From assembly GCA_964398815.1 (NCBI GenBank), contig CAYNNZ010000001.1, forward strand, positions 53,071 through 117,070: 64,000 nucleotides of DNA, given 5' to 3'. The notes under the pieces are model-generated. The model was not told the DNA's origin. It ran no database searches and worked only from the letters and a program-made list of their open reading frames with translations. Of this stretch, positions 1 through 64,000 are shown piece after piece; positions within the stretch are counted from its first letter, which is position 1, and each line of letters starts with the position of its first letter. The DNA comes from an uncultured Candidatus Saccharibacteria bacterium. Its GTDB lineage: Bacteria > Patescibacteriota > Minisyncoccia > Phycocordibacterales > Phycocordibacteraceae. The translations under genes were made by a program, and so were the position numbers.

Positions 1-2
1 AA

Positions 3-374
3 GCATATGCGGGTAAGCGAAAGATATGCGTGCTTGGTAATACGGGAGGCGGACGTGATACCTGGAAGCGTCCAGAGATGGGACGTATCGCAGATGAGTA
101 TTGCGATGAAGTCATCCTCACCGATGAGGACCCATACGATGAGAACCCGCAGGAAATCGTGGACGCAATGGCGGAGGGTATGAAGCGTGCGCCGAAAATC
201 ATTATGGATAGACGCGAGGCTATCCGAGAAGCGCTTTCGTCGGCAAAGACGGGCGACGCAGTGCTTATCACCGGGAAAGGCACGGACCCCTACATCATGC
301 GGGCGAGAGGAGCACGCGAGGAGTGGAGTGATGCGCGTGTCGTGCGAGAAGAACTCGGAAAACTCGCTTCGTAA
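3..374 (+). CDS. Mur ligase family protein, C-terminal domain (MurE/MurF-like), 5' partial at window edge
   Basis: Frame open from position 3. Translation KRKICVLGNTGGGRDTWKRPEMG...ILTDEDPYDE...ITGKGTDPY matches the Mur ligase C-terminal domain pattern. The gene is truncated by the window start. Confidence 0.6.
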   Translation, partial: AYAGKRKICVLGNTGGGRDTWKRPEMGRIADEYCDEVILTDEDPYDENPQEIVDAMAEGMKRAPKIIMDRREAIREALSSAKTGDAVLITGKGTDPYIMRARGAREEWSDARVVREELGKLAS

Positions 375-390
375 TTGCTACTATATAGAC

Positions 391-1005
391 ATGAAAGTTG
401 ATGGTCTCTTCCTGCTGGTCTGTCTCATCTTCCTCTTCGTGGCGTGGTTCGCTACCGGTGGCCCATCACGTCCTATTGCATCAGCGGGTCCATGGATAAC
501 TCCACTCACGAGAAGTGGCGAGGAATCGCAGGGCTATCGCACTGTCGCTCCCGCCAACCCAGTCAATCGCGACGCCTACCCACGTGTCCCCTCTGGAAGT
601 CCGAGCACTATATCAAGCGGAGAAACCAATACGCGCAGCGGTTCTGGCAGCGTGTACATCGACCGCTCGATGTATGGCCCCGCATCGGGAAACCCTAATA
701 GCGAGTACGTCGCACTCGTGAACGCGAGCTCATCCGCGGTATCAGTAAGCGGGTGGCGCCTTTCGAGCAAGGCGACCGGCGCCTCCATTACTATCCCTGC
801 CACCAGTCCGATTGTCTCGAATGGCCGCACCGCCATCGTAAGCGGACGTAAATCAGCGAATGACGCATATAAGGATGGTTCCTGCGCACAGTCCGCAAGC
901 GCCTGCGTATATCTCGACCGCAATCTTGAAATGTATGCCGCGAGCAAGGAAACCATCACGCTCACCAACGCGAGCGGGAAAGTAGTCGATTCATTCAGCT
1001 ACTAG
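391..1005 (+). CDS. membrane-anchored lamin-tail-domain (LTD) protein
   Basis: ATG at 391 (MKVDGLFLLVCLIFLFVAWF), an N-terminal TM helix. The C-terminus reads EYVALVNASSSAVSVSGWRL...ETITLTNASGKVVDSFSY, typical of LTD domains. Confidence 0.5.
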   Translation: MKVDGLFLLVCLIFLFVAWFATGGPSRPIASAGPWITPLTRSGEESQGYRTVAPANPVNRDAYPRVPSGSPSTISSGETNTRSGSGSVYIDRSMYGPASGNPNSEYVALVNASSSAVSVSGWRLSSKATGASITIPATSPIVSNGRTAIVSGRKSANDAYKDGSCAQSASACVYLDRNLEMYAASKETITLTNASGKVVDSFSY

Positions 1006-1052
1006 AAAAGCCTGAAGGTAAGTGCTAGTTTGAGGAAGTTCGCCCTTCGTGC

Positions 1053-1125
1053 GCGCCCGTAGCTCAGTCGGTAGAGCAGCTCCCTTTTAAGGAGACGGTC
1101 GATGGTTCGAGCCCATCCGGGCGCA
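1053..1125 (+). tRNA. tRNA-Lys (anticodon UUU)
   Basis: Cloverleaf read by eye. Acceptor GCGCCCG/CGGGCGC, D-arm GCTCAGTCGGTAGAGC, anticodon loop CTTTTAA, T-arm GATGGTTCGAGCCCATC, discriminator A. No encoded CCA (followed by CTC). Confidence 0.8.
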
Positions 1126-1136
1126 CTCAAGACAGA

Positions 1137-1165
1137 AACACCTGCCCTGCGGCAGGTTTTCTGCT
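1137..1165 (+). terminator. rho-independent terminator after tRNA-Lys
   Basis: Hairpin ACCTGCC-CTGC-GGCAGGT followed by TTTTCT. Confidence 0.5.
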
Positions 1166-1265
1166 TGAGTGCGAGCCGGAGTGATGTTTTGTCAGCAGGC
1201 AAAACCACGAGGCGAGGTCGCGGCCGGAGGCAAGTGACGACGAACCTCCGAGCGGTGACCACAAA

Positions 1266-1919
1266 TTACTTTAGTGAGAGAGCAAATCGCTCGAGCGCCG
1301 GCGAAAGCGCTAAATCTCCACTTCGTGCACTTGAGAGAAGTTCAATCAATTGAACCGATAGCTCGCGAGATTCCTTCTCGCTCCACGCGCGACTACCCTT
1401 CTGCATCATGTCGCGAGCTTTCCAGTGAAGCAGCCCATGCAGCATTTCAGGAACATCTCCTTGCCGCTCCGCCTTCTGAAGTTCCTTCCAGAGCGCCGGT
1501 CCGTCTTTAGCAGCAAGCGCGTTTACGAGCGCACTATTGAACCCTCGAGCCGGTTTCTTTTCAGCTGCATCGAACGTAAATATTTTTTCCGCCTGTGCTT
1601 CAAGTTTTTTCAAACGAGCCGCGAGCAGTTTCGGCGCGACGATTGCGATAGGGTTATGCGATTCTTTAATTTGTGGAAGTGCAGCGAGCACCGCATCAGC
1701 CGCTCCTGCTAGTGCAAATGGGTCGTCGAGTAGGACGAGCATCTTGTTGAAAAAGAGTCCCTGCGACTGCACGACCTCCTCAAGTGCTGACTCGCTCACC
1801 TCATCTGCCCCGAGGCGAATGTAGGGAGCGTTCGGTTCCTTTTTACGGGCTGCTGCTGCCCACGCGAACGCCTTCGCGCGCACGGTCTTGGTGTCACTGC
1901 CGGTGAATAGGTACAGCAT
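1266..1919 (-). CDS. DNA polymerase III delta subunit-like (HolA-like), short
   Basis: 217-aa ORF starting 1 nt downstream of polA on the same strand. The N-terminus MLYLFTGSDT... resembles HolA N-termini. This is a weak, by-eye assignment. Confidence 0.4.
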   Translation of the reverse strand: MLYLFTGSDTKTVRAKAFAWAAAARKKEPNAPYIRLGADEVSESALEEVVQSQGLFFNKMLVLLDDPFALAGAADAVLAALPQIKESHNPIAIVAPKLLAARLKKLEAQAEKIFTFDAAEKKPARGFNSALVNALAAKDGPALWKELQKAERQGDVPEMLHGLLHWKARDMMQKGSRAWSEKESRELSVQLIELLSSARSGDLALSPALERFALSLK

Positions 1920-1920
1920 A

Positions 1921-4311
1921 TTAGGTGAGCATGAATGGTACCGCGTCTCCCCACGAGGCTCCGGATTTCATCTCAGCCAAGATGGGAACACCCTTCGTTT
2001 CGGAAGCAGGCATTACCGATTCCATGATGCCCTTTATTTCTTTCGCGAGTTCCGACAGTTTAGCTTCGGCTATTTCAAAGACGAGTTCATCGTGCACCTG
2101 AAGGAGGAGGTGCGCGTCGTCCTGCCAACCATTCTTCGCGAGCAGCTCGTCGATGCGTACCATCGCGAGCTTGATGATGTCTGCCTGTGTACCCTGAATC
2201 GGCGCGTTAATAGCCATACGTTCCGCCTGTGCGCGCACATACGGCAGCGGAGATTTCATTTCTGGGAATTGGCGACGCCTGCCGAAGAGCGTTTCGGTGA
2301 ATCCGTTTTTTCGCGCGAAGCCCTTCGTGGATTCAAGGTACTTTGCGAGCGTATCGAAGGTCGCAAAGTAGTCATCATAGAACTGATGCGCCTCTGCCTG
2401 AGAAGTTCCGAGCTGAGTCTTAAGCGCATTAACGCCCATGCCGTAGAGGATGCCGAAGTTAATTATTTTCGCACGACGGCGCATTTCAGCATCCACCTCC
2501 CCCGGTGCGACACCAAAGACTGCGGCAGCAACTTCTCGATGCACGTCACGTCCGCTCTTGAAGATATCTATGAGTTTCTCGTCACCCGAGAGTATCGCCG
2601 CGATGCGCAGCTCGACCTGCGAGTAGTCGAGCGCAAGAATCACACTTCCTTTGGGAGCAATGAAAGCGTGTCTGATGGCGCGACCGCGCTCGGTCCGTAT
2701 TGGAATATTCTGAAGCCCGGGCTTCTCACTTGCCATACGGCCGGTGACCGCCCCGTACTGCAGAAACTGTGCGTGCAGGCGATCCGCATCATCGAGAAGT
2801 GTAGGAATAGTATCGATATACGTACCGAGCAGTTTCGCGAGTCCGCGATATTCGAGTATGTCCTCAATTATCGGGTGTACGTCCTTCAGTTTTTCGAGTT
2901 CCGACTCCTTCGTCGAGCGCTGACCCGTAGCGGTCTTCTTGGTCTTCATCCCCTCTCCGAGACCCATCTCGTCATAGAGAACATCCCCCAGCTGTTTGGG
3001 TGAGGCGATATTAAATTCGTGCCCCGCGGCTTTATATATGCGCTTCTCGATTGTCTCGAGGTCACCGCGATACTCTTTCGCAAGTTTCTGTAGCGCCTTG
3101 CGGTCAATGAGCACGCCATACTCTTTCATGCGCGCAATTATCGGAATGAGTGGTTGCTCAATTTCCTGATATACCTCCGCAAGCCTTCCGGTCTCCTGTA
3201 TCGTTTTCTCGAGGTCTCCATATGCTTCCTCGAACGTCTGTTTGCCGGTATAGCCGAGTACGTCTTCAAGCGTTGGGTTGGTGAAGTCCGAGCAGACGAG
3301 CCAGAGCATGACTTTTGCCTCCTCGATTCGTTCGGGTGCAATCTCTTCCTCGGTCCTTCCTCCCTCCTCTTCTTCATCATCCAGCTCGCCGCCAATGAGC
3401 GACTGTGCTCGTCCACGTAGCGACCGAAAACCAAGCTCGTCGAACAGCTTCGCAACGTTCGCAAGCTGCACCTCTTCGAGCCATCCAGTCTTCGGAAGCT
3501 GGTACGCAATAGGTGCATCCTGACGGATTACCGCGATATGTTTCGAGAACATCGCATCCTCTTCGTGCTCCTTGAGAAGAGTCACGATGCGGGGCTTGAT
3601 GCCCGCATCAAGCAGGGGTTGCTCGCTTTTCTTGAGCGTCTTATAGAGATTCTCTACGGAACCAAACTTCGTAATGAGGTCAGTCGCCGTCTTTTCCCCG
3701 ATTCCCGGAACACCCTTAATGTTGTCGGAAGGGTCACCGCGCAGCCCTTTGTAATCCGGGATGAGTTCCGGTGCGAATCCATATCGTTCGATGACCGCCT
3801 GCTCGTCGTAGAGAATGGTGTCGTTCAAACCCTTTTTGAGCGTATAGACCTGCACTTTCTTCCCATCAATGAGCTGCATTGTGTCCATGTCGCCTGACGC
3901 AATCACGATTTCCAGTTCCTTATTTTTCTCGAACATCTTCACGAGCGTGCCGATAATATCGTCGGCCTCGAATCCTTTGCGTTCGAGAATAGGTACGGAG
4001 AACGCGGCAAACACGTCGCGGCTGGTGGTGAGCTGCGCAATGAGCGCATCATCGGTCTTGCTGCGGGTGCCTTTGTATTCCGCATACGCCTCGTGACGAA
4101 CAGTGGGACCGGCAAGGTCGTATGCGGCCGCTATGTAATCGGGTTTTAGGTCACCGAATATACGCAGCAGCATTGAGGCAAGTCCATAGAGTGCACCGGT
4201 CGGGGCACCGTCAGGCCCGGTGAATTCTGGCAGCGCATGATACGCGCGGTGAATGATGGCGTGCGAGTCAAGAATAACGAGCCGTTTTTTGTCCGTAGTC
4301 TTTTTAGGCAT
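1921..4311 (-). CDS. polA: DNA polymerase I (5'-3' exonuclease plus polymerase domains)
   Basis: 796 aa. N-terminal 5'-nuclease signature RLVILDSHAIIHRAYHA. Polymerase motifs RRRAKIINFGILYGMG and QVHDELVFE. Confidence 0.9.
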   Translation of the reverse strand: MPKKTTDKKRLVILDSHAIIHRAYHALPEFTGPDGAPTGALYGLASMLLRIFGDLKPDYIAAAYDLAGPTVRHEAYAEYKGTRSKTDDALIAQLTTSRDVFAAFSVPILERKGFEADDIIGTLVKMFEKNKELEIVIASGDMDTMQLIDGKKVQVYTLKKGLNDTILYDEQAVIERYGFAPELIPDYKGLRGDPSDNIKGVPGIGEKTATDLITKFGSVENLYKTLKKSEQPLLDAGIKPRIVTLLKEHEEDAMFSKHIAVIRQDAPIAYQLPKTGWLEEVQLANVAKLFDELGFRSLRGRAQSLIGGELDDEEEEGGRTEEEIAPERIEEAKVMLWLVCSDFTNPTLEDVLGYTGKQTFEEAYGDLEKTIQETGRLAEVYQEIEQPLIPIIARMKEYGVLIDRKALQKLAKEYRGDLETIEKRIYKAAGHEFNIASPKQLGDVLYDEMGLGEGMKTKKTATGQRSTKESELEKLKDVHPIIEDILEYRGLAKLLGTYIDTIPTLLDDADRLHAQFLQYGAVTGRMASEKPGLQNIPIRTERGRAIRHAFIAPKGSVILALDYSQVELRIAAILSGDEKLIDIFKSGRDVHREVAAAVFGVAPGEVDAEMRRRAKIINFGILYGMGVNALKTQLGTSQAEAHQFYDDYFATFDTLAKYLESTKGFARKNGFTETLFGRRRQFPEMKSPLPYVRAQAERMAINAPIQGTQADIIKLAMVRIDELLAKNGWQDDAHLLLQVHDELVFEIAEAKLSELAKEIKGIMESVMPASETKGVPILAEMKSGASWGDAVPFMLT

Positions 4312-4783
4312 AGGTCATGGTGCGTGAGCCATTGGGTTCAGGAACAAGCGTTATGGAAATGTCTGGAACAGGAAGTGCGTCAGCGATGCGCTCCGGCCAC
4401 TCAATGATGATGAGATTCTTCGCATCGGCCGCAAGTGAATCGAACCCGAGCGCGGCGAGCTCAGCACCTCCATTCAAGCGATATGCGTCGATGTGCACGA
4501 GTTTTGAAAAAGAATCTTGGGACGGAAGTTCGTATATTTTCTCGAGTACAAATGTCGGGCTCGTTACCTGCTCGGTAACACCAAGCGCTCGCGCCACCTC
4601 CTGCGTAAACGTCGTCTTCCCTGCCCCGAGTTCGCCGGTAAGCGTAATGAGAGTCGCGCCCGCAGACTTCGGAGCAAGCCGCGCAACAAGCGACTGTGCC
4701 TCTTCTCGTACTGCTTCTATGTCGGCTATGCGCTTTTCCACTCCCCGATTGTACCTCCCAAAAGAAAAAGCGCCTGCAGCCAC
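4304..4783 (-). CDS. tsaE: tRNA threonylcarbamoyladenosine biosynthesis protein TsaE (YjeE P-loop ATPase)
   Basis: P-loop LTGELGAGKTTFTQ and a length of about 150 aa. The stop lies 2 nt upstream of the polA start. Confidence 0.7.
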   Translation of the reverse strand: MAAGAFSFGRYNRGVEKRIADIEAVREEAQSLVARLAPKSAGATLITLTGELGAGKTTFTQEVARALGVTEQVTSPTFVLEKIYELPSQDSFSKLVHIDAYRLNGGAELAALGFDSLAADAKNLIIIEWPERIADALPVPDISITLVPEPNGSRTMTYA

Positions 4784-4828
4784 ACGGGGTGACTACAGGC
4801 ACTTCTTGAGTTGAGCATGGCCCTCCAG

Positions 4829-5629
4829 CTAGCAGCGGCCGCAGCGATTGCCTCGGCCGAAGTAGAGAATCGTGCCGAGGATGGCCGCGACCCCGAAGCC
4901 AGTGGCGATACGCTCGCCATTGCTCGGGATTCGCTCCTCGTTGGTGCACTGGTAGCCTTCCCGGCCCTGGGTGCGTTCGCACCCGACCCGCCGAGTCATC
5001 GTGAGGCCGCTGTCGCGGCCGCGCTGCTGCTCGGGGGTGTTCGGACTTGCCTGCCACTGCGCCAGCTGCATTTGCTGGTCGAACGTCGGCCCTTGCGGGG
5101 CCGGCGGTTGCGGGGGCGGAGCCGGTTGCACGTAGGCAGCCGGCTGCACCTCGGGAGCGTAGACGGTTTGCTGAATCCCCACTTGCGCGGGGTTGCTGCC
5201 GACATACGCGCCGTCATAGGTGTACCAGTAGAACGGGACGTCCGACCGCCAGCGCGTGTTGTTCTGCGTCATGACGCCACAGCGGATTTGCTGCGAGCGG
5301 CCTTGGCAGGCCCAGTGGTCGCCGCGTGCGAGGACGAGTCCTCGCGGAAGCGGCGGATTCACCCATGCCTGAGCCGGCGGTGCCGGGGGCGGCGGAGGCG
5401 CCGAGGCAACAGCCACACGAGCCGGGGTCGGGGTGACCACGGGAGCGGGAGGCGACGGAGTCGTCGGAGCAGGGGTGGAGGCGACCGGGGTGGGCGCGAC
5501 CGTGTCCTGGTTGCCGGCGATGCGTTCGCTGAGCGACATGATGCCGTTCGTTTCGGCGAAGGCCGGCGCGGACGGGAGGAGGATGCTCAGAATGGAAAGA
5601 GCAACCAATCCTTTACGAAATTTAGACAT
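4829..5629 (-). CDS. secreted Pro/Ala-rich protein with C-terminal TM helix and Arg/Cys tail, in a GC-rich islet
   Basis: Signal peptide MSKFRKGLVALSILSILLPSAPAFA and proline-rich repeats. The C-terminus is GFGVAAILGTILYFGRGNRCGRC. Third codon positions are almost all G/C, unlike neighbouring genes. The opposite-strand ORF 4811..5632 is judged an artefact of high GC. Confidence 0.5.
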   Translation of the reverse strand: MSKFRKGLVALSILSILLPSAPAFAETNGIMSLSERIAGNQDTVAPTPVASTPAPTTPSPPAPVVTPTPARVAVASAPPPPPAPPAQAWVNPPLPRGLVLARGDHWACQGRSQQIRCGVMTQNNTRWRSDVPFYWYTYDGAYVGSNPAQVGIQQTVYAPEVQPAAYVQPAPPPQPPAPQGPTFDQQMQLAQWQASPNTPEQQRGRDSGLTMTRRVGCERTQGREGYQCTNEERIPSNGERIATGFGVAAILGTILYFGRGNRCGRC

Positions 5630-5737
5630 TGAGTGTCCTTTCGAGACAGAGTGATTGGATGTGCGTTAAATATCGCATATTTACACGTTTTGTCAAGTAC
5701 CCCAAAGCGAGGCTTTATGCGGTGGTATCATGCCTCC

Positions 5738-7414
5738 ATGCCCCTCCCATTCGATACAGACGCTGAAGACCAGAAACTCGCATCCCTCCGGGAGCGCGAG
5801 GAGGAAGACCTGGCGCATCTCCTCGCTGAGAAATACGACCTCTCCTACACCGACCTCACGATGGTCGCGATAAACATGGACGCGCTTCGACTTCTACCCG
5901 AAGCAAAAGCACGCGAGGCTGAGGCCGTGCTGTTTGATAAGAATGGAAAGCACCTCTCCATTGCGATGAAGAGTCCGCAGAACCCTGCTACTCCCCTTCT
6001 TCTTTCAGAACTCGAGAATGAGGGCTACCTATTGAATAAGTTCATGATTTCGCAGAAGAGCCTCGATCGTGCACTTGAGCGCTATGCGGATCTGTCTATG
6101 GCGTCTGAAAGCGAGGCGGGTGTGTTCTCGGTCGGAAAGGCTGAACTCGAGACGCTCGAAGAGAAACTCACAACCGTCCCAGCCTTCTCTGCACATCTCG
6201 CAGAACTTATGAGTGACCCGGCACACTCCCAAACCTCACGTCTCTTCGAGGAAATACTTGCCGCAGCATTTGCCATGCGCGCTTCGGACATACACATCGA
6301 ACCAGAGGAAGCGACTGTCCGCCTGCGCCTGCGTCTCGATGGCATCCTTACGGACGCGTACACCTTCGAGCCTGCTACCTATAAAGGTCTGTCGTCACGT
6401 ATCAAGCTGCTTTCGGGACTCAAGCTGAACGTGAACGACCGCGCACAGGATGGACGCTTCTCGGTTTCAGTTGGCGGCGCCGAAGTAGAGGTGCGTACCT
6501 CGGTCATTCCTGGTGGGTATGGGGAATCCATTGTGCTGCGCATCTTGGACCCACAAGCGATACAAGTGACCTTCGACTCCCTTGGTATTCATCCGAAGCT
6601 GCTCGCACGCCTCGAGGAAGAAATAAAGCGCCCGAATGGCATGTTGCTGACGACTGGCCCAACCGGCTCCGGCAAAACAACCACGCTCTATACGTTCCTG
6701 CGCCATATCCATACGCCGGACATAAAGATAATTACGATTGAAGACCCGATTGAGTACCACCTCCCTGGCATTGTGCAGACGCAGACCGATGGTAAAGAGT
6801 ACACATTCGCCTCTGGACTCCGTTCCATTCTGCGCCAGGACCCAGACGTAATCATGGTCGGAGAAATCCGTGATATGGAAGTTGCGGAGACTGCGATTCA
6901 GGCGGCACTCACCGGCCACTTCGTGTTTTCAACGCTGCACACTAATAACGCTGCCGGCACGTTCCCACGACTTTCAGACCTCGGTGCCGACCCGAAAGCA
7001 TTTGCTTCCGCAGTTACGGTCGCCATGGCTCAGCGACTCGTACGCAAACTCGACCCGGAGAAGCGCAAGCAGGTTCCGCTCGTAGGCGAACAGCGCGCGC
7101 TGGTGGAAAAAATAGTCGCAAGCATTGCAGACCCGGCGCTTGTCCCTGCTTCGCTCGACATGACGTGGGTGCCTGACACACAGGAGGGCGACGACATCAC
7201 GGTCGGCTACTCAGGACGTGTTGGCCTGTATGAGGCAATATTCATGGATGAACAGCTTGGCGAATTTCTGCGCAGTAATCCGAGCGAGGGCGAGATAGCA
7301 AAAGAAGTAGCACGCCAAGGCTTCCTCACCATGGCGCAGGACGGGGTGATTAAGGCATTGAACGGCATTACGTCGCTTGATGAGGTTTTCCGAGTCGTCG
7401 ACCTCCCCCACTAA
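5738..7414 (+). CDS. GspE/PilB-family secretion ATPase (type IV pilus / T2SS assembly ATPase paralogue)
   Basis: Walker A GPTGSGKTTTLY, a conserved Asp/His box region and an N-terminal GSPII_E_N-like domain. The probable start is the ATG at 5738 (MPLPFDTDAEDQ...). Confidence 0.85.
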   Translation: MPLPFDTDAEDQKLASLREREEEDLAHLLAEKYDLSYTDLTMVAINMDALRLLPEAKAREAEAVLFDKNGKHLSIAMKSPQNPATPLLLSELENEGYLLNKFMISQKSLDRALERYADLSMASESEAGVFSVGKAELETLEEKLTTVPAFSAHLAELMSDPAHSQTSRLFEEILAAAFAMRASDIHIEPEEATVRLRLRLDGILTDAYTFEPATYKGLSSRIKLLSGLKLNVNDRAQDGRFSVSVGGAEVEVRTSVIPGGYGESIVLRILDPQAIQVTFDSLGIHPKLLARLEEEIKRPNGMLLTTGPTGSGKTTTLYTFLRHIHTPDIKIITIEDPIEYHLPGIVQTQTDGKEYTFASGLRSILRQDPDVIMVGEIRDMEVAETAIQAALTGHFVFSTLHTNNAAGTFPRLSDLGADPKAFASAVTVAMAQRLVRKLDPEKRKQVPLVGEQRALVEKIVASIADPALVPASLDMTWVPDTQEGDDITVGYSGRVGLYEAIFMDEQLGEFLRSNPSEGEIAKEVARQGFLTMAQDGVIKALNGITSLDEVFRVVDLPH

Positions 7415-7435
7415 CACTACCTGTCGAAAATAAAC

Positions 7436-7462
7436 AAAAAACTCCCTTTCGGGAGTTTTTTG
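7436..7462 (+). terminator. rho-independent terminator after the PilB-like gene
   Basis: AAAAAACTCCC-TTTC-GGGAGTTTTTT hairpin with a U-tract. Confidence 0.6.
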
Positions 7463-7728
7463 TTTAGGAGATCACGCGTTTGTATCGCGCGCACTACCCT
7501 CCAGGCACTCCTTCTGCAAGCAGAAGGTGAACGAAATGCCTGAGGTGCCGATCAGCGAGCCACGTACAAGCGTGGTACCAATCGGTCCTTGGGAAGACGC
7601 CCGAAGCCGTCAAGCTTTGCCTAGAGGGTATTGCGAACGATGGGGGCTCTAAAAAGAAAAAAGCCCTGCGAGAAAGGTCCTCACAAGGCCAACCCTCGTG
7701 TGCTAGAATGGTAGCACAGTAAGATTCT

Positions 7729-8724
7729 ATGTCAAGTACCCCCCACGAGGAGCCGCTTTCAATAAAAGGTCGCGACCAGGTGCTTGATTCGGCACTGCGT
7801 CCGACTCTCTGGGACGAATACATGGGACAGGGGCATGTAAAAGCCAATATTCAGATACTTATTCAGGCAGCTCGTAAGCGTGGGGACATGCCGGAGCACG
7901 TACTTTTCTATGGTCCACCTGGTGTCGGCAAGACCACGCTTGCCCATCTGGTCGCTATTACGCTTGATGCCCCACTCAAGACCACGTCGGGAGTTGCTAT
8001 TGAACGCGCAGGTGATCTTGCGGCTATTCTCACCAACCTCGAGCCGGGCACCGTGCTTTTCATCGACGAGATACACCAGCTCTCCACCAAGATTGAAGAG
8101 TTACTTTACCCCGCCCTTGAATCAGGCTCGCTCGATATCATTCTCGGCAAGGGTCCGTCTGCTCGTACGGTCGAGCTTGCCCTTCCCGCTTTCACCCTTG
8201 TGGGTGCAACGACACGCATGGCACAACTTTCGAGCCCACTTCGCTCGCGCTTCGGAGGTGGCGTCTACCAGCTCGATTTCTATAGCGAGGATGATCTGCG
8301 CGCGATTATTTCGCGTTCAGCAGAAAAACTCGGAATGCAGCTCACTCCTGATGTGGTGGAACGAATTGCGAGCCGCAGTCGTGCCACACCACGCGTTGCA
8401 AACGCACTTCTAAAACGCATCCGTGACTTCGCGCAGGTGCACGAGAAAGAGCTTACGGTTGAAGTGTGCGACGAAGCCTGTCGACTCTTCGGCATTGACC
8501 CACTTGGTCTCACGAAAGATGACCGCCGGTATCTTGAGACATTGCAGGACGGATTCAAGGGGGGTCCAGCCGGTGTTCGCGCGCTCGCAAGTGCCATGCA
8601 TGAGGACCCGGATACGCTTGAGAATGTATATGAGCCGTATCTGTTGCGCCTCGGGTTCATTGAACGTTCCTCGCGCGGACGACTCCTTACTGACAAGGGG
8701 AAGCGATATTTGCTACAGTCCTAA
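7729..8724 (+). CDS. ruvB: Holliday junction branch migration helicase RuvB
   Basis: AAA+ Walker A GPPGVGKTTLAH, Walker B LFIDEIH, a sensor region and winged-helix C-terminus typical of RuvB. Confidence 0.9.
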   Translation: MSSTPHEEPLSIKGRDQVLDSALRPTLWDEYMGQGHVKANIQILIQAARKRGDMPEHVLFYGPPGVGKTTLAHLVAITLDAPLKTTSGVAIERAGDLAAILTNLEPGTVLFIDEIHQLSTKIEELLYPALESGSLDIILGKGPSARTVELALPAFTLVGATTRMAQLSSPLRSRFGGGVYQLDFYSEDDLRAIISRSAEKLGMQLTPDVVERIASRSRATPRVANALLKRIRDFAQVHEKELTVEVCDEACRLFGIDPLGLTKDDRRYLETLQDGFKGGPAGVRALASAMHEDPDTLENVYEPYLLRLGFIERSSRGRLLTDKGKRYLLQS

Positions 8725-8727
8725 CGT

Positions 8728-9288
8728 ATGGCAGGACACAGTAAATGGGCACAGATAAAGCGAGGCAAGGCGATTACAGACGCTGCAAAAGGACGCGCCT
8801 TTTCAAAATTCGCTCGTGAAATAACGTTGGAATCGAAGAAGGTGGGCGGGAATGTCTCCTCCCCCACCCTTGCCGCAGTCATCACGCGCGCAAAGGCAGT
8901 GAACATGCCTAAGGACAACATCGAGCGCGCGGTAGCCAAAGGCATCAGCAAGGATGCGAGCGATGTTGAACAGGTAGTTTATGAATTTTACGGTCCGGGA
9001 GGAATCGCCATCGTTGTCACCGCACTCACCGACAGCCGCAACCGCACTACTCAGGAGGTGAAGCTGATTCTCACGAAGAATGGGTATGAACTGGGAACTC
9101 CGGGAAGCTCTGCATGGGCATTCACGAAATCTCCGGACGGAAGATACCGAGCCAACGAGCCACTTATGGATATTTCTGGTGACGATGAAGAAAAACTTTC
9201 GCTCCTTCTCACTCTGCTCGACGAACAAGACGATACTCAAGAAGTAACTACTAATGCGCGCGGATATGAGTCCACGAGCGATGAATAG
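8728..9288 (+). CDS. yebC: YebC/PmpR-family DNA-binding regulator (shortened)
   Basis: The N-terminus MAGHSKWAQIKRGKAITDAAKGRAFSKFAREI is the YebC family signature. The acidic C-terminus is shorter than the canonical protein. Confidence 0.8.
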   Translation: MAGHSKWAQIKRGKAITDAAKGRAFSKFAREITLESKKVGGNVSSPTLAAVITRAKAVNMPKDNIERAVAKGISKDASDVEQVVYEFYGPGGIAIVVTALTDSRNRTTQEVKLILTKNGYELGTPGSSAWAFTKSPDGRYRANEPLMDISGDDEEKLSLLLTLLDEQDDTQEVTTNARGYESTSDE

Positions 9289-9757
9289 AATCCTGGGCGT
9301 CGATCCAGGATTCGATCGTCTTGGACTTGCGGTGCTTGAAGGAGATGCCAGCCGTCCCACTCATATATGGAGCGAGTGCATTAAGCCGAAGAAAGGGCTT
9401 CCGGAGGTGCGTTTAGCGGCGGTGTACGAGGCCGTAGATAGCGCGATACGCGAGCACCACCCACATGCACTATCTCTAGAAACACTCTATTTCAGTACTA
9501 ATAAGAAAACGGCGATTGCGGTCGCGGAGGCACGAGGTGTAGTACTCGCAGCTGCGGGCGCGCACCATCTTCCGGTCTACGAATACTCTCCCGGACAGGT
9601 GAAGCTTGCGGTGACTGGCTATGGCGCAGCGGACAAGAAAAGCATTGCACTCATGGTCCCCAAACTGCTTTCGCTGCCACCTAAAAAACGCCTCGATGAC
9701 GAGCTCGACGCCATTGCCATCGCTATCGCTGGGTTGTCCACACGGCGCGGGGCGTGA
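9281..9757 (+). CDS. ruvC: Holliday junction resolvase RuvC
   Basis: MNRILGVDPGFDRLGLAVLE matches the RuvC catalytic N-terminus, and the acidic residues are conserved. The ORF-track start at 9254 overlaps yebC, so the ATG at 9281 is preferred. Confidence 0.85.
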   Translation: MNRILGVDPGFDRLGLAVLEGDASRPTHIWSECIKPKKGLPEVRLAAVYEAVDSAIREHHPHALSLETLYFSTNKKTAIAVAEARGVVLAAAGAHHLPVYEYSPGQVKLAVTGYGAADKKSIALMVPKLLSLPPKKRLDDELDAIAIAIAGLSTRRGA

Positions 9758-9814
9758 ACTTGCAAACAAAATACGTTTTGCTCAAATAGAAGGGCATCAA
9801 CATAATTAATTTCT

Positions 9815-9946
9815 ATGTACGACGATTTGGATAACGACACCAAAGAGGTCGAGGACGATTTCGAGGAAGAGGATGATCTCGACGATGACCTAGAAGACGA
9901 AGACCTCGCTGAGGGAGAAACTCCGGAAGAGGACGGTCTTCTTTAG
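9815..9946 (+). CDS. hypothetical small highly acidic protein (43 aa)
   Basis: ATG at 9815, TAG at 9944. Translation MYDDLDNDTKEVEDDFEEEDDLDDDLEDEDLAEGETPEEDGLL. A GC hairpin follows. Coding status is uncertain. Confidence 0.25.
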   Translation: MYDDLDNDTKEVEDDFEEEDDLDDDLEDEDLAEGETPEEDGLL

Positions 9947-9951
9947 AAAAC

Positions 9952-9975
9952 GAGCGGCCCCGGAAGGGGCCGCTC
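9952..9975 (+). terminator. GC-rich hairpin (possible terminator) upstream of the PBP gene
   Basis: GAGCGGCCCC-GGAA-GGGGCCGCTC. No clear U-tract. Confidence 0.35.
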
Positions 9976-9985
9976 TCGTGATAGG

Positions 9986-12193
9986 ATGGTCCACATGCGC
10001 CGCGCTTCCCATACAGGCGACCTCATCTCAGTCATACGCAAGCATTTGCGGGACCCCCACCCCACCCTGCGTCTCGCATACCTCGCGGTAGGCGTCGTGC
10101 TTTTTTCTGCGAGCGTCACCATCCTTTGGATTGCGCTCACCCCTACCCCAGGTCTCGACTCGTTCGACACGCGTAAGGTCACCCAGTCCACGAAGATTTA
10201 CGACCGTACCGGTAAAACCGTTCTCTACGACCTTAACCGCGACATTCGTCGCAACCAGGTTCCGCTTGAGGATATTTCTCCGTACATAAAACAAGCCACA
10301 CTCGCTATTGAGGACTCAAATTTCTACCAGCATGGAGGTATTAGCATTACCGGTATTCTCCGTTCAGTGTGGGTCGATATCACGAGCGCATCTTTCAATC
10401 AGGGTGGCTCGACTATTACGCAGCAGGTGGTGAAAAATAGTCTCCTTACCGGCCAAAAGAGCATTTCACGCAAAGTGCATGAGTGGATTCTCGCCATCAA
10501 GCTCGAGCAGCGATACACCAAGGACCAAATTCTCGGATTTTATCTGAACGACACCCCCTACGGCGGAACACTCTATGGGGTCGAGGCTGCTAGCCGCGCC
10601 TTCTTCGGTAAGTCCGCTCGTGATGTCGACCTTGCCGAGGCCGCATACATTGCTGCACTCCCGCAGGCACCATCGCGTTACTCGCCGTATGGACAGAATC
10701 GCCAATTGCTCGACTCCCGTAAGAATCTCGTTCTCTCCCGCATGAAGGAGCTTGGCTACATCACCAAGGAACAATACGACCAGGCCAAGGCAGAACCAGT
10801 CGCGTTCAATCCGCAACAAAATGGCTCAATTATTGCGCCGCATTTCGTCTTCTATATCGAGCAGTATCTCGAGGATAAATATGGTCCCGATTCAGTGAAT
10901 CAGGGTTTGAATGTAATTACGACGCTTGATACCGACCTCCAACACACTGCAGAAACCATCGTGAATCAATATTCCATAGTGAACCAGCAGAAATTCAATG
11001 CGAGCAACGCGGCCCTGGTAGCAATCGATCCGAAGACGGGGCAGATTCTCTCCATGGTCGGCTCCCGCGATTATTTCGATGATGCAGTCCAAGGTAGCTA
11101 CAACGCATCGCTTGCGTTACGTCAGCCAGGCTCCTCATTCAAACCGTTCGTGTACGCCACTGCGCTGACAAAGGGCTACACGCCGGACACCATTGTGTTT
11201 GATCTTCCAACACAATTTTCGACTGCCTGCAGTGCAAGTGACAACTACAATGACGCGCCCCCTTGTTATGCGCCGTCGAACTATGACGATAAGTTCCGTG
11301 GTCCCATGACGTTCACCACCGCACTTGCACAATCTATTAACGTGCCGGCAGTGAAAGCGATGTATCTCTCAGGAATCCAGAACGTCATTAATCTCGCGAC
11401 TAGCCTTGGTATTACGACGCTCGGCGAAGCGAAACAATATGGTCTTTCGCTCGCACTCGGCGCTGCGGAAGTCCGTCTCCTCGACCTCACGAGCGCCTAC
11501 GGAGTATTCGCAAATGGAGGTATCAGGAACCCGCCCACAGGCATCCTTTCGGTGACCGATAATACCGGCAAACTTCTCGAAGAGTACAAGGAGCAGCCAC
11601 AGCAGGTACTTTCTCCGGATGTGGCCGCCCAGATGGCTTCAATGCTTTCTAATAATGAGGCGCGCTTCCCCGAATACTCGGCAGACAACCCACTGCACTT
11701 CAATGAGTATGATGTGGCAGCAAAAACTGGTACGACCAACGACTACCGCGACGTGTGGACGGTCGGATTCTCACCTGACATTGTCGTAGGTACGTGGGCT
11801 GGAAATAACGACAATAAACCGATGGTAAAGGAAATCGCCGGCTACGTGGTTGCTCCTATGTGGCATGCATTTATGGCTGAGGCTCTCAAAAAATATCCCG
11901 TTTCTTATTTCCCTGCACCGCCAGGCATTCCAGAATCAGCCCCACCAGCGCTCCGCGGCTCTTACGTAGGTGCAGCAGGAGTGCACGACATCCTCTATTG
12001 GGTGGATAAAGATAATCCGCAGGGCCCACCACCGGCCAATCCATGGGCTGATTCTCAATTCTCTCGCTGGGAATACGCGGTTCAATACTGGAACGGAGGA
12101 GGAGCTGCTACACCCGTACCTCCTTCTAGTATTCAAATGCCTGACGGTACGGTTATTATTCCGGAAACACCTCCGAGTACACCGACACTATAA
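9986..12193 (+). CDS. class A penicillin-binding protein (PBP1A-type transglycosylase/transpeptidase)
   Basis: Glycosyltransferase motifs (EDSNFYQHGGIS, GGSTITQQ) and transpeptidase motifs (SSFKPF, SxN, KTGT). N-terminal TM anchor. Confidence 0.9.
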   Translation: MVHMRRASHTGDLISVIRKHLRDPHPTLRLAYLAVGVVLFSASVTILWIALTPTPGLDSFDTRKVTQSTKIYDRTGKTVLYDLNRDIRRNQVPLEDISPYIKQATLAIEDSNFYQHGGISITGILRSVWVDITSASFNQGGSTITQQVVKNSLLTGQKSISRKVHEWILAIKLEQRYTKDQILGFYLNDTPYGGTLYGVEAASRAFFGKSARDVDLAEAAYIAALPQAPSRYSPYGQNRQLLDSRKNLVLSRMKELGYITKEQYDQAKAEPVAFNPQQNGSIIAPHFVFYIEQYLEDKYGPDSVNQGLNVITTLDTDLQHTAETIVNQYSIVNQQKFNASNAALVAIDPKTGQILSMVGSRDYFDDAVQGSYNASLALRQPGSSFKPFVYATALTKGYTPDTIVFDLPTQFSTACSASDNYNDAPPCYAPSNYDDKFRGPMTFTTALAQSINVPAVKAMYLSGIQNVINLATSLGITTLGEAKQYGLSLALGAAEVRLLDLTSAYGVFANGGIRNPPTGILSVTDNTGKLLEEYKEQPQQVLSPDVAAQMASMLSNNEARFPEYSADNPLHFNEYDVAAKTGTTNDYRDVWTVGFSPDIVVGTWAGNNDNKPMVKEIAGYVVAPMWHAFMAEALKKYPVSYFPAPPGIPESAPPALRGSYVGAAGVHDILYWVDKDNPQGPPPANPWADSQFSRWEYAVQYWNGGGAATPVPPSSIQMPDGTVIIPETPPSTPTL

Positions 12194-12210
12194 TTGCGTG
12201 CGGACGTGCG

Positions 12211-12245
12211 AATCAATAAAACCTCCAGTGGAGGTTTTATTGATT
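12211..12245. terminator. bidirectional terminator between the PBP gene and dnaN
   Basis: Inverted repeat AATCAATAAAACCTCCA-GTG-GAGGTTTTATTGATT. It overlaps the dnaN stop codon. Confidence 0.6.
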
Positions 12246-13337
12246 CATTGGCATCACGAGATAGAGAAACGAAGACTCACCCGCACCCTTAATGACCGCT
12301 GCGCGGCCGATACCGCTCGCTGACACCGTAATACTATCCGTATCGATGAGCGACAGAGGAGACGACAGGTAGCGGTGGTTGAATGAGAGTTCGATTTCCT
12401 CACCTGAAATAGCAGAGGCGATCTGTTCACTTGATTCCCCAATATCAGAGTTACGCGCGGAGAGCGTAAGCTGCTTTTGTTTTACTGAAAACCCGAGCCT
12501 GACTTTCTGGAAGGCATCGGAAAACACGGCGACGCGACGCAATGCGGATTCGAAATCCTTTCGCAGGACGGTCGCTTCCGATACGAACGTCTTCGGAATG
12601 ATTTGGGTGTAGTCAGGGTAGGTACTTGCAACGAGACGAGTGACCAAGACTCCCTCCTTCCAAGAAAACGCGCACTGGTGGTCATCAAGGGTAATCTCAA
12701 TGTCTCCTGCCGGGAGCGCTTGAAGTACATCCACTGCATTTTTTGCTGGAATCAGCATCGAAAACGGCGGCACCTTCCCGCTCTGACTCGTACGCTTCTC
12801 GGCTAAACGGAATGAATCCGTTGCGACTGCCTTAATAACACCGCCTTCGGCAGACACGAGCACACTCGCCAACTCCGGACGAACCGTAGAGGTAGACGCG
12901 CAGGTGACCACAGCACCTATCAAATCACGCAGAGCATCCCCTGTAAGCGAAAATTTGGCCTTTGGTGACTCGGGAAGAGGTAGGATTGGGAAATCCTCGT
13001 ACGGAAGAGTCTTAAGGGTGCTCTTGCCTCCATCTGAGGTAATAACAACCGTCTCGCCTGCGTGCTCGAGCGTCATCGTACCCGCTCCACCAAAGGAAGA
13101 AGTGATTTCCCGTAGGACGGTCGCGGGTAATGCAATGACTCCTGGATCCTTTATGGTTCCTTCTACTTTAAGATCTATCCCCGTCTCGAGATTCGTTGCA
13201 CGTAACTTTATACCTGCATCACCAGCGATGATTGCTATTCCTGAAAGGACGGGTAGCGTTGCGCTCTTACGTTCCGCAAATCTTGAAACGATATTCACAG
13301 CCTCGGCGAAGTCTTTCTTTCCTAAAGTGATAATCAT
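12237..13337 (-). CDS. dnaN: DNA polymerase III beta sliding clamp
   Basis: MIITLGKKDFAEAVNIVSRF...TLPVLSGIAII...ATDSFRLAEK is the canonical clamp pattern. The internal ATG at 13337 is preferred over the 14-aa N-terminal extension in the ORF track. Confidence 0.85.
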   Translation of the reverse strand: MIITLGKKDFAEAVNIVSRFAERKSATLPVLSGIAIIAGDAGIKLRATNLETGIDLKVEGTIKDPGVIALPATVLREITSSFGGAGTMTLEHAGETVVITSDGGKSTLKTLPYEDFPILPLPESPKAKFSLTGDALRDLIGAVVTCASTSTVRPELASVLVSAEGGVIKAVATDSFRLAEKRTSQSGKVPPFSMLIPAKNAVDVLQALPAGDIEITLDDHQCAFSWKEGVLVTRLVASTYPDYTQIIPKTFVSEATVLRKDFESALRRVAVFSDAFQKVRLGFSVKQKQLTLSARNSDIGESSEQIASAISGEEIELSFNHRYLSSPLSLIDTDSITVSASGIGRAAVIKGAGESSFLYLVMPMNQ

Positions 13338-13563
13338 ACTTTTATTACTATTAGGGCTGTTGATAGCGGGATAACCCAATTGTACGGCCTAGATGAAGAG
13401 TGTCTGAAGAAGGTGCAATCTCGTAACCTGTTGAAAATGCGCACGAGCTCGTGGGGATAGAGCGTGTGGAAAAAGCGAGGGAGGGGATAACCTCTGAAAT
13501 TTTGCGAGTATTCCCCAGGTTTTCCACGAGCTTCATCATAGGTTGTTCACGGTTTGTCCCCAC
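13338..13563. promoter_or_regulatory. candidate oriC region between dnaA and dnaN with DnaA-box-like motifs
   Basis: GGGATAACC (reverse GGTTATCCC) twice, at about 13367 and 13484. TGTGGAAAA (reverse TTTTCCACA) at about 13465. TTTTCCACG at about 13520. All are TTATCCACA-like, read by eye. Confidence 0.4.
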
Positions 13564-14919
13564 TTATACCAACAAACTGCGGATATCTGATATTTCTTTT
13601 GCGAGTTCGGTATCGCTCACCACCTCTCGCTTCACCTTCTCGCAGGAATGAATAACGGTCGTGTGGTCGCGACCACCCAACTTGCTACCGATAGTTGGGT
13701 ACGAAACACTGAAGTCTTCGCGGAGGATATACATAATGACCTGTCGCGGACGAACCACTTCCCTTCTGCGGGTCTTCTCATAGATACTTTCCTCATCGAT
13801 GCCGTAAAACTCAGCGACTTTAGACACTACGTGCTTCACGGATACTGATTTTGCGGGACGCGAGAAAGAGCGAAGCGACTGGCGCACCTCTGCGAGGTCT
13901 GGTGGAACACCCTTCACCTGGGTGTGGCACACGATGGAATTGATAACGCCTTCAAGTTCACGAATGGAGCCTGATATAGAGGTGGCAACGTGCTCAATAA
14001 CCTCATCAGAAAGCATCACTCCATGCATGGCGGCCTTTTTACGGACAATCTGCATGCGACTTTCCGTATCAGGTTCACCAATATCGACCGTCATACCGCT
14101 CTGGAAGCGCCCACGGAGGCGGTCTGCGATATCCGCAATAGCTGCAGGCGACCGGTCAGAGGAGAAAATAATCTGCTTGTTGTTATCGTAGAGAGAATTA
14201 AACAGATGGAACAACTCCTCCTGCATCTTTTCCTTCTTAGAGAGAAACTGCACATCATCCATGATAAGTAGGTCGTACTGACGATACTTTTCCTTGAAGC
14301 GATTGGCGGTGCCAGCCTGGAGCGAGTCAGTATAATCCGTGCCGAATTTTTCGCTCGTAAGATAAAAAACTTTTCTTGTCGGATACAGTTTCTTGAAATT
14401 GTTTCCAATAGCCTGAATCAAGTGTGTTTTTCCACGCCCTGTATCTCCATAGATAAAGAACGGATTGTAGGTAATGCCTGGGCGCTGAATAGCCGCCTGC
14501 GCAGCGGTGTAGGCAAGCTCATTAAAAGAGCCCACGACGAATGTTTCGAAGGTGTAGCGCGGGTTCAAGTTATCGCTTTTGTTGATATAGAACTCATCGA
14601 GTGGAAGCTCTGCGACCTGCTGTTGCACGGGTGTACGGCGTACTTCCTTGGGTTTACGCCTGTCATCCTTCACGATTACGTATTCAATGTTGCGATATTC
14701 GTAGGAAACCGAGCGCACAATCTTAAGAAGGAGTGTATGGAACTTCTTTATGTACCAATCGCGGAAGAATTGGCTTGGTACTCCTACATAGACAATGCCA
14801 TCTTCAATCTTTGCAATCGAACTATCACGGAACCAGGTGTTGAAGTTGGCTGGAGATATCGACAACTCGACTTGGGTCAGGACATATTCCCAGAGTTCGC
14901 GCGGTTCGAGTCTCTGCAT
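13564..14919 (-). CDS. dnaA: chromosomal replication initiator DnaA
   Basis: AAA+ Walker [11 protein letters not shown], a sensor region and the C-terminal DNA-binding helix-turn-helix ([15 protein letters not shown]...). The start is uncertain: ATG at 14919 ([14 protein letters not shown]), or an upstream TTG at 14958 as in the ORF track. Confidence 0.88.
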
Positions 14920-15095
14920 GTGTGAAGAGTATACCCAGATTTGAGGGAAAGCACACAAGTAAGCGTTTTCTTGCTCGCCAGGTGTCTACCTGTTATTATC
15001 CTGTGGACAACGTTGGTCCGAAGCGGTGTCTGCTTCCTGCCCCCAGGAGCTCCCTAGGGAGGGTGAATTACCCAACCGGACAACTATTACACCAT

Positions 15096-15245
15096 ATGCC
15101 TAAGCGAACCTATCAACCGAAGAAGCGGAAGCGCGCGACCACCCATGGTTTTCGCGCTCGTTCCGCTACCCCAGCGGGAAAAAAGGTCCTCACGCGCCGT
15201 CGCCGCAAGGGTCGTGCCACCCTCTCCGTTTCCTCGGAGAAATAA
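15096..15245 (+). CDS. rpmH: 50S ribosomal protein L34
   Basis: [46 protein letters not shown] is the L34 signature. Confidence 0.85.
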
Positions 15246-15249
15246 CGTC

Positions 15250-15567
15250 ATGTTACCCCGCGGCTTGCGTCTCACTCGGGACCAGTTTCCGCGCGTAGCA
15301 CAAGGAAAACGCGCCATCTCGGCGCATTTTTCCGTTTCATTCGCTGCCTCTGAGACTGGGCGCGCGGCCGCCGTAGTGTCAAAAAAGGTAGCAAAACGCT
15401 CAGTAGATCGGCATACTTTGAAGCGCCGCATGCTTGCCGCCAGCCTCCCCTTCCTTGCGGACGGCAGGGCATTTGTCGTGTATGCGCGTGCCGGCAGTCT
15501 CAGCCTGTCCTCTTCCGCGCTTCGCACGGAGCTTAGTTCGCTTCTCAAGCAACTGCCGAAGGTATAA
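15250..15567 (+). CDS. rnpA: ribonuclease P protein component
   Basis: It follows rpmH in the canonical arrangement. The ATG at 15250 (MLPRGLRLTRDQFPRV...) gives a 105-aa basic protein. The longer ORF-track start at 15145 overlaps rpmH out of frame. Confidence 0.7.
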   Translation: MLPRGLRLTRDQFPRVAQGKRAISAHFSVSFAASETGRAAAVVSKKVAKRSVDRHTLKRRMLAASLPFLADGRAFVVYARAGSLSLSSSALRTELSSLLKQLPKV

Positions 15568-15578
15568 GCTACACCGAT

Positions 15579-16313
15579 ATGGGAGATTTTTTCCACACCA
15601 TCCTCTACGTTCCGCTCTATAACCTTCTGGTGTTTCTCGTGGGAGTCATCCCGGGTGGAGACATCGGGGTTGCGGTTATCCTCGCAACCATAATCGTTCG
15701 CCTCCTTTTGTGGCCGCTTTCCATGAGCGCCGCGAAGACGCAGAAGGCAATGAAAACCATGCAGCCCGAAATGAAGGAGGTGCGCGAGAAGTACAAGAAC
15801 AATCAAGAGCTCCAGATGAAGGAAATGATGGCGCTCTACAAAAAATACGATGTCCATCCGTTCGCGAGCCTGTTGCCAGTATTCATACAACTCCCAATAG
15901 TCATCGGTCTCTACTGGGTGTTTCGTACCGAATCGCTCCCTGGTATCGATCAGGCCGTGCTCTATCCGTTTGTCCATTCACCGCTTGCCGCTTCGGCACT
16001 GTTCCTAGGCCTTATTTCGGTGACCAGCCATAGTATTCCGCTCGCCGCAGTCGCCGCGCTCTCCCAGCTGGCGCAGGCGTGGTACGCCATTCCGGTCCCC
16101 CCTGCTTCAACTGAGGCGACGTCTGCGGGAGATGATTTCGCACGGGCTATGGCACTTCAGATGCGTTTCGTACTCCCGGTAGTCATTGCATTCGTCGCAT
16201 ACGCTTCTGGCGCTATCGCGCTCTATTTCATAACGACCAACCTCGTCTCTCTCCTTCAGGAGTTCATTGTTCGCAGAACGGGAAACCCCACCCCTACCCC
16301 GGCCGCTGCTTAG
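15579..16313 (+). CDS. yidC: membrane protein insertase YidC (short form)
   Basis: Conserved YidC core (PLSMSAAKTQKAMKTMQPEMKEV...YKKYDVHPFASLLPVFIQLPIVIGLYWVF). The rpmH-rnpA-yidC arrangement supports the call. Confidence 0.85.
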   Translation: MGDFFHTILYVPLYNLLVFLVGVIPGGDIGVAVILATIIVRLLLWPLSMSAAKTQKAMKTMQPEMKEVREKYKNNQELQMKEMMALYKKYDVHPFASLLPVFIQLPIVIGLYWVFRTESLPGIDQAVLYPFVHSPLAASALFLGLISVTSHSIPLAAVAALSQLAQAWYAIPVPPASTEATSAGDDFARAMALQMRFVLPVVIAFVAYASGAIALYFITTNLVSLLQEFIVRRTGNPTPTPAAA

Positions 16314-17551
16314 AGATCGTACGCATAAAGCGCACCCGTATTCTTGTCTCTAAAGATAAGAACATCAGCAGTTCGATCGAGAGACAGTGCGGTCATATCG
16401 AGATCAGTGTTCGCTGCCTGCTTTGGGTCAATCACGAGCGACGCCACACGATCAGCGAGACCGATGCGCCACAAACGGTCTGAGAAATGAGTGACACCCT
16501 GATACCAATCATCAGGCTGGCTTCCGGTAAGAGTCGTGGGGACGCCGCAGTAAATGGACTGACTGTCGGGAGTCCACGCGCACTTATCAGGGAACGTAGC
16601 AAGCGGCAGGCGCGTTGCTACATGCGTCGTAAGGTCGAGGACTGCCAACGCCACCTTTCCTTGGTCAAGATAACTATAGAGAAGTGAATTCCCTGAGGGG
16701 CTTGGGAGCGTTGTCAGCGATTGGAGTGGTCCGAGCAAGCGAGTAAAGGAGCCAGATTTCGAGTCGACCAGGAAGGCGTATCCATCGCCATGCGCCGAGG
16801 CTTTTGTGGTTGCCACGAAATCAGCTCCAGCAAATGCGAGACGAATGGAAGAAAGCGGAGAGGTGAACAGTGTTCGTACACCGTTACCTGAAGGTGTTGA
16901 AATGGTCGCGGAGGAGCCGTCTCTCGTTGAGAGAAGGGTAACGAGAGTGCTGGTGCCGCGCACGAGCACTTGCTCGAGCCCACTCTCAAGGAAATAGCCA
17001 CCCTCCCCTACTGCTGGGAGCGCGTAGGTGCTTACGCGCTCTCCACCAGTCGTGCGCTCGAGGAAGCGCACAAACGCTTCCGAACCATCAGACAGCCACA
17101 CTGCTTCCTGAATACCCGGCAGTGTTTTATTCGAGAGACGCGTCAGGGTTCGTCCGTGCGCTTGGTATCCGTAGATATTTCCACTCTCGCGTTCGACATA
17201 CTCGATGCGCACATCTGGTTCGTATGCGGCGATAGGAGTGCCAGAAGCGGTCGAGGTGGCTGGGGTGAGGCCGGGCACATAGGTCGCCACACTCCCTACC
17301 GCTACAGGTCGGTCGCTAATGCGCACGAGTCTTGGCGCAATTTCAGTACCCGCTCCCGGAAGCGGTACACCCAATTCCTGAGTACTAATGTTCGTCGGAG
17401 TCTCGGTTACACCGGCAGTGTTCGAGTCAGGGAATGTGGCACCATTTCCCCCAGAAAGTGCGGGCCCCTTATTGAAGAACAGGAAATACGCACCCACTCC
17501 TATCAGAATGAGGAGGACGACTGCAGCGATGATAAGGAGTGTTCGTTTCAT
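16310..17551 (-). CDS. membrane-anchored hypothetical protein, predicted beta-propeller-like (last gene of the T4SS-like operon)
   Basis: N-terminal TM helix (MKRTLLIIAAVVLLILIGVGAYFLFF) and a repetitive beta-rich sequence. No recognisable catalytic motif. Its stop overlaps the yidC stop convergently. Confidence 0.5.
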   Translation of the reverse strand: MKRTLLIIAAVVLLILIGVGAYFLFFNKGPALSGGNGATFPDSNTAGVTETPTNISTQELGVPLPGAGTEIAPRLVRISDRPVAVGSVATYVPGLTPATSTASGTPIAAYEPDVRIEYVERESGNIYGYQAHGRTLTRLSNKTLPGIQEAVWLSDGSEAFVRFLERTTGGERVSTYALPAVGEGGYFLESGLEQVLVRGTSTLVTLLSTRDGSSATISTPSGNGVRTLFTSPLSSIRLAFAGADFVATTKASAHGDGYAFLVDSKSGSFTRLLGPLQSLTTLPSPSGNSLLYSYLDQGKVALAVLDLTTHVATRLPLATFPDKCAWTPDSQSIYCGVPTTLTGSQPDDWYQGVTHFSDRLWRIGLADRVASLVIDPKQAANTDLDMTALSLDRTADVLIFRDKNTGALYAYDL

Positions 17552-17553
17552 AG

Positions 17554-18522
17554 CTAATTACACATTGGCAAGTCTTTCACTGCATTCCATGCGGCTGCCG
17601 GGGTATGAGGATATGAACTATCGCAGGCTCGATTGAGTGCATACCCAGCTCGACTCGAGTTTACATTCATGTCAGCGGTACACGCAGCAAGGGTGGGAAA
17701 GTTGCGAGAAGTACTGTCCAGCCTGCAGTCGGCGCCAGTATCGTAGTTTATGTCCCGAGTACTTACGGTGTAATTGAATGTGCCAGTCCCTGCGTTCTGT
17801 GCAGCGACAGCTTGCTGTGCTGCGTTTGCGGCATTCACCGAATCGACTGCGCAACACGTTGCTCCGGCCGCCATTCCGCTGCAGCATTGAGCAGGAATTT
17901 CAGCATAGGTAGGTCCAAGTCGCTGCGCGCACGTCTGGTTCGTAGCGAGTGTCACCGCTTGTTTCTGTGGGCTTGTTTGGCAGATGCGCGCCGCTGCCGC
18001 TTCCGGTGTGTTGCCGGTGTACGCATCACTCGTGTTTTGTGAGTTCTGAATGACCTGTATTTCCGTCTGTAAATCCCTTGCGTTTATATCGATACGAAGG
18101 ATTGCCGGATTAATGATGCTAAACACGATGTACGGTGCGAGGACCAATATAAGTCCGACGATAGAGAGTGTTATGAGATTTCTCGCATCTTTCTTTTCAG
18201 TGACACTGTCGCCGCCCATGTACATGACACCGGCACGCATAAGCTGAAGCACGGCAAGCACCGCTGCCGCACCGATGCAGAGTTTGTAGAGTGTGGATAG
18301 GAATGTGGCGAGCGACGCCTGCGTCTGCACGTCTTGGAGCCCTGGCAAGGATGGGAGAAGAGGAACAAAATTCTGGGGTGTTTGGGACTGTGCGCTTGCA
18401 GGTGCTGCTCCTGCGGCTGTTGTAGGGGCGGCCGCTGGAGTTGCGGCAGGTTCAGCAAATACAAGCATGGGAGAAAGAGCGAGTACCGCAGTCAGCGCGA
18501 ACATAGCAAGGAAGCGTTTCAT
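17554..18522 (-). CDS. secreted hypothetical protein with two hydrophobic helices and a Cys-rich C-terminal domain (possible pilin/adhesin of the T4SS-like system)
   Basis: Signal peptide MKRFLAMFALTAVLALSPMLVFA. Hydrophobic hairpin (LATFLSTLYKLCIGAAAVLAVLQL...LITLSIVGLILVLAPYIVFSIINPAILRI) reminiscent of VirB2/TrbC topology. About 10 Cys in the last 130 aa. Confidence 0.45.
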   Translation of the reverse strand: MKRFLAMFALTAVLALSPMLVFAEPAATPAAAPTTAAGAAPASAQSQTPQNFVPLLPSLPGLQDVQTQASLATFLSTLYKLCIGAAAVLAVLQLMRAGVMYMGGDSVTEKKDARNLITLSIVGLILVLAPYIVFSIINPAILRIDINARDLQTEIQVIQNSQNTSDAYTGNTPEAAAARICQTSPQKQAVTLATNQTCAQRLGPTYAEIPAQCCSGMAAGATCCAVDSVNAANAAQQAVAAQNAGTGTFNYTVSTRDINYDTGADCRLDSTSRNFPTLAACTADMNVNSSRAGYALNRACDSSYPHTPAAAWNAVKDLPMCN

Positions 18523-18523
18523 A

Positions 18524-19498
18524 CTAGAAGCCGAATATATTAAAGGTCTTATTCGCACCGAACGCGATAGGTATCTGCATCGAAATATTCTGGTGCGTAT
18601 CACTTTGGCTGGCGGTGAGTGCGAGAATCGCATTCCCCTTCCCGGTGCCGGTCGTGCGTACGGTCACATCCTGATCGTTACTTGCCGACTGACCGCTCAC
18701 CGTCCAGGCAAGCGAAGGATTCTTTCCGAAGAAGTACCCGACAGCCCGGAACGCATCCTCCTGCGCGGTCATTGCGTATGTTCCCGATATGGCGTGGTCG
18801 AAATCAGGGCCCATGAGCGCGTCATTGTGGTAGATGCGCGCAACGGGATCGACTGGCGATACAGTCGTCGCAGACTGCGCAATAATGGTGGAGTCGGCGT
18901 TCGAGACGGTCACGGAAATCTGAGCATCGCGATACCGCATTGGGGCTGTGGCTATAAGTACGGAACGGCCTATCCCAGACTCAGCAGTAAGTATTCGGTC
19001 ACCCACCTTCCACGTATACACGAGCGCGCTCGCTGGAATACGAGCCGTTGGAGCGCTACGTAAGTCGGGTATAGCGATTATGCGCACCCTGCCCGTAACC
19101 GCAGTGAGCGAAGCGCCAGGATAGAGCGGATGGGTTGTAGATACGGGTTCTGAAATGAGCGCCACGTCAGCTGGGCGAAGAATGAGTTGCTTGGTGTACG
19201 TTTTTCCGTCCACCACCGCGGAAACGGAGATGGTCGTCCTTCCGCCCGGCCCCGCGACTGTTACCGGGATGCTCTGTGCGCCACTCCCCTTCACCACCAC
19301 CTTACCGTCGACCGAAACCGTCACGACGCTTCTGATAAGGTCGATACTCGAACTATCGGGCGTGACTGTAATGGTCTGATAGGGGCGCGGGTCCGTCGGA
19401 GAGATGACGATATTTACGTCTCCGTTCGAGAACTGGGCATGCACAGGCAAAGCAGTGAGGAGAAAAAGGACCGGTAAGAGAAATACGTACCGCTTCAT
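18524..19498 (-). CDS. secreted hypothetical protein (T4SS-like operon)
   Basis: Signal peptide MKRYVFLLPVLFLLTALPVHA. Repetitive Thr/Val-rich sequence, likely Ig-like beta domains. Tightly packed in the operon. Confidence 0.5.
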   Translation of the reverse strand: MKRYVFLLPVLFLLTALPVHAQFSNGDVNIVISPTDPRPYQTITVTPDSSSIDLIRSVVTVSVDGKVVVKGSGAQSIPVTVAGPGGRTTISVSAVVDGKTYTKQLILRPADVALISEPVSTTHPLYPGASLTAVTGRVRIIAIPDLRSAPTARIPASALVYTWKVGDRILTAESGIGRSVLIATAPMRYRDAQISVTVSNADSTIIAQSATTVSPVDPVARIYHNDALMGPDFDHAISGTYAMTAQEDAFRAVGYFFGKNPSLAWTVSGQSASNDQDVTVRTTGTGKGNAILALTASQSDTHQNISMQIPIAFGANKTFNIFGF

Positions 19499-19546
19499 TA
19501 CTGTGTAGTATACCGCCTCGAACTCTCCGAAAAACCACCCCTGGGG

Positions 19547-20500
19547 CTATTTCGCGATGTATTTCATGATGCCCGCCTCGTTCATCTGATCGAATGCGTA
19601 ATTAATGAGCTTCACCACCTTCGTCTCGCGGTAATGGGTCATAAGCACGAGGATGGTGGTCGCGGGTATTATTTTCCCGAATGGAATAATTTCGACAATC
19701 ACCTCGAAGAGGAAGCGCTTCCAGAACCACGTAATGATGAACTTCTTCCACCACCAACCCCCCATTTTATTGAATGACCAGACCGTAATAACGAGGTTTA
19801 TGAATACCGCGAGTATCGAAGTGATAATTACCCCAACGAGAGTGAAGTCAGCGAAGTCGATAGCATCCTTCAAAACCGCGAAGGAGACCATAATTATCGG
19901 AAAGTGTGGGAGCGGAGGGTTTTCCTCAACGGCTTTTTTTAATGTCTCCTCGTCAAATGACTCGCCCTGCTTATGAAACTCTTCGTCGATGGTGTCGAAT
20001 GTCTTGCGAACTGCTCCTCCAATGATATGTAGTGCCTGTTCATTTGAAGTAATGGTGTGACCTGCGAGTGGGTCAGTTCCTAAATTCCGCGACTCCGGGT
20101 CCTGTTGCGTTTTCTTCTGGCTCTGGGTTGGTGCACTACGCAGACGTTCGCGAGAAGCGCGCAAATCAACCACATTGTCCGCCTGTCTCGACGCTGACCG
20201 TGAGCCTACAGTCGCGGCGCGCTCAGCTGCCTGTTTTTCCTCCATGCGCCCAGCCACTTTGCCGGCGGCAAGTCCGGCTTTTTCAACTTCACCCACTCCA
20301 GACAGGTCGAGTGCGAGATTTCCTGCACCGAGCGCTGCTCTGCCGAGGCGTTCCCTGCCCGTAAGTGCGCGGCCGTCTAGGGTCCTGCCGCGAATGCCCT
20401 CAGCGATTTGTTTGCCACCTCCGACGAACGGCACAAGGTCAGCGCCCTCGCTCACCGCTTTTGGAACTTCTCCTTGCGGCTGTCGTGCGGGCTCAGCCAT
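19547..20500 (-). CDS. hypothetical membrane protein (T4SS-like operon)
   Basis: Ala/Gly/Arg-rich N-terminal region. The C-terminal third has TM helices and a Trp-rich segment (FNKMGGWWWKKFIITWFWKRF). The true start is uncertain. Confidence 0.45.
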   Translation of the reverse strand: MAEPARQPQGEVPKAVSEGADLVPFVGGGKQIAEGIRGRTLDGRALTGRERLGRAALGAGNLALDLSGVGEVEKAGLAAGKVAGRMEEKQAAERAATVGSRSASRQADNVVDLRASRERLRSAPTQSQKKTQQDPESRNLGTDPLAGHTITSNEQALHIIGGAVRKTFDTIDEEFHKQGESFDEETLKKAVEENPPLPHFPIIMVSFAVLKDAIDFADFTLVGVIITSILAVFINLVITVWSFNKMGGWWWKKFIITWFWKRFLFEVIVEIIPFGKIIPATTILVLMTHYRETKVVKLINYAFDQMNEAGIMKYIAK

Positions 20501-20503
20501 AGG

Positions 20504-22330
20504 CTAGGAGGCACCCGCAGTGTCACTCAATCGGTCCTTCTCGCGCTTTATCGCGAGAAGTTGAGATGGGTCGGAGGTAATAATCTGGTCCTCGGTGTAG
20601 GACGCAACGATTTTAATAGCGACATGCTTGAGACCAGCAAAGAAGAGTCCCTCACCTACTCCCGACTCGAGCAACAAGTATTTCTCCTGCTCAGTGAGAT
20701 TAAACGTGTCTTTAAGTACGTCGATGGTAGTTGGTGATTGCTTCAAGAGAAGCTGAATAGAAGAGTTCGTAAGAATAGGACGGCCATAAGGTGACTTCAA
20801 GAAGTCTTCAACGTCCTGTGTGATGGTGGCAAGCCCGAGGAAGTATTTGCGTCCGCGTTTTGCAAGCGAATAGAGGAAGGATGCGGTGTCTTCGCTCTTC
20901 ATCATCCACCATGCCTCGTCGATGACGAGCAAGCGTTTTTTGAGCTCGTGTCGCACCGCATTCCATATGTAATGCGTGATGATATACATCGCCACCGGCT
21001 TGAGTTCGTCCTCCATGTCGCGTACGGAAAAGACAATGAATTGCTTATCTATATCAATGTTCGTGGGTCGATTGATGAATCCGGCCCACGTGCCGTGGGT
21101 GTATTTAGAAAGACGCTGCAGGAGCGATTCGCTTCCCTCCATGCCACCGAGCACCTGTTCGAAGTCCGAGAGGAGCGGTGGTTCCATGCCGGTGAAATCA
21201 CGATCACCCGTAATGTCTTTGAGCGCATAGGTTTCGGTGACGGCGCGGTCGATGATTGCGTCCTCTTCCGGCGATAGGCCGCCAAGCATAATACGGAAGA
21301 GCCCGACGAGATTAATGATGTTACTGCGCAGAATATCGCCCGGCTCCTCGTCCTCCTTCACTGGCGGCAAATCGAATGGATTGATGTGGTGCTCGCTCGA
21401 AAGTGAGATGTTGAAGGTACGTCCCCCAGTCGCGTTCGCGAGATATTCGTACTCCTGCTCTGGATCGATGACGATGACGTCCGTGTCGAACATCAATGAA
21501 CGCAGAATTTCCAACTTAACCGCATAGGATTTACCGGAACCTGACTTTGCGAAGACGACCGAGTTGTAGTTCTCGAGCGAGAAACGGTCGAAAAGAATGA
21601 GTGAGGCGTTGTGGCGGTTTATGCCGAATAGAATGCCGCGGTCGCTCGTAAGGTCGAACGATACGAACGGAAAAAGCGAAGAAAGTGGCCCAGAATTAAG
21701 CTTGCTATTAACCGACAGTTCGTCGATAGCGAGCGGAAGTGTTGAGCGGAAGCCCTGTTCCTGCTGGAAGAGTGCCGGCTTGGTGTATACCAACTTTGCA
21801 TCGAGCAGTCCGCGCACTTCCCCTTCCGCCTTATCGAGCTCTTCTTTGGAGTTTGCGTAGAGCGTCAGGTAGAGCCCCACATCAAAGAGTTTTTCTTCTG
21901 CCTGCTGGAGCCGGTCACGCAGGTTTTCGAGGTCCTGATATGCGGTATCGAGAAGTGGGTCACGCACGAGGCCCTTGGTTTCCCTATCGGATATCTGACT
22001 CTGTACCTCAGCGACTTTGCGCTGGAAGTTGCGGAGTGCCTGCCCCGTCTCGATGGGGTGGATGAAAATAGCGATATCGAGTTGGCGCGCGAGGTTTACT
22101 ACCTGCATGAACCACCCATCCGTGAGGAAGCGCGGATAGGAAATGGTATAGAACGAGCGAGAGAATTTTTCCCCGAGCTCAATCTCCTTCGCGCTCACTT
22201 TGAGCGCTGCGGGCGCGATAGCATCCGCAAGGTCGAGCGCACCCTGCTTATAGATGTCGCTTGGAAGCACCGGAGTAATCTCCGGTAGTTCGTTTTTCTT
22301 CTTTCGTGCAAGGAAATCGAGTAATGCCAT
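20504..22330 (-). CDS. virB4: VirB4/TrbE/CagE-family type IV secretion ATPase (C-terminal 608 aa, including the ATPase domain)
   Basis: Walker A FAKSGSGKSY and Walker B LLVIDEAWWM. Overall VirB4 architecture. It lacks the N-terminal domain, which is encoded by the ORF immediately upstream. Confidence 0.85.
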   Translation of the reverse strand: MALLDFLARKKKNELPEITPVLPSDIYKQGALDLADAIAPAALKVSAKEIELGEKFSRSFYTISYPRFLTDGWFMQVVNLARQLDIAIFIHPIETGQALRNFQRKVAEVQSQISDRETKGLVRDPLLDTAYQDLENLRDRLQQAEEKLFDVGLYLTLYANSKEELDKAEGEVRGLLDAKLVYTKPALFQQEQGFRSTLPLAIDELSVNSKLNSGPLSSLFPFVSFDLTSDRGILFGINRHNASLILFDRFSLENYNSVVFAKSGSGKSYAVKLEILRSLMFDTDVIVIDPEQEYEYLANATGGRTFNISLSSEHHINPFDLPPVKEDEEPGDILRSNIINLVGLFRIMLGGLSPEEDAIIDRAVTETYALKDITGDRDFTGMEPPLLSDFEQVLGGMEGSESLLQRLSKYTHGTWAGFINRPTNIDIDKQFIVFSVRDMEDELKPVAMYIITHYIWNAVRHELKKRLLVIDEAWWMMKSEDTASFLYSLAKRGRKYFLGLATITQDVEDFLKSPYGRPILTNSSIQLLLKQSPTTIDVLKDTFNLTEQEKYLLLESGVGEGLFFAGLKHVAIKIVASYTEDQIITSDPSQLLAIKREKDRLSDTAGAS

Positions 22331-22335
22331 AGGTG

Positions 22336-22995
22336 TTATGCGGTTGGCTGTCCTACCCCTCCCCCGTCGAGACGGATGGGGCTTTCCATTTCGCCCACAT
22401 TAAAGGAGCGATACAGAAGTTCGATGAGTTCTTCTGTCGAAAGTGGCACAGCGCGAATGCCGGCAGCATTCAATCCCGCCGCAACAAGCGACATGCGCTG
22501 CTCCAACTGCACACGGTCCTCTTCGAATGTGTCCGCGCCGCCCTCTGGTCGCTGCGCAGGTCGTTTCCTTCCTGGAATTGGAAGGGAATCTGCAACCTTA
22601 AGGCCAAGCGCCGGAGTGTACGGAACCACGACGTAGAACAATTTCGACATGATTTCCGTGGTGTCCATGAATCCGCGGATGAACTGTATGTACTCGCGTA
22701 ACTGAATGCGCATCAATTCTGACTGCTGCGCGTCCAGTCGCTGTTCGAGAAGCGCGAGATAGGGACGAATGTCCATTTTGCGAGAGTGCACCACGATTTC
22801 AACAGAGAAATCGAGCGTATTGAGGAAGGACTGGAAGCCGCCAATGATTGCTGCCTGCTCATCTTCGGACTTGAGGGCGAAGTTCATGGAAGAGCACATC
22901 ATGATGCCGCGATACCCATCATCCTTGAGGATAACTACGCCGTTTCGTACCTCCTTTACCGGAACAAAGGCCTGGGTTGCTTTAGTGTCAGCCAT
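22336..22995 (-). CDS. virB4: VirB4 N-terminal domain encoded as a separate ORF (split gene or frameshift)
   Basis: VPVKEVRNGVVILKDDGYRGIMMCSSMNFALKSEDEQAAIIGGFQSFLNTLDFSVEIVVHSRKMD matches the conserved N-terminal region of Gram-positive-type VirB4 proteins. Only 5 nt separate it from the ATPase ORF. A C4TC5 run at 22357-22366 lies where both frames are open. Confidence 0.6.
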   Translation of the reverse strand: MADTKATQAFVPVKEVRNGVVILKDDGYRGIMMCSSMNFALKSEDEQAAIIGGFQSFLNTLDFSVEIVVHSRKMDIRPYLALLEQRLDAQQSELMRIQLREYIQFIRGFMDTTEIMSKLFYVVVPYTPALGLKVADSLPIPGRKRPAQRPEGGADTFEEDRVQLEQRMSLVAAGLNAAGIRAVPLSTEELIELLYRSFNVGEMESPIRLDGGGVGQPTA

Positions 22996-22996
22996 A

Positions 22997-23416
22997 TTAT
23001 GGGGCCGCTGGCGGCTGATTCTGGTCTTTTATATCGAGCGAAAGTGCCAAATCATGGAGCTTTCCCTGATTCATCGTAAGTTTCTGACGCACTTCTACGG
23101 CCTCTGGCGCTGGGGCGGCTGCCTCAGCCTTAGGCTGCTCTTTTTTCCAGAGATAGAGGCGGCCTTTCGTGTAGTAGTTAAATCCTGCTTCGAGCACTTC
23201 GATGAATGGCTTACTGTTTATTTTAAGAAACGCGAGAGAGCCCGCGAGCGCGGCGACGGGGGCAATGAGAATGAGCGCCAGAAACAGCGGCTTCACATAG
23301 AGAAAGAGAACAACGGACAATCCAACACCGCCACCAATATAGATGAATTGCTTCAGGGTAAACGGACCGAATATCCTATCTTCAACTTCGATGAATTGCG
23401 GTACCTGGTATTCCAT
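22997..23416 (-). CDS. PrgI/VirB3-like small membrane protein
   Basis: MEYQVPQFIEVEDRIFGPFTLKQFIYIGGGVGLSVVLFLYV plus a second TM helix. This matches the PrgI-family pattern usually encoded just upstream of virB4. Recalled family signature, not searched. Confidence 0.5.
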   Translation of the reverse strand: MEYQVPQFIEVEDRIFGPFTLKQFIYIGGGVGLSVVLFLYVKPLFLALILIAPVAALAGSLAFLKINSKPFIEVLEAGFNYYTKGRLYLWKKEQPKAEAAAPAPEAVEVRQKLTMNQGKLHDLALSLDIKDQNQPPAAP

Positions 23417-23446
23417 CACTACCAGTATACCCGACGTGCACACGCG

Positions 23447-24241
23447 CTATTCAACAGGTTCGCGATACGGGTCGACGCTATATGACTTCACTACGGGTGC
23501 ACCAGGAAGATTAGCTGGAGGTGGCGGCATAGGACGCACGGGAGCAATCTGCGGGGGTGGTGCAGGCGGCATAGGTGGAGGAGTAACCACCTGTGGAGGT
23601 GCAGCCGGCACTATCGGAGGGGTGGTGTGCGCGACTGAGATTGGCTCGGGCATGCGATGTTCCCGCACCGCCTCAATGTCGGTGGCCATGGTGCGCATCT
23701 GAGGGTGGTACTCCCCTGCTGGTATTGCTGGCGCCGGTGTAGGTGGAGGTGTTGGAACGACCGGTGCGGGCGGCGGTACAACGGAAACTGGTGCGGGTGC
23801 GGGAACTGCCGTAGGTGTAGGAGGAGTCAGTGGCTCTTCGGTGGCTACTGAGCTAATGGTAGTGGGCTGATAGGTTTCAACTAAATCACGTCGAGCCTCA
23901 ACTATTTCCTCTGCCGAATCTTCATCTTCCTCCTTAAAATTTCGCACCCGTTCACGAACAGGGATAAATATCTCCTCATTCAGGCTCGCCAAAATCTTCT
24001 TGGCAGTTTCGGAATCTATACCCGCCATTACTAGCTCGCCGAGCGTTTCAGCAGGGCTTTGTAAACCCATAAGCATGTAGGTTGCGGACTTCGAAAGCGT
24101 CCCACTTACATCGACATGAAGATTGTTGCGTGCAGCGATGCCGCCAAGCGTACGAGCCAAGTCATCCTCAAGAAGATACGCTCGAATCGGCTTCGGAAGC
24201 CCATTAAACGCGGCAGTATATTGCTGATTGGAGATTTCCAT
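23447..24241 (-). CDS. proline-rich hypothetical protein (T4SS-like operon)
   Basis: Structured N-terminal approximately 110 aa, followed by long PxP repeats (PPTPTAVPAPAPVSVVPPPAPVVPTPPPTPAP...). Native-like codon usage. Confidence 0.45.
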   Translation of the reverse strand: MEISNQQYTAAFNGLPKPIRAYLLEDDLARTLGGIAARNNLHVDVSGTLSKSATYMLMGLQSPAETLGELVMAGIDSETAKKILASLNEEIFIPVRERVRNFKEEDEDSAEEIVEARRDLVETYQPTTISSVATEEPLTPPTPTAVPAPAPVSVVPPPAPVVPTPPPTPAPAIPAGEYHPQMRTMATDIEAVREHRMPEPISVAHTTPPIVPAAPPQVVTPPPMPPAPPPQIAPVRPMPPPPANLPGAPVVKSYSVDPYREPVE

Positions 24242-24244
24242 ACT

Positions 24245-26959
24245 CTATTTATGCCAGTAGGTGTCGGCAACTCCGCTCTTTGCAAACCACGCATTGATGC
24301 TTGCGCTATTCGGATGTTTTGCGTCGCGGACTGCCGCTGCCACCTTACGGATATCTTCGTCATCGAATTTAGATTCACGCTGGAGTTCCGTCAGGTCAGC
24401 AACGGTAAATGAGGCAATAACGGTCGGGTGTAGGAGCGCGGTCGACGAGAGCTTAGCCTTATTTTTAGAATTGAGGGTGGTTGCGAAGCGCTTAATTTTT
24501 TCGTCCTCTTCAATAGCGGCTGCCATGTCTCCTGCAGCCAAGAGACGGTTATAGTCGCCAACTGCAGCCTCAACCTGACCCTTACGGCTGTGGGTGTAGA
24601 CCAGGTCTCGCTGATTTTTCGTAAGTGAACTATTTTTCCCAAGGAATTCATTTTGATCGCTAGAAATAATGCTTTCGCCATTCTTTGGATCTGTTTTCTT
24701 AAGCAGCTGCTCGAAGGTAACGGCGTCGTACTTAGCAAGCATCTCCAGTTCTTTGTTGTTGAGGCCACGAACTGTATCCTTACCAGCGCTGTACTCGCCA
24801 GCAACCGCCGCCTTAATACCGTCAAACCGCGCCCCCGAAATGTCCTTTTTCTGGACCGCGTTCAACTTGTCGCTCTCCATAAGCTTCTGGAACTGATCAG
24901 GCGATAGGTTGTTTATAAGAGCGCCAACTCCGTGCTGGATATCGTGCATTGCCGCAAGTTCGTCAGTGGAAAGACCTGCCAAGAATCGCTGGTTTTCAGG
25001 AGAAAGCTCAATAACTTTTCCTGTCTTCGGGTCGATCTTCCCTGCTTCGATGTCCTTAACCTGTTTCTTAAGGTCGATAAGTGCAACTTCCTTATTATAT
25101 TGAGCATCGTTCTTCTGCATCTTGTCGTGAACATCATGTATCTGGTGCTGCATATCGCCCAGCGTTGCGTGTTCAGCAGGACCACCCGCGACCTTACTGA
25201 TGGCGCCCATACCAGGTACGGCCCAGTTACGGATATCCGTATTCGCGTTCTCAATTGGCCGTAACATATTGTTCGTGACAAAACGTGTGATGCCTAAGTT
25301 CCCTACCGGAGACCTCTGAAGTGAGGTGCGAGCCACGCGTGCCGCACCATTCGTTACGGTATTCGATACGCGCGCCATGCCGCCGAAGACAACAGCACCC
25401 GCCATCTTTGTCGCCGCGGAAGAGCCGATTGCACTCATGTCCTTTGCGGTCTGGGTAGCTGCAAGCAAGAAGCCGACCATGAGGATGAACATTACAACAA
25501 TGCTGACATTACTAATGCCACCACTTGAAATTGCGCTTGCGAGCGTTGTGGTTTCCGAACCGAGCGACACGCGCATCCCGTCAACGAATTTCACTGCGAC
25601 GAGCACCATCAATATGTAGACCGGAGCGTAGAATGCCTGCTTCAAAAGCTGGTCCCACCACATCTTTGCGAACTTATGTAGTATCGGCACTGCCATTCCA
25701 GCGAACCCAATCGGAGACACTGCCATGAGGAAAGCGAGTGTGACTGCGCGAATTGAAAGCATGATGGTCGCAGCAAGCAGAACCATCGCGAGGGTTGCTA
25801 CGAATATGGTCAGCCCAATCATAATGAGCGCATTCTGAACATTTGAATCAGTAAAAACAGTTATGCCATCCGCAGGATTGAAGATGGTAGTGATGCCCGT
25901 AATCTGCATGATGGCCCCCGCGATGCCACTTTCTGTCGCGCACCTATATAGGTCTGAGGCGTCCGTACAGAGTCCGTTCCCAGCCTGGCGGTAGAGCGTG
26001 CTTCCGAGGGCGTTACTAGTATCTATGATTGCCTCCGCAGCGAAGAGGCTGAAGTTCATTAAAATCGCGAAGATAATGAGCGTCGGCAGTGCACGTTTGG
26101 CAGTAAATTCATTGCCGGGCAGGTTCAGGATGGTGCTGATACCCATGAAAATAAATCCGAAGAGAAGGAGGATGTTCCCTATGTCGCGAAGAATGCCCCA
26201 TGCGGCAAGCATGCCGGGGTTATTTCCGATGAGGTTTCCGAACTGAAAGACTGTGATGTAGATGGTCCAGTTGAAAATGATGCCCACGAGGCCGAGGAAG
26301 AACGCAGCAAGCCAGAGGAAGAAGAGCGCCACTCGCTTAACGACTTCGTAGACCAGGTCCCCGACACAGGGCCAGATGTTGCCCGGAATATTACATTGCG
26401 AGTGCGCCTCAGCGACCGCTGCGGCAGCGGTTTGAGTTTCACTAACTTGTGCTTGGGCCGCGGCCGCATTATTTACATCAGCCGAGCCTGAGGCGACAGG
26501 TGCGTTTGCGTTAGTAGTTACATTATTACCGGTCGTCGCTTGGCTCGTAGCGGCCGTTTGAGGCACGGTGCGTGGGTAGCCTGTAGTGGTGACGTTCGCT
26601 CGCGTACTGGTATTGAGAATTCTCTCGGTCTGTGTTGGCGGATTGGCATCAGAGTCGAAATTAACGTAAAGACTTGTTCCGTCAGTGTACTGAATTTCGC
26701 ACGTACCATTCTCTTCTCTTGCATTAGCCTCGGTTGATGACATCTGCACCGCTGTTCCCTCAGTTATGACGGTGTACCAGCAATGAATGCCATTACTTTT
26801 AGGAGTTTTCCCCGCAGGCGTTTGGAATGCTGCGAGCGCTGTGTGTGGTGTGAAGAATGAAACAACAAGAACGAGAGCCCCAAGAAGGAGTGTCTTCTTC
26901 ACCGGGTCTTTCCAGACAAACGTCATGGCCTTAGGTGCCGCACTGAGCTTGAGCAGCAA
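24245..26959 (-). CDS. VirB6/TrbL-like polytopic membrane protein with an approximately 480-aa C-terminal hydrophilic extension
   Basis: 904 aa. N-terminal secreted region, then a central block of at least 6 TM helices (FFLWLAAFFLGLVGIIF..., LLLFGFIFMGISTIL..., IMIGLTIFVATLAMVLLAATIML..., YAPVYILMVLVAVKF...). The C-terminal charged domain is long. The VirB6 assignment is by topology and context only. Confidence 0.55.
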   Translation of the reverse strand: MLLKLSAAPKAMTFVWKDPVKKTLLLGALVLVVSFFTPHTALAAFQTPAGKTPKSNGIHCWYTVITEGTAVQMSSTEANAREENGTCEIQYTDGTSLYVNFDSDANPPTQTERILNTSTRANVTTTGYPRTVPQTAATSQATTGNNVTTNANAPVASGSADVNNAAAAQAQVSETQTAAAAVAEAHSQCNIPGNIWPCVGDLVYEVVKRVALFFLWLAAFFLGLVGIIFNWTIYITVFQFGNLIGNNPGMLAAWGILRDIGNILLLFGFIFMGISTILNLPGNEFTAKRALPTLIIFAILMNFSLFAAEAIIDTSNALGSTLYRQAGNGLCTDASDLYRCATESGIAGAIMQITGITTIFNPADGITVFTDSNVQNALIMIGLTIFVATLAMVLLAATIMLSIRAVTLAFLMAVSPIGFAGMAVPILHKFAKMWWDQLLKQAFYAPVYILMVLVAVKFVDGMRVSLGSETTTLASAISSGGISNVSIVVMFILMVGFLLAATQTAKDMSAIGSSAATKMAGAVVFGGMARVSNTVTNGAARVARTSLQRSPVGNLGITRFVTNNMLRPIENANTDIRNWAVPGMGAISKVAGGPAEHATLGDMQHQIHDVHDKMQKNDAQYNKEVALIDLKKQVKDIEAGKIDPKTGKVIELSPENQRFLAGLSTDELAAMHDIQHGVGALINNLSPDQFQKLMESDKLNAVQKKDISGARFDGIKAAVAGEYSAGKDTVRGLNNKELEMLAKYDAVTFEQLLKKTDPKNGESIISSDQNEFLGKNSSLTKNQRDLVYTHSRKGQVEAAVGDYNRLLAAGDMAAAIEEDEKIKRFATTLNSKNKAKLSSTALLHPTVIASFTVADLTELQRESKFDDEDIRKVAAAVRDAKHPNSASINAWFAKSGVADTYWHK

Positions 26960-28442
26960 GCTGATTCATTTGCATGACGATGGTCGTGCCGTTTGTGGAC
27001 GTCGGTTGCGCTTGGGCTTCTGCGTAGAGCAAATCGCTTGGCGTTGGCCTCGTGTTTGCCCTGAGGAACGCGTCGTAACTAGTATTCGCCTGCCCTATTG
27101 CAGCTGCCTGAGCGCTCGCTGAAAGTGTGGCCGAATTGATTATTGTTGTTCGAATCGTATCGAGGGCTGCAATTTGTTGAGGTGTTGAACCAATCACCTG
27201 CGCTGCCTGAGCAAGTATTGGGTTGATTTGCGTGGAGATAATCGTGGCCGAATTCGGCGTGCAGGTAGAGTTCTGCAGCGCACCCTTTGCAGCCTGCGCC
27301 GCTGCGTTTATAGCCTGCCAGTTCGCGTAGTATGACTGAAGCGCGTTCAGTTTTTCACTAATAACTCCTGCGGACGTGCCGGCGAGTGCGATGCCGGAAG
27401 AGGCCTGTGTAGTGCTCTGAGTGTCCGGCTGGGTGAAATAATCTCGTCCGCCGGTCGCAGTGGAGCCGCGCGAAAGCCCGGCAAGCCCGGTTGCTCCGAC
27501 CACCTGCTGCATAAGCTGGCCCATGAGTGCGTTCACGAGTTCGTTGATTTCATCGGCTTGCACGAGTTCATCAGTCCCAAGCCCGAGCGAGTGGTTTATC
27601 TGCCCGGCAAGCACCGACCCCGGAGTTTCGATGTGGCTTGCGAGACAGGTCTGATGCGGTGTGAGATCAATGTTAACGGTGCCGTCAGACCCCGTCGTAG
27701 TATTACCGCTTCCTTCGAATGTGGTAGAAGTGAGGTCACATCTGCGCCACGAGAAGAACCCGCCACCATTCGCAACCTCCTCATGAAGTTGTGCGCCTAC
27801 CGCAGCGACGCGTCTATCTAATTCCGATTGGAGCAACTGCCGTGCGCCCAAATAATTATTCTGCGGATTAAGAACGGCTTCGGTCCATGCTCGAAGACCT
27901 CCCTGCCTAATGTCTCCTCGTGAAAATGCTGCTGGATCGTCGCTCACCCGATTCAAGGTGTACGGATTACGGATGAAGAAACTATCTGCGTTAGTTCCGA
28001 TGTAGTAAGCGCGGAGTACCGACTGAGCGATTTCATTTTGGAATGGGGACTCGATTTCAAGATTATTTTCCAGTTGATTAAAGAAGTCATTCGTCGCTTG
28101 ATCCGCTGCGTCTTGAATAGTGGCCCGTAGGTCAGTTGCGAAGGCAGGTGAGCCCTGGAAGCCAGTGTTTATCCAATTCACGGTGCTTCGGACAATGGAC
28201 TGTATGGCAATCCGGCCGATAGCCACCGCTGCACCGTCCAGCGTGAACTCCTTTATGTTGAGGGCGTTGCTGAGCGACTGAATCGCTGCGGTCGACACGG
28301 AAGTGATAATCGCTCGTGCGACTTGGATAGGACTATCGTAGTCAGCGGCCTGTACCGGTCTCGGGGCAATTGAGAAAACGATGGCAAAAGCCACCACCAG
28401 CGCAGCGATCTTCTTTACAAATGCGGGGCGGGAGGAGTTCAT
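26931..28442 (-). CDS. secreted hypothetical protein (T4SS-like operon)
   Basis: Signal peptide MNSSRPAFVKKIAALVVAFAIVFSIAPRPVQA. 503 aa, Ala/Gln/Thr-rich. No recognisable domain. Confidence 0.5.
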   Translation of the reverse strand: MNSSRPAFVKKIAALVVAFAIVFSIAPRPVQAADYDSPIQVARAIITSVSTAAIQSLSNALNIKEFTLDGAAVAIGRIAIQSIVRSTVNWINTGFQGSPAFATDLRATIQDAADQATNDFFNQLENNLEIESPFQNEIAQSVLRAYYIGTNADSFFIRNPYTLNRVSDDPAAFSRGDIRQGGLRAWTEAVLNPQNNYLGARQLLQSELDRRVAAVGAQLHEEVANGGGFFSWRRCDLTSTTFEGSGNTTTGSDGTVNIDLTPHQTCLASHIETPGSVLAGQINHSLGLGTDELVQADEINELVNALMGQLMQQVVGATGLAGLSRGSTATGGRDYFTQPDTQSTTQASSGIALAGTSAGVISEKLNALQSYYANWQAINAAAQAAKGALQNSTCTPNSATIISTQINPILAQAAQVIGSTPQQIAALDTIRTTIINSATLSASAQAAAIGQANTSYDAFLRANTRPTPSDLLYAEAQAQPTSTNGTTIVMQMNQLAAQAQCGT

Positions 28443-29449
28443 GGTGATTTAGAAGCGGCGGTCGAATCGCGCGCGTATATAAGGGTGCCGAAGAAGTGCG
28501 ACCCAGGTTCCCCTTTGAATATTTCTACCTGTTCAGCTGCGTATACGCCGTAAAGTGTGACGAGTGATTGGGTGAATGCGTCCGCCTGATCGCCGTAATT
28601 TTCGATACCTATCATGCTGCGCACCGGGTCACTCTCAAGCACTGAAAGATCCGTGAGTGTTCCGGAAAGCAGCATGAGAGAGTTTGCAAGCGCGAGGTGC
28701 GCGGTTGCTGCTTCTTTCGGTACAGAAATCTTCATCAGGTCACGCGCAATGGCTGCGTACGCAACACCGTCCTGCCCAAGGCGCTTGAGAGCAGCGGCGT
28801 CTGAGTGTTGGGTACCTGCAACGAGGTCATCGAGCATGTCGCTTCCTGCCGGAGCAGGGTGCGCGAGGAATGCTGTTTGTGCATCCACGGCATACGTGCG
28901 AAGCGCGTCAGGACCTGTACCCTCAACATGTACTTGACCCTGATTGAATGCGTTCGCAACCTGATGTGCTGCACGCAGCTGCCCCACTGCCGCGACCACG
29001 AACTGCTCTATTTCTGCCGGAGTAGGAGGCTTGGCGCCGCGCTTTGAGATGTAGTCTGCAAAAAGCGTGCGCGAGAATTCTTCAGTTATCGTCTGCGGCT
29101 TTGCGTCAACGCCTGGGACGTCCTTTGCGGATACGGTCGTGGTCGTGGCGTTCGCGAACTTCGGCGCAACGAGACCCTGCGCTACCGCTTCCCCATCGGT
29201 CGCGGTCTGATTCACAGAGTGCGGGTTGTTCGGGTCCGTGCCGTAGAGCGCCTCTTCCCAATCAGGAAGGCCATCATTATCGGAATCCTTTGCGGCGTAT
29301 GAAACCAGCAAGTCATGAGTGGATTCTGCGCCTGCAGTATTGAAGAATCGGAATGGAAGCGGACCTGAAATCATCACGGCGACTACAATCAAGCCGAGTG
29401 CCAGTACTCCTGATGCTGCTATAGCGATTGTGCGACGAGAATAAGCCAC
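28439..29449 (-). CDS. membrane-anchored hypothetical protein with a thrombospondin-type-3-like Ca-binding motif (first gene of the T4SS-like operon)
   Basis: N-terminal TM helix. Motif DSDNDGLPDWEEALYGTDPNNP. Its start overlaps the previous gene by 4 nt (ATGA). Confidence 0.5.
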   Translation of the reverse strand: MAYSRRTIAIAASGVLALGLIVVAVMISGPLPFRFFNTAGAESTHDLLVSYAAKDSDNDGLPDWEEALYGTDPNNPHSVNQTATDGEAVAQGLVAPKFANATTTTVSAKDVPGVDAKPQTITEEFSRTLFADYISKRGAKPPTPAEIEQFVVAAVGQLRAAHQVANAFNQGQVHVEGTGPDALRTYAVDAQTAFLAHPAPAGSDMLDDLVAGTQHSDAAALKRLGQDGVAYAAIARDLMKISVPKEAATAHLALANSLMLLSGTLTDLSVLESDPVRSMIGIENYGDQADAFTQSLVTLYGVYAAEQVEIFKGEPGSHFFGTLIYARDSTAASKSP

Positions 29450-29547
29450 GGTATGTAAAAAAATAGTAGCACGCAGGCGGTATTTTCACGGTCGCGATGC
29501 GCGAGAGGTGTGCATTGTGCACAGCTTCTTCACGCGTTATCCCAAGC

Positions 29548-30327
29548 TTATCCCCCGATTTGTCCCGAAAGCAAAATCCAATCGGTGAGCGCTACGTCCT
29601 CCGCACGCTCGTTTACATCGAGACCCACGACTTCCATGGCGTCTTTGATTATTTCTGGCTCTGCTACTGCTTCTAGGTTTTTTGCGAGCCGTTTCCTTTT
29701 ATGAGCGAATCCGGCATGAAGAATTTCAAAAAACCTTGATTCTGCAGCCTCGTTCGCGAACGGCGTATGGACGTCGCGTATAGAAAGCACCGCCGAATCT
29801 ACATTTGGAGCAGGCCGGAATGCGCCACGCGGCACGGTAAACATGTATTTAGGCGCCCCGTACGCCTTCACTGAAAGCGAAAGCAGGCTTTCTTTCTCGC
29901 TTCGTGCCACTCGCTCCGCCACCTCTTTCTGCACAAGGAGCGTTACTGAAGCAGGCTTGTTGCGGGCTGTCAGGAGCGTCCTAATTATCTCTCCAGTGAT
30001 GTAATACGGGATATTTGCTACCACGTGGTACCCGTTAGGCAGTGAAGAGAGGCTGAATGTTCGGAAGTCGCCATGCACAATACGAAGCCTTTTGGCCCCT
30101 ATTTCCTTTACGAACGCTCGTTCGAGGATCGGTATCAGCTCTGCGTCCGTTTCAATCGCTACCACCGTGCCTGCTCGGGCAAGTAGCGCCCGGGTAAGCA
30201 TGCCGGTCCCGGGACCTATCTCAAGAACCACTGATTTTTTGTCGAGGTGGGCCGAATCAGCGATGCGTTCGGCTGTCGCCTGATGCATGAGGAAGTTCTG
30301 GCCGAGCGCTTTTTTCGGTGCAGGCAT
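29548..30327 (-). CDS. rsmA: 16S rRNA (adenine1518/1519-N6)-dimethyltransferase
   Basis: KKALGQNFLMHQATAERIADSA...VLEIGPGTGMLTRALL is the SAM-binding motif of KsgA/RsmA. Confidence 0.9.
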   Translation of the reverse strand: MPAPKKALGQNFLMHQATAERIADSAHLDKKSVVLEIGPGTGMLTRALLARAGTVVAIETDAELIPILERAFVKEIGAKRLRIVHGDFRTFSLSSLPNGYHVVANIPYYITGEIIRTLLTARNKPASVTLLVQKEVAERVARSEKESLLSLSVKAYGAPKYMFTVPRGAFRPAPNVDSAVLSIRDVHTPFANEAAESRFFEILHAGFAHKRKRLAKNLEAVAEPEIIKDAMEVVGLDVNERAEDVALTDWILLSGQIGG

Positions 30328-30356
30328 TATCTACCTAATATAAGGTATAGATTTTC

Positions 30357-32279
30357 TCAGATATGTATCACTCGTTCGTGGTCTTCCTCCCCGTAGTGCA
30401 CCTCTATAAGTCCGGCATCGATATCATGCAGAAAAGTCGAAGGCTCGTTTAAGTAGTCAGTACCATATATGCGTCTCACTCGAGCCATCGTGAAAATAAG
30501 ATGCTCGCGCGCCCGGGTCATGGCGACATAGAACAAGCGACGCTCCTCTTCCTCGTCTCGCTCCTCTTCCTGATTCATGCCTTCGTGCGGGAAGAGTCCT
30601 TCTTCCATTCCTGAAACAAATACCGCATCGAACTCAAGCCCTTTCGCTGCATGTACGGTCATGAGTGTCACGCCCTTCTTATTTTTCTCATTTGTCTGAG
30701 GACGGTCGAGTTCGTCCTGGTCGCCCGCAAGTGCGGTGTCGGCGAGGAATGCGTCGAGCCCTTCGGTGCCTGGGGTGTGGTCGTAGCGACTTGCAAGCGT
30801 TGCGAGCTCGCGTGCGTTCTCCAGTCGCTCCTGATCGTCCTCTCCTCCCTTCTCGAGCACAGCACCGAGTCCTGAAAGTTCGATAACACGACGCACGAAT
30901 GCAGACGGCGGCGCACTCTTACTTTCTTCGTGTAGTGTTGCGACAACGCTTTCAAATGCATCAATCTTCGAACGCGTTGCTGCCGGTATCCCCTCCAGTT
31001 TTCCGGACGCCATTTTCGCGAGTGTTACTTTTCCGATGCCGCGGGACGGCGCCTGCACTGCACGCACTCGGTCGCTTGCGCGTGCTGGGTCAAGTGCAAG
31101 CCTCACCCAAGCAATCACATCCTTCACTTCCTTACGGTCAAGAAACCGCGTACCTAAGAGCCGATACGGGATGTTATGGGCGAGGAATGCTTCCTCGAGC
31201 ACGCGCGACTGGAAGTTCGTGCGATAGAGCACGGCGATGGATTCTGGAGCCATGCCACCACGGATGAATTGCATCGATTCTCTTGCAATGAATCGCGCCT
31301 CCTGCTCGGCAGTATCAGAAACATGCAGACGTATTGGTGGCCCGTCAGGGTTATCAGTCACTGCGCGCTTCTCTTTGCGGTTTCGATTCTTCTCAATAAC
31401 TCCATTAGCTGCCGCAACAATGTTTCCGGTCGAACGATAATTGTGTTCGAGCACGATGGTCTTCGCTTCAGGATATGTTTCATCGAACGCGAGGAGATTA
31501 TCGATGGTTGCGCCACGCCACGTGTAGATAGTCTGGTCGATGTCACCCACCACAAACAAGTTGCGATGCTTCGCTGCGAGCAGATTCGCGAGTCTGCCTT
31601 GCAGTTCGTTCGTGTCTTGATACTCATCCACGTGGATGTAGTCGAATCGATTCTGCGCGAGTTCGCGCGCTTCAGCGTTTCCTTCCAGAAGCGCAACCGG
31701 CTTTGCGATGAGGTCATCGAAATCAAGTCCCTTTTCTCGCTCGAGCGCCGCATCGTATTTGAGCCACACCTCTCCGGTAATGCGTGAGCGGAATCCTTCT
31801 CCGCCATGCTTTGCACGGAACTCGTTCGCGGTCATTCCCTCCCCTTTTGCTTTGCTGATGCGGGACAGTATCGCCCGCGAAGGAACCTCCTTCGGGTCGA
31901 TATCCATTTCTTTGAGTGCTTCTTTGATGGCACGTTCCGAGTCATCCCTATCCCACACGCTGAAGTAGCGCGGGACACCTATGGCGCGGCCGTAGGATTG
32001 CAGAAGTTCGCGCCCAAGACCATGGAATGTAGCGACGAACGGCAGAGTCCCGCCGTGAATGATGTCGGCAAGACGCTCACGCATCTCGCGGGCTGCCTTG
32101 TTGGTGAAAGTGACTGCCAGGATGCGCTCCGGAGGCGTCCCCTCCTTTATTAGGTGGTAGATGCGGGTGGTCAGGACCCTCGTTTTCCCCGAACCGGCGC
32201 CTGCGAGGACTGAAATCGGACCCAATGTCGCGAGGACTGCCTCCTCTTGTTTGGTGTTCAGGCCGGCAAGGTGCTGCAT
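30357..32279 (-). CDS. uvrD: UvrD/PcrA/Rep-family superfamily 1 DNA helicase
   Basis: Motif I AGAGSGKTRVLT, motif II DEYQDTN, and the C-terminal motifs VTLMTVHAAKGLEFD and RRLFYVAMTRA. Confidence 0.9.
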   Translation of the reverse strand: MQHLAGLNTKQEEAVLATLGPISVLAGAGSGKTRVLTTRIYHLIKEGTPPERILAVTFTNKAAREMRERLADIIHGGTLPFVATFHGLGRELLQSYGRAIGVPRYFSVWDRDDSERAIKEALKEMDIDPKEVPSRAILSRISKAKGEGMTANEFRAKHGGEGFRSRITGEVWLKYDAALEREKGLDFDDLIAKPVALLEGNAEARELAQNRFDYIHVDEYQDTNELQGRLANLLAAKHRNLFVVGDIDQTIYTWRGATIDNLLAFDETYPEAKTIVLEHNYRSTGNIVAAANGVIEKNRNRKEKRAVTDNPDGPPIRLHVSDTAEQEARFIARESMQFIRGGMAPESIAVLYRTNFQSRVLEEAFLAHNIPYRLLGTRFLDRKEVKDVIAWVRLALDPARASDRVRAVQAPSRGIGKVTLAKMASGKLEGIPAATRSKIDAFESVVATLHEESKSAPPSAFVRRVIELSGLGAVLEKGGEDDQERLENARELATLASRYDHTPGTEGLDAFLADTALAGDQDELDRPQTNEKNKKGVTLMTVHAAKGLEFDAVFVSGMEEGLFPHEGMNQEEERDEEEERRLFYVAMTRAREHLIFTMARVRRIYGTDYLNEPSTFLHDIDAGLIEVHYGEEDHERVIHI

Positions 32280-32395
32280 CAGAAGACTATACCGCGAGGC
32301 GTTTGTTCCCCCTACAAATAAAGCAATAATTACGCCACGAAATTGACGTATTCACCTAATTTTCAGTTATCTACATTCATGAATTTTTCGTGTTG

Positions 32396-32423
32396 ACCCC
32401 CCTTCCGGAGAGGGTATACTGGC
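32396..32423 (+). promoter_or_regulatory. sigma70-type promoter for the M23 peptidase gene
   Basis: TTGACC, a 16-nt spacer, then TATACT (GTGTTGACCCCCCTTCCGGAGAGGGTATACTGGCC). Confidence 0.5.
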
Positions 32424-32487
32424 CGAGTACTGGATACGCCGATACCCAAGGATGGCTTTGTTTTAAGCCATTTTGTATTTATGAAGA

Positions 32488-33594
32488 TTGACTGAACTTC
32501 CTTCCTTTTCCATTTCGTCATTCAATAAACCTTCCGATTCCTCCACTCGCTCGCAGAATCGGAATGCATACTGGGCCTCAGGCGTAAGCGCTCTCGCAGC
32601 ACTCGCCGCAGGTGCCTCCCTGCTCGCTCTTCCCATCGCCACCAGCGCGTTCTGGCCTTTTTCAACACCTGCCCTCGCGGCAAATCCTGGCGGTGAACCG
32701 CCTCTTATACATGACAGCAGTCTCGCGCTTCTCGAGGCAGCAGTGAACTCCGACCCGAATCCCCAAAAGGGCGATGCGGGTCTTGTGCTTACTGAGGATT
32801 CAGCCCTCATGGCTAACTCCGGACCTGATGGCACCGTAGTGGATATCGAGCACGGCACCGTGGGTGGAGAAATCAGCACCTATACGGTCGTGGCGGGCGA
32901 TACCTTCTCCGAAATCGCTTCGAAGAACGGCATTTCTGTTAATACAGTCCTCTGGGCAAACAACCTGACCAGCAAATCTACCCTGAAGCCAGGTCAGACC
33001 CTCGTTATCCTTCCGGTGACTGGTATCGAGCACACGGTGCAGAAGGGCGAGACCATCGCCTCGGTCGCGAAGAAGTACGGCGGCAGTGTGGAAGACATCA
33101 TCGCGTACAACGCGCTCGAGTCAGACACGCTTACGGTCGGCGACAAGATAATCATCCCTGACGGCGAGCCAGCAGCAGCTCCGGTAAAGACAGCCGTTAA
33201 GATTTCGACTACAGCAAAGAAGAGCGTCAGTCTCCCTTCTGTGTCTGGATTCTCGAATCCTGTCCCATCAGGCATCTGCACCCAGGGTCCGCACGGCAAC
33301 AATGGTGTCGATATCGGTGCACATGCGGGCGCTCCTATCTATGCAGCAGCGGCAGGTACGGTCATCATTGCGGCTGACAATGGCGGATGGAACGGCGGCT
33401 TCGGAAACTACGTCGTAATCAACCACGCAAACGGAACGCAGACGCTCTACGCACATATGACAAGCACCGCGACCTCGGTCGGCGCATCCGTCGGTAAGGG
33501 CGACCTCATCGGCTACGTGGGCATGACCGGTAAGGCGACGGGCAATCATCTCCATTTTGAAGTGCATAAAGCCGCGAATCCGTTCTGCCGCTAG
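32488..33594 (+). CDS. LysM-domain M23 family metallopeptidase (peptidoglycan endopeptidase)
   Basis: Two LysM repeats (YTVVAGDTFSEIASKNGISVNTVLWANNL; HTVQKGETIASVAKKYGGSVEDIIAYNAL). M23 motifs HGNNGVDIGA ... HLHFEV. Confidence 0.85.
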   Translation: MTELPSFSISSFNKPSDSSTRSQNRNAYWASGVSALAALAAGASLLALPIATSAFWPFSTPALAANPGGEPPLIHDSSLALLEAAVNSDPNPQKGDAGLVLTEDSALMANSGPDGTVVDIEHGTVGGEISTYTVVAGDTFSEIASKNGISVNTVLWANNLTSKSTLKPGQTLVILPVTGIEHTVQKGETIASVAKKYGGSVEDIIAYNALESDTLTVGDKIIIPDGEPAAAPVKTAVKISTTAKKSVSLPSVSGFSNPVPSGICTQGPHGNNGVDIGAHAGAPIYAAAAGTVIIAADNGGWNGGFGNYVVINHANGTQTLYAHMTSTATSVGASVGKGDLIGYVGMTGKATGNHLHFEVHKAANPFCR

Positions 33595-33617
33595 GCTTGG
33601 CACTAGCACGCGGAAAT

Positions 33618-33648
33618 TCAAAAGGGTCCCCAACGGGACCCTTTTGAA
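33618..33648. terminator. bidirectional terminator inside a longer imperfect palindrome
   Basis: GGGTCCC-CAAC-GGGACCC flanked by A/T runs. Arms extend imperfectly over about 33597-33664. Confidence 0.5.
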
Positions 33649-33655
33649 TTTCACG

Positions 33656-33901
33656 CTAGTTGCTTGCACCTGCCCCACCTGATGCACTGCCGCCAGAAGG
33701 TGCACCTCCGCCCGTGCCGCCTCCCACGTTTACTGGGATGGTAACGGACGGACCCGTGCTTCCGGAGGGGCGGCCGAATGCGCCCTGTCCGAAGACGAAG
33801 AACGCGAGTATGCCGAGCACGATTATGGCAAGGACGATGATGGCCACCGACCATCCGCCTCCTCCGTTTGCGTCGCTCGGGTTGTTGATGACTGTTGCCA
33901 T
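33656..33901 (-). CDS. hypothetical small membrane protein with a Gly-rich tail
   Basis: 81 aa. One TM helix (WSVAIIVLAIIVLGILAFFVF) followed by a G/S/A-rich tail. Terminator immediately downstream. Confidence 0.35.
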   Translation of the reverse strand: MATVINNPSDANGGGGWSVAIIVLAIIVLGILAFFVFGQGAFGRPSGSTGPSVTIPVNVGGGTGGGAPSGGSASGGAGASN

Positions 33902-33989
33902 AGGGTTCGATAGTTACTTAGAGATGCTGATAAGCCTACGTATATAACGCGACCGATACTGAAAATCGCATGAATGGTAGAATCGCCCC

Positions 33990-34865
33990 ATGTCCCGCCC
34001 CTCTCCTCTTATACTCGCGCTCGGTGTTGGGGCTGCGGCCCTCGTGCTTGCCGGGCTCGGGTACGGAGGGTACGTAACGCGCAATGCGTTTACGAATCTT
34101 TCGAATGAGTTGGCGACGACCACAGCAGCGAGGAATACGCTTGCAGATGAGCTTGCTCAAGCGCGCGAGGAGAATATGGAATTGTCGCAACGACTTGCGG
34201 ACGAGCTCGCAAAGAACACGACCTTTGAAAATCAAATCAGCGATATTGCGAGCACGGTCGGGACGCTCACCAAACTTTCGCAGACGGATAAGGAACTGCT
34301 ACAGAAGTATTCACGCGTTTACTTCCTGAATGAGAATTATGTGCCGTCGGATTTGACCGTGATTGATTCGAGCCGCCTCCTGCAGCCCGAGCGCAGCATC
34401 ACCTTCCACGCAAAGGCACTCCCCTACTTGCTTCGCATGCTCGACGACGCGAACGATGCAGGCGCTCCCATTCTCGTCATTTCTGCATACCGTTCGTTCG
34501 CAGAACAAAAAGCACTCAAGGGAAATTACGTACTCACCTATGGAACGGGTGCGAACAAATTCTCTGCCGATCAAGGGTACTCGGAGCATCAGCTCGGCAC
34601 GACTGCTGACCTGACCACAAAGGCTATCGCCGGAACATCCATCGCCTTCGCGTCCTCGACGGCAGGAGAGTGGCTCGCGGAGCATGCGTGGGAGTACGGC
34701 TTCATACTTTCCTACCCCAAAGGAAACACATACTATCAATACGAGCCGTGGCACTGGCGGTTCGTGGGCACCGCACTTGCGCGCCAGTTGCACGAGACTG
34801 GGAAACGCTTCTATGACCTGCCGCAGCGCGAAATCGACACCTATCTCGCGGCGATATTCGACTAA
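33990..34865 (+). CDS. peptidase M15 family D-alanyl-D-alanine carboxypeptidase (VanY-like), membrane-anchored
   Basis: N-terminal TM helix. Motifs SAYRSFAEQ, SEHQLGTTADL and EPWHW, typical of VanY/M15B. Confidence 0.75.
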   Translation: MSRPSPLILALGVGAAALVLAGLGYGGYVTRNAFTNLSNELATTTAARNTLADELAQAREENMELSQRLADELAKNTTFENQISDIASTVGTLTKLSQTDKELLQKYSRVYFLNENYVPSDLTVIDSSRLLQPERSITFHAKALPYLLRMLDDANDAGAPILVISAYRSFAEQKALKGNYVLTYGTGANKFSADQGYSEHQLGTTADLTTKAIAGTSIAFASSTAGEWLAEHAWEYGFILSYPKGNTYYQYEPWHWRFVGTALARQLHETGKRFYDLPQREIDTYLAAIFD

Positions 34866-34927
34866 CCGGAACCGAGCGAATCAGGGGATATGGTGGGCGT
34901 ATACTACAGGCACTAATCAATTTACGT

Positions 34928-35521
34928 ATGCAGTATCAAGCACGCACGTTCGCACTCCCTGAACTCAAGGGACTATCCAAGAAACAAATTGACGTTCACC
35001 TCGCCCTCTACGAGGGCTACGTGAAAAACATAAACCTGCTCATGGCGACCATTGCCGCGTACCAGAAAACGGAGGACGAGGGTGGTAAGTATGCAATTGC
35101 CGAAATGCGACGCCGTCTCGGGTTCGAGTTCGACGGCATGCGCATGCATGAATATTATTTCGAACAGTTCGAAGGTGAACGCGGAGGTGACCCTGAATCA
35201 GCACTGGCTAAGTGCGCCGCAGAGCGCTACGGAAGCGGCGATGAATTCATTGCGCACATTAAACAGGTTGCCGGCACGCGTGGCATCGGCTGGACGGTCG
35301 TGTACTACGACCCTGCTGTGAAATCCATTCATACCGCGTGGGTCGATGACCATCAGGTGGGACAGCTCGCTGGTCTTCCGATTATTCTCGCGCTCGACAT
35401 GTGGGAGCACGCCTACATGGTGGACTACGTTCCAGCCGATAAGAAGAATTACGTGGACGCGTTTCTTGATAACGTGAACTGGACCGTTATCGAGGAGCGG
35501 TTCGAGCGCGCAGCAGCCTAA
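34928..35521 (+). CDS. Fe/Mn-family superoxide dismutase (divergent)
   Basis: C-terminal signature DMWEHAYMVDY. An N-terminal His-containing helix (DVHLALYEGYV) and MHEYYFEQ are present. Confidence 0.8.
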   Translation: MQYQARTFALPELKGLSKKQIDVHLALYEGYVKNINLLMATIAAYQKTEDEGGKYAIAEMRRRLGFEFDGMRMHEYYFEQFEGERGGDPESALAKCAAERYGSGDEFIAHIKQVAGTRGIGWTVVYYDPAVKSIHTAWVDDHQVGQLAGLPIILALDMWEHAYMVDYVPADKKNYVDAFLDNVNWTVIEERFERAAA

Positions 35522-35522
35522 C

Positions 35523-36392
35523 TCATTTCACGACGAGTGTCTGCCCGTCGCTTACGAATCGAATGGTGCCTGCATCCATGGTTGAAAGGATGCGGGCACC
35601 TTCTTTATGTACCCGCTCAAGCGTCTCCTGATTCGGATGGCCGTAGGAATTTCCCTTGCCTGCTGAGATGACGACATAGGAGGGGTGCACTGCCGAAAGC
35701 CACAGACTGTCGGTCGAGTACTTCGAGCCGTGGTGACCGGCTTTGAGTACGTCGCTTGCGAGTTCCCCGTCAGTCCCATCGAGCGCAACCAGATAATCCT
35801 CGAAGGTGCTCGGCAGGTCGCCCGTAAGCATGAATGACGTGGAACCATACACGACGTGCAACACGACTGACCCGTCGTTCGTCACGGTCTGTGCCGACTC
35901 ATCGCGGTCGGGAAACAGGACGTCTGCATACGCACCACCACCCAAATGGATGCGCATGCCACGACGGAGCGTCACCTGTGTGGCACCCGGCTCGTTCGCT
36001 GCAAGTTCCATCACGTGAGCGGACACATCGGTTTTGTCCGGGATGCCCGGCGACGCGAATTTGCGCACCCGGTATCGCTCGAACACGTCCGCGAGCCCTG
36101 CGATATGGTCCTTGTCGGGGTGCGTCTCGACCACCACATCGATGGAGCGATCGAACGGAAGCATGACGGACGAGAGGCGACGCAACACTGACCGGTCCGG
36201 CCCTCCGTCGATGAGCATCTGGATTCCAGTCGGGCCTGTTATGAAAATCGAATCACCCTGACCCACATCGAGGAATGAAACAGTCAGATGCGGCTGTCGC
36301 GGTATGAATATGAAACCGAATACGGCGACATTAGCCGCAACCAATACGATAACAGTGAGCGCGTAGAGAAGCCGTCGCCCCGAATCATTCAT
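35523..36392 (-). CDS. ComEC/Rec2-related metallo-beta-lactamase domain protein (standalone MBL domain with N-terminal TM anchor)
   Basis: LDVGQGDSIFITGPTGIQMLIDGGPD and HPDKDHIAGL motifs match the ComEC C-terminal MBL domain. At 289 aa it lacks the channel domain. Confidence 0.65.
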   Translation of the reverse strand: MNDSGRRLLYALTVIVLVAANVAVFGFIFIPRQPHLTVSFLDVGQGDSIFITGPTGIQMLIDGGPDRSVLRRLSSVMLPFDRSIDVVVETHPDKDHIAGLADVFERYRVRKFASPGIPDKTDVSAHVMELAANEPGATQVTLRRGMRIHLGGGAYADVLFPDRDESAQTVTNDGSVVLHVVYGSTSFMLTGDLPSTFEDYLVALDGTDGELASDVLKAGHHGSKYSTDSLWLSAVHPSYVVISAGKGNSYGHPNQETLERVHKEGARILSTMDAGTIRFVSDGQTLVVK

Positions 36393-36409
36393 ATCGCGAG
36401 CGTATCACG

Positions 36410-38005
36410 CTACTGCCATCCGAATGCGCCGCGCGGTCGGTAGTGAAGTGCCTCAAGTACATGAGCGCTCGTAACTGGTGTGGAACCGGAAAGGTCAGCG
36501 ATAGTCCGGGCGACGCGCATGACACGATGGTAGGCGCGCGGAGAAAGATCGAGACGTGAGGCGGCAGAGAGCAGAGTGTCCTTTGCCGTCTGTTCGAAGA
36601 GACTCTCGTCTTCGAGCTGTTTTCCATTCAGTCGTGCGTTTGCCGCGTTAGCATCCCCGGTTCGTTCGCGTGCTTTCGCGCGCGCCGCATGGACTCGAGC
36701 GCGGACGTCGTCTGATGACTCTCCCTCGCCAAGACCGGCAAGCGTCTCGTGGGGCACGTGCGGGACTTCCACCCATAAATCGAGGCGGTCAGCGATAGGG
36801 CGTGAAATCTTTCGGGCCTGCTTCGCGGCTTGGCGCACCGCCACGTCACGATCAACTGAAAGTGTGTCCGCCGGATTCATAGCGGCCACCACCATACAGT
36901 CTGCGGGAAACGTTATCGTCGCGCGAGCGCGTGACACCGTTACTTCCCTATCCTCAAGCGGCTGACGAAGTGCCTCCAGAGTCCGAACATCAAATTCAGG
37001 AAACTCATCCAGGAACAGGACTCCTTTATGTGCGAGCGTCACCTCTCCTGCTTTGGGATATGCGCCGCCACCGACCATCGCGGTATGAGAGATGGTGTGA
37101 TGTGGTGCGCGGAACGGCGGATGATACAGTGCCTCGCCTTTTAGAGTTCCGGCAGTTGAGTGAATGGCGGTAACTTCAAGCACCTCGTCCTCCGTGAGTT
37201 CCGGTAGTATCCCGGTAAGCGCTCGCGCAAGCATGGTCTTTCCGGTTCCGGGTGGCCCGTAGAGCACTAGGTTATGTCTTCCTGCTGCTGCGATTTCAAG
37301 TGCGCGCTTTGCGCTCTCCTGTCCTTTCACGTGCGCGAGGTCAATCGACGGCGCAAGTGTAGGACGAGTTTCGTCTCGTACGCTCGGTGTAATGAATGTT
37401 TCGCCACGCAGATGCGCGACGAGTTCTGCAAGTGTGGTCGGCGCATACACGATGACGTCGCCTGCAAGCAGTGCCTCGGTCGCGTTACCGGGTGGCACGA
37501 AGACGTGGCGAATGCCGGCGCTTTTGGCGCGCGCCACCTGTGGCAAGATTCCACGAACCGTGCGAAGCGTACCATCGAGCGCGAGCTCTCCGGCAAATAG
37601 CGCCGGTTCTTTAGGCATCGGCAGTTCGCCGCTTGCAGCGAGATAGCAGAGTGCGAGTGGCACGTCATAGTGCGAGCCTTCCTTCTTCAAATCTGCGGGC
37701 GCGAGCGAAAGGATGACTCTCTTGTTTTCTGCCTTTGGAGATTTAAATCCGCTGTGCCTGATTGCGGCCGAGATGCGGTCGCGCGCTTCTTCGACTGCCT
37801 TATCGGGAAGGCCGACGATGGAAAAGGAATGCAGTCCGCGAGTCAGGTCGGCTTCGATGGTCACGAGTTCAGCAACGGCACCAAGCGGCTGTGCCGCCGT
37901 GAGCGTGCCGTATCCATGGGTCTCTATTTTTTGATGTGGAGCGGAGCGAGCGGCCACCGCTGCATTGTAGCCCATAAGAAATGGCGGACCACGAGGGTCC
38001 GCCAT
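36410..38005 (-). CDS. comM: YifB/ComM-family Mg-chelatase-like AAA+ ATPase
   Basis: N-terminal Lon-like domain. Walker [16 protein letters not shown], Walker [11 protein letters not shown]-terminal Mg-chelatase ChlI-like region. Confidence 0.85.
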
Positions 38006-38029
38006 TTCTCTTTACCCAGACGCTAATTT

Positions 38030-38695
38030 CTAGATAGCCGGAACTGAGTCCGCGACTACTGCAGCCGGGGTGGCTACCGGTGCCGAAAGCGTGCGGTACG
38101 CGTGCACGAGTGCAATAAGCGAGACCGGGACCGTCACGAGCAGTCCGACCGCCAGCAGGAGGAACCCAAGAATGTTCAGGAGTCCCAACACGATAAGGAG
38201 GCCAGCGATACTAAGGCGACGTCCCTTCGTAATGCGCATGCTTTCCTTGAGCGCCTCAATAGGACTCATGTTCTTGTCGAGGACTAGGAACGTCGCGAAT
38301 ACGAGCGCGACCGCAGCGATGACTCCTGGTATGACGAGGAGGATCAGGCCGACGATCACAATGATACCGACGAGAATGGATGCTCCGATGAACGGAAGAA
38401 CTCGGTCCCCTCTCCAGAGAGATGCAAGGCGGGCGGAGCCGACATTGTCATGTGCAGTGAGCGCGAGGGACTTGAACGCGAAGTCCACGAGAATGGAAAC
38501 CGCCATTGAGAGAAGTCCGTACGCGAATGCGAGGAAGGACAGCTTCTGATCGTCCGGAAGCGAGGACTCAGGAATCTTCAAAATGATGCTAATGACAGAA
38601 ACGAGAGCGACTGCGCCGATGAAGAACCATGGGCGAGCCTTGAAGGTCCTCCAGCCGAATTTGATGCACTCCTGTATATCGATGCGAGTATCCAT
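38030..38695 (-). CDS. hypothetical polytopic membrane protein
   Basis: 221 aa with 5-6 predicted TM helices. No recognisable motif. Confidence 0.45.
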   Translation of the reverse strand: MDTRIDIQECIKFGWRTFKARPWFFIGAVALVSVISIILKIPESSLPDDQKLSFLAFAYGLLSMAVSILVDFAFKSLALTAHDNVGSARLASLWRGDRVLPFIGASILVGIIVIVGLILLVIPGVIAAVALVFATFLVLDKNMSPIEALKESMRITKGRRLSIAGLLIVLGLLNILGFLLLAVGLLVTVPVSLIALVHAYRTLSAPVATPAAVVADSVPAI

Positions 38696-38714
38696 AGGTA
38701 AGTAGATTAGGTAA

Positions 38715-39068
38715 TTAGGAAAGATGCGCTTTGCAGGTGGTCGCTGCCGGGTCTGCGGCCAAGCGATCCTCCTCTATTTCTTCACCGCCCGTACTGCACA
38801 CACCGTACGTCCCGTCCTCTATGCGCGCAAGCGCACCCAGCACCTCGTTATAGCGGATTTCGAGATCCTTCAGGATGGCGGTGTTCTCTTCGTAATTCTC
38901 TATAAGGTCTGCTTGGTCGTTCGGGTCCGACTCTTGGCCAGTCTCAGAGGGGATGGGTTCCCAATCGGCCGGGTTCGAAGGGTTCCTTCGACCTACGGTC
39001 GAGAGTTGGGTCTCCAGGTTCTGTTTCTCTGCGGTAAGTGCTTCCTTAAACTGTGCGGTATCTTTCAT
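38715..39068 (-). CDS. DksA/TraR-family C4-type zinc finger protein
   Basis: C-terminal CSTGGEEIEEDRLAADPAATTC with paired Cys spacing, and an N-terminal coiled-coil, as in DksA/TraR. Confidence 0.55.
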   Translation of the reverse strand: MKDTAQFKEALTAEKQNLETQLSTVGRRNPSNPADWEPIPSETGQESDPNDQADLIENYEENTAILKDLEIRYNEVLGALARIEDGTYGVCSTGGEEIEEDRLAADPAATTCKAHLS

Positions 39069-39088
39069 GCCGCTACTCTAGCACAGGC

Positions 39089-40465
39089 TTATTGCTGCTT
39101 TGTGGCAGCAAGGCGGCGAAGCAGTTCTCCAAATGCAGCCTCGTCTCGGGCGATGATGAGGGTTTCTTTGTCCTTATAGCCATACAGCAGGATGGTTCTG
39201 CCTTGCCCGTCCTTGAGCGCGCGCACATCATGATTGCTCGTGACCTCATCAATGAACCGCGGGGCGATTACCACCACCGGCGCGGCCGGGATAGTCGTGG
39301 TTGCCGTCACTTTTTTGCCATTCACGATACGGGTAGTCGTGGCGATGGTCGGAAGTCCTGGCTCTGGAAGCGGGTACTGCGGATAGAGCATCTCGAGCGC
39401 GCGCTCGAGTGTCCCCTCCCAAGACAGCATGCCTGCGAAGGTGCGCTCATAGGACATTACTTTCATGATGAAGAATGCGCGCGTTTCCGCACCCGCATGC
39501 ACGACGCCCACCGTACTCTCCGGAGCGATGTTGCGTAGAAGCAAATCAGGAGCAGAGAGCTGAAGCGAGCCGATGAGGCGTCCTCCTGCGAGCGGTATGG
39601 TGATGGGTTTGCCATCTGGCGTAGTAGACGCTTCAGTGAGATAGACGACGCGCACCTGTCCATCGGCAAGCGGACTGTCAGCAGAAGCGGCGAGTGCCTG
39701 AAGCAGCTGCGGCCCCTCTCCGGTAAGCGCTTGGCGATCATCTGCGAATACCAAGGAAGGGACGGAAGGAGCGAGGACGACCGTGTTGTGTCCTGCTACA
39801 TACCGATATGCGGCGTACCCGGCTCCTGCACCTCCGACTATGAGTACAAGCCCGAGGACGGTAATAAGCGCAGTGCGCAGACGAGAGGCAGAAAGCGGTG
39901 ACGACTTCACACGCAGCTTTCCTGTATCCGCTTCGGCAGCGAGCACCGAGAATGTGGATGCGCCCTTGGTGTCGATGTGGTCAGCAAAGTCGCTCTTATA
40001 GGTATGAAGCGGACTCTCTGATGCGACAGGAGCCACCGGGGCAGGCGGAGGTACGGGTGATGGCGGAGGAGGTACTGGAACAGGTGGTGGAGGCGGAAGT
40101 GGGCTCGGTGGTGGCGGCATCGGAGGAGGCGCTGGGGGCGGGACCACCACTGCTGGTGCTGCAGGTGGTGGCGGAGGCGCTGCTGGGATTGCCTCGTCAG
40201 TTGAGCCTGCGATAGGAAGCGGCGTAGGGAGAGAGTTAGGAAGCAGGTCCGCTTCCTGCACTGGGTCCTTTGCTGCACGCTCACGCAATCGGGCAAGAAC
40301 TGCTTCGCGTTCGGGGTCTGCGGGAGCTGTTGCCGTTGCAGCAGGTGCTGGCGTCGGTGCCGCTTGCGCTACCGGTTTGCCGACAGGAACCCCGGGTGTC
40401 TTCCCGAGTGCCGCAACGTCTTTTGCGTAGGTGCGAATGTACGGATTATCCGAGCCGTCGGCCAT
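39089..40465 (-). CDS. proline-rich membrane-anchored hypothetical protein
   Basis: PPPP/PxP repeats, a central TM helix (LITVLGLVLIVGGAGAGYAAY) and a C-terminal folded region. Codon usage is native (CCA/CCT for Pro). Confidence 0.45.
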   Translation of the reverse strand: MADGSDNPYIRTYAKDVAALGKTPGVPVGKPVAQAAPTPAPAATATAPADPEREAVLARLRERAAKDPVQEADLLPNSLPTPLPIAGSTDEAIPAAPPPPPAAPAVVVPPPAPPPMPPPPSPLPPPPPVPVPPPPSPVPPPAPVAPVASESPLHTYKSDFADHIDTKGASTFSVLAAEADTGKLRVKSSPLSASRLRTALITVLGLVLIVGGAGAGYAAYRYVAGHNTVVLAPSVPSLVFADDRQALTGEGPQLLQALAASADSPLADGQVRVVYLTEASTTPDGKPITIPLAGGRLIGSLQLSAPDLLLRNIAPESTVGVVHAGAETRAFFIMKVMSYERTFAGMLSWEGTLERALEMLYPQYPLPEPGLPTIATTTRIVNGKKVTATTTIPAAPVVVIAPRFIDEVTSNHDVRALKDGQGRTILLYGYKDKETLIIARDEAAFGELLRRLAATKQQ

Positions 40466-40531
40466 AGATATGAAAAGTATAACGCGCGACGCACCGCATG
40501 CATGAGCATGCGGTGCGTCGAAGTCACTTCC

Positions 40532-41047
40532 CTATCCGCGATAGCCGATGAGGAATTTTTTCGGGTCCTCGCACATGTCAGTGAATGCATGCGCAGCCTC
40601 TTTCAGCTTGGCTGAGGAAGACTTTCCGAATGAAATCACTTCCACCTGACAGCCTTCGTTCATATCGAGGTATTCGATGAGTGGGACGAAGTCGCCATCG
40701 CCAGTTGCAAGGATAACGGTATCGAGTTTCGGAGCGAGTTTCACCGCGTCGATTGCGATTCCAACGTCCCAGTCGGCCTTCTTGGCTCCGTCAGAGAATA
40801 TCTGCAGGCCTTTTACCTTGGTTTCGATGCCGATTTTAGTGAGCGCTTCGAAGAAGGCACTCTCTTCCCCGCTCTCCGTCGAGATGACGTAGGCGATGGC
40901 ACGAATGAGAATGCGGTCTCCTATGGCCTCCTCGAGGACCTTTTGGAAATTAACGCGGCTCTTATAAAGATGTTTTGCGCTGTGGTAGAGATTTTGCGTA
41001 TCTATGAAAACCCCCACGCGTTGCGCTTGATGCTTGATTACAGGCAT
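40532..41047 (-). CDS. NYN-domain (LabA-like) protein
   Basis: VGVFIDTQNLYHSAK...VILATGDGDFVPLIEYL is the NYN/LabA signature. Confidence 0.7.
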   Translation of the reverse strand: MPVIKHQAQRVGVFIDTQNLYHSAKHLYKSRVNFQKVLEEAIGDRILIRAIAYVISTESGEESAFFEALTKIGIETKVKGLQIFSDGAKKADWDVGIAIDAVKLAPKLDTVILATGDGDFVPLIEYLDMNEGCQVEVISFGKSSSAKLKEAAHAFTDMCEDPKKFLIGYRG

Positions 41048-41131
41048 AAAAATTGGACTAACGTTTATTAAATCGAGTTAGAAAGAACTCTAACTAGAAT
41101 GGTAGCACCTGCTTACTGACGAAAAAGCGAA

Positions 41132-41148
41132 AGGTCCCAGAGGGACCT
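41132..41148 (-). terminator. hairpin downstream of rpsO
   Basis: AGGTCCC-AGAG-GGACCT. On the minus strand it is followed by a T-rich run. Confidence 0.4.
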
Positions 41149-41156
41149 ACGCGAGA

Positions 41157-41423
41157 TTACTTCTTCAAACCGAGCTTCTTGATAAGTGCCGAATAGCGAC
41201 GCTTGTCATTCTTCTCAAGGTAGCGCAGGTGCGCGCGACGGTCGGCGACCATCTGCAAGAGGCCGCGGCGGCTGTGGAAGTCCTTCTGATTCTTCTTCAG
41301 GTGCTTCGTCAGCTCGTCGATTTGGCGCGACAAAACCGCCACCTGGACCTCGGGAGAACCCGTATCCTTCTCGTGACGTGCGGAATCCTTGATTACTCCG
41401 GTCTTTACCTTCTTCGTAAGCAT
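41157..41423 (-). CDS. rpsO: 30S ribosomal protein S15
   Basis: MLTKKVKTGVIKDSARHEKDTGSPEVQVAVLSRQIDELTKHLKKNQKDFHSRRGLLQMVADRRAHLRYL is the S15 signature. The ATG at 41423 is preferred over the upstream extension. Confidence 0.9.
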   Translation of the reverse strand: MLTKKVKTGVIKDSARHEKDTGSPEVQVAVLSRQIDELTKHLKKNQKDFHSRRGLLQMVADRRAHLRYLEKNDKRRYSALIKKLGLKK

Positions 41424-41525
41424 TGGCAGTACCTTACCACACCTTGCGGATTTACGCAAGTGTTGCCTGGTCTACCTAGGCTGTCCCCTGAATAATGTGC
41501 GCAGATCGTACGGTATACTTTTTCT

Positions 41526-42443
41526 ATGAATGCCCAGGAATTAAAGCGTCAATTCCTCGAATATACCGAAATTGAGAAGGGTCGGGCCGTGAAAACAGTC
41601 GAAAACTACGAGCATTACTTGGAGGTCTTCTTCTCCCAGATGAAGATAGAGGCCGTTGGCGACATAACTGAGGACAAAATCCGTGAATTCAGGCTCTGGC
41701 TGAACCGTCAGCCAGGTACCGGAACGGCGACCATGAAGCGCAGGACCCAGAATTACTACCTTATTGCCCTCCGTGCCTTCCTTAAGTACCTACGCAAACG
41801 TGGTATTGAGGGGTTGAACCCTGAGCGTATCGAGCTCGCGAAGCTGCCGGAACGCCAGATAGATATCATGACGAATCAGGAACTTGAGCGCCTACTCGCA
41901 GCACCTACCGAGGCACTTAAAACCGAAGAAGACCCGGATAAACGCAGGAAATACCTACGCGATAAGGCAATTCTAGAGCTGCTTTTCTCGACTGGTCTTC
42001 GTGTCGCCGAACTGTGCGCGCTAAATTCCGATATCGACCTATCACGTGATGATTTATCGGTGCGCGGCAAGGGTGAGAAGGTACGCGTCGTGTTCCTCTC
42101 CCCTACTGCTAAGGCTTCGGTCACTGAATATATAAAGTCGCGCAAGGATATGGAGGAAGCGCTCTTCGTCGACGGCCGTCCGACTCGTCCGCATCGCATT
42201 ACTCCACGCGATATCCAGCGACACATCAAGACCTATGCAGCGAAAGCTGGCATAACCAGCAAGGTCACTCCCCACACAATGCGCCATGCGTTTGCGACTG
42301 ACCTTCTCTCGAACGGAGCTGATTTGCGCAGCGTTCAGGCCCTTTTAGGACATGCCTCTATAAATACGACGCAAATTTACACGCACATCACGGACTCCCA
42401 CCTGCGCGAAGTGCATAAGCGTTTTCATTCACGGAAAGGATAG
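41526..42443 (+). CDS. tyrosine site-specific recombinase, XerC/XerD-like
   Basis: N-terminal SAM-like core-binding domain. Catalytic region with R...HxxR...Y (LLGHASINTTQIYTHI). No adjacent phage genes, so chromosome dimer resolution is favoured. Confidence 0.8.
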   Translation: MNAQELKRQFLEYTEIEKGRAVKTVENYEHYLEVFFSQMKIEAVGDITEDKIREFRLWLNRQPGTGTATMKRRTQNYYLIALRAFLKYLRKRGIEGLNPERIELAKLPERQIDIMTNQELERLLAAPTEALKTEEDPDKRRKYLRDKAILELLFSTGLRVAELCALNSDIDLSRDDLSVRGKGEKVRVVFLSPTAKASVTEYIKSRKDMEEALFVDGRPTRPHRITPRDIQRHIKTYAAKAGITSKVTPHTMRHAFATDLLSNGADLRSVQALLGHASINTTQIYTHITDSHLREVHKRFHSRKG

Positions 42444-42461
42444 CGAGTGTAGAATGGGCGA

Positions 42462-43256
42462 ATGCGCATCATTTCTTGGAACGTGAATGGCATCCGGGCG
42501 GTCCACAAGAAGGACCTCTTCATGCCTTTTATAAAGAAGTACAAGCCGGACATTCTCCTCTTGCAGGAAACAAAGGCTGAGCAGCATCAATCCCCGCTCG
42601 ACCTGCCTGACTACGAGGAGTTTTGGAGTTCTTCCAAGGCTCGCAAGGGATACAGCGGTACAGCCATTTTTACGAAGATGACGCCGAATGACGTGCTCTT
42701 CGGTATGCCCGAAGACATCGTAAAAAAGCACGGACTTGGAGACGATAGCTACGGCGACCCAAATGAGGAAGGCCGGATTATCGCGGCCGATATGCACGAC
42801 TTCTACGTGGTGTCGGTATATACCCCAAACGCTAAGGATGACCTATCTCGCCTCGCGCTGCGCCACAAGCACTGGGACCCCGCATTCCTTGAGTACATGA
42901 AGCGGCTACAAGAAGAAAAGCCAGTCATTTTTGGCGGCGATTTGAATGTTGCCCATAGGCCAGAGGACTTGGCGCGACCGAAGGAAAACGAAGGCATGAA
43001 GGGCTTCACGAATGAGGAGCGCGAGGGCATCGACAATATTATTTCAGCCGGCTTCGTCGATACGCTTCGCGAGTTTAAAAAGGAAGGAGGACTGTATACC
43101 TGGTGGAGTCCATGGGGCGATGCACGCGCACGCAACGTGGGGTGGCGCATTGACTACGTATTTGCATCGAAATCATTTGCCAAGCATGTGAAGACCGCAG
43201 AAATACTCCCTGAAGTAATGGGCTCAGACCACTGCCCTGTCTCCATTACGCTCTAA
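42462..43256 (+). CDS. xth: exodeoxyribonuclease III (AP endonuclease, Xth family)
   Basis: MRIISWNVNGIRA..LLQETK...GGDLNVAH...SDHCPVSI conserved EEP/AP-endonuclease motifs. Confidence 0.9.
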   Translation: MRIISWNVNGIRAVHKKDLFMPFIKKYKPDILLLQETKAEQHQSPLDLPDYEEFWSSSKARKGYSGTAIFTKMTPNDVLFGMPEDIVKKHGLGDDSYGDPNEEGRIIAADMHDFYVVSVYTPNAKDDLSRLALRHKHWDPAFLEYMKRLQEEKPVIFGGDLNVAHRPEDLARPKENEGMKGFTNEEREGIDNIISAGFVDTLREFKKEGGLYTWWSPWGDARARNVGWRIDYVFASKSFAKHVKTAEILPEVMGSDHCPVSITL

Positions 43257-43284
43257 AGGACAATGTGTGCATAACATGTCCTTG

Positions 43285-43312
43285 ACTCTGTCCTATAGAA
43301 AACTATAATGAA
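43285..43312 (+). promoter_or_regulatory. perfect sigma70 consensus promoter with no downstream ORF
   Basis: TTGACT at 43285-43290, 16-nt spacer, TATAAT at 43307-43312. The predicted start is near 43320, at the head of a roughly 350-nt non-coding stretch. Confidence 0.5.
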
Positions 43313-43319
43313 TTCTAGC

Positions 43320-43667
43320 GGGTAAGCTTCCTCGTCGAGAGACTTGAGAGAGCGCCCCGACCAGGCTGTTCTTTGAGAGTTCTTTCGATCAGGCGTGTAG
43401 TGTAGAAAGCCGGTGACTAACGTAACCGGAGCGTATCTCCCGAAAATTAAGCGAGTCCATCCGGAGGTTTCCACACGAGCGCAGTGCGAATACATAGTGC
43501 AAGAAGTGTTGATGTCGTTCCCATTCTCCCGGGGGTCACCCAAACAAAGCCCCAGCTCCTTTTTCAGACCCCCAACCGGAACGACTATCAAGTCAGAGGC
43601 CCTAGGCCAATGCATGTATCAAAAGATATATCCATTGTCCTGGGGCCTCTTTGTTTCCCGTGGAAGC
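43320..43667 (+). ncRNA. candidate structured non-coding RNA, family unknown
   Basis: 410-bp gap between convergent xth and cca with no credible ORF. Strong promoter. Long-range complementarity: GCUUCC near 43330 pairs with GGAAGC near 43660; GGGGGUC pairs with GACCCCC; AAACAAAGCCCCAG pairs with CUGGGGCCUCUUUGUUU. Strand inferred from the promoter only. Confidence 0.3.
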
Positions 43668-45137
43668 CTAGCAAACGTGATGTTTCCTCATTATTTCGTT
43701 GATTTCTCTTTCCTCTTCAACTTCCCTCTTTTTCTTGCCTGAATCCCCCAGTTTCTTCAGTTCAAGCTCGTCAAGCTTCAGTAGCTCAGCGGTGCGTTCA
43801 TCAAGATAGTTAACCGTATTCTTCTTCGGGTCCTCCAGTACTTCCTCTAGGAGCGCGTTCAACACGTGACCGATTTTAGGTCCTGGTTGCACATGAAACT
43901 CGTTCATTATGCGGGTACCGTCTGTTGCCAGCATGCCTACGGAAATAGGGTCACGCAGCGCCTCCTCCACCATCGCCTTGTATTTCCGGAATCGGAACGG
44001 CTGTTCCTTCGGCCTTCCTGTTCCGATACGGTCGCAGATACGTAGATTCAGTAAGTCCCATATGTTCTCCTCCCCCACGTTCCGAATCATGCGCCTGACA
44101 GCAGAAAGAGTTATCTGGTCAGGGTCAGAGAAAAACATGTGCCATCGGACCAATTTTGATACCTTATCGATTGTTTCACGTGAAAAACGTAAATTCTCAA
44201 GAGCCTTCCGGGTTACACGTGAACCAACCACCTCATGGCCATGGAAGGTCCAATCCTTCTTTTCGTCTGACCATCTGCGTGTTTCAGGCTTAGAAACATC
44301 GTGGAAGAGGGCAGCCAGTCGAATATCAAAATCCCAGTCCTTGTCGGCGGCATGCTGCAGTGCCCGCATAAGGTGACCAAATACGTCGTAGCTATGGGCC
44401 TGATTTTGGTCTATCCCAACGCCTCGGGTCAGGTCAGGTGCTATATATTCAAGGATTCCCAGCTGCTGTGCCAATACTAGGGCCAACATAGGCTCTTTGG
44501 ACTGCAATATGCGCACCAACTCGTCCCGAACCCTTTCACGCGAAACATGTCCCAAATTAGGCCCTTTTTCCTTAATCGCTGCAGCGGTATCAGTGTCGAG
44601 GGCGAATCCCAGCTCGGCAACTAGGCGTATGGCGCGCATAAGGCGGAGCGCATCCTCTTCAAACCGGTCCGTCGCCACACCCACTGTTTTCAACACTTTC
44701 GCCTCAATGTCCTTTTGTCCTTTATAGGGGTCTACTATATGTCCTTTAGACTCATCGAGGGCAATAGCGTTAATGGTGAAGTCTCTACGTGCAAGGTCAT
44801 CCTCGAGACTCTCGCCGAACGTGACCTCATCAGGGCGGCGTTTGTCGGTATAGCCCGACTCGGTGCGATACGGGGTCACTTCAATTATTGAAAGGGTAGG
44901 GTCCTCGCTCCCGGTTTTTACGCCTACGGTGCCGAAGTCATTCTCATAGAATGATTCTGGGAAGATTCGCTGGATGTCTTCGGGCTTGGCGTTCGTGGTC
45001 ACATCCCAATCCTTTGGGGTGCGTCCTATGAACAGATCTCGTACGCAGCCGCCCACCAAGTAGGCCTCGAATCCATTCTTCCGAAGCTCCTCCGCGACTG
45101 TCCGTACTTCAAGCGGAATAGGGAAGTGCATTGTCAA
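43668..45137 (-). CDS. cca: CCA tRNA nucleotidyltransferase with C-terminal HD domain
   Basis: Pol-beta nucleotidyltransferase motif GGCVRDLFIGRTPKDWDVTT and HD motif FHDVSKP. 489 aa. Confidence 0.85.
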   Translation of the reverse strand: MTMHFPIPLEVRTVAEELRKNGFEAYLVGGCVRDLFIGRTPKDWDVTTNAKPEDIQRIFPESFYENDFGTVGVKTGSEDPTLSIIEVTPYRTESGYTDKRRPDEVTFGESLEDDLARRDFTINAIALDESKGHIVDPYKGQKDIEAKVLKTVGVATDRFEEDALRLMRAIRLVAELGFALDTDTAAAIKEKGPNLGHVSRERVRDELVRILQSKEPMLALVLAQQLGILEYIAPDLTRGVGIDQNQAHSYDVFGHLMRALQHAADKDWDFDIRLAALFHDVSKPETRRWSDEKKDWTFHGHEVVGSRVTRKALENLRFSRETIDKVSKLVRWHMFFSDPDQITLSAVRRMIRNVGEENIWDLLNLRICDRIGTGRPKEQPFRFRKYKAMVEEALRDPISVGMLATDGTRIMNEFHVQPGPKIGHVLNALLEEVLEDPKKNTVNYLDERTAELLKLDELELKKLGDSGKKKREVEEEREINEIMRKHHVC

Positions 45138-45190
45138 AATACTAGTACGGGCCTGTATATTCTCCTAGGTCTCGCGTAGTATGGGGTAGC

Positions 45191-45262
45191 GCTCCTGTGG
45201 TGAAATGGATATCACAACTGTCTTCGGAACAGTCGTTCCAGGTTCGAGTCCTGGCGGGAGCA
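45191..45262 (+). tRNA. tRNA-Arg (anticodon UCG)
   Basis: Acceptor GCTCCTG/CGGGAGC with one U-G wobble. D-arm GTGA-AATGGATA-TCAC. Anticodon stem ACTGT/ACAGT with loop CTTCGGA. T-arm CCAGG-TTCGAGT-CCTGG. Discriminator A, no encoded CCA. It ends 1 nt before the lysA ATG. Confidence 0.75.
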
Positions 45263-45263
45263 C

Positions 45264-46433
45264 ATGACGAAGAAAGAATTATTGGGTCTTGCTTCAAAAT
45301 ATGGGACACCGCTCTACGTCTATGACGAGGCAGTAATACGGCGCCAGTGCCAGAAGTTGCGTATAGCGTTTCCAAACGCGGCCATTCATTACGCGGTCAA
45401 AGCTAACTCGAACCCCGCGCTGTTGCGCATCATCGAAAGTGAGAAGTTTCATGTGGAATGCGTCAGTCTCGGTGAGTTAGCGCTCGTTCAATCAGTCGGC
45501 TTCCCGAAAGAACGAATCTCGTTCACATGCTCTAACCTCACAGAAGGGGAGTTACTGGCAGCAAGCAAGACTGGCGCACGTATTCATTTGGATTCACTTG
45601 AGCAGGTGCGTATATGGGGCGAACGCCGACTCGGGAAAGAAATTTCCGTGCGTTTGAACCAGGGTATAGGCGCTGGGCATCATAGCCACGTCATTACGGG
45701 CGGACCCGATAGTAAATTCGGTATTAGTCTCGCGGATGTTCCGATGCTTCTGAAACTGACAAAGAAGTATGGACTCACGGTCACCGGACTCCAGCAGCAC
45801 ATAGGTTCTAACGTGCTCACCCCTGCGATGTTTCTTAAGGCTATGAAAACGCTCTTCGCGACTGCTCTCGCGTTTCCAGAACTATCCCACCTCGACTTTG
45901 GCGGTGGATTCGGCATCGCGTATAGGCCGGAGCAGTCAGCACTCGATCTACCAGCGGTGAGCAAAGGTTTTTCGAAACTGTGCGCTGATTTCGAGAAGAA
46001 GCGTGGAAAACAATTTGTGTATTCATTCGAACCTGGCCGTTACCTCGTTGCAGAGGCGGGTACGCTCCTCGTTACCGTTGTCGATAGGAAGGCTACGAGC
46101 AAGCATGCCTTTGTAGGCGTGAATTCGGGCTTTAATCAGCTGATACGGCCTGCTATGTACGGTTCATACCATCCGATACAAAACGTCAGTCGTAGCGGCA
46201 AAACAGAGCTGGTGACTGTCGCCGGTAATGTCTGCGAGTCAGGAGATGTGTTCGCTACGCATCGCGCGATAGCGACCCCTAAAATCGGCGATGTGTTGGC
46301 TATCGAGTGCGCGGGTGCGTACGGGTTCTCTATGGCCTCCTATTACAACCTTCATGCCCCTCCACGGGAGGTGCTGGTATCAGGCGGGAAGGCCCGCGAT
46401 ATCTCGTTTGACCCCAAGGAGTACGCCCGCTAG
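45264..46433 (+). CDS. lysA: diaminopimelate decarboxylase
   Basis: PLP-binding YAVKANSNPALL, GGGFGIAY and CESGD motifs of the LysA / Orn-DAP-Arg decarboxylase fold. Confidence 0.9.
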   Translation: MTKKELLGLASKYGTPLYVYDEAVIRRQCQKLRIAFPNAAIHYAVKANSNPALLRIIESEKFHVECVSLGELALVQSVGFPKERISFTCSNLTEGELLAASKTGARIHLDSLEQVRIWGERRLGKEISVRLNQGIGAGHHSHVITGGPDSKFGISLADVPMLLKLTKKYGLTVTGLQQHIGSNVLTPAMFLKAMKTLFATALAFPELSHLDFGGGFGIAYRPEQSALDLPAVSKGFSKLCADFEKKRGKQFVYSFEPGRYLVAEAGTLLVTVVDRKATSKHAFVGVNSGFNQLIRPAMYGSYHPIQNVSRSGKTELVTVAGNVCESGDVFATHRAIATPKIGDVLAIECAGAYGFSMASYYNLHAPPREVLVSGGKARDISFDPKEYAR

Positions 46434-46471
46434 CGAACCGCGCGGGCTTCATGATATGATGCCTGCCACAT

Positions 46472-46545
46472 GCGGCCATGGTTTAGTGGTAGAACGCGTC
46501 CTTGCCAAGGACGAGACAGGAGTCCGATTCTCCTTGGCCGCACCA
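46472..46545 (+). tRNA. tRNA-Gly (anticodon GCC) with encoded CCA
   Basis: Acceptor GCGGCCA/TGGCCGC. Anticodon stem CGTCC/GGACG with loop TTGCCAA. T-arm AGGAG-TCCGATT-CTCCT. 3' end ACCA. Confidence 0.85.
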
Positions 46546-46583
46546 GCGAGTCAAAAGCCCCCGAAAGGGGGCTTTTGACGTTA
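46528..46583 (+). repeat. 56-nt direct repeat, copy A (tRNA-Gly 3' 18 nt plus downstream 13-bp-stem hairpin)
   Basis: TTCTCCTTGGCCGCACCAGCGAGTCAAAAGCCCCCGAAAGGGGGCTTTTGACGTTA. Identical to copy B at 46729..46784. Contains the perfect hairpin GTCAAAAGCCCCC-GAAA-GGGGGCTTTTGAC. Confidence 0.85.
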
Positions 46584-46695
46584 CCGCTGAGTGCGGCCAA
46601 AACAGGACGCGGGACGTCCTGTGTGGAGAATCGGAGGCCGGAAGCGCGACGGCGCTGAGGCGGGGTCGACCAAAATTCCAGCAGGAATTTATGGG

Positions 46696-46735
46696 TGACC
46701 GATGCGTGCCTGCGTCTTCGCAGGACACTTCTCCT
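46696..46735 (+). repeat. 40-nt dispersed element, copy 1 (downstream of tRNA-Gly)
   Basis: TGACCGATGCGTGCCTGCGTCTTCGCAGGACACTTCTCCT. Identical to 49647..49686. Contains the hairpin CCTGCG-TCTTC-GCAGG. Confidence 0.85.
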
Positions 46736-46784
46736 TGGCCGCACCAGCGAGTCAAAAGCCCCCGAAAGGGGGCTTTTGACGTTA
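46729..46784 (+). repeat. 56-nt direct repeat, copy B (partial tRNA-Gly 3' end plus hairpin)
   Basis: Exact copy of 46528..46583, 201 bp downstream. Its left end fuses to the 40-nt element. Confidence 0.85.
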
Positions 46785-46897
46785 AGACAAACAGGGGATA
46801 AACCTGTGCATACAGGGGATAAAGGACAAAAGACAGAAGTGAAAAGTCCTTCATAATTCTTTCAATCGTAAGCAAACAGGCCGTATAGTTAAAAGGC

Positions 46898-47293
46898 GTG
46901 AATATTTCCACCTATACCCGCAAGGACATCGGGGCCCTCGGTGAAAAGGTCGCTGCCGAATATCTACGCCGGCAGGGAATGCGTCTTATCGACCGAAACG
47001 TCGCGCGTAAGACGGGGGAAATCGATATCATCGCTCGCAAAGGAGAGACGCTCCATTTCGTGGAGGTGAAGACAATCCTGTGCGTTCAGTTCCCTGATAA
47101 TGACAGTCGTGAGGACAGATATGACCCAACAGCCAACCTGCACGAGGCTAAAATCCGTCGCGTCGCTCGAACGAGCGAATGGTATGTGGCAAATATCGAC
47201 TGGGAAGGGGAGTGGCAGATAGATGCTGTCCTCGTATGGCTACGGGGGCGCGATGGGCAGGCAAAAGTGAGGTACCTGCCACAAATCGTCTAA
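46898..47293 (+). CDS. yraN: YraN-family (UPF0102) endonuclease-like protein
   Basis: ALGEKVAAEYLRRQGMRLIDRNVARKTGEIDIIARKGETLHFVEVKT matches the YraN/UPF0102 pattern. Confidence 0.6.
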   Translation: MNISTYTRKDIGALGEKVAAEYLRRQGMRLIDRNVARKTGEIDIIARKGETLHFVEVKTILCVQFPDNDSREDRYDPTANLHEAKIRRVARTSEWYVANIDWEGEWQIDAVLVWLRGRDGQAKVRYLPQIV

Positions 47294-47318
47294 AGCTGGT
47301 AGGATGCCAAAACAACCG

Positions 47319-47389
47319 CGGGCTGTCGTATACCGGTAGTACGCTACTTTTGGGAAGTAGATGACGGAGTTCGATTCTCCGCAGCCCGA
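47319..47389 (+). tRNA. putative tRNA-Pro (anticodon UGG), 71 nt, slightly atypical
   Basis: Perfect 7-bp acceptor CGGGCTG/CAGCCCG. Anticodon stem CTACT/AGTAG with loop TTTGGGA. T-arm CGGAG-TTCGATT-CTCCG. Discriminator A, no CCA. The D-arm and variable region are a little short. Confidence 0.5.
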
Positions 47390-47392
47390 CAC

Positions 47393-48181
47393 GTGAATTC
47401 CATGAAAATTTATTCCTGGAACGTATATTGCTACAACCGCGAAGTGCCGAGGGTGGCTGACTACATACGCCACCTCGATTTCGACGTCCTGTGCCTCCAG
47501 GAAGTCACTCCTGAGCTGCTCGAGAAATTGCGAGCGATGCCGTTCCATCTTTCCTATCACATTGATGTCATCCGCCTCTTCTGGCGAGGTCGCACTGAAC
47601 ACAACTACGTGGCGATTCTTTCCAAGGAGGCGCCAGTGAATACGGGCAACCTCCAATTTTTCAACTTTCCGTTTCCGCTTCACACACGCGCATTCATCGC
47701 GTTCATGTCGCTCTTCCGTTGGTCCTTCGTTACCGAACGCGGCGCGCTCTATATCGATGTGCCGTTCAAAGGCGAAACGTTGCGAGTATTCTCTGTGCAC
47801 CTCACGCTTTGGGGTGCGACGAACCGCGCGAAAGAGTTCGAAGCGGTGACTGGACACATAGAGCCGGGGAAGCCGACCGCGGTATGTGGAGATTTCAATG
47901 TCATCGAATACGGACCGATGAAAGTTTTGAATTGGCTCCTCGGTGCACCGCTACGCGAAGGAATGCCCTGGTATCCGGAACGCGATTTATTCGAAGAACG
48001 TTTCTCCAAAGCAGGTCTCGCTAATCCACTCCGCGGTAAAGTGACACATGCGTTCTCACGTTCGCAGCTTGATCACATTCTTCTTTCAAAAGACTTAGTC
48101 GCAACAACTGCGGTGGTGCATAAGGAAACGCACGGTTCAGATCACCAGCCTGTGTCAGTGGAAATCGCTAGAGTCCAATAG
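47393..48181 (+). CDS. endonuclease/exonuclease/phosphatase (EEP) family protein
   Basis: YSWNV...LCLQEV...GDFN...GSDHQPVSVEI are the conserved EEP catalytic motifs. It starts 3 nt after the tRNA-Pro 3' end. Confidence 0.7.
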   Translation: MNSMKIYSWNVYCYNREVPRVADYIRHLDFDVLCLQEVTPELLEKLRAMPFHLSYHIDVIRLFWRGRTEHNYVAILSKEAPVNTGNLQFFNFPFPLHTRAFIAFMSLFRWSFVTERGALYIDVPFKGETLRVFSVHLTLWGATNRAKEFEAVTGHIEPGKPTAVCGDFNVIEYGPMKVLNWLLGAPLREGMPWYPERDLFEERFSKAGLANPLRGKVTHAFSRSQLDHILLSKDLVATTAVVHKETHGSDHQPVSVEIARVQ

Positions 48182-49391
48182 CGTCTGCGATAAATTGCCC
48201 AAGTCGCTCGGCAGTTGCGGAGTAGCTCTCCGCGAGGGCTACAGGCGAAGAATTCCCGAGGTAGCTTCCGAGCGATTCGCCTGTCGCGCTTGTGAACATT
48301 GAGCGGATATATGCGGGGGTGATGCCAAGCACTGAGCGCACGGTGTTCTCACTTGAGGCGTAGCTGCCGACTATTACGCCGACTACTTCGCCATCCATAT
48401 TCGCAATAGCTCCGCCGGACGCACCCGACTGGCCGACGCTTGTCCCGCTTATAGAAATGGTGCTGCCGGACGTGCCATTCAATGAACCAATTTTGGTAAT
48501 GGTGCCAGTCACGACCGTCTGCGGGAGCGCGGTGCGTACCTGCGTCTGCGATAGGGACTCGGCCGGGTAACCACCGAGCGCAACATCCTCTTGCGTGCTA
48601 GGAGAGTCGACCGTGAGCGGCATAGAAGAGAAGGAGGACGGGAGACCGCTTCCGGATACCGTTCCGGTAATCGCTAGAAGTGCGAACTCATTCTTGCCGG
48701 TGCCGGTCGGGTGCGAACTAATAAGTGTCGTTGAATTATCTTTTACCCACTGTTCTGGAATGTAGACCACTTTGAATTTGTATTTCGTCTGCGCCGGGTT
48801 TCCGGTGCGTATGACACAGGACATGACGTCAGAACCGAGGGTCTGTTCGAGCAGCTCGCCCTGAGCGACATGGGCGACGGTAAGTATGATGCCGCGCGAA
48901 TCAATGACCACGCCAGAACCCGAGAGACCTGTTACCTGCGAAGTGTGCGGCGTGCAGAGAATGTTGACGACGGAGCCCTTAAGGCGCGAAAGCACTCCAG
49001 AACTTGCAGGAGCGGCAGGCTCTTCCGGAGTAGTCGTGGTTGTAGCTGCTGGCTGCGGAAGCGGAGTGGGCGCGGGAACGACCGGTTTTGGAAGAACCGG
49101 CACTGGTTTCGTAGGCGTTGTCGGACTCGTCTTAGGTGTTGGCTTCTTTACGGGAGTCGCCTTCGTTGTTGTGGTCGGTTTGTCGAGCAGTTTATTAATA
49201 GTCGAAGTCGAGAACTCAATCGGCTCAGGAGAGAACGCAAATGCAGCGTCTGGTGCTACGGGGGTCAGCTGCGGGCGAATGGGCTCTATGGGCGAAATAT
49301 GGACGACTGCGCCCGTGTTGAAGTAGGAGACGAAGAGTGCAAAGGCGAGCGCGCCGAGAGCGGCGAGAAGATGCTCGATATGCTGTCGCAT
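48168..49391 (-). CDS. membrane-anchored trypsin-like serine protease (S1 family) with a Pro/Thr-rich linker
   Basis: N-terminal TM helix and a PT-rich linker. Catalytic triad context TVAHVA (His), D, and GASGGAI (Ser). Confidence 0.7.
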   Translation of the reverse strand: MRQHIEHLLAALGALAFALFVSYFNTGAVVHISPIEPIRPQLTPVAPDAAFAFSPEPIEFSTSTINKLLDKPTTTTKATPVKKPTPKTSPTTPTKPVPVLPKPVVPAPTPLPQPAATTTTTPEEPAAPASSGVLSRLKGSVVNILCTPHTSQVTGLSGSGVVIDSRGIILTVAHVAQGELLEQTLGSDVMSCVIRTGNPAQTKYKFKVVYIPEQWVKDNSTTLISSHPTGTGKNEFALLAITGTVSGSGLPSSFSSMPLTVDSPSTQEDVALGGYPAESLSQTQVRTALPQTVVTGTITKIGSLNGTSGSTISISGTSVGQSGASGGAIANMDGEVVGVIVGSYASSENTVRSVLGITPAYIRSMFTSATGESLGSYLGNSSPVALAESYSATAERLGQFIADAIGL

Positions 49392-49443
49392 GGCCCTTAT
49401 GCTACTGCACAGGCTGGTCTTATGCTATCCTCGTCAGGTTAAG

Positions 49444-49514
49444 GCGGGATTAGTTTAATGGTAGAACATCAGTTTTCCAAACTGAGAGCAGGAGTCCGAT
49501 TCTCCTATCCCGCA
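49444..49514 (+). tRNA. tRNA-Trp (anticodon CCA)
   Basis: Acceptor GCGGGAT/ATCCCGC, U8 A9. D-arm GTTTAATGGTAGAAC. Anticodon loop TTTCCAA. T-arm AGGAG-TCCGATT-CTCCT. Discriminator A, no encoded CCA. Confidence 0.8.
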
Positions 49515-49646
49515 CATGTAACACGCGAAGCGTGTGTAATGGCTGGGATAGGAGAATCGGAGCTGAGCGCGGGCACCTGCCGAGCACGGCAGGTCGCGCG
49601 AAGGGTGGTCAGGCGGAAGGAGGAGCGACGGCGACGAGTGAGCGCT

Positions 49647-49686
49647 TGACCGATGCGTGCCTGCGTCTTCGCAGGACACTTCTCCT
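49647..49686 (+). repeat. 40-nt dispersed element, copy 2 (downstream of tRNA-Trp)
   Basis: Exact copy of 46696..46735. It lies in the 5' leader of rarA. Confidence 0.85.
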
Positions 49687-49727
49687 CCCTCAATTGCTTT
49701 TCATCTTTCCGGGCGTACCCTTTCCCT

Positions 49728-50894
49728 ATGGAACCCCTTGCTAATCGTATACGCCCGACCTCGCTCGACGATGTCGTGGGGCAGGAGCATCTCGTGGGGA
49801 AGGGGAAACCACTTCGTGTGGCGATAGAGAAGAAGCATCTCTTCTCGTTCATTTTATGGGGGCCACCCGGAACCGGAAAAACGACCATCGCACGCATCTA
49901 TGCCCGTGCGCTCGATGCTGAACTGTTTGAACTTTCGGCAGTTTCAGCCGGCAAAGAAGACATCCGGAGAATAATCGGCGAAGGGAAGAATCAGGTACTC
50001 GAATTCAAGCCGAAGGTGCTCTTCCTCGACGAGATACATCGTTTTAATAAAGCCCAGCAGGATTTCCTCCTGCCGTACGTCGAGAGTGGTCAGCTCACGC
50101 TCATCGGTGCGACTACCGAGAACCCTTCGTTCGAAGTCATTCCCGCTCTTCTATCGCGCTCACGCGTATTCGTGCTCGAGTCGCTCTCGGAAGAAGCATT
50201 AGGTACTATTATCGAGCGTGCGGGCGCGAAACTCAGCGAAGATGCCTTTGAGTGGCTCATGGGCTATGCCAATGGAGACGCGCGTAAGGCGCTCGGGATG
50301 CTCGAAGGCGCCATCGCGCTCTATGGAAAGAAGATTACGGTCGCGAATCTGAATAAAGCGCTTGAGAGCCCGCATCTGCGCTACGACAAGAAGGGTGACG
50401 AGCACTACGACACCATTAGCGCGTTCATAAAGAGCATGCGCGCGAGCCAGCCAGACGCCGCCATGTATTATCTCGCTCGCATGATTGAAGCGGGGGAGGA
50501 CCCACTCTTTATCGCGCGCCGTATGGTTATTTTCGCCTCAGAGGACATAGGACTCGCCCAGCCGACCGCGCTCGTGGTTGCAAACGCCGTATTTCGCGCA
50601 TGCGAGACGATTGGATACCCTGAGTGTTCGCTCAATCTCGCACATGGGGTCGCCTATCTCGCGAATGCTGCGAAGGATAGAAGCGCTAATGATGCACTCG
50701 CTGCTGCACAGGCAGACGTTAAGGCATTTGGGAACCTGAAAGTCCCTATGAATATACGAAATGCGCCAACCAAGCTCATGAAAAACCTCGGCTACGGTAA
50801 GGGATACAAAAAATACGACGACGAAAGCTATCTTCCGGAGAAAATACAGAAGCACTCCTATTTCCCTAAGCGCAAAGGGAAGGCGAAAGAATAA
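49728..50894 (+). CDS. rarA: replication-associated recombination protein RarA/MgsA (AAA+ ATPase)
   Basis: Walker [12 protein letters not shown], Walker [10 protein letters not shown], conserved RarA C-terminal region. The ATG at 49728 ([22 protein letters not shown]) is preferred. The upstream part of the ORF-track frame is the 40-nt repeat. Confidence 0.85.
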
Positions 50895-50896
50895 AC

Positions 50897-50925
50897 GAAA
50901 AACCCCGCCTTATGGCGGGGTTTTT
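50897..50925. terminator. bidirectional rho-independent terminator between rarA and hup
   Basis: AAAAACCCCGCC-TTAT-GGCGGGGTTTTT. Confidence 0.6.
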
Positions 50926-50939
50926 CGTAGGAGAGTCGC

Positions 50940-51212
50940 TTACTTAACTGCGTCCTTGAGCGCCTTAGCAGCGCGGAACTTAGGAGTGCGAGTTGCAGCG
51001 ATCTTGATGGTCTCGCCGGTGCGCGGATTGCGGCCGGTGCGAGCCGGGCGAGCCTTCGCCTGGAAGATGCCGAGACCTGCGATGGAGACCTCGTCTCCAC
51101 CCTTGAGGCCAGAAGTGATGCAATCAATGACACACTCAACTGCGCGATCTGCGTCAGCCTTCGTGCCACCGAGCACATCCTGCACCTTCGTTACGATATC
51201 TGCTTTGTTCAT
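50940..51212 (-). CDS. hup: HU family DNA-binding protein
   Basis: [15 protein letters not shown]...[26 protein letters not shown] is the HU/IHF fold signature including the arm. Confidence 0.9.
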   Translation of the reverse strand: [90 protein letters not shown]

Positions 51213-51367
51213 AGTACGTAATTAGGGTTAATCCCCTTCGGGGCTTACTTACAGCCCCGATAGAGGGCTACGGAAAAAGTATAGGAAATGAGCCATATTG
51301 TGCAATAGGCACGAAAATACCTGGGGATAGCGTATTTTCAGGGTTTTTTGGGGACGATACTGAAGAT

Positions 51368-51655
51368 ATGACTGAAGATGTACGCGAGGAACGGCACAAA
51401 AAAGCACTCACCCCCGAAGAGCATAGGGAAATAGAGGTTGCACGAGCCAATGACGAGCTCGATGCAGGTCTTCTGGAGGTGCGGAAGTGGCTCGACCAAG
51501 GGAAAATAGGACTCGCAGAACTCCAGCACTCCATGGTATTCCAAACATTCGAGCGATTCGACGACGAGAAACTGTTTGATGATGTTCTACGCGATGAATA
51601 CCACGCAAAATTACAGGCGTTGTTCGACGAAATAGAGAAAGCGGACGCTGCCTAG
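51368..51655 (+). CDS. hypothetical acidic protein (95 aa)
   Basis: ORF with native codon usage in an otherwise empty gap. No recognisable motif. Confidence 0.35.
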   Translation: MTEDVREERHKKALTPEEHREIEVARANDELDAGLLEVRKWLDQGKIGLAELQHSMVFQTFERFDDEKLFDDVLRDEYHAKLQALFDEIEKADAA

Positions 51656-51806
51656 GCATATACTTACCAGAGCGTAGGAGGTGCGCCATGAACGGAAGGC
51701 TCTTCTGGTGGCTGCCCCAGGTCCTCGACGAGGCTCTGCAGCAGATGTATGCAGCTCAGGTCGAGACGTATGTACGTCTCTTCATAGGCTTTCGCTTTTA
51801 AAGCAA

Positions 51807-51829
51807 ACGCGCCCCGAATGGGGCGCGCC
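51807..51829 (-). terminator. GC hairpin downstream of rny
   Basis: GCGCGCCCC-GAAT-GGGGCGCGC. Confidence 0.45.
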
Positions 51830-51850
51830 AGCTTTCTCTCTATTCTGCTT

Positions 51851-53380
51851 TTATCGCGCGAACTCGACGACACGGTTCTCCCGGATGACATTTACTTTGA
51901 TTTCTCCCGGGTACTTCAGCTCCTGTTGGACTCGTTCAGCGATATCACGCGCGAGTTTATGCATCGCGAGGTCGGAAACCTTGCCTGGATTCACGAAGAT
52001 GCGAATTTCACGGCCTGCCTGTATCGCATAGGTCTTCTCAACGCCTGGGAATGCGCTTGCGAGCCGCTCAAGGTCGCCGAGGCGCTCAAGATAGCGCTCA
52101 ACAGTATCGCGACGCGCTCCCGGGCGGCCTGCGGAGATGGCGTCAGCGACCTGCACGATGATTGATTCCGCTGTTTCATACGGATACTCCTCGTGATGCG
52201 ACTGCATCGCCTGTATGACTGCCTTGCTCACGCCGAATTTTTCAAGGATGCGACGGCCGATTTCTACATGCGTGCCCTGCACCTCATGGTCAACGGCCTT
52301 TCCGATGTCATGGAGAAGCGCTCCTGCGCGCGCAGTGTCGGCGTCTGCACCAAGCTGCTCGGCAAGAATGCCTGCAAGGTGCGCCATTTCAACGGAATGC
52401 TGTAACACGTTCTGCCCGTAACTCGTACGGAAGTAGAGGCGGCCTAAGAGGGTCACCAGGCGCGGGTCGAGTCCGACGACGCCTACTTCATATGCCGCTT
52501 CCTCGCCGCGCTGCTTCACCATTTCGGCGAGGTCCGCACGTGCTTTCTCCACAACCTCTTCAATTTTGGCGGGCTGTATGCGTCCGTCCTCGATAAGACG
52601 CTCGAGCGCCATTTTTGCGACGTGGCGGCGAAGCGGGTCGAATGAAGAGAGCGTAATTTTGTCAGGTGCGTCGTCGATGATGACGTCGACACCCGTTGCG
52701 CGCTCAAATGCCTTGATGTTGCGTCCTTCCTTACCGATTACCTTGCCCTTAATTTCTTCCGAGGGAATGGTTACGGAGAGCGTCATGACTTCAGCATTCA
52801 CTGATGCAGCCATGCGATGAATGGAAGAGAGCAATATGGAACGCGCCTTCTCATCAAGTGCCTCACGGCCGCGCGTCTCCAGCTTCTGGAGGCGAGCAAG
52901 AAGGGCTTCCGACTGACTCTCCTCCAAATCCTTCATGAGTGCGTCGCGTGCTTCTTGTTCGGAAAGTCGTCCGAGACGCACAAGCTCGAGCCTGCGCTCT
53001 TCGCGTAGCTTCTCCGCTTCACGTTTTACGTTCGCTGCTTCGTTCTCTCGATTGCGCACGTCTTCTGCTTCGTCCGAAAGGCTGCGCTCGCGTTCATCGA
53101 GGAATTCCTCGCGCTTGCCGAGACGTTCCACAGCTTTTGCGAGCACTTCTTCGCGTTCGCGGAGTGGTTTTTCGTGTTCTTCCACAACTTTCTCTGCTCG
53201 CGCTTCTGCTTCAGCGATAATCTTGCCTGCGCGCTCCTTTGCCTCAAGCATTTGCTGCTTGATTTCGAGCTCCAAAGAGCCACGCTGGCCGAGCGCGATG
53301 AGAAGACGAAGCACATAGCCGAGCGCGATTCCGGCGAGTCCGGAGAGCGCAAGAAGACTCAGTATTAGTTTTATAGACAT
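51851..53380 (-). CDS. rny: ribonuclease Y
   Basis: N-terminal TM helix, coiled-coil, KH domain (VIGKEGRNIKAFE) and HD domain (HSVEMAHLAGILAEQLG...LLHDIGKA). Confidence 0.9.
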   Translation of the reverse strand: MSIKLILSLLALSGLAGIALGYVLRLLIALGQRGSLELEIKQQMLEAKERAGKIIAEAEARAEKVVEEHEKPLREREEVLAKAVERLGKREEFLDERERSLSDEAEDVRNRENEAANVKREAEKLREERRLELVRLGRLSEQEARDALMKDLEESQSEALLARLQKLETRGREALDEKARSILLSSIHRMAASVNAEVMTLSVTIPSEEIKGKVIGKEGRNIKAFERATGVDVIIDDAPDKITLSSFDPLRRHVAKMALERLIEDGRIQPAKIEEVVEKARADLAEMVKQRGEEAAYEVGVVGLDPRLVTLLGRLYFRTSYGQNVLQHSVEMAHLAGILAEQLGADADTARAGALLHDIGKAVDHEVQGTHVEIGRRILEKFGVSKAVIQAMQSHHEEYPYETAESIIVQVADAISAGRPGARRDTVERYLERLGDLERLASAFPGVEKTYAIQAGREIRIFVNPGKVSDLAMHKLARDIAERVQQELKYPGEIKVNVIRENRVVEFAR

Positions 53381-53498
53381 AAGTTCACATCGCGTATTTC
53401 TCTGTAGAAATACGGGTTAAGTTCGATTTCAAAAGGGGTCCTGAATTCCGAGTGTCGGTCGTCCTGTCGTTGCGGCATGGGCAGGGTATCACGAAACG

Positions 53499-53526
53499 AA
53501 AAAGGCCGCTTTCGCGGCCTTTTTCG
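53499..53526 (-). terminator. rho-independent terminator downstream of clpP
   Basis: AAAAAGGCCGC-TTTC-GCGGCCTTTTTC. Confidence 0.6.
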
Positions 53527-53540
53527 AGAGCAGAGCTGCG

Positions 53541-54152
53541 TTATTTCGTCTTGTAGACCGTGTCCACGACGCCGTATTTCTTGGCTTCGTCCGCAGTCAT
53601 GAAGTAGTCGCGTTCGACATCCTTCTCGATTTTCTCAACGGTCTGTCCCGTCGCCTTTGCAAGAAGCTTGTTGAGGCGCTCGCGCGTCGCGATGATGTGC
53701 TTCGCAGTGATTTCGATGTCAGTTGCCTGACCCTGCGCGCCTCCCCAGGGCTGGTGAATCATCACCTCCGCGTTCGGGAGTGCGAATCGCTTGCCCTTCT
53801 CGCCCCCGGCGAGGATGACTGCTGCAGCGGATGCGGCCATGCCGACGCAGACGGTCGCGACTGCCGGCTTCACATGATTCATGGTGTCGAGGATGGCGAG
53901 GCCTGCAGTGACCGAGCCGCCTGGTGAATTCACATAGAGGTAGATGTCCTTCTTCGGGTCCTCTGCTTCAAGGAAGAGGAGCTGGGCGATGATGAGATTA
54001 GCGGTGTCGTCATCAATGCCGCCTCCGAGGAAGATGATGCGCTCACGCAGCAGGCGCGAGTAGATGTCATAGGCACGCTCGCCGAACTGCGATTTCTCGA
54101 TGACCATCGGGACGAGCATGGATGCGCGGGGAGAAGGGTTGTTCATTTGCAT
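53541..54152 (-). CDS. clpP: ATP-dependent Clp protease proteolytic subunit
   Basis: Catalytic Ser context [11 protein letters not shown], His context MIHQPWGG, and overall ClpP conservation. Confidence 0.9.
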
Positions 54153-54210
54153 AGTAAAAAGTCGTTAGGTGTGGGCATGGTAACAAAACTAACTGGCGGG
54201 TGCACCTCTG

Positions 54211-54453
54211 CTATTGGCCTGACGGAAGTACCTGCTGCTGGCGCCCTTCAGACAGACGCTGGCCCCATACGTAGAAGGCGCCGATGACGAGCAGCAGTAC
54301 GATGAGAAGAATTGCGAGCACACTTCCCATGGAACCCATCTTCGGACCCTCATCGTGCGGGGTGGGGTCGATGACGGGAACGGGCGCGTCGACACTAGGC
54401 GCGTCTACGGTCACGGGAGGAGTAGAAGAGGGAGTAGTTGATGCAGTTTCCAT
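54211..54453 (-). CDS. hypothetical small protein with a C-terminal TM helix
   Basis: 80 aa. Pro/Thr-rich N-terminus, then TM helix VLAILLIVLLLVIGAFYVW. Coding status uncertain. Confidence 0.3.
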   Translation of the reverse strand: METASTTPSSTPPVTVDAPSVDAPVPVIDPTPHDEGPKMGSMGSVLAILLIVLLLVIGAFYVWGQRLSEGRQQQVLPSGQ

Positions 54454-54500
54454 ACAAGTAGTATAGGTCCGCTTCCGATAGGTGCGAAATGTGGGGAAAA

Positions 54501-54535
54501 GAAAACCGCCCGGAGCAGTTGCTCCGGGCGGTTTT
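54501..54535 (-). terminator. rho-independent terminator downstream of ppa
   Basis: AAAACCGCCCGGAGC-AGTT-GCTCCGGGCGGTTTT. Confidence 0.6.
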
Positions 54536-54543
54536 CAATCTGA

Positions 54544-55062
54544 CTACTTCTTTTCTTTATACAGTGCTACTGCGCGGTCGAATGCTGCTTCGGCTGCTTC
54601 CTTACCCTGCCACTCTTCAACACTTACTTCCTTCTTCTGGATCTGCTTGTAGGTGAGGAAAAAATGCGAGATCTCCTTAAGCGTATGTTTGTTTACATCC
54701 GCGAGGTCTTTAATCTCTGCGAAGCGCGGGTCGTCAGACGGAACCGCAAGCACCTTCTCATCCTTCTCTCCTGAGTCAGTCATTGGAAGGATTGCCACGG
54801 GTCGTACTCGGACCAAGATACCTGGCATGAGCGGCGCAGTAGTGAGCACGACCACATCAAGTGCATCGCCATCGTCCCACAAGGTCTGCGGCACGAAGCC
54901 GTAATCGAACGGATACGCTTGTGCCGTGTGCAAGACTCGGTCGAGCGCAATGAGGCCAGTCTCCTTATCTATCTCGTACTTATTCTGTGAGCCGCGGGGG
55001 ATCTCAATGATGACATTCATTTCATCCTTGCTTCCCGGTGCGATGTCGTGAAGAAGATTCAT
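54544..55062 (-). CDS. ppa: inorganic pyrophosphatase (family I)
   Basis: EIPRGSQNKYEID...DGDALDVVVL conserved PPase active-site residues. Confidence 0.9.
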   Translation of the reverse strand: MNLLHDIAPGSKDEMNVIIEIPRGSQNKYEIDKETGLIALDRVLHTAQAYPFDYGFVPQTLWDDGDALDVVVLTTAPLMPGILVRVRPVAILPMTDSGEKDEKVLAVPSDDPRFAEIKDLADVNKHTLKEISHFFLTYKQIQKKEVSVEEWQGKEAAEAAFDRAVALYKEKK

Positions 55063-55070
55063 ACGAGTGA

Positions 55071-56471
55071 TTATGCGTTATCGGCGACCGTCTCGGAAGT
55101 TTCGTCGCGAGACTCCTGTGCATCAGCGATAGAGGCATTCTCGGAAAGCGTTCTCTCCTGCTCCGCCGAGAGGGTGTTGTCCTGTGCGTCGTCCTCGGTG
55201 ATGACTGACTCGCTTTCAGTCGGGTCAATGCCGATGGCGACTGCCGGGTCCTGATCCTCAGCATCCTCAGCAGCTGCGACGGTTGCGTCGGTGACGCCCT
55301 CAGGCTCGACCTCTGCGGTTGCAGAAGCCTCCGTTCCGCCAGTCGAGTTGATGTCGATGTTCCAGCCAGTGAGTTTCGCTGCGAGGCGAACATTCTGTCC
55401 GCCGCGGCCGATAGCAAGCGACTGCTGATCCTCTGACACGGTGACCGTTGCGCGATGGTCGTCCTCCTTGAGCACGACTTCAAGCACGGTGGCAGGGGAG
55501 AGCGACTCCTTGATGTAGGCAGTCTGGTCCTCGCTCCACTCGATGATGTCGATGCGCTCGCCGCCGAGCTCGCTCATGACGGTGGAGACGCGAACGCCAC
55601 GCTGACCGACGAGCGAACCAACTGGGTCGACATGCGAATCGACAGACGAGATTGCAATCTTCGTGCGGGAGCCAGGCTCGCGCGCAATACCCTTTACCTC
55701 GATGGCACCGGATGCGAGTTCCGGAGCCTCGAGCTCAAAGAGTTTGATGAGGAAGCGCGGATGGCTGCGCGAGAGGCGCAGGTAGACGCCGCGGAATCCC
55801 TCATCTACTGCGTAGAGGTACGCGCGGATGCGCTCGCCTGGGCGATAGCGTTCGCCAGGAATCTGCTCCTCATACGGAATGATGCCGGTTGCACGGCCGA
55901 GGTCTATGAAGATAGCACCGCGCTCCACGCGCTGAACAACGCCGGATACGATTTCGCCCTTCTTGTGGCCGAACTCATCGAGGATGGAGAGCTTCTCTGC
56001 CTCGCGAATCTTCTGGATGACCACCTGCTTTGCAGTCTGTGCTGCGATGCGGCCGAAATCATCCTGTGACTCGAGCGGGAAAATGATTTCGTCGCCGAGC
56101 GCCGCGCCGCGCTTGATGCGCTGAGCATCCTCGAGAAGCATGTGCTTTTCAGCGTCGTAGCGGGGGAGTTCGCCTTCAGCGACTTCCTCCTCACGATCAT
56201 GGTGCGGATGGTGCGCCGGGAGTTCTTCTACTTCCTCGCCTTCCTCGGGGAAACGGACCATCGTGTCGTCCACGACGGTCTTCACCTGCTCAAAGGTAAC
56301 GGTGCCCGTATTCATATCGAGCTTTCCGCGGATTACCTGTCCGCGCTTTCCGTATTCCTTCTTATAAGCGGTAGCCATCGCGCTTTCGATGGCGTCAATC
56401 ATCACTTCCTTGGTGATGCCGCGTTCCTCGAACTCTCCCAGCACCAGATGTATCGTTTTTAGGTCCAACAT
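55071..56471 (-). CDS. nusA: transcription termination/antitermination factor NusA with an acidic C-terminal extension
   Basis: N-terminal NusA domain, S1 and two KH domains (GQNVRLAAKLTGWNIDI). Long acidic tail. Confidence 0.9.
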   Translation of the reverse strand: MLDLKTIHLVLGEFEERGITKEVMIDAIESAMATAYKKEYGKRGQVIRGKLDMNTGTVTFEQVKTVVDDTMVRFPEEGEEVEELPAHHPHHDREEEVAEGELPRYDAEKHMLLEDAQRIKRGAALGDEIIFPLESQDDFGRIAAQTAKQVVIQKIREAEKLSILDEFGHKKGEIVSGVVQRVERGAIFIDLGRATGIIPYEEQIPGERYRPGERIRAYLYAVDEGFRGVYLRLSRSHPRFLIKLFELEAPELASGAIEVKGIAREPGSRTKIAISSVDSHVDPVGSLVGQRGVRVSTVMSELGGERIDIIEWSEDQTAYIKESLSPATVLEVVLKEDDHRATVTVSEDQQSLAIGRGGQNVRLAAKLTGWNIDINSTGGTEASATAEVEPEGVTDATVAAAEDAEDQDPAVAIGIDPTESESVITEDDAQDNTLSAEQERTLSENASIADAQESRDETSETVADNA

Positions 56472-56596
56472 AAGCCCTTTCGTTATTCAGTTGTGCGCCC
56501 TTTTTAAAAAGAAAGGTCCGCGGGTGCGGACATTTCAGATAGGAGAAACATACCATATATAGGTACGTTTGGTCAATGACCGGCAGGGGAGCGTAC

Positions 56597-56624
56597 TTGA
56601 CTATAGTACATAAATATGTATAGT
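56597..56624 (+). promoter_or_regulatory. sigma70-type promoter for the GC-rich islet gene
   Basis: TTGACT, 16-nt spacer, TATAGT, inside an AT-rich stretch. A GGAGG Shine-Dalgarno lies 8 nt before the ATG at 56701. Confidence 0.45.
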
Positions 56625-56700
56625 AATAGGGTCCTGTACTCAACCCGAGGCGAACAGGACTACGGTCCTTTTCTCGTCTCATATTCCTGGAGGATTTTCG

Positions 56701-57186
56701 ATGTCCAGTCTCCCCGTCCGGCGTCCCGATACGCCCATGGTGAACTACCGTCCCCGCAGTCCCGGCAGCTTCCGCATCCCGCAGAAGACCCAGGGCGACT
56801 TCATCGCTTCGTTCGGCGGCAATCGCCTGGTGCTGGTCGGCCTGGGGGTCCTCATCGTCCTCTTCGCCATCGTGCTGGCCTTCACCACGCCGGCGCCCCG
56901 CTCCGTCACCGTCGAACGCGGCCGCTCGCTCATCGAGTACGCCCCGCCCGGCACCGACAGCCAGAAGGCTCTCTGGGCCATCAACGTGGCCGACCAGTCC
57001 GGCCGGCCCATCTTCGCGGGCCGCGGCGCCGATCGGCACCGCGTCAACGCCGAAGAGGCGCGGGTCATCGCCCGTCGCCCGCACGGCACCGACGTGACCC
57101 TTATCGACGTGCCGGTGCAACCTGGCGCGCAGTTCGAGAAGGGCGCCGGCATCTTCAGCCGCTGGCGCTTCATCACGCCGCACTGA
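56701..57186 (+). CDS. hypothetical membrane-anchored protein with extreme GC3 codon bias (candidate horizontally acquired gene)
   Basis: 161 aa with one TM helix (LVLVGLGVLIVLFAIVLAF). Almost every codon ends in G/C, unlike flanking nusA and pilB. It has its own promoter, SD and terminator. Overlapping ORFs in other frames are rejected as high-GC artefacts. Confidence 0.5.
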   Translation: MSSLPVRRPDTPMVNYRPRSPGSFRIPQKTQGDFIASFGGNRLVLVGLGVLIVLFAIVLAFTTPAPRSVTVERGRSLIEYAPPGTDSQKALWAINVADQSGRPIFAGRGADRHRVNAEEARVIARRPHGTDVTLIDVPVQPGAQFEKGAGIFSRWRFITPH

Positions 57187-57219
57187 GTCTACACTCAGCA
57201 GGAAATAAAAAGACGAGCT

Positions 57220-57257
57220 CGCCCGCCCAACGGAAGTTGTGGCGGGCGTTCTCTTTT
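57220..57257 (+). terminator. rho-independent terminator after the GC-rich gene
   Basis: CGCCCGCC-CAACGGAAGTTGT-GGCGGGCG followed by TTCTCTTTT. Confidence 0.55.
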
Positions 57258-57317
57258 CCCCTCGCAGCATAAATAGAGAACGCTCACTCACATTCGCGCG
57301 CTATACTTTGAATACGT

Positions 57318-59078
57318 TTGGCTATGCAGGTCTCAGAAAGCGAACTGAAGACGTTTATTCTCGATTCCGGTCTTGTACCCCGGAAGGATGTTGAGGCTGC
57401 AGATGTGGAAGCAAAAGAGCGTCAGCAATCCATCGGCGACATTCTCGTTTCATCCGGCGCACTTACGCCGGATGCACTCCGTCGTATCAAAGCCTATGTG
57501 CTCGGCATTCCGTTTGTGAATTTGAAGGACAAGAAGATTGCGCTCGATGTCCTCTCGCTCATTCCGGAACCAATTGCGCGTACGCACAGTATCGTTGCCT
57601 TCCGCAAGACGGAAAACGAACTCGAGGTTGCCATGCTCGACACCCAGGACCTGCCCGCAATCGATTCGGTGCGTAAGAAGACGGGTCTTAAAATCTCGCC
57701 ACGCCTTACGGATGACGAATCTCTCAAGCACGTGCTTTTGCAGTACCAGAAGTCGCTTAAGGAAGAGTTCGGCGACCTTATTGCAACCGAGGCAGGGAAG
57801 ATAAACCTCGTGAAGGAGGCCCTTGGCGACGACGCGTCCGAGGGTGACCTCAAGAAAATGGCAGAAGACCTGCCTATTGTGCGCATTGTCGACACACTTC
57901 TGCGTCACGCCATCATTCAGGACGCGTCCGATATTCATATTGAGGAGCTGGAGGATGCAACGCTCGTGCGCTATCGCATCGACGGCATCCTGCATGACGC
58001 GATGACGCTTCCGAAGAACGCAGGTCCCGGAATTACGGCGCGCATCAAGGTGCTCGCAAACCTAAAACTTGATGAGAAGCGCCTGCCACAGGACGGGCGA
58101 TTCAAGATGGAAACTGATAGCGATAAGGTGTCGTTCCGTGTCTCGCTTCTACCGACCTACTACGGAGAAAAAATCGTCATGCGCCTTCTACGCGAGACAG
58201 GGGAGGGCTTCACGCTCGAAGGGCTTGGGTTCCATGGTGAAAGCCTCGAGCGCATTCATCAGGCAACGAAGCAGACGACAGGCATCATCCTCATCTCAGG
58301 ACCTACCGGTTCCGGTAAAACGACAACGCTCTATACGGTGCTCGATATTTTGAATAAGCCGGACGTGAACATCTCGACGATTGAGGACCCAATCGAGTAT
58401 CAGATGAAGCGCGTGAATCAGACGCAGGTGAACCCGCAAATCGGCATGACGTTTGCGGCAGGGCTGCGTGCACTCCTGCGCCAAGACCCGAATGTCATCA
58501 TGGTGGGAGAAATCCGCGATAGCGAGACGGCGTCACTCGCAATCAACGCGGCACTTACCGGCCACATCGTGCTCTCTACCATTCACACCAACTCAGCAGT
58601 TGGTGCCATCCCGCGTCTCATGGACATGGGTGTCGAACCGTTCCTCCTCATCTCAACCCTTCGGCTCGTGGTGGGTCAGCGCCTCACGCGCCGACTCTGC
58701 GACGACAAAGAGGAGTACACACTCGATGCGAAGGAGCGCGAGAAAATCGCATCTCCGGACCACTTCGATGCAATGTTCAAAGCACTTGCCGACGAGAAAT
58801 TGGTCAAAGAAAGCGCAAAATTGGATACGTTGCCGTTCTATCACCCGAAGCCAGGTGGTGACTGCGAAGACGGGTACAAGAGCCGTATGGGTATCCACGA
58901 GATTCTCACGGTCTCTCCTGCAATACGCGAACTTATTCTCCATAGCGCGTCGCCCGATGAGCTCGAAGCACAGGCACGCAAGGAGGGAATGCTCACCATG
59001 CTCGAAGACGGCCTTTATAAGGCAGCTCGTGGGATAACCTCGATAGAGGAAGTGCTCCGCGCAGTAAACGACGGCTGA
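57318..59078 (+). CDS. pilB: type IV pilus assembly ATPase PilB
   Basis: N-terminal GSPII_E_N domain. Walker A GPTGSGKTTTLY, Asp box, Walker B, His box. Immediately upstream of pilC. Confidence 0.9.
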   Translation: MAMQVSESELKTFILDSGLVPRKDVEAADVEAKERQQSIGDILVSSGALTPDALRRIKAYVLGIPFVNLKDKKIALDVLSLIPEPIARTHSIVAFRKTENELEVAMLDTQDLPAIDSVRKKTGLKISPRLTDDESLKHVLLQYQKSLKEEFGDLIATEAGKINLVKEALGDDASEGDLKKMAEDLPIVRIVDTLLRHAIIQDASDIHIEELEDATLVRYRIDGILHDAMTLPKNAGPGITARIKVLANLKLDEKRLPQDGRFKMETDSDKVSFRVSLLPTYYGEKIVMRLLRETGEGFTLEGLGFHGESLERIHQATKQTTGIILISGPTGSGKTTTLYTVLDILNKPDVNISTIEDPIEYQMKRVNQTQVNPQIGMTFAAGLRALLRQDPNVIMVGEIRDSETASLAINAALTGHIVLSTIHTNSAVGAIPRLMDMGVEPFLLISTLRLVVGQRLTRRLCDDKEEYTLDAKEREKIASPDHFDAMFKALADEKLVKESAKLDTLPFYHPKPGGDCEDGYKSRMGIHEILTVSPAIRELILHSASPDELEAQARKEGMLTMLEDGLYKAARGITSIEEVLRAVNDG

Positions 59079-59079
59079 T

Positions 59080-60297
59080 ATGAAATTCAAAGTAAAGCTT
59101 AAGAAGGAAGATGGAAGCGAAGAAGTTCGCATTATGGAGGCAGCATCCCGCTTCGCCGTATATGGCGACGCAGAGAAAGAAGGAGCGGTGGTGCTTTCCA
59201 TCGAGAATGGGGGAGGTAAGGGGTTTGGCATTGGAAAACTCGCGAACCTCACCATCGGTTCTGGGGTAAAAACCGAAGAGCGCATCACGCTCACGAAGAA
59301 TCTCGCCGCCATGCTTTCTGCCGGCCTTACGCTTTCACGCGCGCTATCGGTGATTGAACGACAGACGCGCAACAAGGTACTCAAAGGAATCATCACGGAC
59401 CTCGAAACAAAGGTGAAAGAAGGACTTTCATTCCACGAAGCGCTTGAGCTCCACAACAAAATCTTCTCGCGCTTGTTCATCTCTATGACGAAGGCTGGTG
59501 AAGAGTCCGGCAAACTCGCAGAAGCGCTTGGCATCGTCGCGCGCCAGATGGACCGCTCCTTTACGCTCGAGAAGAAAATCAAAGGCGCGATGATTTACCC
59601 AGGCATCATCCTTTCTGCCATCATCGTCATCGGCGTGCTCATGCTCATTTATGTCGTGCCGACGCTCTCGAACACGTTCAAGGAGCTTAATGTCGCGCTA
59701 CCGACTGCCACCCGAGTCATCGTCGGCGCGTCGGACTTCATGGCGAATAACGTAATCATGGTGTTCGTCATCCTTGCGGTTTTTTTCGGCCTCGTATTCG
59801 CATTCATCCGCTCAAAGATAGGTGCGCGCATCATCCTTGCGGTCGCGCTTCGTGTGCCGGTCATCGGCGAACTGGTACGAGAGACCTTCGCTGCCCGCGC
59901 GGCACGCTCTCTTTCCTCACTTCTTTCCTCCGGAGTCGAAATGCTTTCGGCTATTGAAATCGCCGCGGAGGTGGTGGGCGATAACGTGTTCGGAAAAGTG
60001 GTGACCGAAGCGGGAACGCGCGTTAAGAAGGGCGAAACCCTTTCCGTAACATTCAGCGAATACACCAAGCTGTATCCATTTTTCTTTGCAGATATGATTG
60101 CGGTGGGTGAGGAGACGGGAAAAGTCTCAGACATGCTCTCTCAGGTCGCGGAATACTACGAAATCGACGTCGAAGATCGTACCAAGGACCTCTCCACTAT
60201 CATCGAGCCAATTCTCATGCTCATCATCGGCGTCGCAGTGGGTATTTTTGCACTCGCAATGATTTCGCCGATTTACTCCCTCTCGTCCAAAATTTAG
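59080..60297 (+). CDS. pilC: type IV pilus platform protein PilC (GspF family)
   Basis: Two GspF repeats and three TM segments. Follows pilB by 1 nt. Confidence 0.85.
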   Translation: MKFKVKLKKEDGSEEVRIMEAASRFAVYGDAEKEGAVVLSIENGGGKGFGIGKLANLTIGSGVKTEERITLTKNLAAMLSAGLTLSRALSVIERQTRNKVLKGIITDLETKVKEGLSFHEALELHNKIFSRLFISMTKAGEESGKLAEALGIVARQMDRSFTLEKKIKGAMIYPGIILSAIIVIGVLMLIYVVPTLSNTFKELNVALPTATRVIVGASDFMANNVIMVFVILAVFFGLVFAFIRSKIGARIILAVALRVPVIGELVRETFAARAARSLSSLLSSGVEMLSAIEIAAEVVGDNVFGKVVTEAGTRVKKGETLSVTFSEYTKLYPFFFADMIAVGEETGKVSDMLSQVAEYYEIDVEDRTKDLSTIIEPILMLIIGVAVGIFALAMISPIYSLSSKI

Positions 60298-60342
60298 AGA
60301 ACGGTGTTTATTCGCCAGTCTACGCCGTAAGAGAAGATACGC

Positions 60343-62079
60343 GTGAGTTATCATAGGGGCATGTTCTCTACGCGCGCGATTCGCGGCATTTCCATGATTG
60401 ATGTGGTGGTCGGGTCTGCGCTCGTACTCATCATCTTCCTGTCGCTCATTGGTCTCTTGCGTGCGTCCCTCCTTGTGTCTTCGCTCGCAAAAGCGAAAGC
60501 AGGCGCGACCGCAGTCGCAAACGAGCAGATGGAATACATCCGCTCTCTTCCGTATGAATCCGTCGGTACCGTGGGCGGTATTCCGGCCGGCCTTATTCCG
60601 CAGTACTCGACCACTACAGAGAACGCAATTCCGTATGGGGTGCGCACGTTCGTCGAATACGTGGACGATGCGGCCGATGGTACGGGAGGAAGTGACAGTA
60701 ATGCCATCACTACTGACTACAAGCGCGTTAAGGTGGCGGTCAGCTACACCATTCGCGGTCTTATTCGGAAGGTTGAGCTGGTCTCTAACTACTCGCCACA
60801 GTCGGTCGAGACGACCACCAACGGCGGAACGCTCCGCATTCAGGTGGTGGGCGCTACGGGAAGTGCGGTCGCAGGAGCCACTGTACGCGTAGTAAACGCG
60901 AGCACATCGCCAACAGTCGATGTCACTACATTCAGCGACGCAAGCGGCATCGTGCTCTTAGGCGGTGCGGCTACCTCGAGCGAATACCAGATCTTCGTTT
61001 CGAAGAATGGATATTCGAGCGCGCAAACGTATGCGCGAGACACCACCAACCAGAACCCGACACCGGGCTATCTTACAGTGGTGAAGAACACGACCACGAC
61101 GAGCACCTTTGCGATAGACCAGTTGGCTACGCTCGCGTTGCGCACGTATACCCCGATTAGCGCTACAAGCACGACGGACAATTTCGCTGACTCGTCGAAG
61201 CTTGCTACGCAGTCGAATACTGCGGTGGCAAGCGGTTCACTCAGACTCTCGACCGGTAGTGATGGATATAATTTGTCCGGTAGCGCGCGTTCGGTAGGGT
61301 ATTCACCCGTCTATCTCGCATCGTGGACTGTCGCTTCGACGACTCTCAGTCAGCCTGCTGGCACGACGCTGAAAGTCCATGTCACCGACGGAACCGGAAC
61401 GCTCATTCCTGACGCCGTCCTTGCGGGGAATGCGGCAGGTTTCTCTGGCACCTCGATAAATCTTTCAGGTATCTCCACCTCTACATACCCGACACTGGCG
61501 TTGTCGGCCGACCTCACCACGAACGCGACCACCACCACACCGACGCTCACCAGCTGGACGATTAACGGCACCGCAGGGCCGGTACCGGTCCCGAATGTGT
61601 CAGTCTCGGTCACAGGTGCAAAGACCATTGGTTCCACAGGAGGCGGCACACCTATATATAAGACGACCGTTGCTACCACTACGGGCGCTACCGGGAGCAA
61701 GAGCCTCCAGCTTGAATGGGACTCCTACGGCTTTTCCCTCACGGGGTATGACGTGGTGGACGCGTGTACACCTCCTCCCTTTGGACTTGCTCCGGGCGCG
61801 ACGATTACTTCGTCGCTCTTCTTAGGAACGAACTCAACGAATGCGTTCCTGGTGACCGTTCGCGATAATGCAGGGAATATTGTTCCAGGCGTCACGGTAA
61901 CGTTGGCGAAGTCCGGGTATACCGGCAACGTGAATACCTCTTCGTGCGGGACCGCATACTTCGGCTCGCTTGCAAGCGGCACCTACAGCGTGACCATTAC
62001 GAAAACAGGCTACACCACCACGACGTACTCGAACGTTTCGGTTTCCGGCCATGGGTTCTATAACGCTTCCTTCCCGTAG
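60343..62079 (+). CDS. large (578 aa) Thr/Ser-rich pilin-like protein with a prepilin-type N-terminus
   Basis: N-terminus ...RGISMIDVVVGSALVLIIFL resembles a class III signal peptide with Asp in place of Glu at +5. The long T/S-rich extracellular region looks adhesin-like. Confidence 0.5.
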   Translation: MSYHRGMFSTRAIRGISMIDVVVGSALVLIIFLSLIGLLRASLLVSSLAKAKAGATAVANEQMEYIRSLPYESVGTVGGIPAGLIPQYSTTTENAIPYGVRTFVEYVDDAADGTGGSDSNAITTDYKRVKVAVSYTIRGLIRKVELVSNYSPQSVETTTNGGTLRIQVVGATGSAVAGATVRVVNASTSPTVDVTTFSDASGIVLLGGAATSSEYQIFVSKNGYSSAQTYARDTTNQNPTPGYLTVVKNTTTTSTFAIDQLATLALRTYTPISATSTTDNFADSSKLATQSNTAVASGSLRLSTGSDGYNLSGSARSVGYSPVYLASWTVASTTLSQPAGTTLKVHVTDGTGTLIPDAVLAGNAAGFSGTSINLSGISTSTYPTLALSADLTTNATTTTPTLTSWTINGTAGPVPVPNVSVSVTGAKTIGSTGGGTPIYKTTVATTTGATGSKSLQLEWDSYGFSLTGYDVVDACTPPPFGLAPGATITSSLFLGTNSTNAFLVTVRDNAGNIVPGVTVTLAKSGYTGNVNTSSCGTAYFGSLASGTYSVTITKTGYTTTTYSNVSVSGHGFYNASFP

Positions 62080-62080
62080 T

Positions 62081-62662
62081 ATGCGCGGCTTCACTTTCGT
62101 AGAGGTTATTGTCGTCATCTCAGTCACGGTACTGATGGGTATTACGATGAACTCACTCATCGTGAATTTTTATCGCGATAACGCCTATCTTCTGCAACAG
62201 ACCTCCGCAATCGATAACGCGCACCGCGGTCTACGCATTTCCTTTGAAGATTTGCGCGAGGCATCGTATGGAGACGATGGTTCCTATCCTATCCAGAGCG
62301 CAGGTACGTCGAGCATTACGTTCTATAGCGACATCGACGGCGACGGGTCTGTTGAAAAAATACGACTCTATCTTTCTGGGACGACGTTCTATCGCGGTGT
62401 GACCGACTCCACCTCGAGCCCGCCTACATACGTCGGTCAGAAGGAAGCGACCACTACCATTGCGCAGTACGTGCGCAATAGCTCCTCCACGCCACTTTTC
62501 AAGTACTACAACCAAGACGGCAACCTCATCTCCTCCTCAACCATCGATGTGTCTCAGGTGGCCGCGGTCACGACTTCAGTGCTCGTGGACCTCAACCCGC
62601 TTCGCGCGCCTGATATCCTGACTCTGCAGGAGACCGCGACGCTGCGTAACTTGCGCCAATAA
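62081..62662 (+). CDS. type IV pilin (prepilin-type N-terminal cleavage/methylation domain)
   Basis: MRGFTFVEVIVVISVTVLMGI is the classic G/FTxxE prepilin motif with a hydrophobic helix. ATG at 62081. Confidence 0.7.
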   Translation: MRGFTFVEVIVVISVTVLMGITMNSLIVNFYRDNAYLLQQTSAIDNAHRGLRISFEDLREASYGDDGSYPIQSAGTSSITFYSDIDGDGSVEKIRLYLSGTTFYRGVTDSTSSPPTYVGQKEATTTIAQYVRNSSSTPLFKYYNQDGNLISSSTIDVSQVAAVTTSVLVDLNPLRAPDILTLQETATLRNLRQ

Positions 62663-62663
62663 T

Positions 62664-64000
62664 ATGAACGACCCGCGCGGCTACCTCATGCTCATGGCAA
62701 TCGTGTTCGGCTCCGTATTTCTTACGGTGATTTTCGCGCTTTCAAGCTACGTGCTCACTGAAAATAAACTGCAGACATCGCAGACCGATAAGTCGAAGGG
62801 TCTCGCTATCGCCGAGGCGGGCATTGAATACTACAAATGGCATCTTGCCCATTTCCCGAACGATTTACAGAACGGCACGGGGGCCGCAGGACCGTACTCC
62901 ATTAGCTATAACGACCCGGAAGGCTCTACTGCTGGCACTATTTCGCTCACGATTACGGGGAATAATTCCTGCGGCATCTCAACCTCCATTGATTTGCAGT
63001 CGAAAGGTACGCCGCAGGGGAGTATGAACTCGGCGACCGTATACGCACGCTACGCGCGGCCGACTGTGGCTCAGTATTCATACATTGTGAATGACACGGT
63101 CTGGGCGGGGTCAGACCGTGTCATTAACGGTCCCTACCATAGCAACGGGGGTATTCGTATGGACGGAACGGCGAATGCGCCAGTCACCAGCTCGCTTTCT
63201 TCGTGGAGCTGTACCTCGTCCTATGGTTGCTCGCCGACCGCCACCAAGAACGGGGTGTGGGGAGCGGGGCCCAACCAATCGCTCTGGAGTTACCCGACGC
63301 CACAGGTGGACTTCAGTGCGATTTCCGCTGACTTCACGTCGCTCAAGACCACGGCAACCTCGCTGGGTCTTTATTTCCCGCGCTACAGCTCGGGTAACGG
63401 CGGGGTCTCCTTCTTTAAGGGGTACCATCTCATTTTTAACTCCAACAACACAGTTACGGTGTATCGAGTGACGAGTGAATACAACACTGATATCAACGGT
63501 GCAGTCGATGGTTCATCGGACACCTCTGACTACACACGTATCAAAAACGAAACGCTCTACGGCACCTATGCCATACCAGCAAACTGTCGACTCATTTATG
63601 TAGAAGACCACGTGTGGGTGGAGGGTACGCTCGCAAGTAAGGTGACCGTTGTCGCCGCTGACACCGTGCATTCAGGTGTGGACCCGAATGCAATGCTTCC
63701 GGACAACATTACCTATACGACCAACAACGGAACGGCAGGACTCACGCTCATCGCTGAGAATGACATTCTTATTACCCCTGACTCTCCGAACAACATGACT
63801 CTCAACGGCATATTTATTGCGCAGGGAGGGGCATTCGGGAGAAATCTATACGACTGTCCGAGCTCATTCGAGCCACGCGGAACACTCACCATGTACGGCA
63901 CGACTGTCTCCAATAAGCGTACGGGTACTAAATGGGTAAATGGTTGTGGTTCGGGCAGTGACGGAGGGTATCAGACGCGTACCGACTCGTACGACCGTAA
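62664..64000 (+). CDS. large membrane-anchored pilus-associated protein, 3' partial (runs off window)
   Basis: ATG at 62664. Hand-translated frame stays open to the window end. N-terminal TM helix (YLMLMAIVFGSVFLTVIFALSSYVL) recalls PilX/minor-pilin-like proteins. Thr/Ser/Gly-rich. Confidence 0.4.
   Translation, partial: MNDPRGYLMLMAIVFGSVFLTVIFALSSYVLTENKLQTSQTDKSKGLAIAEAGIEYYKWHLAHFPNDLQNGTGAAGPYSISYNDPEGSTAGTISLTITGNNSCGISTSIDLQSKGTPQGSMNSATVYARYARPTVAQYSYIVNDTVWAGSDRVINGPYHSNGGIRMDGTANAPVTSSLSSWSCTSSYGCSPTATKNGVWGAGPNQSLWSYPTPQVDFSAISADFTSLKTTATSLGLYFPRYSSGNGGVSFFKGYHLIFNSNNTVTVYRVTSEYNTDINGAVDGSSDTSDYTRIKNETLYGTYAIPANCRLIYVEDHVWVEGTLASKVTVVAADTVHSGVDPNAMLPDNITYTTNNGTAGLTLIAENDILITPDSPNNMTLNGIFIAQGGAFGRNLYDCPSSFEPRGTLTMYGTTVSNKRTGTKWVNGCGSGSDGGYQTRTDSYDR

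Follow-up and report, generated by a model that had tools for sequence, protein, structure and literature searches.

Several well-described systems resemble the gene and protein studied here. Substrates of LPXTG sortases combine a signal peptide, a motif ending in TG, a short hydrophobic stretch and a basic tail, and in proteins of the PEP-CTERM/exosortase and GlyGly-CTERM/rhombosortase systems, Arg residues come after a hydrophobic helix at the C-terminus; to our knowledge, these last two systems belong to diderm bacteria. Listeria ActA is a C-terminally transmembrane-anchored, Pro-rich surface protein of a monoderm bacterium, and ActA-like proteins begin with a cleavable signal peptide, continue through extended Pro-rich spacers and end in one hydrophobic anchor with a short basic tail in the cytoplasm, with no LPXTG. 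At the DNA level, genomic islands and ORFans are marked by a sharp, one-gene peak of GC and GC3 and by a narrow phylogenetic distribution. Features of these kinds recur in one gene of the 64,000-nucleotide stretch of DNA analysed here (the window). The predicted layout of its product is that of the ActA-like proteins; however, the window protein is much smaller, has a CxxC tail besides its two predicted Cys-stapled hairpins, and shows no sequence or fold similarity to them. We consider it fairly probable that this is a native, lineage-restricted orphan gene for an envelope protein, whose product is fast-evolving, probably well expressed and C-terminally anchored.

The ORF at 4829..5629 on the minus strand is intact and constitutes a self-contained gene for a small, Pro-rich predicted exported protein of 266 aa. 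The translation, with the N-terminus MSKFRKGLVALSILSILLPSAPAFA and the C-terminus GFGVAAILGTILYFGRGNRCGRC, agrees with that of the initial annotation of this DNA, although the limits given there, 4811..5632, are those of an ORF on the opposite strand and not of the gene itself. The Shine-Dalgarno-like AAAGGA reported before the start was likewise found, at 5641..5636, six bases 5' of the ATG. A candidate sigma-70-like promoter, near to consensus, is located ~40 nt upstream of the ATG, inside the 87-nt divergent region common to the gene and pilB; a TG precedes its -10 element, and one such site was found against 0.3 expected from shuffled sequences. A terminator-like hairpin, missed by a simple terminator scan, stands between the GC-rich gene and tsaE. 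Taken together, the predicted promoter, Shine-Dalgarno sequence and terminator hairpin suggest that the gene forms its own transcription unit. A gene for a PilB-like T2SSE ATPase (5717..7414, plus strand) lies back to back with it, and tsaE, polA and a holA-like gene follow downstream on the minus strand. The interval between pilB and tsaE is referred to below as the slot. The features of the locus are collected in Table 1.

Table 1. Features of the GC-rich gene, its product and the surrounding DNA (window positions)
Feature	Position	Strand	Evidence or remarks
CDS, orphan exported Pro-rich protein, 266 aa	4829..5629	-	Frame-preserving indels relative to orthologues; core dN/dS ~0.1
Shine-Dalgarno-like AAAGGA	5636..5641	-	Direct sequence reading; six bases from start codon
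Candidate sigma-70-like promoter (TTGACA, 16-nt spacer, TG-extended GATATT)	5669..5696	-	10/12 hexamer matches
Intrinsic-terminator-like hairpin with A-tract and U-tract	4765..4807	-	19-bp stem, dG -36.1 kcal/mol, z = -2.55
Predicted signal peptide, residues 1-25 (MSKFRK, hydrophobic core, AFA|ET cleavage motif)	5555..5629	-	KD-15 = 2.09; cleavage predicted
Hypervariable Pro/Thr/Ala-rich spacer, residues 26-85	5375..5554	-	Indels between orthologues; weak 9- and 15-nt repeats
Conserved core, residues 86-160, with Cys108, Cys117 and FYWYTYDG motif	5150..5374	-	Nearly invariant among orthologues; predicted beta-rich
Pro/Gln-rich linker with two short predicted helices, residues 161-205	5015..5149	-	Alignment, AF2
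Fast-evolving juxtamembrane segment with Cys217/Cys228 hairpin, residues 206-240	4910..5014	-	dN 0.33, dS 0.58
C-terminal hydrophobic segment IATGFGVAAILGTILYFG, residues 241-258	4856..4909	-	KD-15 2.06, KD-19 1.45
Basic Cys-containing tail RGNRCGRC, residues 259-266	4832..4855	-	GNRC..C kept in full-length orthologues
Mosaic breakpoint relative to contig L001	4958..5000		100% identity from 15500 down to ~5000, ~90% on to 1260
Antisense ORF, 273 aa, judged not to be a gene	4811..5632	+	By-product of missing TTA, CTA and TCA sense codons

Relatives of the protein are few. Among 5.8 billion protein clusters only two homologues were found, P0001, which is 97% identical to the window protein, and P0002, which is 66% identical by BLASTP and 76% identical over the aligned MAFFT columns. 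When 1.84 billion representative proteins were searched exhaustively with a HMMER profile, the family itself and P0003 (E = 4e-6) were recovered; a weak repeated match to the Ig-like repeats of the 1251-aa P0004 (E = 6e-4) is a hint only. No relative of the 266-aa protein is encoded by the GTDB representative genomes or was found in viral contigs, and a JGI scan added one allele (L087), 93% identical, on a contig too short to show its neighbours. P0003, encoded in the MAG L086 of a more distant relative, corresponds to the C-terminal half only, as a truncated remnant of 85 aa that has neither signal peptide nor Cys; it adjoins tsaE and polA just upstream, after a minus-strand gene, and the TsaE of this MAG is ~65% identical to that of the window, as judged by eye. 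The family is limited to a narrow group of Kaiserbacteria-like ultrasmall bacteria (Patescibacteria/Paceibacteria).

Both neighbours are visible in three contigs, L001, L002 and L005, and in each of them the gene sits between pilB and tsaE; L003, L004 and L087 are shorter contigs with one neighbour visible or none. The gene has occupied the slot since before the split of the window, L005 and L086 lineages. Comparison with L005 gave dN 0.056 and dS 0.55 (dN/dS ~0.1) for core residues 72-205, and dN 0.33 and dS 0.58 for the C-terminal third; the N-terminal spacer was essentially unalignable, with dS saturated. The dS of the flanking genes, 0.29-0.52, is comparable to that of the core. Every indel against the orthologues preserves the reading frame, which together with the low dN and the dS of the core indicates that the gene is protein-coding and that its core is constrained. 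The core is under purifying selection, and the spacer and the juxtamembrane region are fast-evolving.

These comparisons also bear on the question of whether the sense ORF is a real gene at all, as the islet could instead hold an antisense gene or a structured RNA. A full-length antisense ORF is present, and GC-rich islets of lower-GC genomes are often RNA genes. The antisense frame stays open because the sense gene has no TTA, CTA or TCA codons, and its codons are the exact reverse complements of the sense codons, so that it is effectively refuted as a gene. In the window, Rfam detected only tRNAs elsewhere and nothing in the islet. The corresponding slots of 11 other genomes gave the same result, only tRNAs elsewhere, and no RNA explains these islets. 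Given the purifying selection on the core in the sense frame, the uniformly in-frame indels, and the predicted signal peptide and C-terminal anchor of the sense product, we regard both alternatives as extremely improbable.

The initial annotation described the gene as much richer in GC than its neighbours, and our measurements bear this out. Its GC content is 0.682, compared to a mean of 0.547 for 47 other genes (sd 0.026, maximum 0.607), and the 800-nt bin 4801-5600 has a GC of 0.686 when every other bin of the window falls between 0.487 and 0.611. Both the GC and the GC3 of the gene, the latter 0.785, are the highest measured in the window, with the next-highest GC3 values detected for rpsO (0.753, measured separately), clpP (0.752, the top of the 47 other genes) and nusA (0.695). 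As had been proposed, amino-acid composition alone does not account for the bias. About half of the GC excess is due to the Pro, Ala, Gly and Arg content; the amino-acid content of the protein and the background synonymous usage predict a GC of 0.618 and a GC3 of 0.603 (z = 6.2 for the observed GC3). When Pro, Ala and Gly codons were left out, GC3 was still 0.777, against a background of 0.614. The preference for CCG and CCC over the codons of native Pro-rich genes was also confirmed: A/T-ending Pro codons make up 3 of 37 in this gene and 65 of 116 in the two Pro-rich genes that had been named for comparison (Fisher p = 1e-7). GC3 is raised in all subregions of the gene except the signal-peptide codons, for which it is normal (0.60).

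The part of the GC excess that does not follow from the amino acids consists of an avoidance of A-ending codons and a preference for C/G-ending ones. This bias points the same way as that of rpsO, clpP and nusA, genes that are expected to be well expressed. Preferences for GGC, ATC, CTC, GTC, ACC, GAC, TAC and CCG are shared with these three genes, and ACA, GTA, ATA, CCA and TCA, all of them rare there, do not occur in the GC-rich gene. The log-ratios of codon preference correlate with those of clpP and nusA (Spearman 0.43, p = 9e-4). Third-position C amounts to 0.44 in the GC-rich gene, 0.43 in clpP and nusA, and 0.32 in the remaining genes; third-position G is elevated as well (0.34 vs 0.27). 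By codon adaptation index the gene ranks 5th of 50, with a reference of four genes only (rpsO, HU, clpP and nusA), two of which were first noticed for their GC3. The match is imperfect, with CGG at 0.20 in the gene and 0.01 in the reference genes, CAA at 0.37 and 0.06, and GCC/GCT favoured where the reference genes favour GCA. The C/G-ending codon bias may be a sign of high expression, to which we would attribute the A-ending codon avoidance and with it the remaining GC excess; this is the least certain step of our explanation.

The atypical composition had been taken as a sign that the gene was horizontally acquired, a claim that our comparisons do not support. Orthologues of the same composition in related genomes, which had been named as evidence against such an origin, were looked for and found in the same slot (L001-L005 and L087). 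The GC content is 0.679 in L001, compared to 0.537 for the locus, and 0.674 in L005, compared to ~0.545, and P0003 has a GC3 of 0.733 with flanks at 0.50-0.58. Close relatives do not lack the gene at the syntenic site, given its presence in L001, L002 and L005 and the remnant in L086. It has diverged together with its neighbours, and its odd composition has outlasted the time in which a foreign composition should decay. The codon-usage statistics gave a divided answer: GC3 is the highest in the window, but the bias runs in the direction of rpsO, clpP and nusA. The same holds for composition as a whole, where the GC of 0.682 and the GC3 of 0.785 (z = 6.2) have to be set against an expected GC of 0.618 and a GC3 of 0.75 in native rpsO and clpP. 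The BLASTP-type search did return a narrow family only, yet no donor homologue.

If the gene was acquired horizontally, a GC-rich donor would have supplied it to the ancestor of the narrow clade, or repeatedly by replacement at a hot spot, and the composition of the donor would have been retained; we think this unlikely. The extreme GC and GC3 and the confinement of the family to a narrow clade would fit such a history, as would the different orphan genes that L006, L007, L009 and other relatives hold in the slot. L006, the closest GTDB relative, has an unrelated orphan there, and this, together with the narrow clade, allows for gene replacement at the site. Many other slot genes have a GC3 far from the host value, in either direction, and a mosaic breakpoint falls inside the gene. 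Nevertheless, no donor homologue turned up among the 1.84 billion representatives, the GTDB genomes or the viral contigs, and the core dS equals the flank dS. Old imports are expected to ameliorate, whereas L005 and the L086 remnant show the anomaly at full strength. Unlike genomic islands and ORFans, the gene is syntenic and equally atypical in diverged relatives, its codon bias parallels that of native highly expressed genes, and domain and RNA scans of the window revealed no integrase or other mobility gene and no adjacent tRNA target at the locus; searches for flanking repeats and insertion scars around the gene found short chance matches only.

The slot was also compared across Paceibacteria. 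The PilB-like neighbour has relatives with 46-76% identity in 80 Patescibacteria/Paceibacteria genomes, including Kaiserbacteria, Adlerbacteria, Zambryskibacteria and others, and most of these genomes keep the gene order holA<-polA<-tsaE followed by pilB->ruvB. The gap between tsaE and pilB is either under ~200 bp or occupied by an ORF in the orientation of tsaE. Of 32 slot ORFs, 23 begin with a sequence resembling a signal peptide or with a lipobox, compared to 14% of the other ORFs at the same loci (Fisher p = 2e-12). BLASTP, hmmsearch and hhalign detected no homology of the slot proteins to the 266-aa protein or to one another. The L006 slot protein, itself an orphan, aligned collinearly with the 266-aa protein (REG.Y..C...PS.G.R.A...VAA..G.I) but with a probability of only 0.8%; L013 and other slot proteins gave nothing significant by the same three methods.

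Small slot genes (90-310 aa) were compared with the codon usage of their flanks at 28 other Paceibacteria loci, and at 17 of these their GC3 was higher than expected (z > 2), for example 0.62 vs 0.32 in L022 and 0.61 vs 0.34 in L080. The shift is mainly a halving of A3, with G3 and C3 both raised; in large surface proteins encoded in the slot, GC3 deviates the opposite way. The window islet is one instance of this recurrent property of the slot. We tentatively raise the possibility, which we would not rate as likely, that the slot is a conserved, hypervariable cassette for exported proteins, in whose genes A-ending codons are typically avoided, a state upheld by very high expression or by biased gene conversion at a recombination hot spot. 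Each lineage would then hold a different small signal-peptide or lipoprotein gene, the family studied here among them, with a GC3 far above that of its neighbours, even at 35-40% GC. A functional link between such a cassette and the orphan PilB-like ATPase encoded next to it is conceivable.

The GC3 excess might also be kept in place by a local process and not by expression; one candidate is a recombination hot spot within this diversifying surface-protein gene, acting through GC-biased gene conversion. This explanation covers the cause of the composition only and is compatible with a native origin; we hold it to be rather doubtful. The breakpoint relative to L001 lies inside the gene, and L087 and P0001 are mosaic alleles, although the mosaic could be a chimera of metagenome assembly, and tsaE and polA, which lie likewise across the breakpoint, have ordinary GC3. 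The pattern at the 17 of 28 other loci, with A3 halved and both G3 and C3 up, and the rise of G3 as well as C3 in the GC-rich gene would fit gene conversion. The normal GC3 of the signal-peptide codons, in contrast, fits translational effects better than a regional process.

The preferred reading, that of a native gene for an envelope protein, also has to account for the product. The proposal that it is an exported surface protein fits its sequence, with a predicted signal peptide ending in AFA|ET and a C-terminal hydrophobic-plus-basic tail; signal-peptide features are present by heuristic reading (KD-15 = 2.09). Two Cys pairs, Cys108/Cys117 and Cys217/Cys228, are encoded and may form disulfides within two predicted hairpins. 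The AF2 model, built from a three-sequence alignment, is poor overall (mean pLDDT 50). The core reaches a pLDDT of 63-72, with predicted strands or beta-hairpins at residues 105-120 and 134-145, and the juxtamembrane segment has predicted strands at 213-219 and 226-232; a helix is placed at 247-256 with low confidence. Foldseek of this model against the PDB gave no match below E = 2.6, and the fold is uninformative. Pfam, NCBIfam and PHROGs returned nothing meaningful for the protein, with best E values of 2.4 (Pro-rich low-complexity), 0.99 and 0.011 (Zot-like). A search of the literature on Patescibacteria, sortases and surface proteins found nothing that bears on it.

A type I membrane protein is expected to have a cleavable signal peptide, one C-terminal TM helix and a positive-inside tail. 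A predicted signal peptide and a tail with three Arg are present here, and the hydrophobic segment is short (~15-18 residues); its KD-15 is 2.06 and its KD-19 of 1.45 is below the usual 1.6. So short a segment would suit a stable anchor and a cleaved sorting signal equally well. The gene is the only real ORF of the window with a C-terminal hydrophobic-plus-basic tail.

The initial annotation had compared this C-terminus to the sorting signals recognised by exosortase- or rhombosortase-type systems, and the comparison received no positive support from model matches, motifs or enzymes of the window. The NCBIfam sorting-domain models did not match at E <= 10, either with the whole protein or with isolated tails. 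The tail contains no PEP, GG or LPXTG motif, a regex scan for LP.TG, LA.TG and NP.TG included. A Pfam search of ~40 proteins of the 64-kb window revealed no sortase, exosortase or rhomboid domain, and a motif scan of the same DNA found no TLxTC. The protein differs from PEP-CTERM and GlyGly-CTERM proteins in having neither the PEP/GG signature nor a model match, in a window with no exosortase or rhomboid domain.

A broader version of the idea is that GERI[AG]TG, the short helix and the basic tail form a cleavable sorting signal for a sortase-like or undescribed enzyme that would link the protein to wall or lipid. The pentapeptide before the helix is RIATG in the window protein and P0001 and RIGTG in P0002. 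As in LPXTG substrates, the C-terminus has a three-part layout, with a hydrophobic stretch of suitable shortness, and ERI[AG]TG and GNRC..C are kept between the window and L005 despite the fast evolution of the surrounding C-terminal region. Sortase substrates do occur in the slot: in L065, a different Paceibacterium, the protein encoded there carries a canonical LPATG followed by a TM segment and KNKAR. However, RIATG and RIGTG have neither the Leu nor the Pro/Ala of LPXTG and LAXTG, no anchor model matches, and the window encodes no sortase. The remnant P0003 has neither the motif nor the Cys residues, and no other window ORF has such a tail. A word-based search with the 40-aa tail against the 5.8-billion-protein database, able to detect near-identical tails only, gave no candidate. 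We find a cleavable signal of this kind improbable, and a stop-transfer anchor with a positive-inside tail is a simpler reading than processing.

On the preferred reading, the product would be exported by the Sec pathway, and its signal peptide would be cut after AFA25. The extracellular part would comprise the Pro/Thr/Ala-rich spacer, the small conserved beta-rich core and the second Cys-stapled hairpin. The short hydrophobic segment would hold the protein in the membrane with the Arg-rich tail in the cytoplasm, in a predicted type I topology. As to its role, one may speculate that it is a surface spacer or an adhesin-type protein at the interface of the cell with its host or environment.

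The GC-rich islet was thus a false lead both for recent gene import and for an exosortase- or rhombosortase-type system. What it identifies is a lineage-specific, probably abundant surface protein of an uncultivated ultrasmall bacterium. Surface proteins of this kind are likely mediators of contact with the host or the environment, and they are invisible to homology-based annotation. If the slot pattern holds in whole genomes, the slot would be a simple positional marker for fast-evolving envelope proteins in Paceibacteria and would offer a case on which to test the causes of gene-specific GC3 in reduced genomes.

Across Paceibacteria, the gap between tsaE and pilB frequently carries one small lineage-specific gene with an exported or lipoprotein product. 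In the loci that we compared (L006-L085), a signal-peptide-like N-terminus was predicted for 23 of the 32 ORFs in this slot, versus 14% of ORFs elsewhere in the same loci. Of the 28 small slot genes, 17 exceeded their neighbours by far in GC content at the third codon position (GC3), with the third-position A content halved, while the big surface proteins encoded in the slot showed a composition shift in the opposite direction. One of these loci, L006 (JBLNCF010000007.1), represents the closest GTDB genome and is labeled 'Bacillota bacterium'; this label is probably wrong, because the locus has the Paceibacteria synteny holA-polA-tsaE|pilB-ruvB and its proteins are 63-85% identical to those of the window.

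When GC3 was compared for genes within the window, the highest values after the GC-rich gene between tsaE and pilB were detected for rpsO (0.75) and clpP (0.75), followed by nusA (0.69). Across the window, GC3 also tracks the codon adaptation index, calculated with a reference that includes these three genes (rho 0.74). Together, these two observations suggest that C/G-ending codons are favored in an expression-linked manner in this genome.

Comparison with L001, a contig carrying a close ortholog of the Pro-rich protein, revealed 100% identity across ~10.5 kb, from position 15500 down to ~5000, and a drop to ~90% from the 3' part of the gene through tsaE, polA and holA. This switch marks a point of recombination, or else the assembly is a chimera of strains. 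The alleles in a second such contig, L087, and in P0001, a protein 97% identical to the target, also look like mosaics. A remnant of the family, P0003 (85-90 aa), occupies the same slot in a more distant MAG, GCA_964578515.1; it comprises the C-terminal half only and has a GC3 that is still high (0.733). Truncation of this remnant, in which both the signal peptide and the Cys residues are absent, suggests that the gene is decaying in the L086 lineage.

The C-termini of some other slot proteins contain known or putative anchoring sequences. The L065 protein ends in a canonical sortase signal, LPATG followed by a TM segment and KNKAR. In three large slot proteins (L056, L072 and L076), the TM segment and basic tail are preceded by a different, shared motif, G-[FL]-[FM]-P-x-x-L-[LI]-G-W-L, and this C-terminus might be an uncharacterized anchoring signal. 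The core of the Pro-rich protein, RWRSDVPFYWYTYDGAYVGSN, gave a weak repeated profile match (E = 6e-4) to Ig-like or cadherin-like repeats, NWSGNTSFSWKGSDGTEYSSN, of the 1251-aa protein P0004, with seven repeats matching residues ~120-156. This match could be due to chance, or it could mean that the core resembles the final strands of a domain of this type.

Elsewhere in the window, a cluster of mostly unannotatable secreted and membrane proteins may constitute machinery for type IV secretion or a conjugation-like process, a reading based on a VirB4/TraG-like ATPase, a weak T4SS-pilin-like match and a TSP3-repeat protein, all encoded within it.

Coordinates of the features discussed (window positions unless a locus is named)
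Feature	Location	Remark
Antisense ORF	4811-5632 (+)	273 aa
Identity switch against L001	~4958-5000	inside 3' part of gene
Secreted/membrane protein cluster	16310-29449	
T4SS-pilin-like	17554-18633	in cluster
VirB4/TraG-like ATPase	20504-22330	in cluster
rpsO	41157-41423	
clpP	53541-54152	
nusA	55071-56471	
Second T4P set	57318-62079	pilB2, pilC, CarboxypepD_reg protein
Example slot genes/gaps	L022:5376-5816; L009:4241-4798; L080:2564-3502	
Sortase-signal slot protein	L065:2846-4228	
Large slot proteins with shared motif	L056:2646-4589; L072:1430-3922; L076:1450-4257	
Remnant P0003	L086:876-1148	

The entire gene is also covered by an antisense ORF, which stays open over its full length because TTA, CTA and TCA codons are missing from the sense strand. 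For GC-rich islets like this one, gene callers could choose the wrong strand.

Follow-up and report, generated by a model that had tools for sequence, protein, structure and literature searches.

Analysis of a 64,000-bp stretch of DNA (the window; contig CAYNNZ010000001.1, positions 53,071 to 117,070) revealed a chromosomal, vertically inherited type IV secretion system (T4SS) typical of Patescibacteria, probably a VirB4-driven pilus or stalk with relaxase-independent transport. The first-pass annotation had read the locus as a VirB4/VirB3/VirB6 machine lacking conjugation genes in its vicinity and resembling those reported from episymbiotic CPR, and this core reading is borne out. The locus can no longer be called minimal, since a VirB2-like pilin and a candidate TrbJ/VirB5-like protein are also encoded in it. 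The DNA comes from a Parcubacteria/Kaiserbacteria-like Patescibacterium rather than a Saccharibacterium. This class of system has already been published for ultra-small Patescibacteria (PMC10633639, PMC12102498, PMC12857230) and the locus is a good example of it, the TrbJ/VirB5-like protein possibly being its one unreported part.

Organization of the locus

An ORF check on the window found eleven intact ORFs on the minus strand at 16310-29449, all as first annotated, which make up the T4SS operon (Table 1). Most are packed as tightly as described (4 nt or less), except at g04/g03 (48 nt) and between the two VirB4 pieces, g06 and g05 (5 nt); g11 and g10 overlap by 4 nt. The block begins with g11 and ends with g01, which is convergent with yidC. 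Based on orthologs and signal peptides, the likely true starts are M38 (18522) for the pilin, M12 (26926) for VirB6 and M10 (23416) for PrgI.

Table 1. Genes of the T4SS locus, in order of transcription (window positions)
Gene	Position	Strand	Length	Predicted product
g11	28439..29449	(-)	336 aa	membrane-anchored, one bacterial TSP3 repeat
g10	26931..28442	(-)	503 aa	secreted; candidate TrbJ/VirB5-like minor pilin or tip adhesin
g09	24245..26926	(-)	893 aa (904 aa from TTG at 26959)	extended VirB6/TrbL
g08	23447..24241	(-)	264 aa	N-terminal domain and proline-rich tail
g07	22997..23443	(-)	148 aa (probably 139 aa, M10 at 23416)	PrgI/VirB3-like
g06	22336..22995	(-)	219 aa	TrsD-like, N-terminal domain of a Gram-positive-type VirB4 as own ORF
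g05	20504..22330	(-)	608 aa	VirB4 ATPase, C-terminal two thirds, CD1110/PrgJ type
g04	19547..20500	(-)	317 aa	fast-evolving membrane protein
g03	18524..19498	(-)	324 aa	secreted, apparently tandem Ig-like domains
g02	17554..18522	(-)	322 aa from M38 (359 aa from ATG 18633)	VirB2/TrbC-like pilin with Cys-rich extension
g01	16310..17551	(-)	413 aa	membrane-anchored, probable beta-propeller ectodomain

Conservation and inheritance

The gene order uvrD-ksgA-(eleven genes)-yidC-dnaA-dnaN is common to dozens of Parcubacteria/Kaiserbacteria-like genomes and places the locus next to the replication origin. Conservation of this order in related genomes shows that the eleven ORFs are real genes rather than chance reading frames. 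Synteny across dozens of species-level genomes holds for all of them, so the accessory proteins are not the ORFans they had been taken for. VirB4 identity tracks DnaA identity (Spearman 0.82), as fits vertical inheritance, with a higher median for VirB4 (75%) than for DnaA (57%). The surface parts diverge fastest: compared with the closest genome, identity is 40% for the pilin, 46% for g10, 46% for VirB6 and 50% for g11, against 90% for VirB4 and 92% for DnaA. One sub-lineage has no VirB6/g10/g11 block beside PrgI, indicating that the two halves of the locus are separable.

Energy and membrane core

The reading of g05 as a VirB4 ATPase is supported by both Walker motifs (A, KSGSGKSY; B, VIDEAW) and by matches to Pfam P-loop_TraG (1.1e-24) and AAA_10. 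The NCBIfam model ‘VirB4-like conjugal transfer ATPase, CD1110 family’ (conju_CD1110) is matched with 372 bits (cut-off 325) over profile positions 183-733 of 752, and pCF10 PrgJ carries the same family name. Of PDB entries, the Thermoanaerobacter VirB4 C-domain (4ag5) matches best (6e-44), R388 TrwK reaching only 1.8e-5. Among at least 576 matching stretches from species-representative genomes, the best 80 are 73-90% identical. By these profiles, g05 is a VirB4 ATPase of the monoderm CD1110/PrgJ type. Since the closest structure is a Firmicute VirB4 and PrgJ shares the family name, the core of PrgI/VirB3, split VirB4 and extended VirB6/TrbL can be assigned to the Gram-positive conjugation type (MPF_FATA-like).

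The N-terminal domain of VirB4 was thought to be a separate ORF, and g06 indeed matches N-terminal stretches of NCBIfam VirB4 models (VirB4_plasma positions 102-233 at 9e-9; CD1110 VirB4 positions 4-78 at 2.6e-4; TrsD at 0.014), with no sequence match in the PDB. Of the 78 loci where both ORFs were called, nearly all, with two outliers, have a g06-type ORF (mean column identity 57%) that precedes virB4 by 1-12 nt. A frameshift was therefore rejected as the cause of the split. The PrgI/VirB3-like g07 scores above the Pfam PrgI threshold (3.3e-9, 37.6 bits, cut-off 27) and has two TM segments (hydrophobic residues 30-76); its orthologs, present in 76/80 loci, start with MEYQVPQFIEVED. Profile searches thus directly support VirB4, its split N-domain and PrgI/VirB3.

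Pilin and VirB6

The possible pilin, g02, has a signal peptide and two TM helices, followed by a Cys-rich C-terminal extension of ~175 aa. The window copy stays below threshold for T4SS_pilin (20.6 vs 26.6 bits) and for TrbC, and the VirB2/TrbC-like pilin domain is assigned through its orthologs: 29/33 match T4SS_pilin (best 3e-11) and 11 match TrbC/VirB2 (8.3e-7). These orthologs range from 131 to 408 aa and from 0 to 16 Cys (12 in the window ORF, in line with the Cys-rich character first noted). Conservation is confined to the pilin core, the extension differing from genome to genome.

In g09, a signal/TM segment and a small beta domain at the N-terminus lead into a polytopic helical core (~184-540), and the C-terminal domain (~590-893, numbered on the 893-aa form) is structured and all-alpha. 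The window protein has no Pfam match. Among 47 syntenic orthologs, eight match Pfam TrbL/VirB6 (best 1.9e-7) and one TrbL_4, and ~20 of the 120 best homologs carry a precomputed PF04610 or PF19590 assignment. A Foldseek search of the AF2 model (pLDDT 82, pTM 0.55) against the PDB placed R388 TrwI/VirB6 chains in the top three ranks (probability 1.00, E 0.04-0.07, TMt 0.42-0.45). With hhalign, g09 aligned only weakly with PrgH (P 1e-3) and with a TrbL set (P 8e-4), in both cases over the same helical region. The ortholog matches and the fold, with an E-value of only 0.04, support an extended VirB6/TrbL. The proposed identity thus holds; the hydrophilic C-terminal extension, given as 480 aa, measures ~400 aa (after residue ~506 of 904).

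Candidate TrbJ/VirB5-like protein

Directly upstream of VirB6, g10 encodes a protein with a signal peptide and 56 homologs, all without names. Members of the family match Pfam DUF4141 at the mature N-terminus, as in P0042 (35.2 bits, cut-off 30). A tblastn search with P0042 against all plasmids gave 13 matches, 13/13 on trbJ/DUF4141 genes, which sit between virB4/trbE and trbL/virB6 in every neighbourhood inspected. Aligned to five TrbJ/VirB5 proteins with hhalign, the family reaches a probability of 85% (P 5.9e-6) over 27 columns. Some orthologs bear F5/8-type-C lectin or Ig-like domains. In the window copy the motif has diverged (A|ADYDSPIQVARAI), and fold searches with the g10 model were non-specific. 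Based on ~27-45 N-terminal residues and gene order, g10 is a candidate TrbJ/VirB5-like protein; in the literature, no report of a TrbJ/VirB5-type protein was found for the Patescibacteria T4SS clade.

Accessory envelope proteins

The TSP3-like motif noticed earlier in g11 passes Pfam TSP3_bac (1.6e-7, 31.5 bits, cut-off 25) as one calcium-binding TSP3 repeat at residues 55-76. It follows a single N-terminal hydrophobic segment (residues 5-36) and precedes a C-terminal domain of ~230 aa, helical by eye and without family match; syntenic orthologs occur in 31/80 loci. The Pro-rich protein g08 (18.6% Pro, as anticipated) consists of a small N-terminal domain of ~110 aa and a Pro-rich tail, with no TM/hydrophobic segment and no significant Pfam match. 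Its orthologs hold the same position in 26/80 loci, conserved only in the N-terminal part.

Always found just downstream of virB4, g04 has two hydrophobic segments (213-244 and 267-287) and a core in which D212 and the motif E-x-IP-x(5)-P-x-x-T are conserved; the window copy has an added N-terminal soluble region of ~190 aa. Matches in three loci only were found by tblastn, and jackhmmer linked g04 to the same-slot ORF in 53/61 loci. A weak PT-TG match (E 0.005) is under threshold, and no similarity to pCF10 PrgF or PrgG was detected.

With a signal peptide and orthologs in 78/80 loci, g03 apparently consists of tandem Ig-like beta-sandwich domains, as suggested by ortholog matches to BiPBP_C (27/66, weak), Cadherin-like (13, best 4.8e-7), PKD_6 (5, 2e-7) and Ig_3 (5). 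The g01 ectodomain, preceded by one N-terminal TM segment (residues 1-30), is a probable beta-propeller. This is based on weak propeller matches (TolB 0.049; PD40 in 4/49 and DPPIV_N in 2/49 orthologs) and on repeats at a ~45-aa shift in a profile self-comparison (P 4e-4 and 1e-3). It has two invariant Cys and orthologs in 66/80 loci.

DNA-transfer genes and alternative functions

The window, together with ~4 kb beyond its left and ~10 kb beyond its right end (about -4 kb to +74 kb), yielded neither a T4CP nor a relaxase nor VirB11; for the window this confirms the earlier claim on VirD4, relaxase and VirB11. Two PF00437 ATPases of ~590 aa in the window (5633-7414 and 57318-59078) were rejected as VirB11: both have MshEN domains, and a PilC follows the second, pointing to PilB-like proteins of type IV pili. 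In the operon, no VirB8-like or VirB1-like protein was identified.

The locus might instead supply mating-pair formation for a conjugative element or chromosome-mobilising system whose T4CP and relaxase are encoded elsewhere in the genome. Its VirB4 family is named for conjugative transfer and the inspected part of the genome is ~78 kb. According to PMC12102498, 2,918 Patescibacteria genomes have VirD4-like genes, almost always well away from virB4, so a coupling protein may sit elsewhere here as well. The same survey lists 109 relaxase homologues, although in only 103 of 3,035 genomes, and the T4CP homolog of S. epibionticum is non-essential whereas its T4SS is essential (PMC12102498). Moreover, neither an integrase nor an att-like boundary was found near the locus; 12 kb away, amid housekeeping genes, lies the only tyrosine recombinase (41526-42443), and GC content is even throughout the window. 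The same site beside dnaA is occupied in dozens of species, with divergence parallel to that of DnaA. In the reading preferred here the locus is not a conjugative element, and a role in mating-pair formation is highly improbable.

Another possibility might be import, as by H. pylori ComB or archaeal Ced: the pilus and VirB4 would take up DNA, nucleotides or other host molecules for a cell unable to make them. To our knowledge, ComB-type uptake systems have no T4CP and no relaxase, and neither was found near this locus. In addition, comEC lies just past the right window end and VirB4 partly matches the archaeal CedB model (1.4e-9). However, this match covers only ~70 residues of the P-loop region, whereas the best full-length family is the conjugative CD1110, and the sequence gives no indication of transport direction. 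In S. epibionticum, cells without comEC lost competence yet remained viable, whereas the T4SS is essential (PMC12857230); DNA uptake by ComEC is therefore not the essential role. Import is thus considered unlikely.

Proposed mechanism

The most likely function would be contact with a host through a VirB4-driven pilus or stalk, combined with relaxase-independent transport, in keeping with the suggested secretion or adhesion role. That a pilus forms and touches the host, and what is transported in which direction, are inferences, the mechanism being drawn by analogy with the R388 structure. VirB6 would provide a platform in the membrane, topped by the VirB5-like protein. Held by VirB3, VirB4 would pull pilin out of the membrane and polymerise it beneath the VirB5-like cap, and a short pilus or stalk would be pushed through the wall toward the host cell surface. 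The Cys-rich tail of the pilin and the C-terminus of the VirB5-like protein, both variable, might make the contact, after which proteins or other macromolecules could be moved without a relaxase. The stalk and pilus mechanism is that of PMC9259494; in S. epibionticum, epibiotic growth requires the T4SS and its pilins (PMC10633639, PMC12857230).

Comparison with known systems

The Paceibacteria arrangement described by Quinonero-Coronel et al. (2025, Microb Genom, PMC12102498) has, like this locus, VirB4 with a separate TrsD-like ORF, PrgI/VirB3, VirB6 and a VirB2-like pilin near virB4. The Patescibacteria-clade T4SS also lies beside dnaA, dnaN and ksgA with relaxase and T4CP absent nearby; the locus was matched to this clade by gene content and location. 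For this clade the survey lists no homolog of VirB5/TrbJ, in contrast to the TrbJ-type N-terminus of g10, and it makes no mention of a variable Cys-rich pilin extension. Nor are conserved proteins of the Ig-like, propeller-like, TSP3 and small membrane types counted there among the components of a T4SS locus. Together with the Pro-rich protein, these Ig-like repeat, probable propeller, TSP3 and small fast-evolving membrane proteins represent lineage-specific envelope proteins.

In Southlakia epibionticum ML1 (SEML1_0006-0019; Wang et al. 2023, Cell, PMC10633639), VirB4, an unnamed protein and PrgI occur in the same order, TrbL/VirB6 has a long helical (ARM-like) C-terminal domain, and PF18895/PF04956 pilins lie within a cluster with no recognisable T4CP or relaxase. 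That T4SS, for which delivery of DNA or protein at the interface with the host has been proposed (PMC10633639), differs in its six-gene pilin array and NTF2-like (VirB8-like) protein, whereas our locus has one extended pilin gene and no recognised VirB8-like protein. The former belongs to Saccharimonadia and is essential by Tn-seq (PMC10633639); the latter belongs to Parcubacteria/Paceibacteria.

Among the Gram-positive conjugative T4SSs (MPF_FATA), pCF10 Prg/Pcf shares the PrgJ NCBIfam family and a PrgI homolog directly upstream of VirB4, and pGO1 Trs the TrsD-like separate N-domain; as in these systems, outer-membrane core components were not found. The locus is without the PcfC-type T4CP, relaxase, PrgK-type hydrolase, PrgL/VirB8 and PrgB adhesin of pCF10, has nothing similar to PrgF/PrgG and matches PrgH only weakly. 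The pCF10/pGO1 systems are on mobile elements, unlike this chromosomal, vertically inherited locus, and Gram-positive systems have no VirB2-like pilin (PMC12102498, PMC12857230).

Compared with Gram-negative VirB/Trb systems and their stalk-and-pilus module of VirB2, VirB5 and VirB6, the locus has a monoderm-type ATPase core, no VirB7, VirB8, VirB9, VirB10 or VirB11, extra N- and C-terminal domains on VirB6 and a large C-terminal extension on the pilin. Its g10 is twice as long as TrbJ and resembles it at the N-terminus only, where the g10 family shares with TrbJ and TrwJ a signal peptide followed by AQ-W/I-x-V-x-D-P-x-N. The order trbJ/virB5-like then trbL/virB6-like is that of IncP Trb (trbE-trbJ-trbL), the VirB6 fold matches TrwI of R388 Trw, and the two-helix pilin core is that of Gram-negative VirB/Trb pilins. 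The locus thus appears to join a Gram-positive-type core to parts otherwise typical of Gram-negative systems, the VirB2-like pilin and the TrbJ/VirB5-like protein.

Operon layout and genomic context

All eleven minus-strand ORFs that the first-pass annotation had assigned to the T4SS block are intact; they are numbered g11 to g01 in order of transcription. The tight spacing of 4 nt or less claimed for them holds for most junctions and fails at two, g06/g05 and g04/g03 (see the table). A consensus scan for promoters and terminators over 15500-33000 yielded site counts not above those of shuffled sequence and was uninformative on operon boundaries, so the operon structure rests on spacing and synteny. 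The last gene, g01, is convergent with yidC.

The flanks are housekeeping, with ksgA (98 nt upstream of the block), uvrD/pcrA, an M23-LysM peptidase and VanY on one side, and yidC, dnaA and dnaN (the latter two 1.4-4 kb downstream) and PBP1 on the other. Other large ORFs of the window encode DNA polymerase I, RuvABC, PilB/PilC, NusA, ClpP, RNase Y and similar proteins. Beyond the window, contigs of the same genome carry Mur ligase and RuvA (about 4 kb to the left) and TIM, PGK, RecJ and ComEC (10 kb to the right). In the gap between dnaA and yidC, rpmH and rnpA are expected on the plus strand, and the T4SS operon would then end no more than about 2 kb from the replication origin region. A 296-aa ORF overlapping yidC has no family match and is probably spurious.

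At 3-5 kb upstream of the block are the M23 peptidase, which has two LysM domains, and the VanY D,D-carboxypeptidase; the M23 gene has the same position in four related loci (L001, L002, L004 and L072). According to the 2025 survey (PMC12102498), VirB1-like M23/LysM matches are associated with virB4 in Paceibacteria; the two proteins here may be wall-opening enzymes. Elsewhere in the window, two PilB-like ATPases with MshEN domains and a PilC platform protein were found, pilC being directly followed by the gene of a 578-aa protein with CarboxypepD_reg/Ig-like domains. Judging from gene content, type IV pili and a T4SS are both encoded in this genome, as in Saccharibacteria reports. Rfam and tRNA scans of the window returned five tRNAs only, none within the T4SS locus. 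A cluster of four tRNA genes (Arg-TCG, Gly-GCC, Pro-TGG, Gly-TCC) alternates with single protein genes, among them those of two Exo_endo_phos nucleases and a trypsin-like protease; a XerC/D-like tyrosine recombinase is encoded just upstream, with no sign of an integrated element on cursory view.

Features of the T4SS block and of its surroundings, with the spacing between consecutive block genes
Feature	Position	Strand	Description	Junction with next gene
T4SS block	16310-29449	-	g11 to g01	
g11			TSP3 protein	4-nt overlap
g10			TrbJ/VirB5-like candidate	4 nt, given VirB6 start at M12 (26926)
g09			VirB6/TrbL-like	3 nt
g08			Pro-rich	
g07			PrgI/VirB3-like	1 nt
g06			TrsD-like	5 nt
g05			VirB4	3 nt
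g04	19547-20500	-	small membrane protein	48 nt
g03			Ig-like	1 nt, given pilin start at M38 (18522)
g02			pilin	2 nt
g01			probable beta-propeller	
LTD protein	187-1005	+	lamin-tail domain, left edge of the window	
PilB-like	5633-7414	+	ATPase with MshEN	
Expected rpmH/rnpA region	14958-15579	+	dnaA-yidC gap (ORF 14922-15245)	
Spurious ORF (probable)	15087-15977	-	296 aa	
yidC	15579-16313	+		
M23-LysM peptidase	32488-33594	+		
VanY	33990-34865	+		
458-aa ORF	39089-40465	-	no Pfam match; between DUF975-like membrane protein and NYN nuclease	
Tyrosine recombinase	41526-42443		XerC/D-like	
Exo_endo_phos nucleases	42462-43256, 47393-48181			
tRNA cluster	45191-49515			
PilB-like	57318-59078	+	ATPase with MshEN	
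PilC	59080-60297	+		
578-aa protein	60343-62079	+		
g04-slot ORFs, examples	L013:11799-12428, L036:11799-12554, L006:11827-12282		between virB4 and g03 ortholog in related loci	
Sub-lineage locus, example	L013:1-9400		g08-g11 not beside PrgI	

The VirB4 motor and PrgI

The VirB4 ATPase recognised earlier is borne out by g05 (608 aa), which has the Walker A motif KSGSGKSY, the Walker B motif VIDEAW and a Pfam P-loop_TraG match (1e-24). Against the NCBIfam equivalog 'VirB4-like conjugal transfer ATPase, CD1110 family' it scores 372 bits (cut-off 325), aligning only to profile positions 183-733. Its best solved relative is the C-domain of Thermoanaerobacter VirB4 (4ag5, 6e-44), with R388 TrwK far behind (1.8e-5), and pCF10 PrgJ, too, is annotated under the CD1110 name in NCBIfam; these relationships make g05 a monoderm-type motor. 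Searched for in one genome of each species, this VirB4 is encoded by at least 576 stretches, the best 80 of which, at 73-90% identity, are all in CPR-labelled or unclassified MAGs.

The VirB4 N-terminal domain had been read as a separate ORF, and g06 (219 aa) indeed matches N-terminal positions of VirB4 models, namely 102-233 of the mycoplasma-ICE model (9e-9) and 4-78 of the CD1110 model (2.6e-4); its match to the TrsD model is weak (0.014). In nearly all of the 78 loci in which both ORFs were called, g06 and virB4 are separate with a gap of 1-12 nt (two outliers), so the split is not a sequencing artefact. Against PrgJ as a single reference sequence, hhalign gave no match for g06. Sequence-profile searches of the PDB with the alignments of the VirB6 (A1), TrsD-like (A2) and g10 (A5) families returned only coiled-coil noise or nothing. 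The PrgI/VirB3-like assignment of g07 agrees with its Pfam match (PF12666 PrgI, 37.6 bits, cut-off 27), and orthologs are present in 76 of the best 80 loci.

The VirB6-like protein

The window protein g09 has no Pfam or NCBIfam match itself; the VirB6-like identity proposed for it is supported through its orthologs and its fold. TrbL/VirB6 matches eight of the 47 syntenic orthologs (best 1.9e-7) and TrbL_4 matches one, and PF04610 or PF19590 is precomputed on about 20 of the best 120 database homologs. When the AlphaFold2 model (65 sequences, pLDDT 82) was compared by Foldseek with 350,542 PDB chains, the top three hits were all to chains of TrwI/VirB6 in the stalk of R388 (probability 1.00, E 0.04-0.07, target TM 0.42-0.45). 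In the model, a signal or TM helix precedes a small beta domain (42-107); a disordered linker then leads into a helical membrane core (184-540), and the C-terminal domain (about 590-893) is all-alpha. As modelled, g09 corresponds to what the 2025 review (PMC12857230) calls an 'extended VirB6', and the VirB6 of S. epibionticum likewise bears an ARM-like C-terminal domain (PMC10633639). In hhalign comparisons with single sequences, g09 matched pCF10 PrgH weakly (P 1e-3, probability 22%) and TrwI with a P of 0.013; such templates were too weak, and small reference alignments performed better for g10, not for g09.

A candidate TrbJ/VirB5-like protein

Carrying a signal peptide, g10 (503 aa) is encoded directly upstream of VirB6, the same position that virB5 and trbJ occupy in Gram-negative operons. 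Pfam DUF4141 matches the mature N-terminus of several members of the g10 family, one of them, P0042, above threshold (35.2 bits against 30). DUF4141 genes are located between traG/virB4 and traJ/virB6 in Bacteroides transposons and a Paraburkholderia plasmid, a slot taken to be that of CTnDOT TraI, which according to Guglielmini et al. is homologous to VirB5. After cleavage, many family members read AQ-W-x-V-[IF]-D-P-x-N-L-x-x-N or [IL]-P-V-[TIV]-D, a start like those of mature R388 TrwJ (AQ/GIPVFDGT) and of TrbJ proteins (AQ/W[IVT]V[FI]DP[NST]N). The window copy has a diverged version, A/ADYDSPIQVARAI. Of the VirB5/TrbJ features, g10 has the signal peptide and the place upstream of virB6, and its family the mature N-terminus of the type AQ-[WI]-x-V-x-D-P-x-N.

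A tblastn search with P0042 against 7.3 Gb of plasmids gave 13 matches, each weak (E 0.2-8). Ten fall on trbJ-annotated genes, two on DUF4141 genes and the last on an unannotated ORF between TrbE-like and TrbL-like ORFs, as read from translations; nine of the 13 are on near-identical Bradyrhizobium plasmids, leaving about five independent matches. Comparison of the family with five TrbJ/VirB5 proteins by hhalign resulted in a probability of 85% (P 5.9e-6) over only 27 columns, the body of g10 shows no detectable similarity to TrbJ/VirB5, and hhalign with R388 TrwJ as a single sequence gave no match. At the C-terminus, some orthologs carry F5/8-type-C lectin or Ig-like modules. We consider the TrbJ/VirB5-type N-terminus of g10 a supported lead from sequence comparison. 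No VirB5/TrbJ-like subunit is named for the Patescibacteria T4SS clade in the 2025 survey (PMC12102498), the S. epibionticum annotation table or the other searchable papers. If true, the assignment would strengthen the case for a true conjugative-type pilus in these monoderm cells.

Pilin and accessory proteins

The window pilin g02 remains below the T4SS_pilin threshold (20.6 bits against 26.6); among 33 syntenic orthologs, 29 match T4SS_pilin (best 3e-11) and 11 match TrbC/VirB2. The C-terminal extension of the pilin differs between genomes, from no residues at all to about 250, and holds 0-16 cysteines. The thrombospondin-type-3-like motif reported before was recovered in g11 as a bacterial TSP3 repeat above threshold. 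Orthologs of g03 match Cadherin-like, PKD and BiPBP_C, and g03 itself apparently consists of Ig-like beta-sandwiches in tandem. A beta-propeller would fit g01, which has a single membrane anchor, weak matches to TolB, PD40 and DPPIV_N and internal repeats of about 45 aa, and g08 consists of a small domain and a proline-rich tail. The description of these accessory proteins as ORFans is contradicted by their conservation and synteny in dozens of genomes, and that of the apparatus as 'minimal' has to be abandoned as well.

For g04, tblastn found a match in three loci only, and an iterative HMM search ties the ORF in the same slot to g04 in 53 of 61 loci. The family comprises small, rapidly evolving membrane proteins that share a near-invariant Asp and the motif E-x-IP-x(5)-P-x-x-T; single-sequence hhalign gave no match to PrgF or PrgG. 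A polymorphic-toxin-like identity is unsupported: the PT-TG match is weak, below threshold and located in an N-terminal extension that is missing from most aligned orthologs, the conserved part being the membrane core. The charged cytoplasmic tail has -AA as its last residues (REAA, KAA, LAA, SYAA) in about 28 of 61 orthologs, and the tails often hold AAND or AND, e.g. ...AANDNSYEIPEEEQEAA. These tails resemble the SsrA/tmRNA degradation tag, AANDENYALAA in E. coli, and this hints at ClpXP-type regulated turnover of the orthologs. The window g04 ends in ...MKYIAK without an -AA tail and has an N-terminal extension of about 190 aa instead.

Conservation, inheritance and source organism

Conservation of the locus in relatives, proposed as a check, was examined by tblastn of all eleven proteins, which recovered the same order in dozens of genomes: uvrD, ksgA, g11, g10, g09, g08, g07, g06, g05, (g04), g03, g02, g01, yidC (opposite strand), dnaA, dnaN. 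VirB4 identity tracks DnaA identity across loci (Spearman 0.82) and is higher (median 75% versus 57%), indicating a vertically inherited core gene under strong constraint. In the closest genome (L001), the pilin is 40% identical, g10 and VirB6 are both 46% and g11 is 50% identical, against 90% for VirB4 and 92% for DnaA. The predicted exposed parts evolve fastest, a pattern that fits host-surface recognition.

In a sub-lineage with VirB4 about 83% identical (L013, likewise L016, L017, L019, L021, L024, L027, L030 and others), housekeeping ORFs (membrane-protease-like, SOD, RecJ, PGK and TIM, read from translations) occupy the region upstream of PrgI in place of g08-g11, the half with VirB6 and the VirB5-like gene. 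The downstream half, from PrgI to g01, is still beside yidC-dnaA, so the VirB6 half may sit elsewhere or be lost.

The organism named for this DNA as a Saccharibacterium is instead a Parcubacteria/Kaiserbacteria-like Patescibacterium; the closest locus (DnaA 92% identical) belongs to a Parcubacteria MAG. Among the VirB4-matching records, most bear the title Parcubacteria group, Candidatus Kaiserbacteria or Paceibacterota. The titles of many co-assembly TPA bins read 'uncultured Candidatus Saccharibacteria' or just 'bacterium', and the Saccharibacteria label is taken as generic.

DNA transfer and proposed function

The reported lack of VirD4, relaxase and VirB11 was reproduced on the large window ORFs and on the genes called beyond them, from about -4 kb to +74 kb. 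Over this span neither a relaxase (MOB) domain nor a T4CP (TraG/VirD4/TrwB-type domains), both expected of a conjugative element, was found. No VirB11-type architecture was seen among the large window ORFs, both PF00437 proteins being the MshEN-bearing PilB-like ATPases. A mobile-element context (boundary integrase, atypical composition, patchy distribution) was not found either: GC is even across the window (0.51-0.56), the flanks are housekeeping and the position is fixed in dozens of genomes. Synteny, base composition and the parallel divergence from DnaA argue against a recently acquired island or ICE. Patescibacteria genomes commonly carry VirD4-like genes at other sites (PMC12102498), so conjugation keeps a small probability, although we consider it unlikely.

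In R388, the stalk is a VirB6 pentamer with a VirB5 pentamer cap; in the proposed mechanism the pilus extends from VirB6 at its base, with VirB4 levering VirB2 out of the membrane and VirB5 at the tip (PMC9259494). The locus encodes a protein or candidate for each of these four roles (VirB2, VirB4, VirB5 and VirB6), and it lacks outer-membrane parts, as would suit a monoderm envelope. A short pilus or stalk driven by VirB4 would cross the wall and touch the host cell, and such a structure for host contact is the most likely product of the locus on our analysis. The apparatus may export effectors, take up host material or serve only as an anchor; an import machine of the ComB/Ced-like kind seems improbable. 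We tentatively propose, as a possibility somewhat short of even, that a full Gram-negative-type VirB2-VirB5-VirB6 pilus and stalk module sits on a Gram-positive-type VirB3/VirB4 core in a cell without an outer membrane. Host range would then be set by two exposed subunits: the pilin, through its hypervariable, Cys-rich C-terminal domain, and the TrbJ/VirB5-like protein, which in some orthologs has lectin or Ig modules at its C-terminus. If the VirB5-like assignment holds, the g10 C-terminus and the pilin tail become candidates for a role in host recognition.

Comparison with known systems

By Tn-seq, Wang et al. (2023) showed that the Saccharibacterium S. epibionticum requires an unusual Gram-positive-like T4SS for its epibiotic growth; the pilins of this T4SS are essential, and it has no recognisable coupling protein or relaxase (PMC10633639). 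The Patescibacteria T4SS, listed as a recognised new branch of the superfamily (2025 FEMS review, PMC12857230), is described in a 2025 review as the first one on which the carrier bacterium was shown to depend for survival (PMC10633639, PMC12857230). In 3,035 Patescibacteria genomes, Quinonero-Coronel et al. (2025) described a monophyletic VirB4 clade nested in MPF_FATA, with TrsD-like, PrgI/VirB3, VirB6 and VirB2-like genes near virB4 and almost no relaxases, often located beside dnaA, dnaN, rnpA, ksgA and rpmH in Paceibacteria and Microgenomatia (PMC12102498).

In gene content and position, the locus fits this description point by point. At the family level, the CD1110 score and the Firmicute best PDB match make g05 MPF_FATA-related, and it is a putative member of the Patescibacteria VirB4 clade; g06 is a TrsD-like ORF beside virB4 and g07 its PrgI/VirB3; VirB6/TrbL (g09, via orthologs and fold) and a VirB2-like pilin (g02, via orthologs) are near; and the position is adjacent to dnaA, dnaN and ksgA, with no relaxase or T4CP by virB4. 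The first-pass observation is confirmed and its reading supported, with the corrections given above. The class is already known and the locus therefore adds no new one. It offers a clean, complete Parcubacteria/Paceibacteria example, from a group with few co-cultures, of an 11-gene set whose order is kept across dozens of genomes and in which a slow motor, VirB4 being more conserved than DnaA, contrasts with fast-evolving surface parts. To the known parts of the Patescibacteria T4SS it would add a candidate TrbJ/VirB5-like cap protein.

Follow-up and report, generated by a model that had tools for sequence, protein, structure and literature searches.

The gap between xth and cca in the window (by which we mean the whole 64,000-nucleotide stretch of DNA analyzed here) probably holds a clade-specific, independently transcribed, non-coding and structured RNA gene on the + strand, reaching from position 43317 to ~43657, whose product would act in trans with a protein as its most likely partner. 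The original prediction had placed a ~350-nt independently transcribed structured ncRNA here, and this is borne out by a syntenic position in ~78 species, by promoter and terminator signals that are conserved, by the lack of a conserved ORF and by massive covariation in 41 base pairs. This RNA, hereafter the xth-cca RNA, apparently belongs to a previously undescribed class, with no match among 4227 Rfam families and none described in the searchable literature. It is very likely important to its host, since it has apparently been kept in all species of a large clade and has a near-consensus promoter, covariation-supported pairs and ~60 invariant unpaired nucleotides.

At the same site (xth, then the RNA gene, then convergent cca), 76-78 of the 80 Paceibacterota/Kaiserbacteria genomes compared, each standing for a species, have a homolog. 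With nhmmer, 72 of the 80 species loci proved to carry one immediately 3' of cca and on the other strand; the covariance model of domain 3 (CM R2, described below) added four loci, two further loci carry divergent copies, and the remaining two are contigs truncated at cca. The xth gene was always upstream of the RNA, even where Xth was only ~45% identical. To date, the family is known from one clade only, within which Cca is at least 74% identical, and because gene order in this clade is conserved anyway, adjacency to cca says little about function. Sequence patterns that avoid hundreds to thousands of chance matches cover less than 30% of the known members, and such patterns would therefore re-find close relatives only. 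A mobile-element, plasmid or phage origin was rejected, as the RNA region had no blastn match in phage and plasmid collections.

The gap has no credible ORF and is non-coding, confirming what the original prediction had stated. Neither the 120-aa antisense ORF nor the two + strand ORFs of the gap gave a Pfam match, and across 70 homologs the longest stop-free stretch keeps neither its strand nor its frame or position, and its length ranges from 42 to 128 aa. No coding sequence was found on the + strand 3' of the RNA before position 43668, and the same is true of all loci. With its own promoter, an intrinsic terminator and no conserved ORF, the xth-cca RNA looks like an independent small-RNA gene in the generic sense.

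The promoter had been described as a perfect sigma70 consensus at 43285-43312; it is present, but at 43282-43309, 3 nt away, and it matches 11 rather than all 12 consensus positions. Taken alone, the promoter in the window is not above chance, with 2 such sites versus 2.8 expected (3.5 kb). It becomes convincing because an equivalent promoter, TTTACa/t-N16-TAnnAT, lies at equal distance 5' of the RNA in nearly all 70 homologs. Transcription is predicted to start at a conserved A or AG 7-8 nt past the -10 box. An inverted repeat spans the xth stop and the -35 box, with a third TGTCCT copy at 43290-95 inside the promoter spacer; in the consensus of 71 aligned loci it reads TGTCCTTTAC at the level of at least 90% and taaaggac / tgtcct at the level of at least 60%, and its exact 10-mer has no second copy in the window. 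This repeat is a putative terminator-like hairpin of xth and/or an operator.

At the 3' end, the outer stem T1 is directly followed by a U-tract in 33 of 40 species and hence serves as the terminator. The window and four other loci (L010, L011, L020 and L018) have T1 without the U-tract. The window's subclade instead ends in an extra long hairpin, which covaries among the closest homologs (alignment columns 346-399). The predicted RNA is accordingly ~341 nt long here and 212-294 nt (median 268) where T1 terminates.

Table 1. Features of the xth-cca locus, with positions in the window.
Feature	Position	Strand	Basis or remark
xth	42462-43256	+	Exo_endo_phos (Pfam)
xth-cca intergenic gap	43257-43667		
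Inverted repeat, AAGGACA (43256-62) / TGTCCTT (43277-83)	43256..43295	.	spans xth stop and -35 box
Sigma70-type promoter TTGACT-N16-TATAAT	43282..43309	+	11/12 consensus positions
Whole predicted RNA (xth-cca RNA)	43317..43657	+	predicted TSS to U-tract after last hairpin
P1, peripheral 5' hairpin	43318..43359	+	independent fold predictions; variable, often GNRA-capped
Pyrimidine block GUUCUUUG-AGAG-UUCUUUC-GAUCA (tandem UCUUU + AUCA)	43368..43391	+	unpaired in consensus models
Domain 2, six-helix rod (~90 nt)	43393..43482	+	CM R1, MFE folds
Pa	43393-96/43479-82	+	domain 2 helix
Pb	43400-03/43473-76	+	domain 2 helix
Pc	43405-08/43468-71	+	domain 2 helix
Pd, CCGG/CCGG	43410-13/43461-64	+	domain 2 helix, covarying
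Pe	43415-18/43454-57	+	domain 2 helix
Pf	43428-31/43437-40	+	domain 2 helix, loop CGUAU
3' strand of Pc/Pb	43468..43479	+	GUUCCACGUGAAAGC in most species; degenerate UUUCCACACGAG in the window
Domain 3	43515..43585	+	CM R2, independent MFE folds
T1, outer stem, GUCGUUCC / GGAACGAC	43515-22 / 43578-85	+	domain 3
Single-stranded CAUUCUCC (UCUCC region)	43523-30	+	domain 3
T2, inner stem, GGGGGUC / GACCCCC	43531-37 / 43567-73	+	domain 3, covarying
T2 loop ACCCAAACAAAGCCCCAGCUCCUUUUUCA, C-rich, 25-29 nt	43538..43566	+	loops of 40 homologs
Extra long hairpin + UUUGUUU, intrinsic terminator of the window's subclade	43594..43657	+	MFE fold
Degenerate parS-like palindrome TGTTTCCCGTGGAAGC	43652..43667	.	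3 mismatches to TGTTNCACGTGAAACA; between RNA terminator and cca stop
cca	43668-45137	-	convergent to xth and the RNA gene

The conserved fold consists of three serial local domains (Table 1); its 5' and 3' ends are not joined by a closing helix, and long-range pairing of the P2/P4 type is absent. Hairpin P1 is predicted in ~52 of 70 homologs and absent in ~18, which have a 5' leader of 10-25 nt, and it bears a GNRA cap in ~27 of 68. Docking of this cap into the UAAG receptor-like loop of domain 2 was considered and rejected, as the two do not co-occur (Fisher p = 0.77). The pyrimidine block that follows is among the most conserved HMM alignment columns. The conserved internal loops of domain 2 have C(C/U)AACG in their 5' strand and an A-rich ..AAG in their 3' strand. 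The 3' strand of Pc/Pb contains TTCCACGTGAA exactly in 38 of 71 homologs; in the window this strand is degenerate, and the 5' strand has changed to match. In domain 3, the T2 loops of 40 homologs share the consensus (A/C)CCA..N..GCCCCnGCUCCUUUU.

Four helices had been named in the original prediction, and only GGGGGUC/GACCCCC, which is T2, proved to be conserved and covarying. A proposed 'closing helix' GCUUCC/GGAAGC (43326-31/43662-67) can be drawn in the window and in no homolog; its GGAAGC arm lies past the terminator U-tract, inside the degenerate parS-like palindrome, and the match is due to chance. A local CCGG...CCGG hairpin is replaced by the long-range, covarying Pd. The last pairing, AAACAAAGCCCCAG/CUGGGGCCUCUUUGUUU, would pair the T2 loop with the 3' side of the terminator hairpin, is confined to the window's subclade and competes with two supported helices.

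Folding energies agree with the strong structure originally claimed, with an MFE z of -6.75 for the + strand of the window and -3.67 for the - strand. Among the 70 homologs, the median sense folding z was -4.3, 99% were below -2, and the sense strand folded better than the antisense in 58. In addition, G-U pairs (36 of 548 paired cells in domain 2 and 35 of 714 in domain 3) point to an RNA from the + strand, because the other strand would read A-C at these positions.

To assess covariation, models were started from small hand-annotated seeds and then realigned with Infernal. In 0.95 Mb, both strands, the model of domain 2 (CM R1) gave 26 matches and CM R2 gave 40 (43511-43589 in the window), all of them syntenic. 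In these alignments, which are fitted to the proposed structure so that pair counts are somewhat inflated, 92.0% of domain 2 cells were paired, versus 68.4% after shuffling and 28-53% with slid partners, and 95.4% of domain 3 cells, versus 71.7% in column shuffles; the slid-partner controls of both domains together span 28-59%. Model fitting does not account for the high pairing, as judged from the slid-partner control and from unconstrained MFE folds of individual species, which give the same topology for domains 2 and 3. Compensatory double substitutions were present in 40 of the 41 modelled pairs (23/23 in domain 2 and 17/18 in domain 3), which settles in favor of the RNA the comparison with orthologous intergenic regions that had been proposed at the outset. 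Double-change cells numbered 135 in domain 2 and 168 in domain 3, compared to 36±6 and 45±7 in shuffles, and none of 500 shuffles reached the observed values on all five covariation measures. MAFFT misaligns the shifted helices of this RNA, and with such unrefined MAFFT alignments as input, RNAalifold picked up nothing beyond the Pf hairpin and the terminators. An all-versus-all column search for pseudoknots gave only trivially compatible invariant blocks, e.g., UCUUUC with GAAAG. Judged from the alignments, the fold has been kept by compensatory evolution.

From its anatomy, the xth-cca RNA would be stable, probably abundant and active in trans. Action in trans rather than in cis is suggested because the RNA is followed by no gene in its own orientation and has no conserved segment that competes with the terminator. 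The invariant pyrimidine-rich single strands and the conserved internal loops could form recognition surfaces, and the paired, freely covarying helices may be scaffold only. The partner would most likely be a protein, making the xth-cca RNA part of an RNP or a sequestering RNA like the 6S, Y and raiA-type RNAs; a purine-rich RNA seems a less likely partner. That it is a new ribozyme or RNP core, making up for functions that these minimal genomes have lost, is a more remote idea.

Were the partner a purine-rich mRNA, the xth-cca RNA would be a base-pairing sRNA like RsaE/RoxS or RNAIII, with the two UCUUU copies, UCUCC and GCCCCnGCUCCUUUU as its seeds. This would fit a stand-alone gene with promoter and terminator, and conservation among the unpaired nucleotides peaks in pyrimidine tracts, which are presented between domains or in a loop and resemble parts of the anti-SD tail (CCUCCUUUCU). 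C-rich loops, as in RsaE/RoxS and RNAIII, usually pair with Shine-Dalgarno regions. However, GGAG was present in only 2 of the 46 upstream regions of window genes, and in many of these genes a -10 box precedes the start codon by ~7 nt, a sign of leaderless mRNAs; in a genome so nearly SD-less and mostly leaderless-looking, SD-targeting is unlikely. The architecture with its conserved internal loops also exceeds what a carrier of seeds needs, and we consider the sRNA explanation unlikely overall.

Another possible role is that of a cis element, in which a sensor RNA sets termination at T1 against read-through into the parS-like spacer and antisense to cca, with transcriptional interference, antisense regulation or ParB displacement as possible outcomes. 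Transcription is indeed directed at this spacer and at the cca 3' end, and T1 encloses a conserved, 'ornate' hairpin and loop, as expression platforms do. In the window's subclade, the T2 loop is also complementary to the 3' side of the final terminator hairpin (AAACAAAGCCCCAG/CUGGGGCCUCUUUGUUU) and could act as an anti-terminator, but this complementarity is limited to that subclade. Furthermore, T1 is 8-13 bp long and GC-rich with a good U-tract in 33 of 40 species, which predicts efficient constitutive termination, and no gene lies downstream on the strand of the RNA. An anti-terminator competing with T1 was rejected, since the longest upstream runs complementary to the T1 strands (5.0 and 7.3 nt) did not exceed those in shuffles (5.5 and 6.9 nt) and were not fixed in position. 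A leader of the riboswitch, T-box or attenuator type was likewise rejected, the next gene, cca, being convergent in all loci and a conserved anti-terminator being absent. On this balance a cis-acting element appears improbable.

The RNA gene also borders a dense group of palindromes resembling parS, the centromere site bound by ParB/Spo0J, whose consensus is reportedly TGTTNCACGTGAAACA. To our knowledge, parS is a DNA element with no RNA product. Where 1.26 would be expected, the window has 8 parS-like matches with at most 3 mismatches, every one of them within 43652-44547, and in 47 loci of 13.4 kb, 141 of the 143 sites with at most 2 mismatches fall within the 1.75 kb of cca, spacer and RNA. 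The spacer that holds the degenerate palindrome in the window has 1-2 near-perfect parS-like palindromes in other species. The genes dnaA and dnaN are 29 kb from the cluster, at the GC-skew minimum. By sequence, then, the palindromes have the marks of a parS cluster, with a 16-bp match, several copies and an origin-proximal position; no ParA or ParB domain was found among the 40 window ORFs scanned with Pfam. The most conserved block of the xth-cca RNA (GUUCCACGUGAAAGC) is itself parS-like.

Since this cluster adjoins the RNA and the most conserved helix strand is parS-like, part of the sequence conservation, including that of GUUCCACGUGAAAGC, may be due to a DNA-level constraint on ParB sites added to that on the RNA. 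One could go further and suppose a 'centromere-associated' RNA, the transcript or its transcription taking part in the ParB-parS complex, where it could recruit, titrate or bound ParB/SMC loading. This idea derives from the position of the gene at the edge of the cluster, its transcription toward the cluster and the parS-like helix strand; we regard it as quite doubtful. If true, it would give a bacterial counterpart of centromeric RNAs. In any case, it is unusual for a structured RNA to overlap a dense parS-like cluster near the origin, and this offers a testable link to chromosome segregation.

A diverged housekeeping RNA missed by Rfam is very improbable. A size of 270-340 nt, a strong promoter and the neighboring tRNA-maturation gene cca would all fit one, and a 'GUGAAAG' string is loosely like RNase P J11/12. 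Rfam 15 (4227 families) was searched at the gathering score on the whole window, at E<=10 on 43200-43750 and on two other species (L071 and L033), and at E<=1 on 9 loci. No credible match appeared in the three species even at E<=10, and the permissive scans gave chance matches only (miRNA hairpins, isrD, SraG and RNAI on the terminator hairpins). The RNase P, tmRNA, SRP and 6S models had no hit in the three species at E<=10 or in the 9 whole loci, ARAGORN found no tmRNA in the window, and a full-text literature search found no account of such an RNA, the one pertinent paper being that on diverged RNase P RNA of CPR (PMC8172020). The original prediction had left the family open, having found neither the P4 motif nor a tmRNA tag or T-arm, and both points hold.

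The defining features of these RNAs are also missing. RNase P RNA has the universally conserved P4 strands CR-I (..GAAAGUCC..) and CR-V (ACAGAA..CGG..), with a P1 closing helix and P2/P4 long-range pairing around the catalytic core. CR-I, searched as GAAAGTCC, and CR-V, searched as ACA[AG]AA..CGG, were each found in 0 of 70 homologs, and relaxed 6-7-mers occurred in only 7-8 of the 70, at non-homologous positions; the three serial local domains, as described above, lack such closure and pairing. A tmRNA contains a reading frame for its tag and a tRNA-like domain, whose acceptor stem joins the 5' and 3' ends and which includes a T-arm with GGUUCGANUCC and a 3' end processed at CCA. The T-loop GGUUCGANUCC was found in 0 of 70 homologs, the predicted RNA ends in a terminator rather than being CCA-processed, and there is no conserved ORF for a tag. 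SRP domain IV is a GNRA tetraloop hairpin with symmetric and asymmetric loops (..GGAA..AGCA..); its motif was found in 0 of 70 homologs, and the apical loop of the rod is the conserved CGUAU pentaloop, not GNRA. 6S RNA is a rod of ~180 nt with a large central bubble between closing and terminal stems, whereas the domain 2 rod has small internal loops only. RNase P RNA does escape standard detection in some CPR: in 10 of 35 complete CPR genomes it was found only via sub-threshold RF00010 scores, often with helices missing (PMC8172020). However, such diverged forms are still RF00010-like (PMC8172020), and the xth-cca RNA is not. Identity with RNase P RNA, tmRNA, SRP/4.5S RNA or 6S RNA is thus largely refuted.

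There is likewise only the slightest chance that no functional RNA exists and that the conservation reflects DNA elements (the parS/ParB cluster, promoters or terminators of the neighbors) or decayed coding sequence: the extreme concentration of parS-like sites, the parS-like block and the apparent hairpins that palindromes yield by themselves would suit such a view, but the double changes lie mostly outside the palindrome (Pa, Pd, Pe, Pf, T1 and T2), the pairing partner of the degenerate parS-like block in the window is altered to match, folding is strand-asymmetric, the conserved promoter has nothing else to transcribe, and the ORFs keep neither frame nor strand and have no Pfam match. A lack of conservation or covariation, or an origin as decayed coding sequence, had been named at the outset as what would speak against an RNA, and on both counts the data favor the RNA.

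A structured, trans-acting RNA gene thus remains our preferred reading. Patescibacteria (CPR) have some of the smallest and most streamlined bacterial genomes, and we know of very few regulators or ncRNAs in them beyond the universal ones. With the seed alignments and structures obtained for both domains, the RNA can be annotated in metagenome-assembled genomes. The xth-cca RNA joins a short list of ornate bacterial RNAs; those without known function have historically proved to be ribozymes, riboswitches or RNP cores.

Compared to known systems, the xth-cca RNA resembles RNase P RNA (RF00010/RF00011) in size, in having its own promoter, in being probably highly expressed and in its place by a tRNA-maturation gene, but it lacks CR-I/CR-V, the P1/P2/P4 closure and, at E<=10 in three species, even a sub-threshold RF00010 match, and it ends at a terminator. 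With RsaE/RoxS and RNAIII of Firmicutes it shares C/U-rich loop and linker motifs and a promoter-terminator gene; it is far more elaborate and rigid, its host is nearly without Shine-Dalgarno targets, and there is no homology. Like 6S RNA, Ms1 and Y RNA, it would be a stable RNA with a terminator at its end and a rod-like domain whose internal loops are conserved, as suits a scaffold for protein binding, but without the large open-promoter-like bubble, the tRNA-like module or an Rfam match. Both GUUCCACGUGAAAGC within the RNA gene and the palindromes beside it, in the spacer and inside cca, agree with the core of parS and cluster ~29 kb from dnaA/dnaN; in contrast to known parS, one parS-like copy lies within a structured RNA and base-pairs there, and ParB binding is putative. 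Relative to raiA motif RNA, OLE, ROOL and GOLLD, the xth-cca RNA has no sequence or structure match in Rfam 15, is smaller (212-341 nt) than the latter three, is made of local domains in series instead of a multi-way junction core, includes a terminator stem in its conserved fold and is so far confined to one Paceibacterota/Kaiserbacteria-like clade. Like these RNAs, it is a stand-alone non-coding gene with a conserved multi-helix architecture, in which many loop and junction nucleotides are invariant and helices covary freely, and all are lineage-restricted, in gene contexts that are uninformative about function.

Sequence comparison indicates that the gap between xth and cca, where the original prediction had placed a noncoding RNA gene, encodes a genuine structured RNA class, previously undescribed and with strong comparative support (the xth-cca RNA). 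The Cca protein places the window in Patescibacteria/Paceibacterota, with 'Candidatus Kaiserbacteria' MAGs and Parcubacteria bacterium C7867-004 (85%) as the closest named relatives. In a comparison set of 80 species-representative loci (Cca 74-85% identical), iterated nhmmer recovered a gap homolog in 72; each sits immediately 3′ of cca on the other strand and has xth before it, even at only about 45% Xth identity. Four more loci were recovered through a covariance model of the 3′ domain (R2), two others (L079 and L032) have divergent copies that show the promoter and the loop signature, and the contigs of the last two (L075 and L083) end at cca, so effectively all members of the clade have the element. 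No phage or plasmid matches to the RNA were found. The upstream xth occurs in two forms among close relatives (L004-L083), about 70-87% and about 42-47% identical to the window Xth, with RNA and gene order unchanged across both, and a second Exo_endo_phos paralog is present in the window at 47393-48181.

The gene is not coding. The three longest gap ORFs of the window had no Pfam match, and the longest stop-free stretch in 70 homologs fell on the plus strand in 46 and on the minus strand in 24, with frame, position and length also varying. The promoter, originally described as a perfect consensus, does exist, with its position and match amended as tabulated below. A single match of this kind is not above chance (2 promoter-grade sites in 3.5 kb, 2.8 expected); a TTTACa/t-N16-TAnnAT promoter was observed at constant upstream distance in nearly all homologs, with a conserved A/AG start 7-8 nt after it. 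An inverted repeat, AAAGGACA-N13-TGTCCTTT (43256-43295), is kept at equivalent sites in about 70 loci, overlaps both the stop codon of xth and the -35 box of the RNA gene, and also makes a terminator-like hairpin for xth. A third TGTCCT lies inside the promoter spacer, and AAGGAC occurs at the 5′ end of the RNA in many species; the repeat could be an operator for some regulator. On the plus strand antisense to cca (44716-44749), the promoter-associated motif TGTCCTTTA(T/G) has two near-copies 24 nt apart, which may represent an internal promoter or operator on that strand, or chance.

Folding of 43318-43670 gave z = -6.75 against dinucleotide shuffles on the plus strand and -3.67 on the minus strand. 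Among homologs, the alignment-free sense-strand z had a median of -4.34, with 99% below -2 and sense stronger than antisense in 58/70. Plain MAFFT/RNAalifold retrieved little structure because drift has altered both the sequence and the register of the helices, while independent per-species MFE folds showed recurring topologies; small register-consistent seeds were therefore annotated by hand and the remaining sequences realigned by Infernal. The model of the middle domain (R1; 3 seeds, 23 pairs in six helices, Pa-Pf) was searched against both strands of 0.95 Mb and returned, at E<0.01, 26 full-length matches, all syntenic and on the correct strand. In the R1 alignment, whose fit to the model inflates pairing somewhat, 92.0% of cells were standard pairs vs 68.4% in column shuffles and 28-53% with partners slid 1-3 columns, and compensatory double changes were seen in 23/23 pairs (135 cells vs 36 ± 6 in shuffles). 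R2 (7 seeds, 18 pairs in the outer and inner stems T1 and T2) gave 40 matches, at the syntenic site only (43511-43589 in the window), with 95.4% of cells paired, a figure inflated in the same way (71.7% in shuffles, 40-59% slid), and double changes in 17/18 pairs (168 cells vs 45 ± 7). A fitting artefact is implausible given the slid controls, the alignment-free z-scores and the independent folds of single sequences. G-U pairs (36/548 cells in R1, 35/714 in R2), together with the promoter and terminator, identify plus as the RNA strand.

Features of the xth-cca RNA and its surroundings (window coordinates)
Feature	Position	Strand	Remarks
dnaN	12237-13379	-	
dnaA	13564-14958	-	
xth	42462-43256	+	Exo_endo_phos domain
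Flagged gap	43257-43667		between xth and cca
Promoter TTGACT-N16-TATAAT	43282-43309	+	11/12 consensus positions
Predicted TSS	about 43317	+	
P1, variable 5′ hairpin	43318-~43359	+	present in about 52/70 species, absent in about 18; often GNRA-capped
Single-stranded block GUUCUUUG-AGAG-UUCUUUC-GAUCA	43368-43391	+	highly conserved
Pa	43393-96/43479-82	+	rod
Pb	43400-03/43473-76	+	rod
Pc	43405-08/43468-71	+	rod
Pd	43410-13/43461-64	+	rod
Pe	43415-18/43454-57	+	rod
Pf	43428-31/43437-40	+	rod; conserved loop CGUAU
Variable A-rich linker	between rod and T1		
T1	43515-22/43578-85	+	
Single-stranded CAUUCUCC	43523-30	+	
T2	43531-37/43567-73	+	29-nt capping loop, consensus (A/C)CCA...GCCCCnGCUCCUUUU
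parS-like sites	43652, 43885, 44172, 44211, 44532		
cca	43668-45137	-	PolyA_pol + HD domains

In the internal loops of the rod (the middle domain), the 5′ strand keeps C(C/U)AACG and the 3′ strand an A-rich ..AAG. A U-tract directly follows T1 in 33/40 species, so T1 is the terminator there, and the RNAs measure 212-294 nt (median 268). No U-tract follows T1 in the subclade of the window, where the terminator is an extra covarying hairpin (43594-~43651) followed by UUUGUUU, for an RNA of about 341 nt. A contact of tetraloop-receptor type between P1 and the rod was rejected on testing, and in pseudoknot searches the candidate partner blocks were invariant. The original prediction is supported in its interpretation and confirmed only partly in its details. 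Of its four pairings a single one is conserved: GGGGGUC/GACCCCC is T2. The proposed closing helix GCUUCC/GGAAGC is present in the window with its 3′ arm past the terminator and in no homolog, the covarying long-range helix Pd takes the place of the local CCGG...CCGG hairpin, and the 14-bp AAACAAAGCCCCAG/CUGGGGCCUCUUUGUUU pairing, an alternative confined to the subclade, joins the T2 loop to the terminator 3′ arm. In this subclade (43542-43555 with 43641-43657; same in L005, L010, L011 and L031) the final terminator hairpin resembles the conserved T2 loop AAAGCCCCAG in its 5′ arm and complements it in its 3′ arm, CUGGGGCCUCUUU, a possible subclade-specific anti-termination or conformational switch.

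At the gathering threshold Rfam 15 detected only five tRNAs in the 64-kb window and nothing in the gap, and at E<=10 on the gap only chance matches of miRNA hairpins to the terminator. ARAGORN found no tmRNA. Since RNase P RNAs of CPR can be strongly diverged and escape Rfam cut-offs (PMC8172020), defining features were tested directly. CR-I and CR-V of P4, the T-loop and the domain IV motif of SRP were each found in 0/70 homologs, and permissive scans of the window and two typical homologs had no match to RNase P, tmRNA, SRP or 6S at E<=10. A housekeeping identity is also disfavoured by the fold, which lacks 5′/3′ closure and ends 3′ in a terminator. No description of such an RNA was found in the literature searched.

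The most conserved RNA block, GUUCCACGUGAAAGC, comprises the 3′ strands of Pc and Pb and the adjoining loop, and is a palindromic core like that of parS, the centromere site bound by ParB (consensus TGTTNCACGTGAAACA). The palindrome (core TTYCACGTGRAA) is repeated in the spacer between RNA terminator and cca stop codon and at three fixed in-frame positions inside cca, where the sites fall at codons V/F-S-R-E and F-H-V. Among 47 loci of 13.4 kb, the 1.75-kb cca-spacer-RNA segment (about 6000-7750 in L004-L083) contains 141/143 sites with <=2 mismatches, and all 8 matches in the window are at 43652-44547, with 1.26 expected in 64 kb. The cluster is probably the chromosome's centromere-like region, and it appears to constrain synonymous sites in cca. 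The minimum of cumulative GC skew (about 14-16 kb) coincides with dnaA and dnaN, so the window includes the replication origin region and the cluster is about 29 kb from the origin, a distance that fits expectation for genuine parS. No ParA or ParB was detected among 40 window ORFs scanned. A run of large ORFs without Pfam match (16310-29449) is interspersed with a TraG/VirD4-like P-loop ATPase (20504-22330), and Type IV pilus/T2SS ATPase genes occur at 5633-7414 and 57318-60297, typical of CPR surface and DNA-uptake machinery beside the origin. In the window the RNA copy of the block is degenerate (UUUCCACACGAG) and its pairing partner compensates (GUGUAGAAA), so RNA-level selection is real; near-invariance of this strand in other species may reflect an overlapping DNA-level constraint. 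A functional tie of the RNA to the partition complex is of low probability, and would be a very interesting reading.

A cis-regulatory leader is excluded because no same-strand gene lies downstream. Control of read-through and regulation by base pairing are the main alternatives to a trans-acting, protein-binding RNA. For the former, no segment competing with T1 was found beyond chance. For the latter, the pyrimidine tracts of the RNA resemble anti-SD pieces. Shine-Dalgarno motifs are almost absent at gene starts across the window (GGAG upstream of 2/46). A -10-like TAnnnT box precedes the start codon of many genes by about 7 nt, as in TAGAAT-GGGCGA-ATG (xth, 42462) and TATACT-TTTTCT-ATG (xerC-like integrase, 41526), which indicates widespread leaderless mRNAs in this organism. 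With near-absent SD motifs and leaderless-type genes, pairing of the C-rich loop with SD sequences is unlikely. Two protein genes begin 1-3 nt after a tRNA gene: tRNA-Arg (45191-45266 region) ends at 45263 before a lysA-like ATG at 45264, and tRNA-Pro (47319-47395 region) ends at 47390 before the GTG (47393) of the second Exo_endo_phos gene. Processing of tRNA 3′ ends could directly create leaderless mRNAs here, in the manner of 'tRNA punctuation'. The sequences past these ends (..GCAC-ATG, ..ACAC-GTG) suggest that both tRNA genes lack an encoded CCA, in which case Cca would be essential.

Our best estimate, which we infer from the pattern of conservation, is that the xth-cca RNA is a trans-acting, protein-binding RNA, acting in an RNP or by sequestering. 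Its helices covary freely and many of its unpaired nucleotides (two UCUUU repeats, AUCA, CCAACG, UCUCC, the CGUAU loop and the C-rich loop of T2) are invariant, a combination that typifies RNAs to which a specific partner binds.
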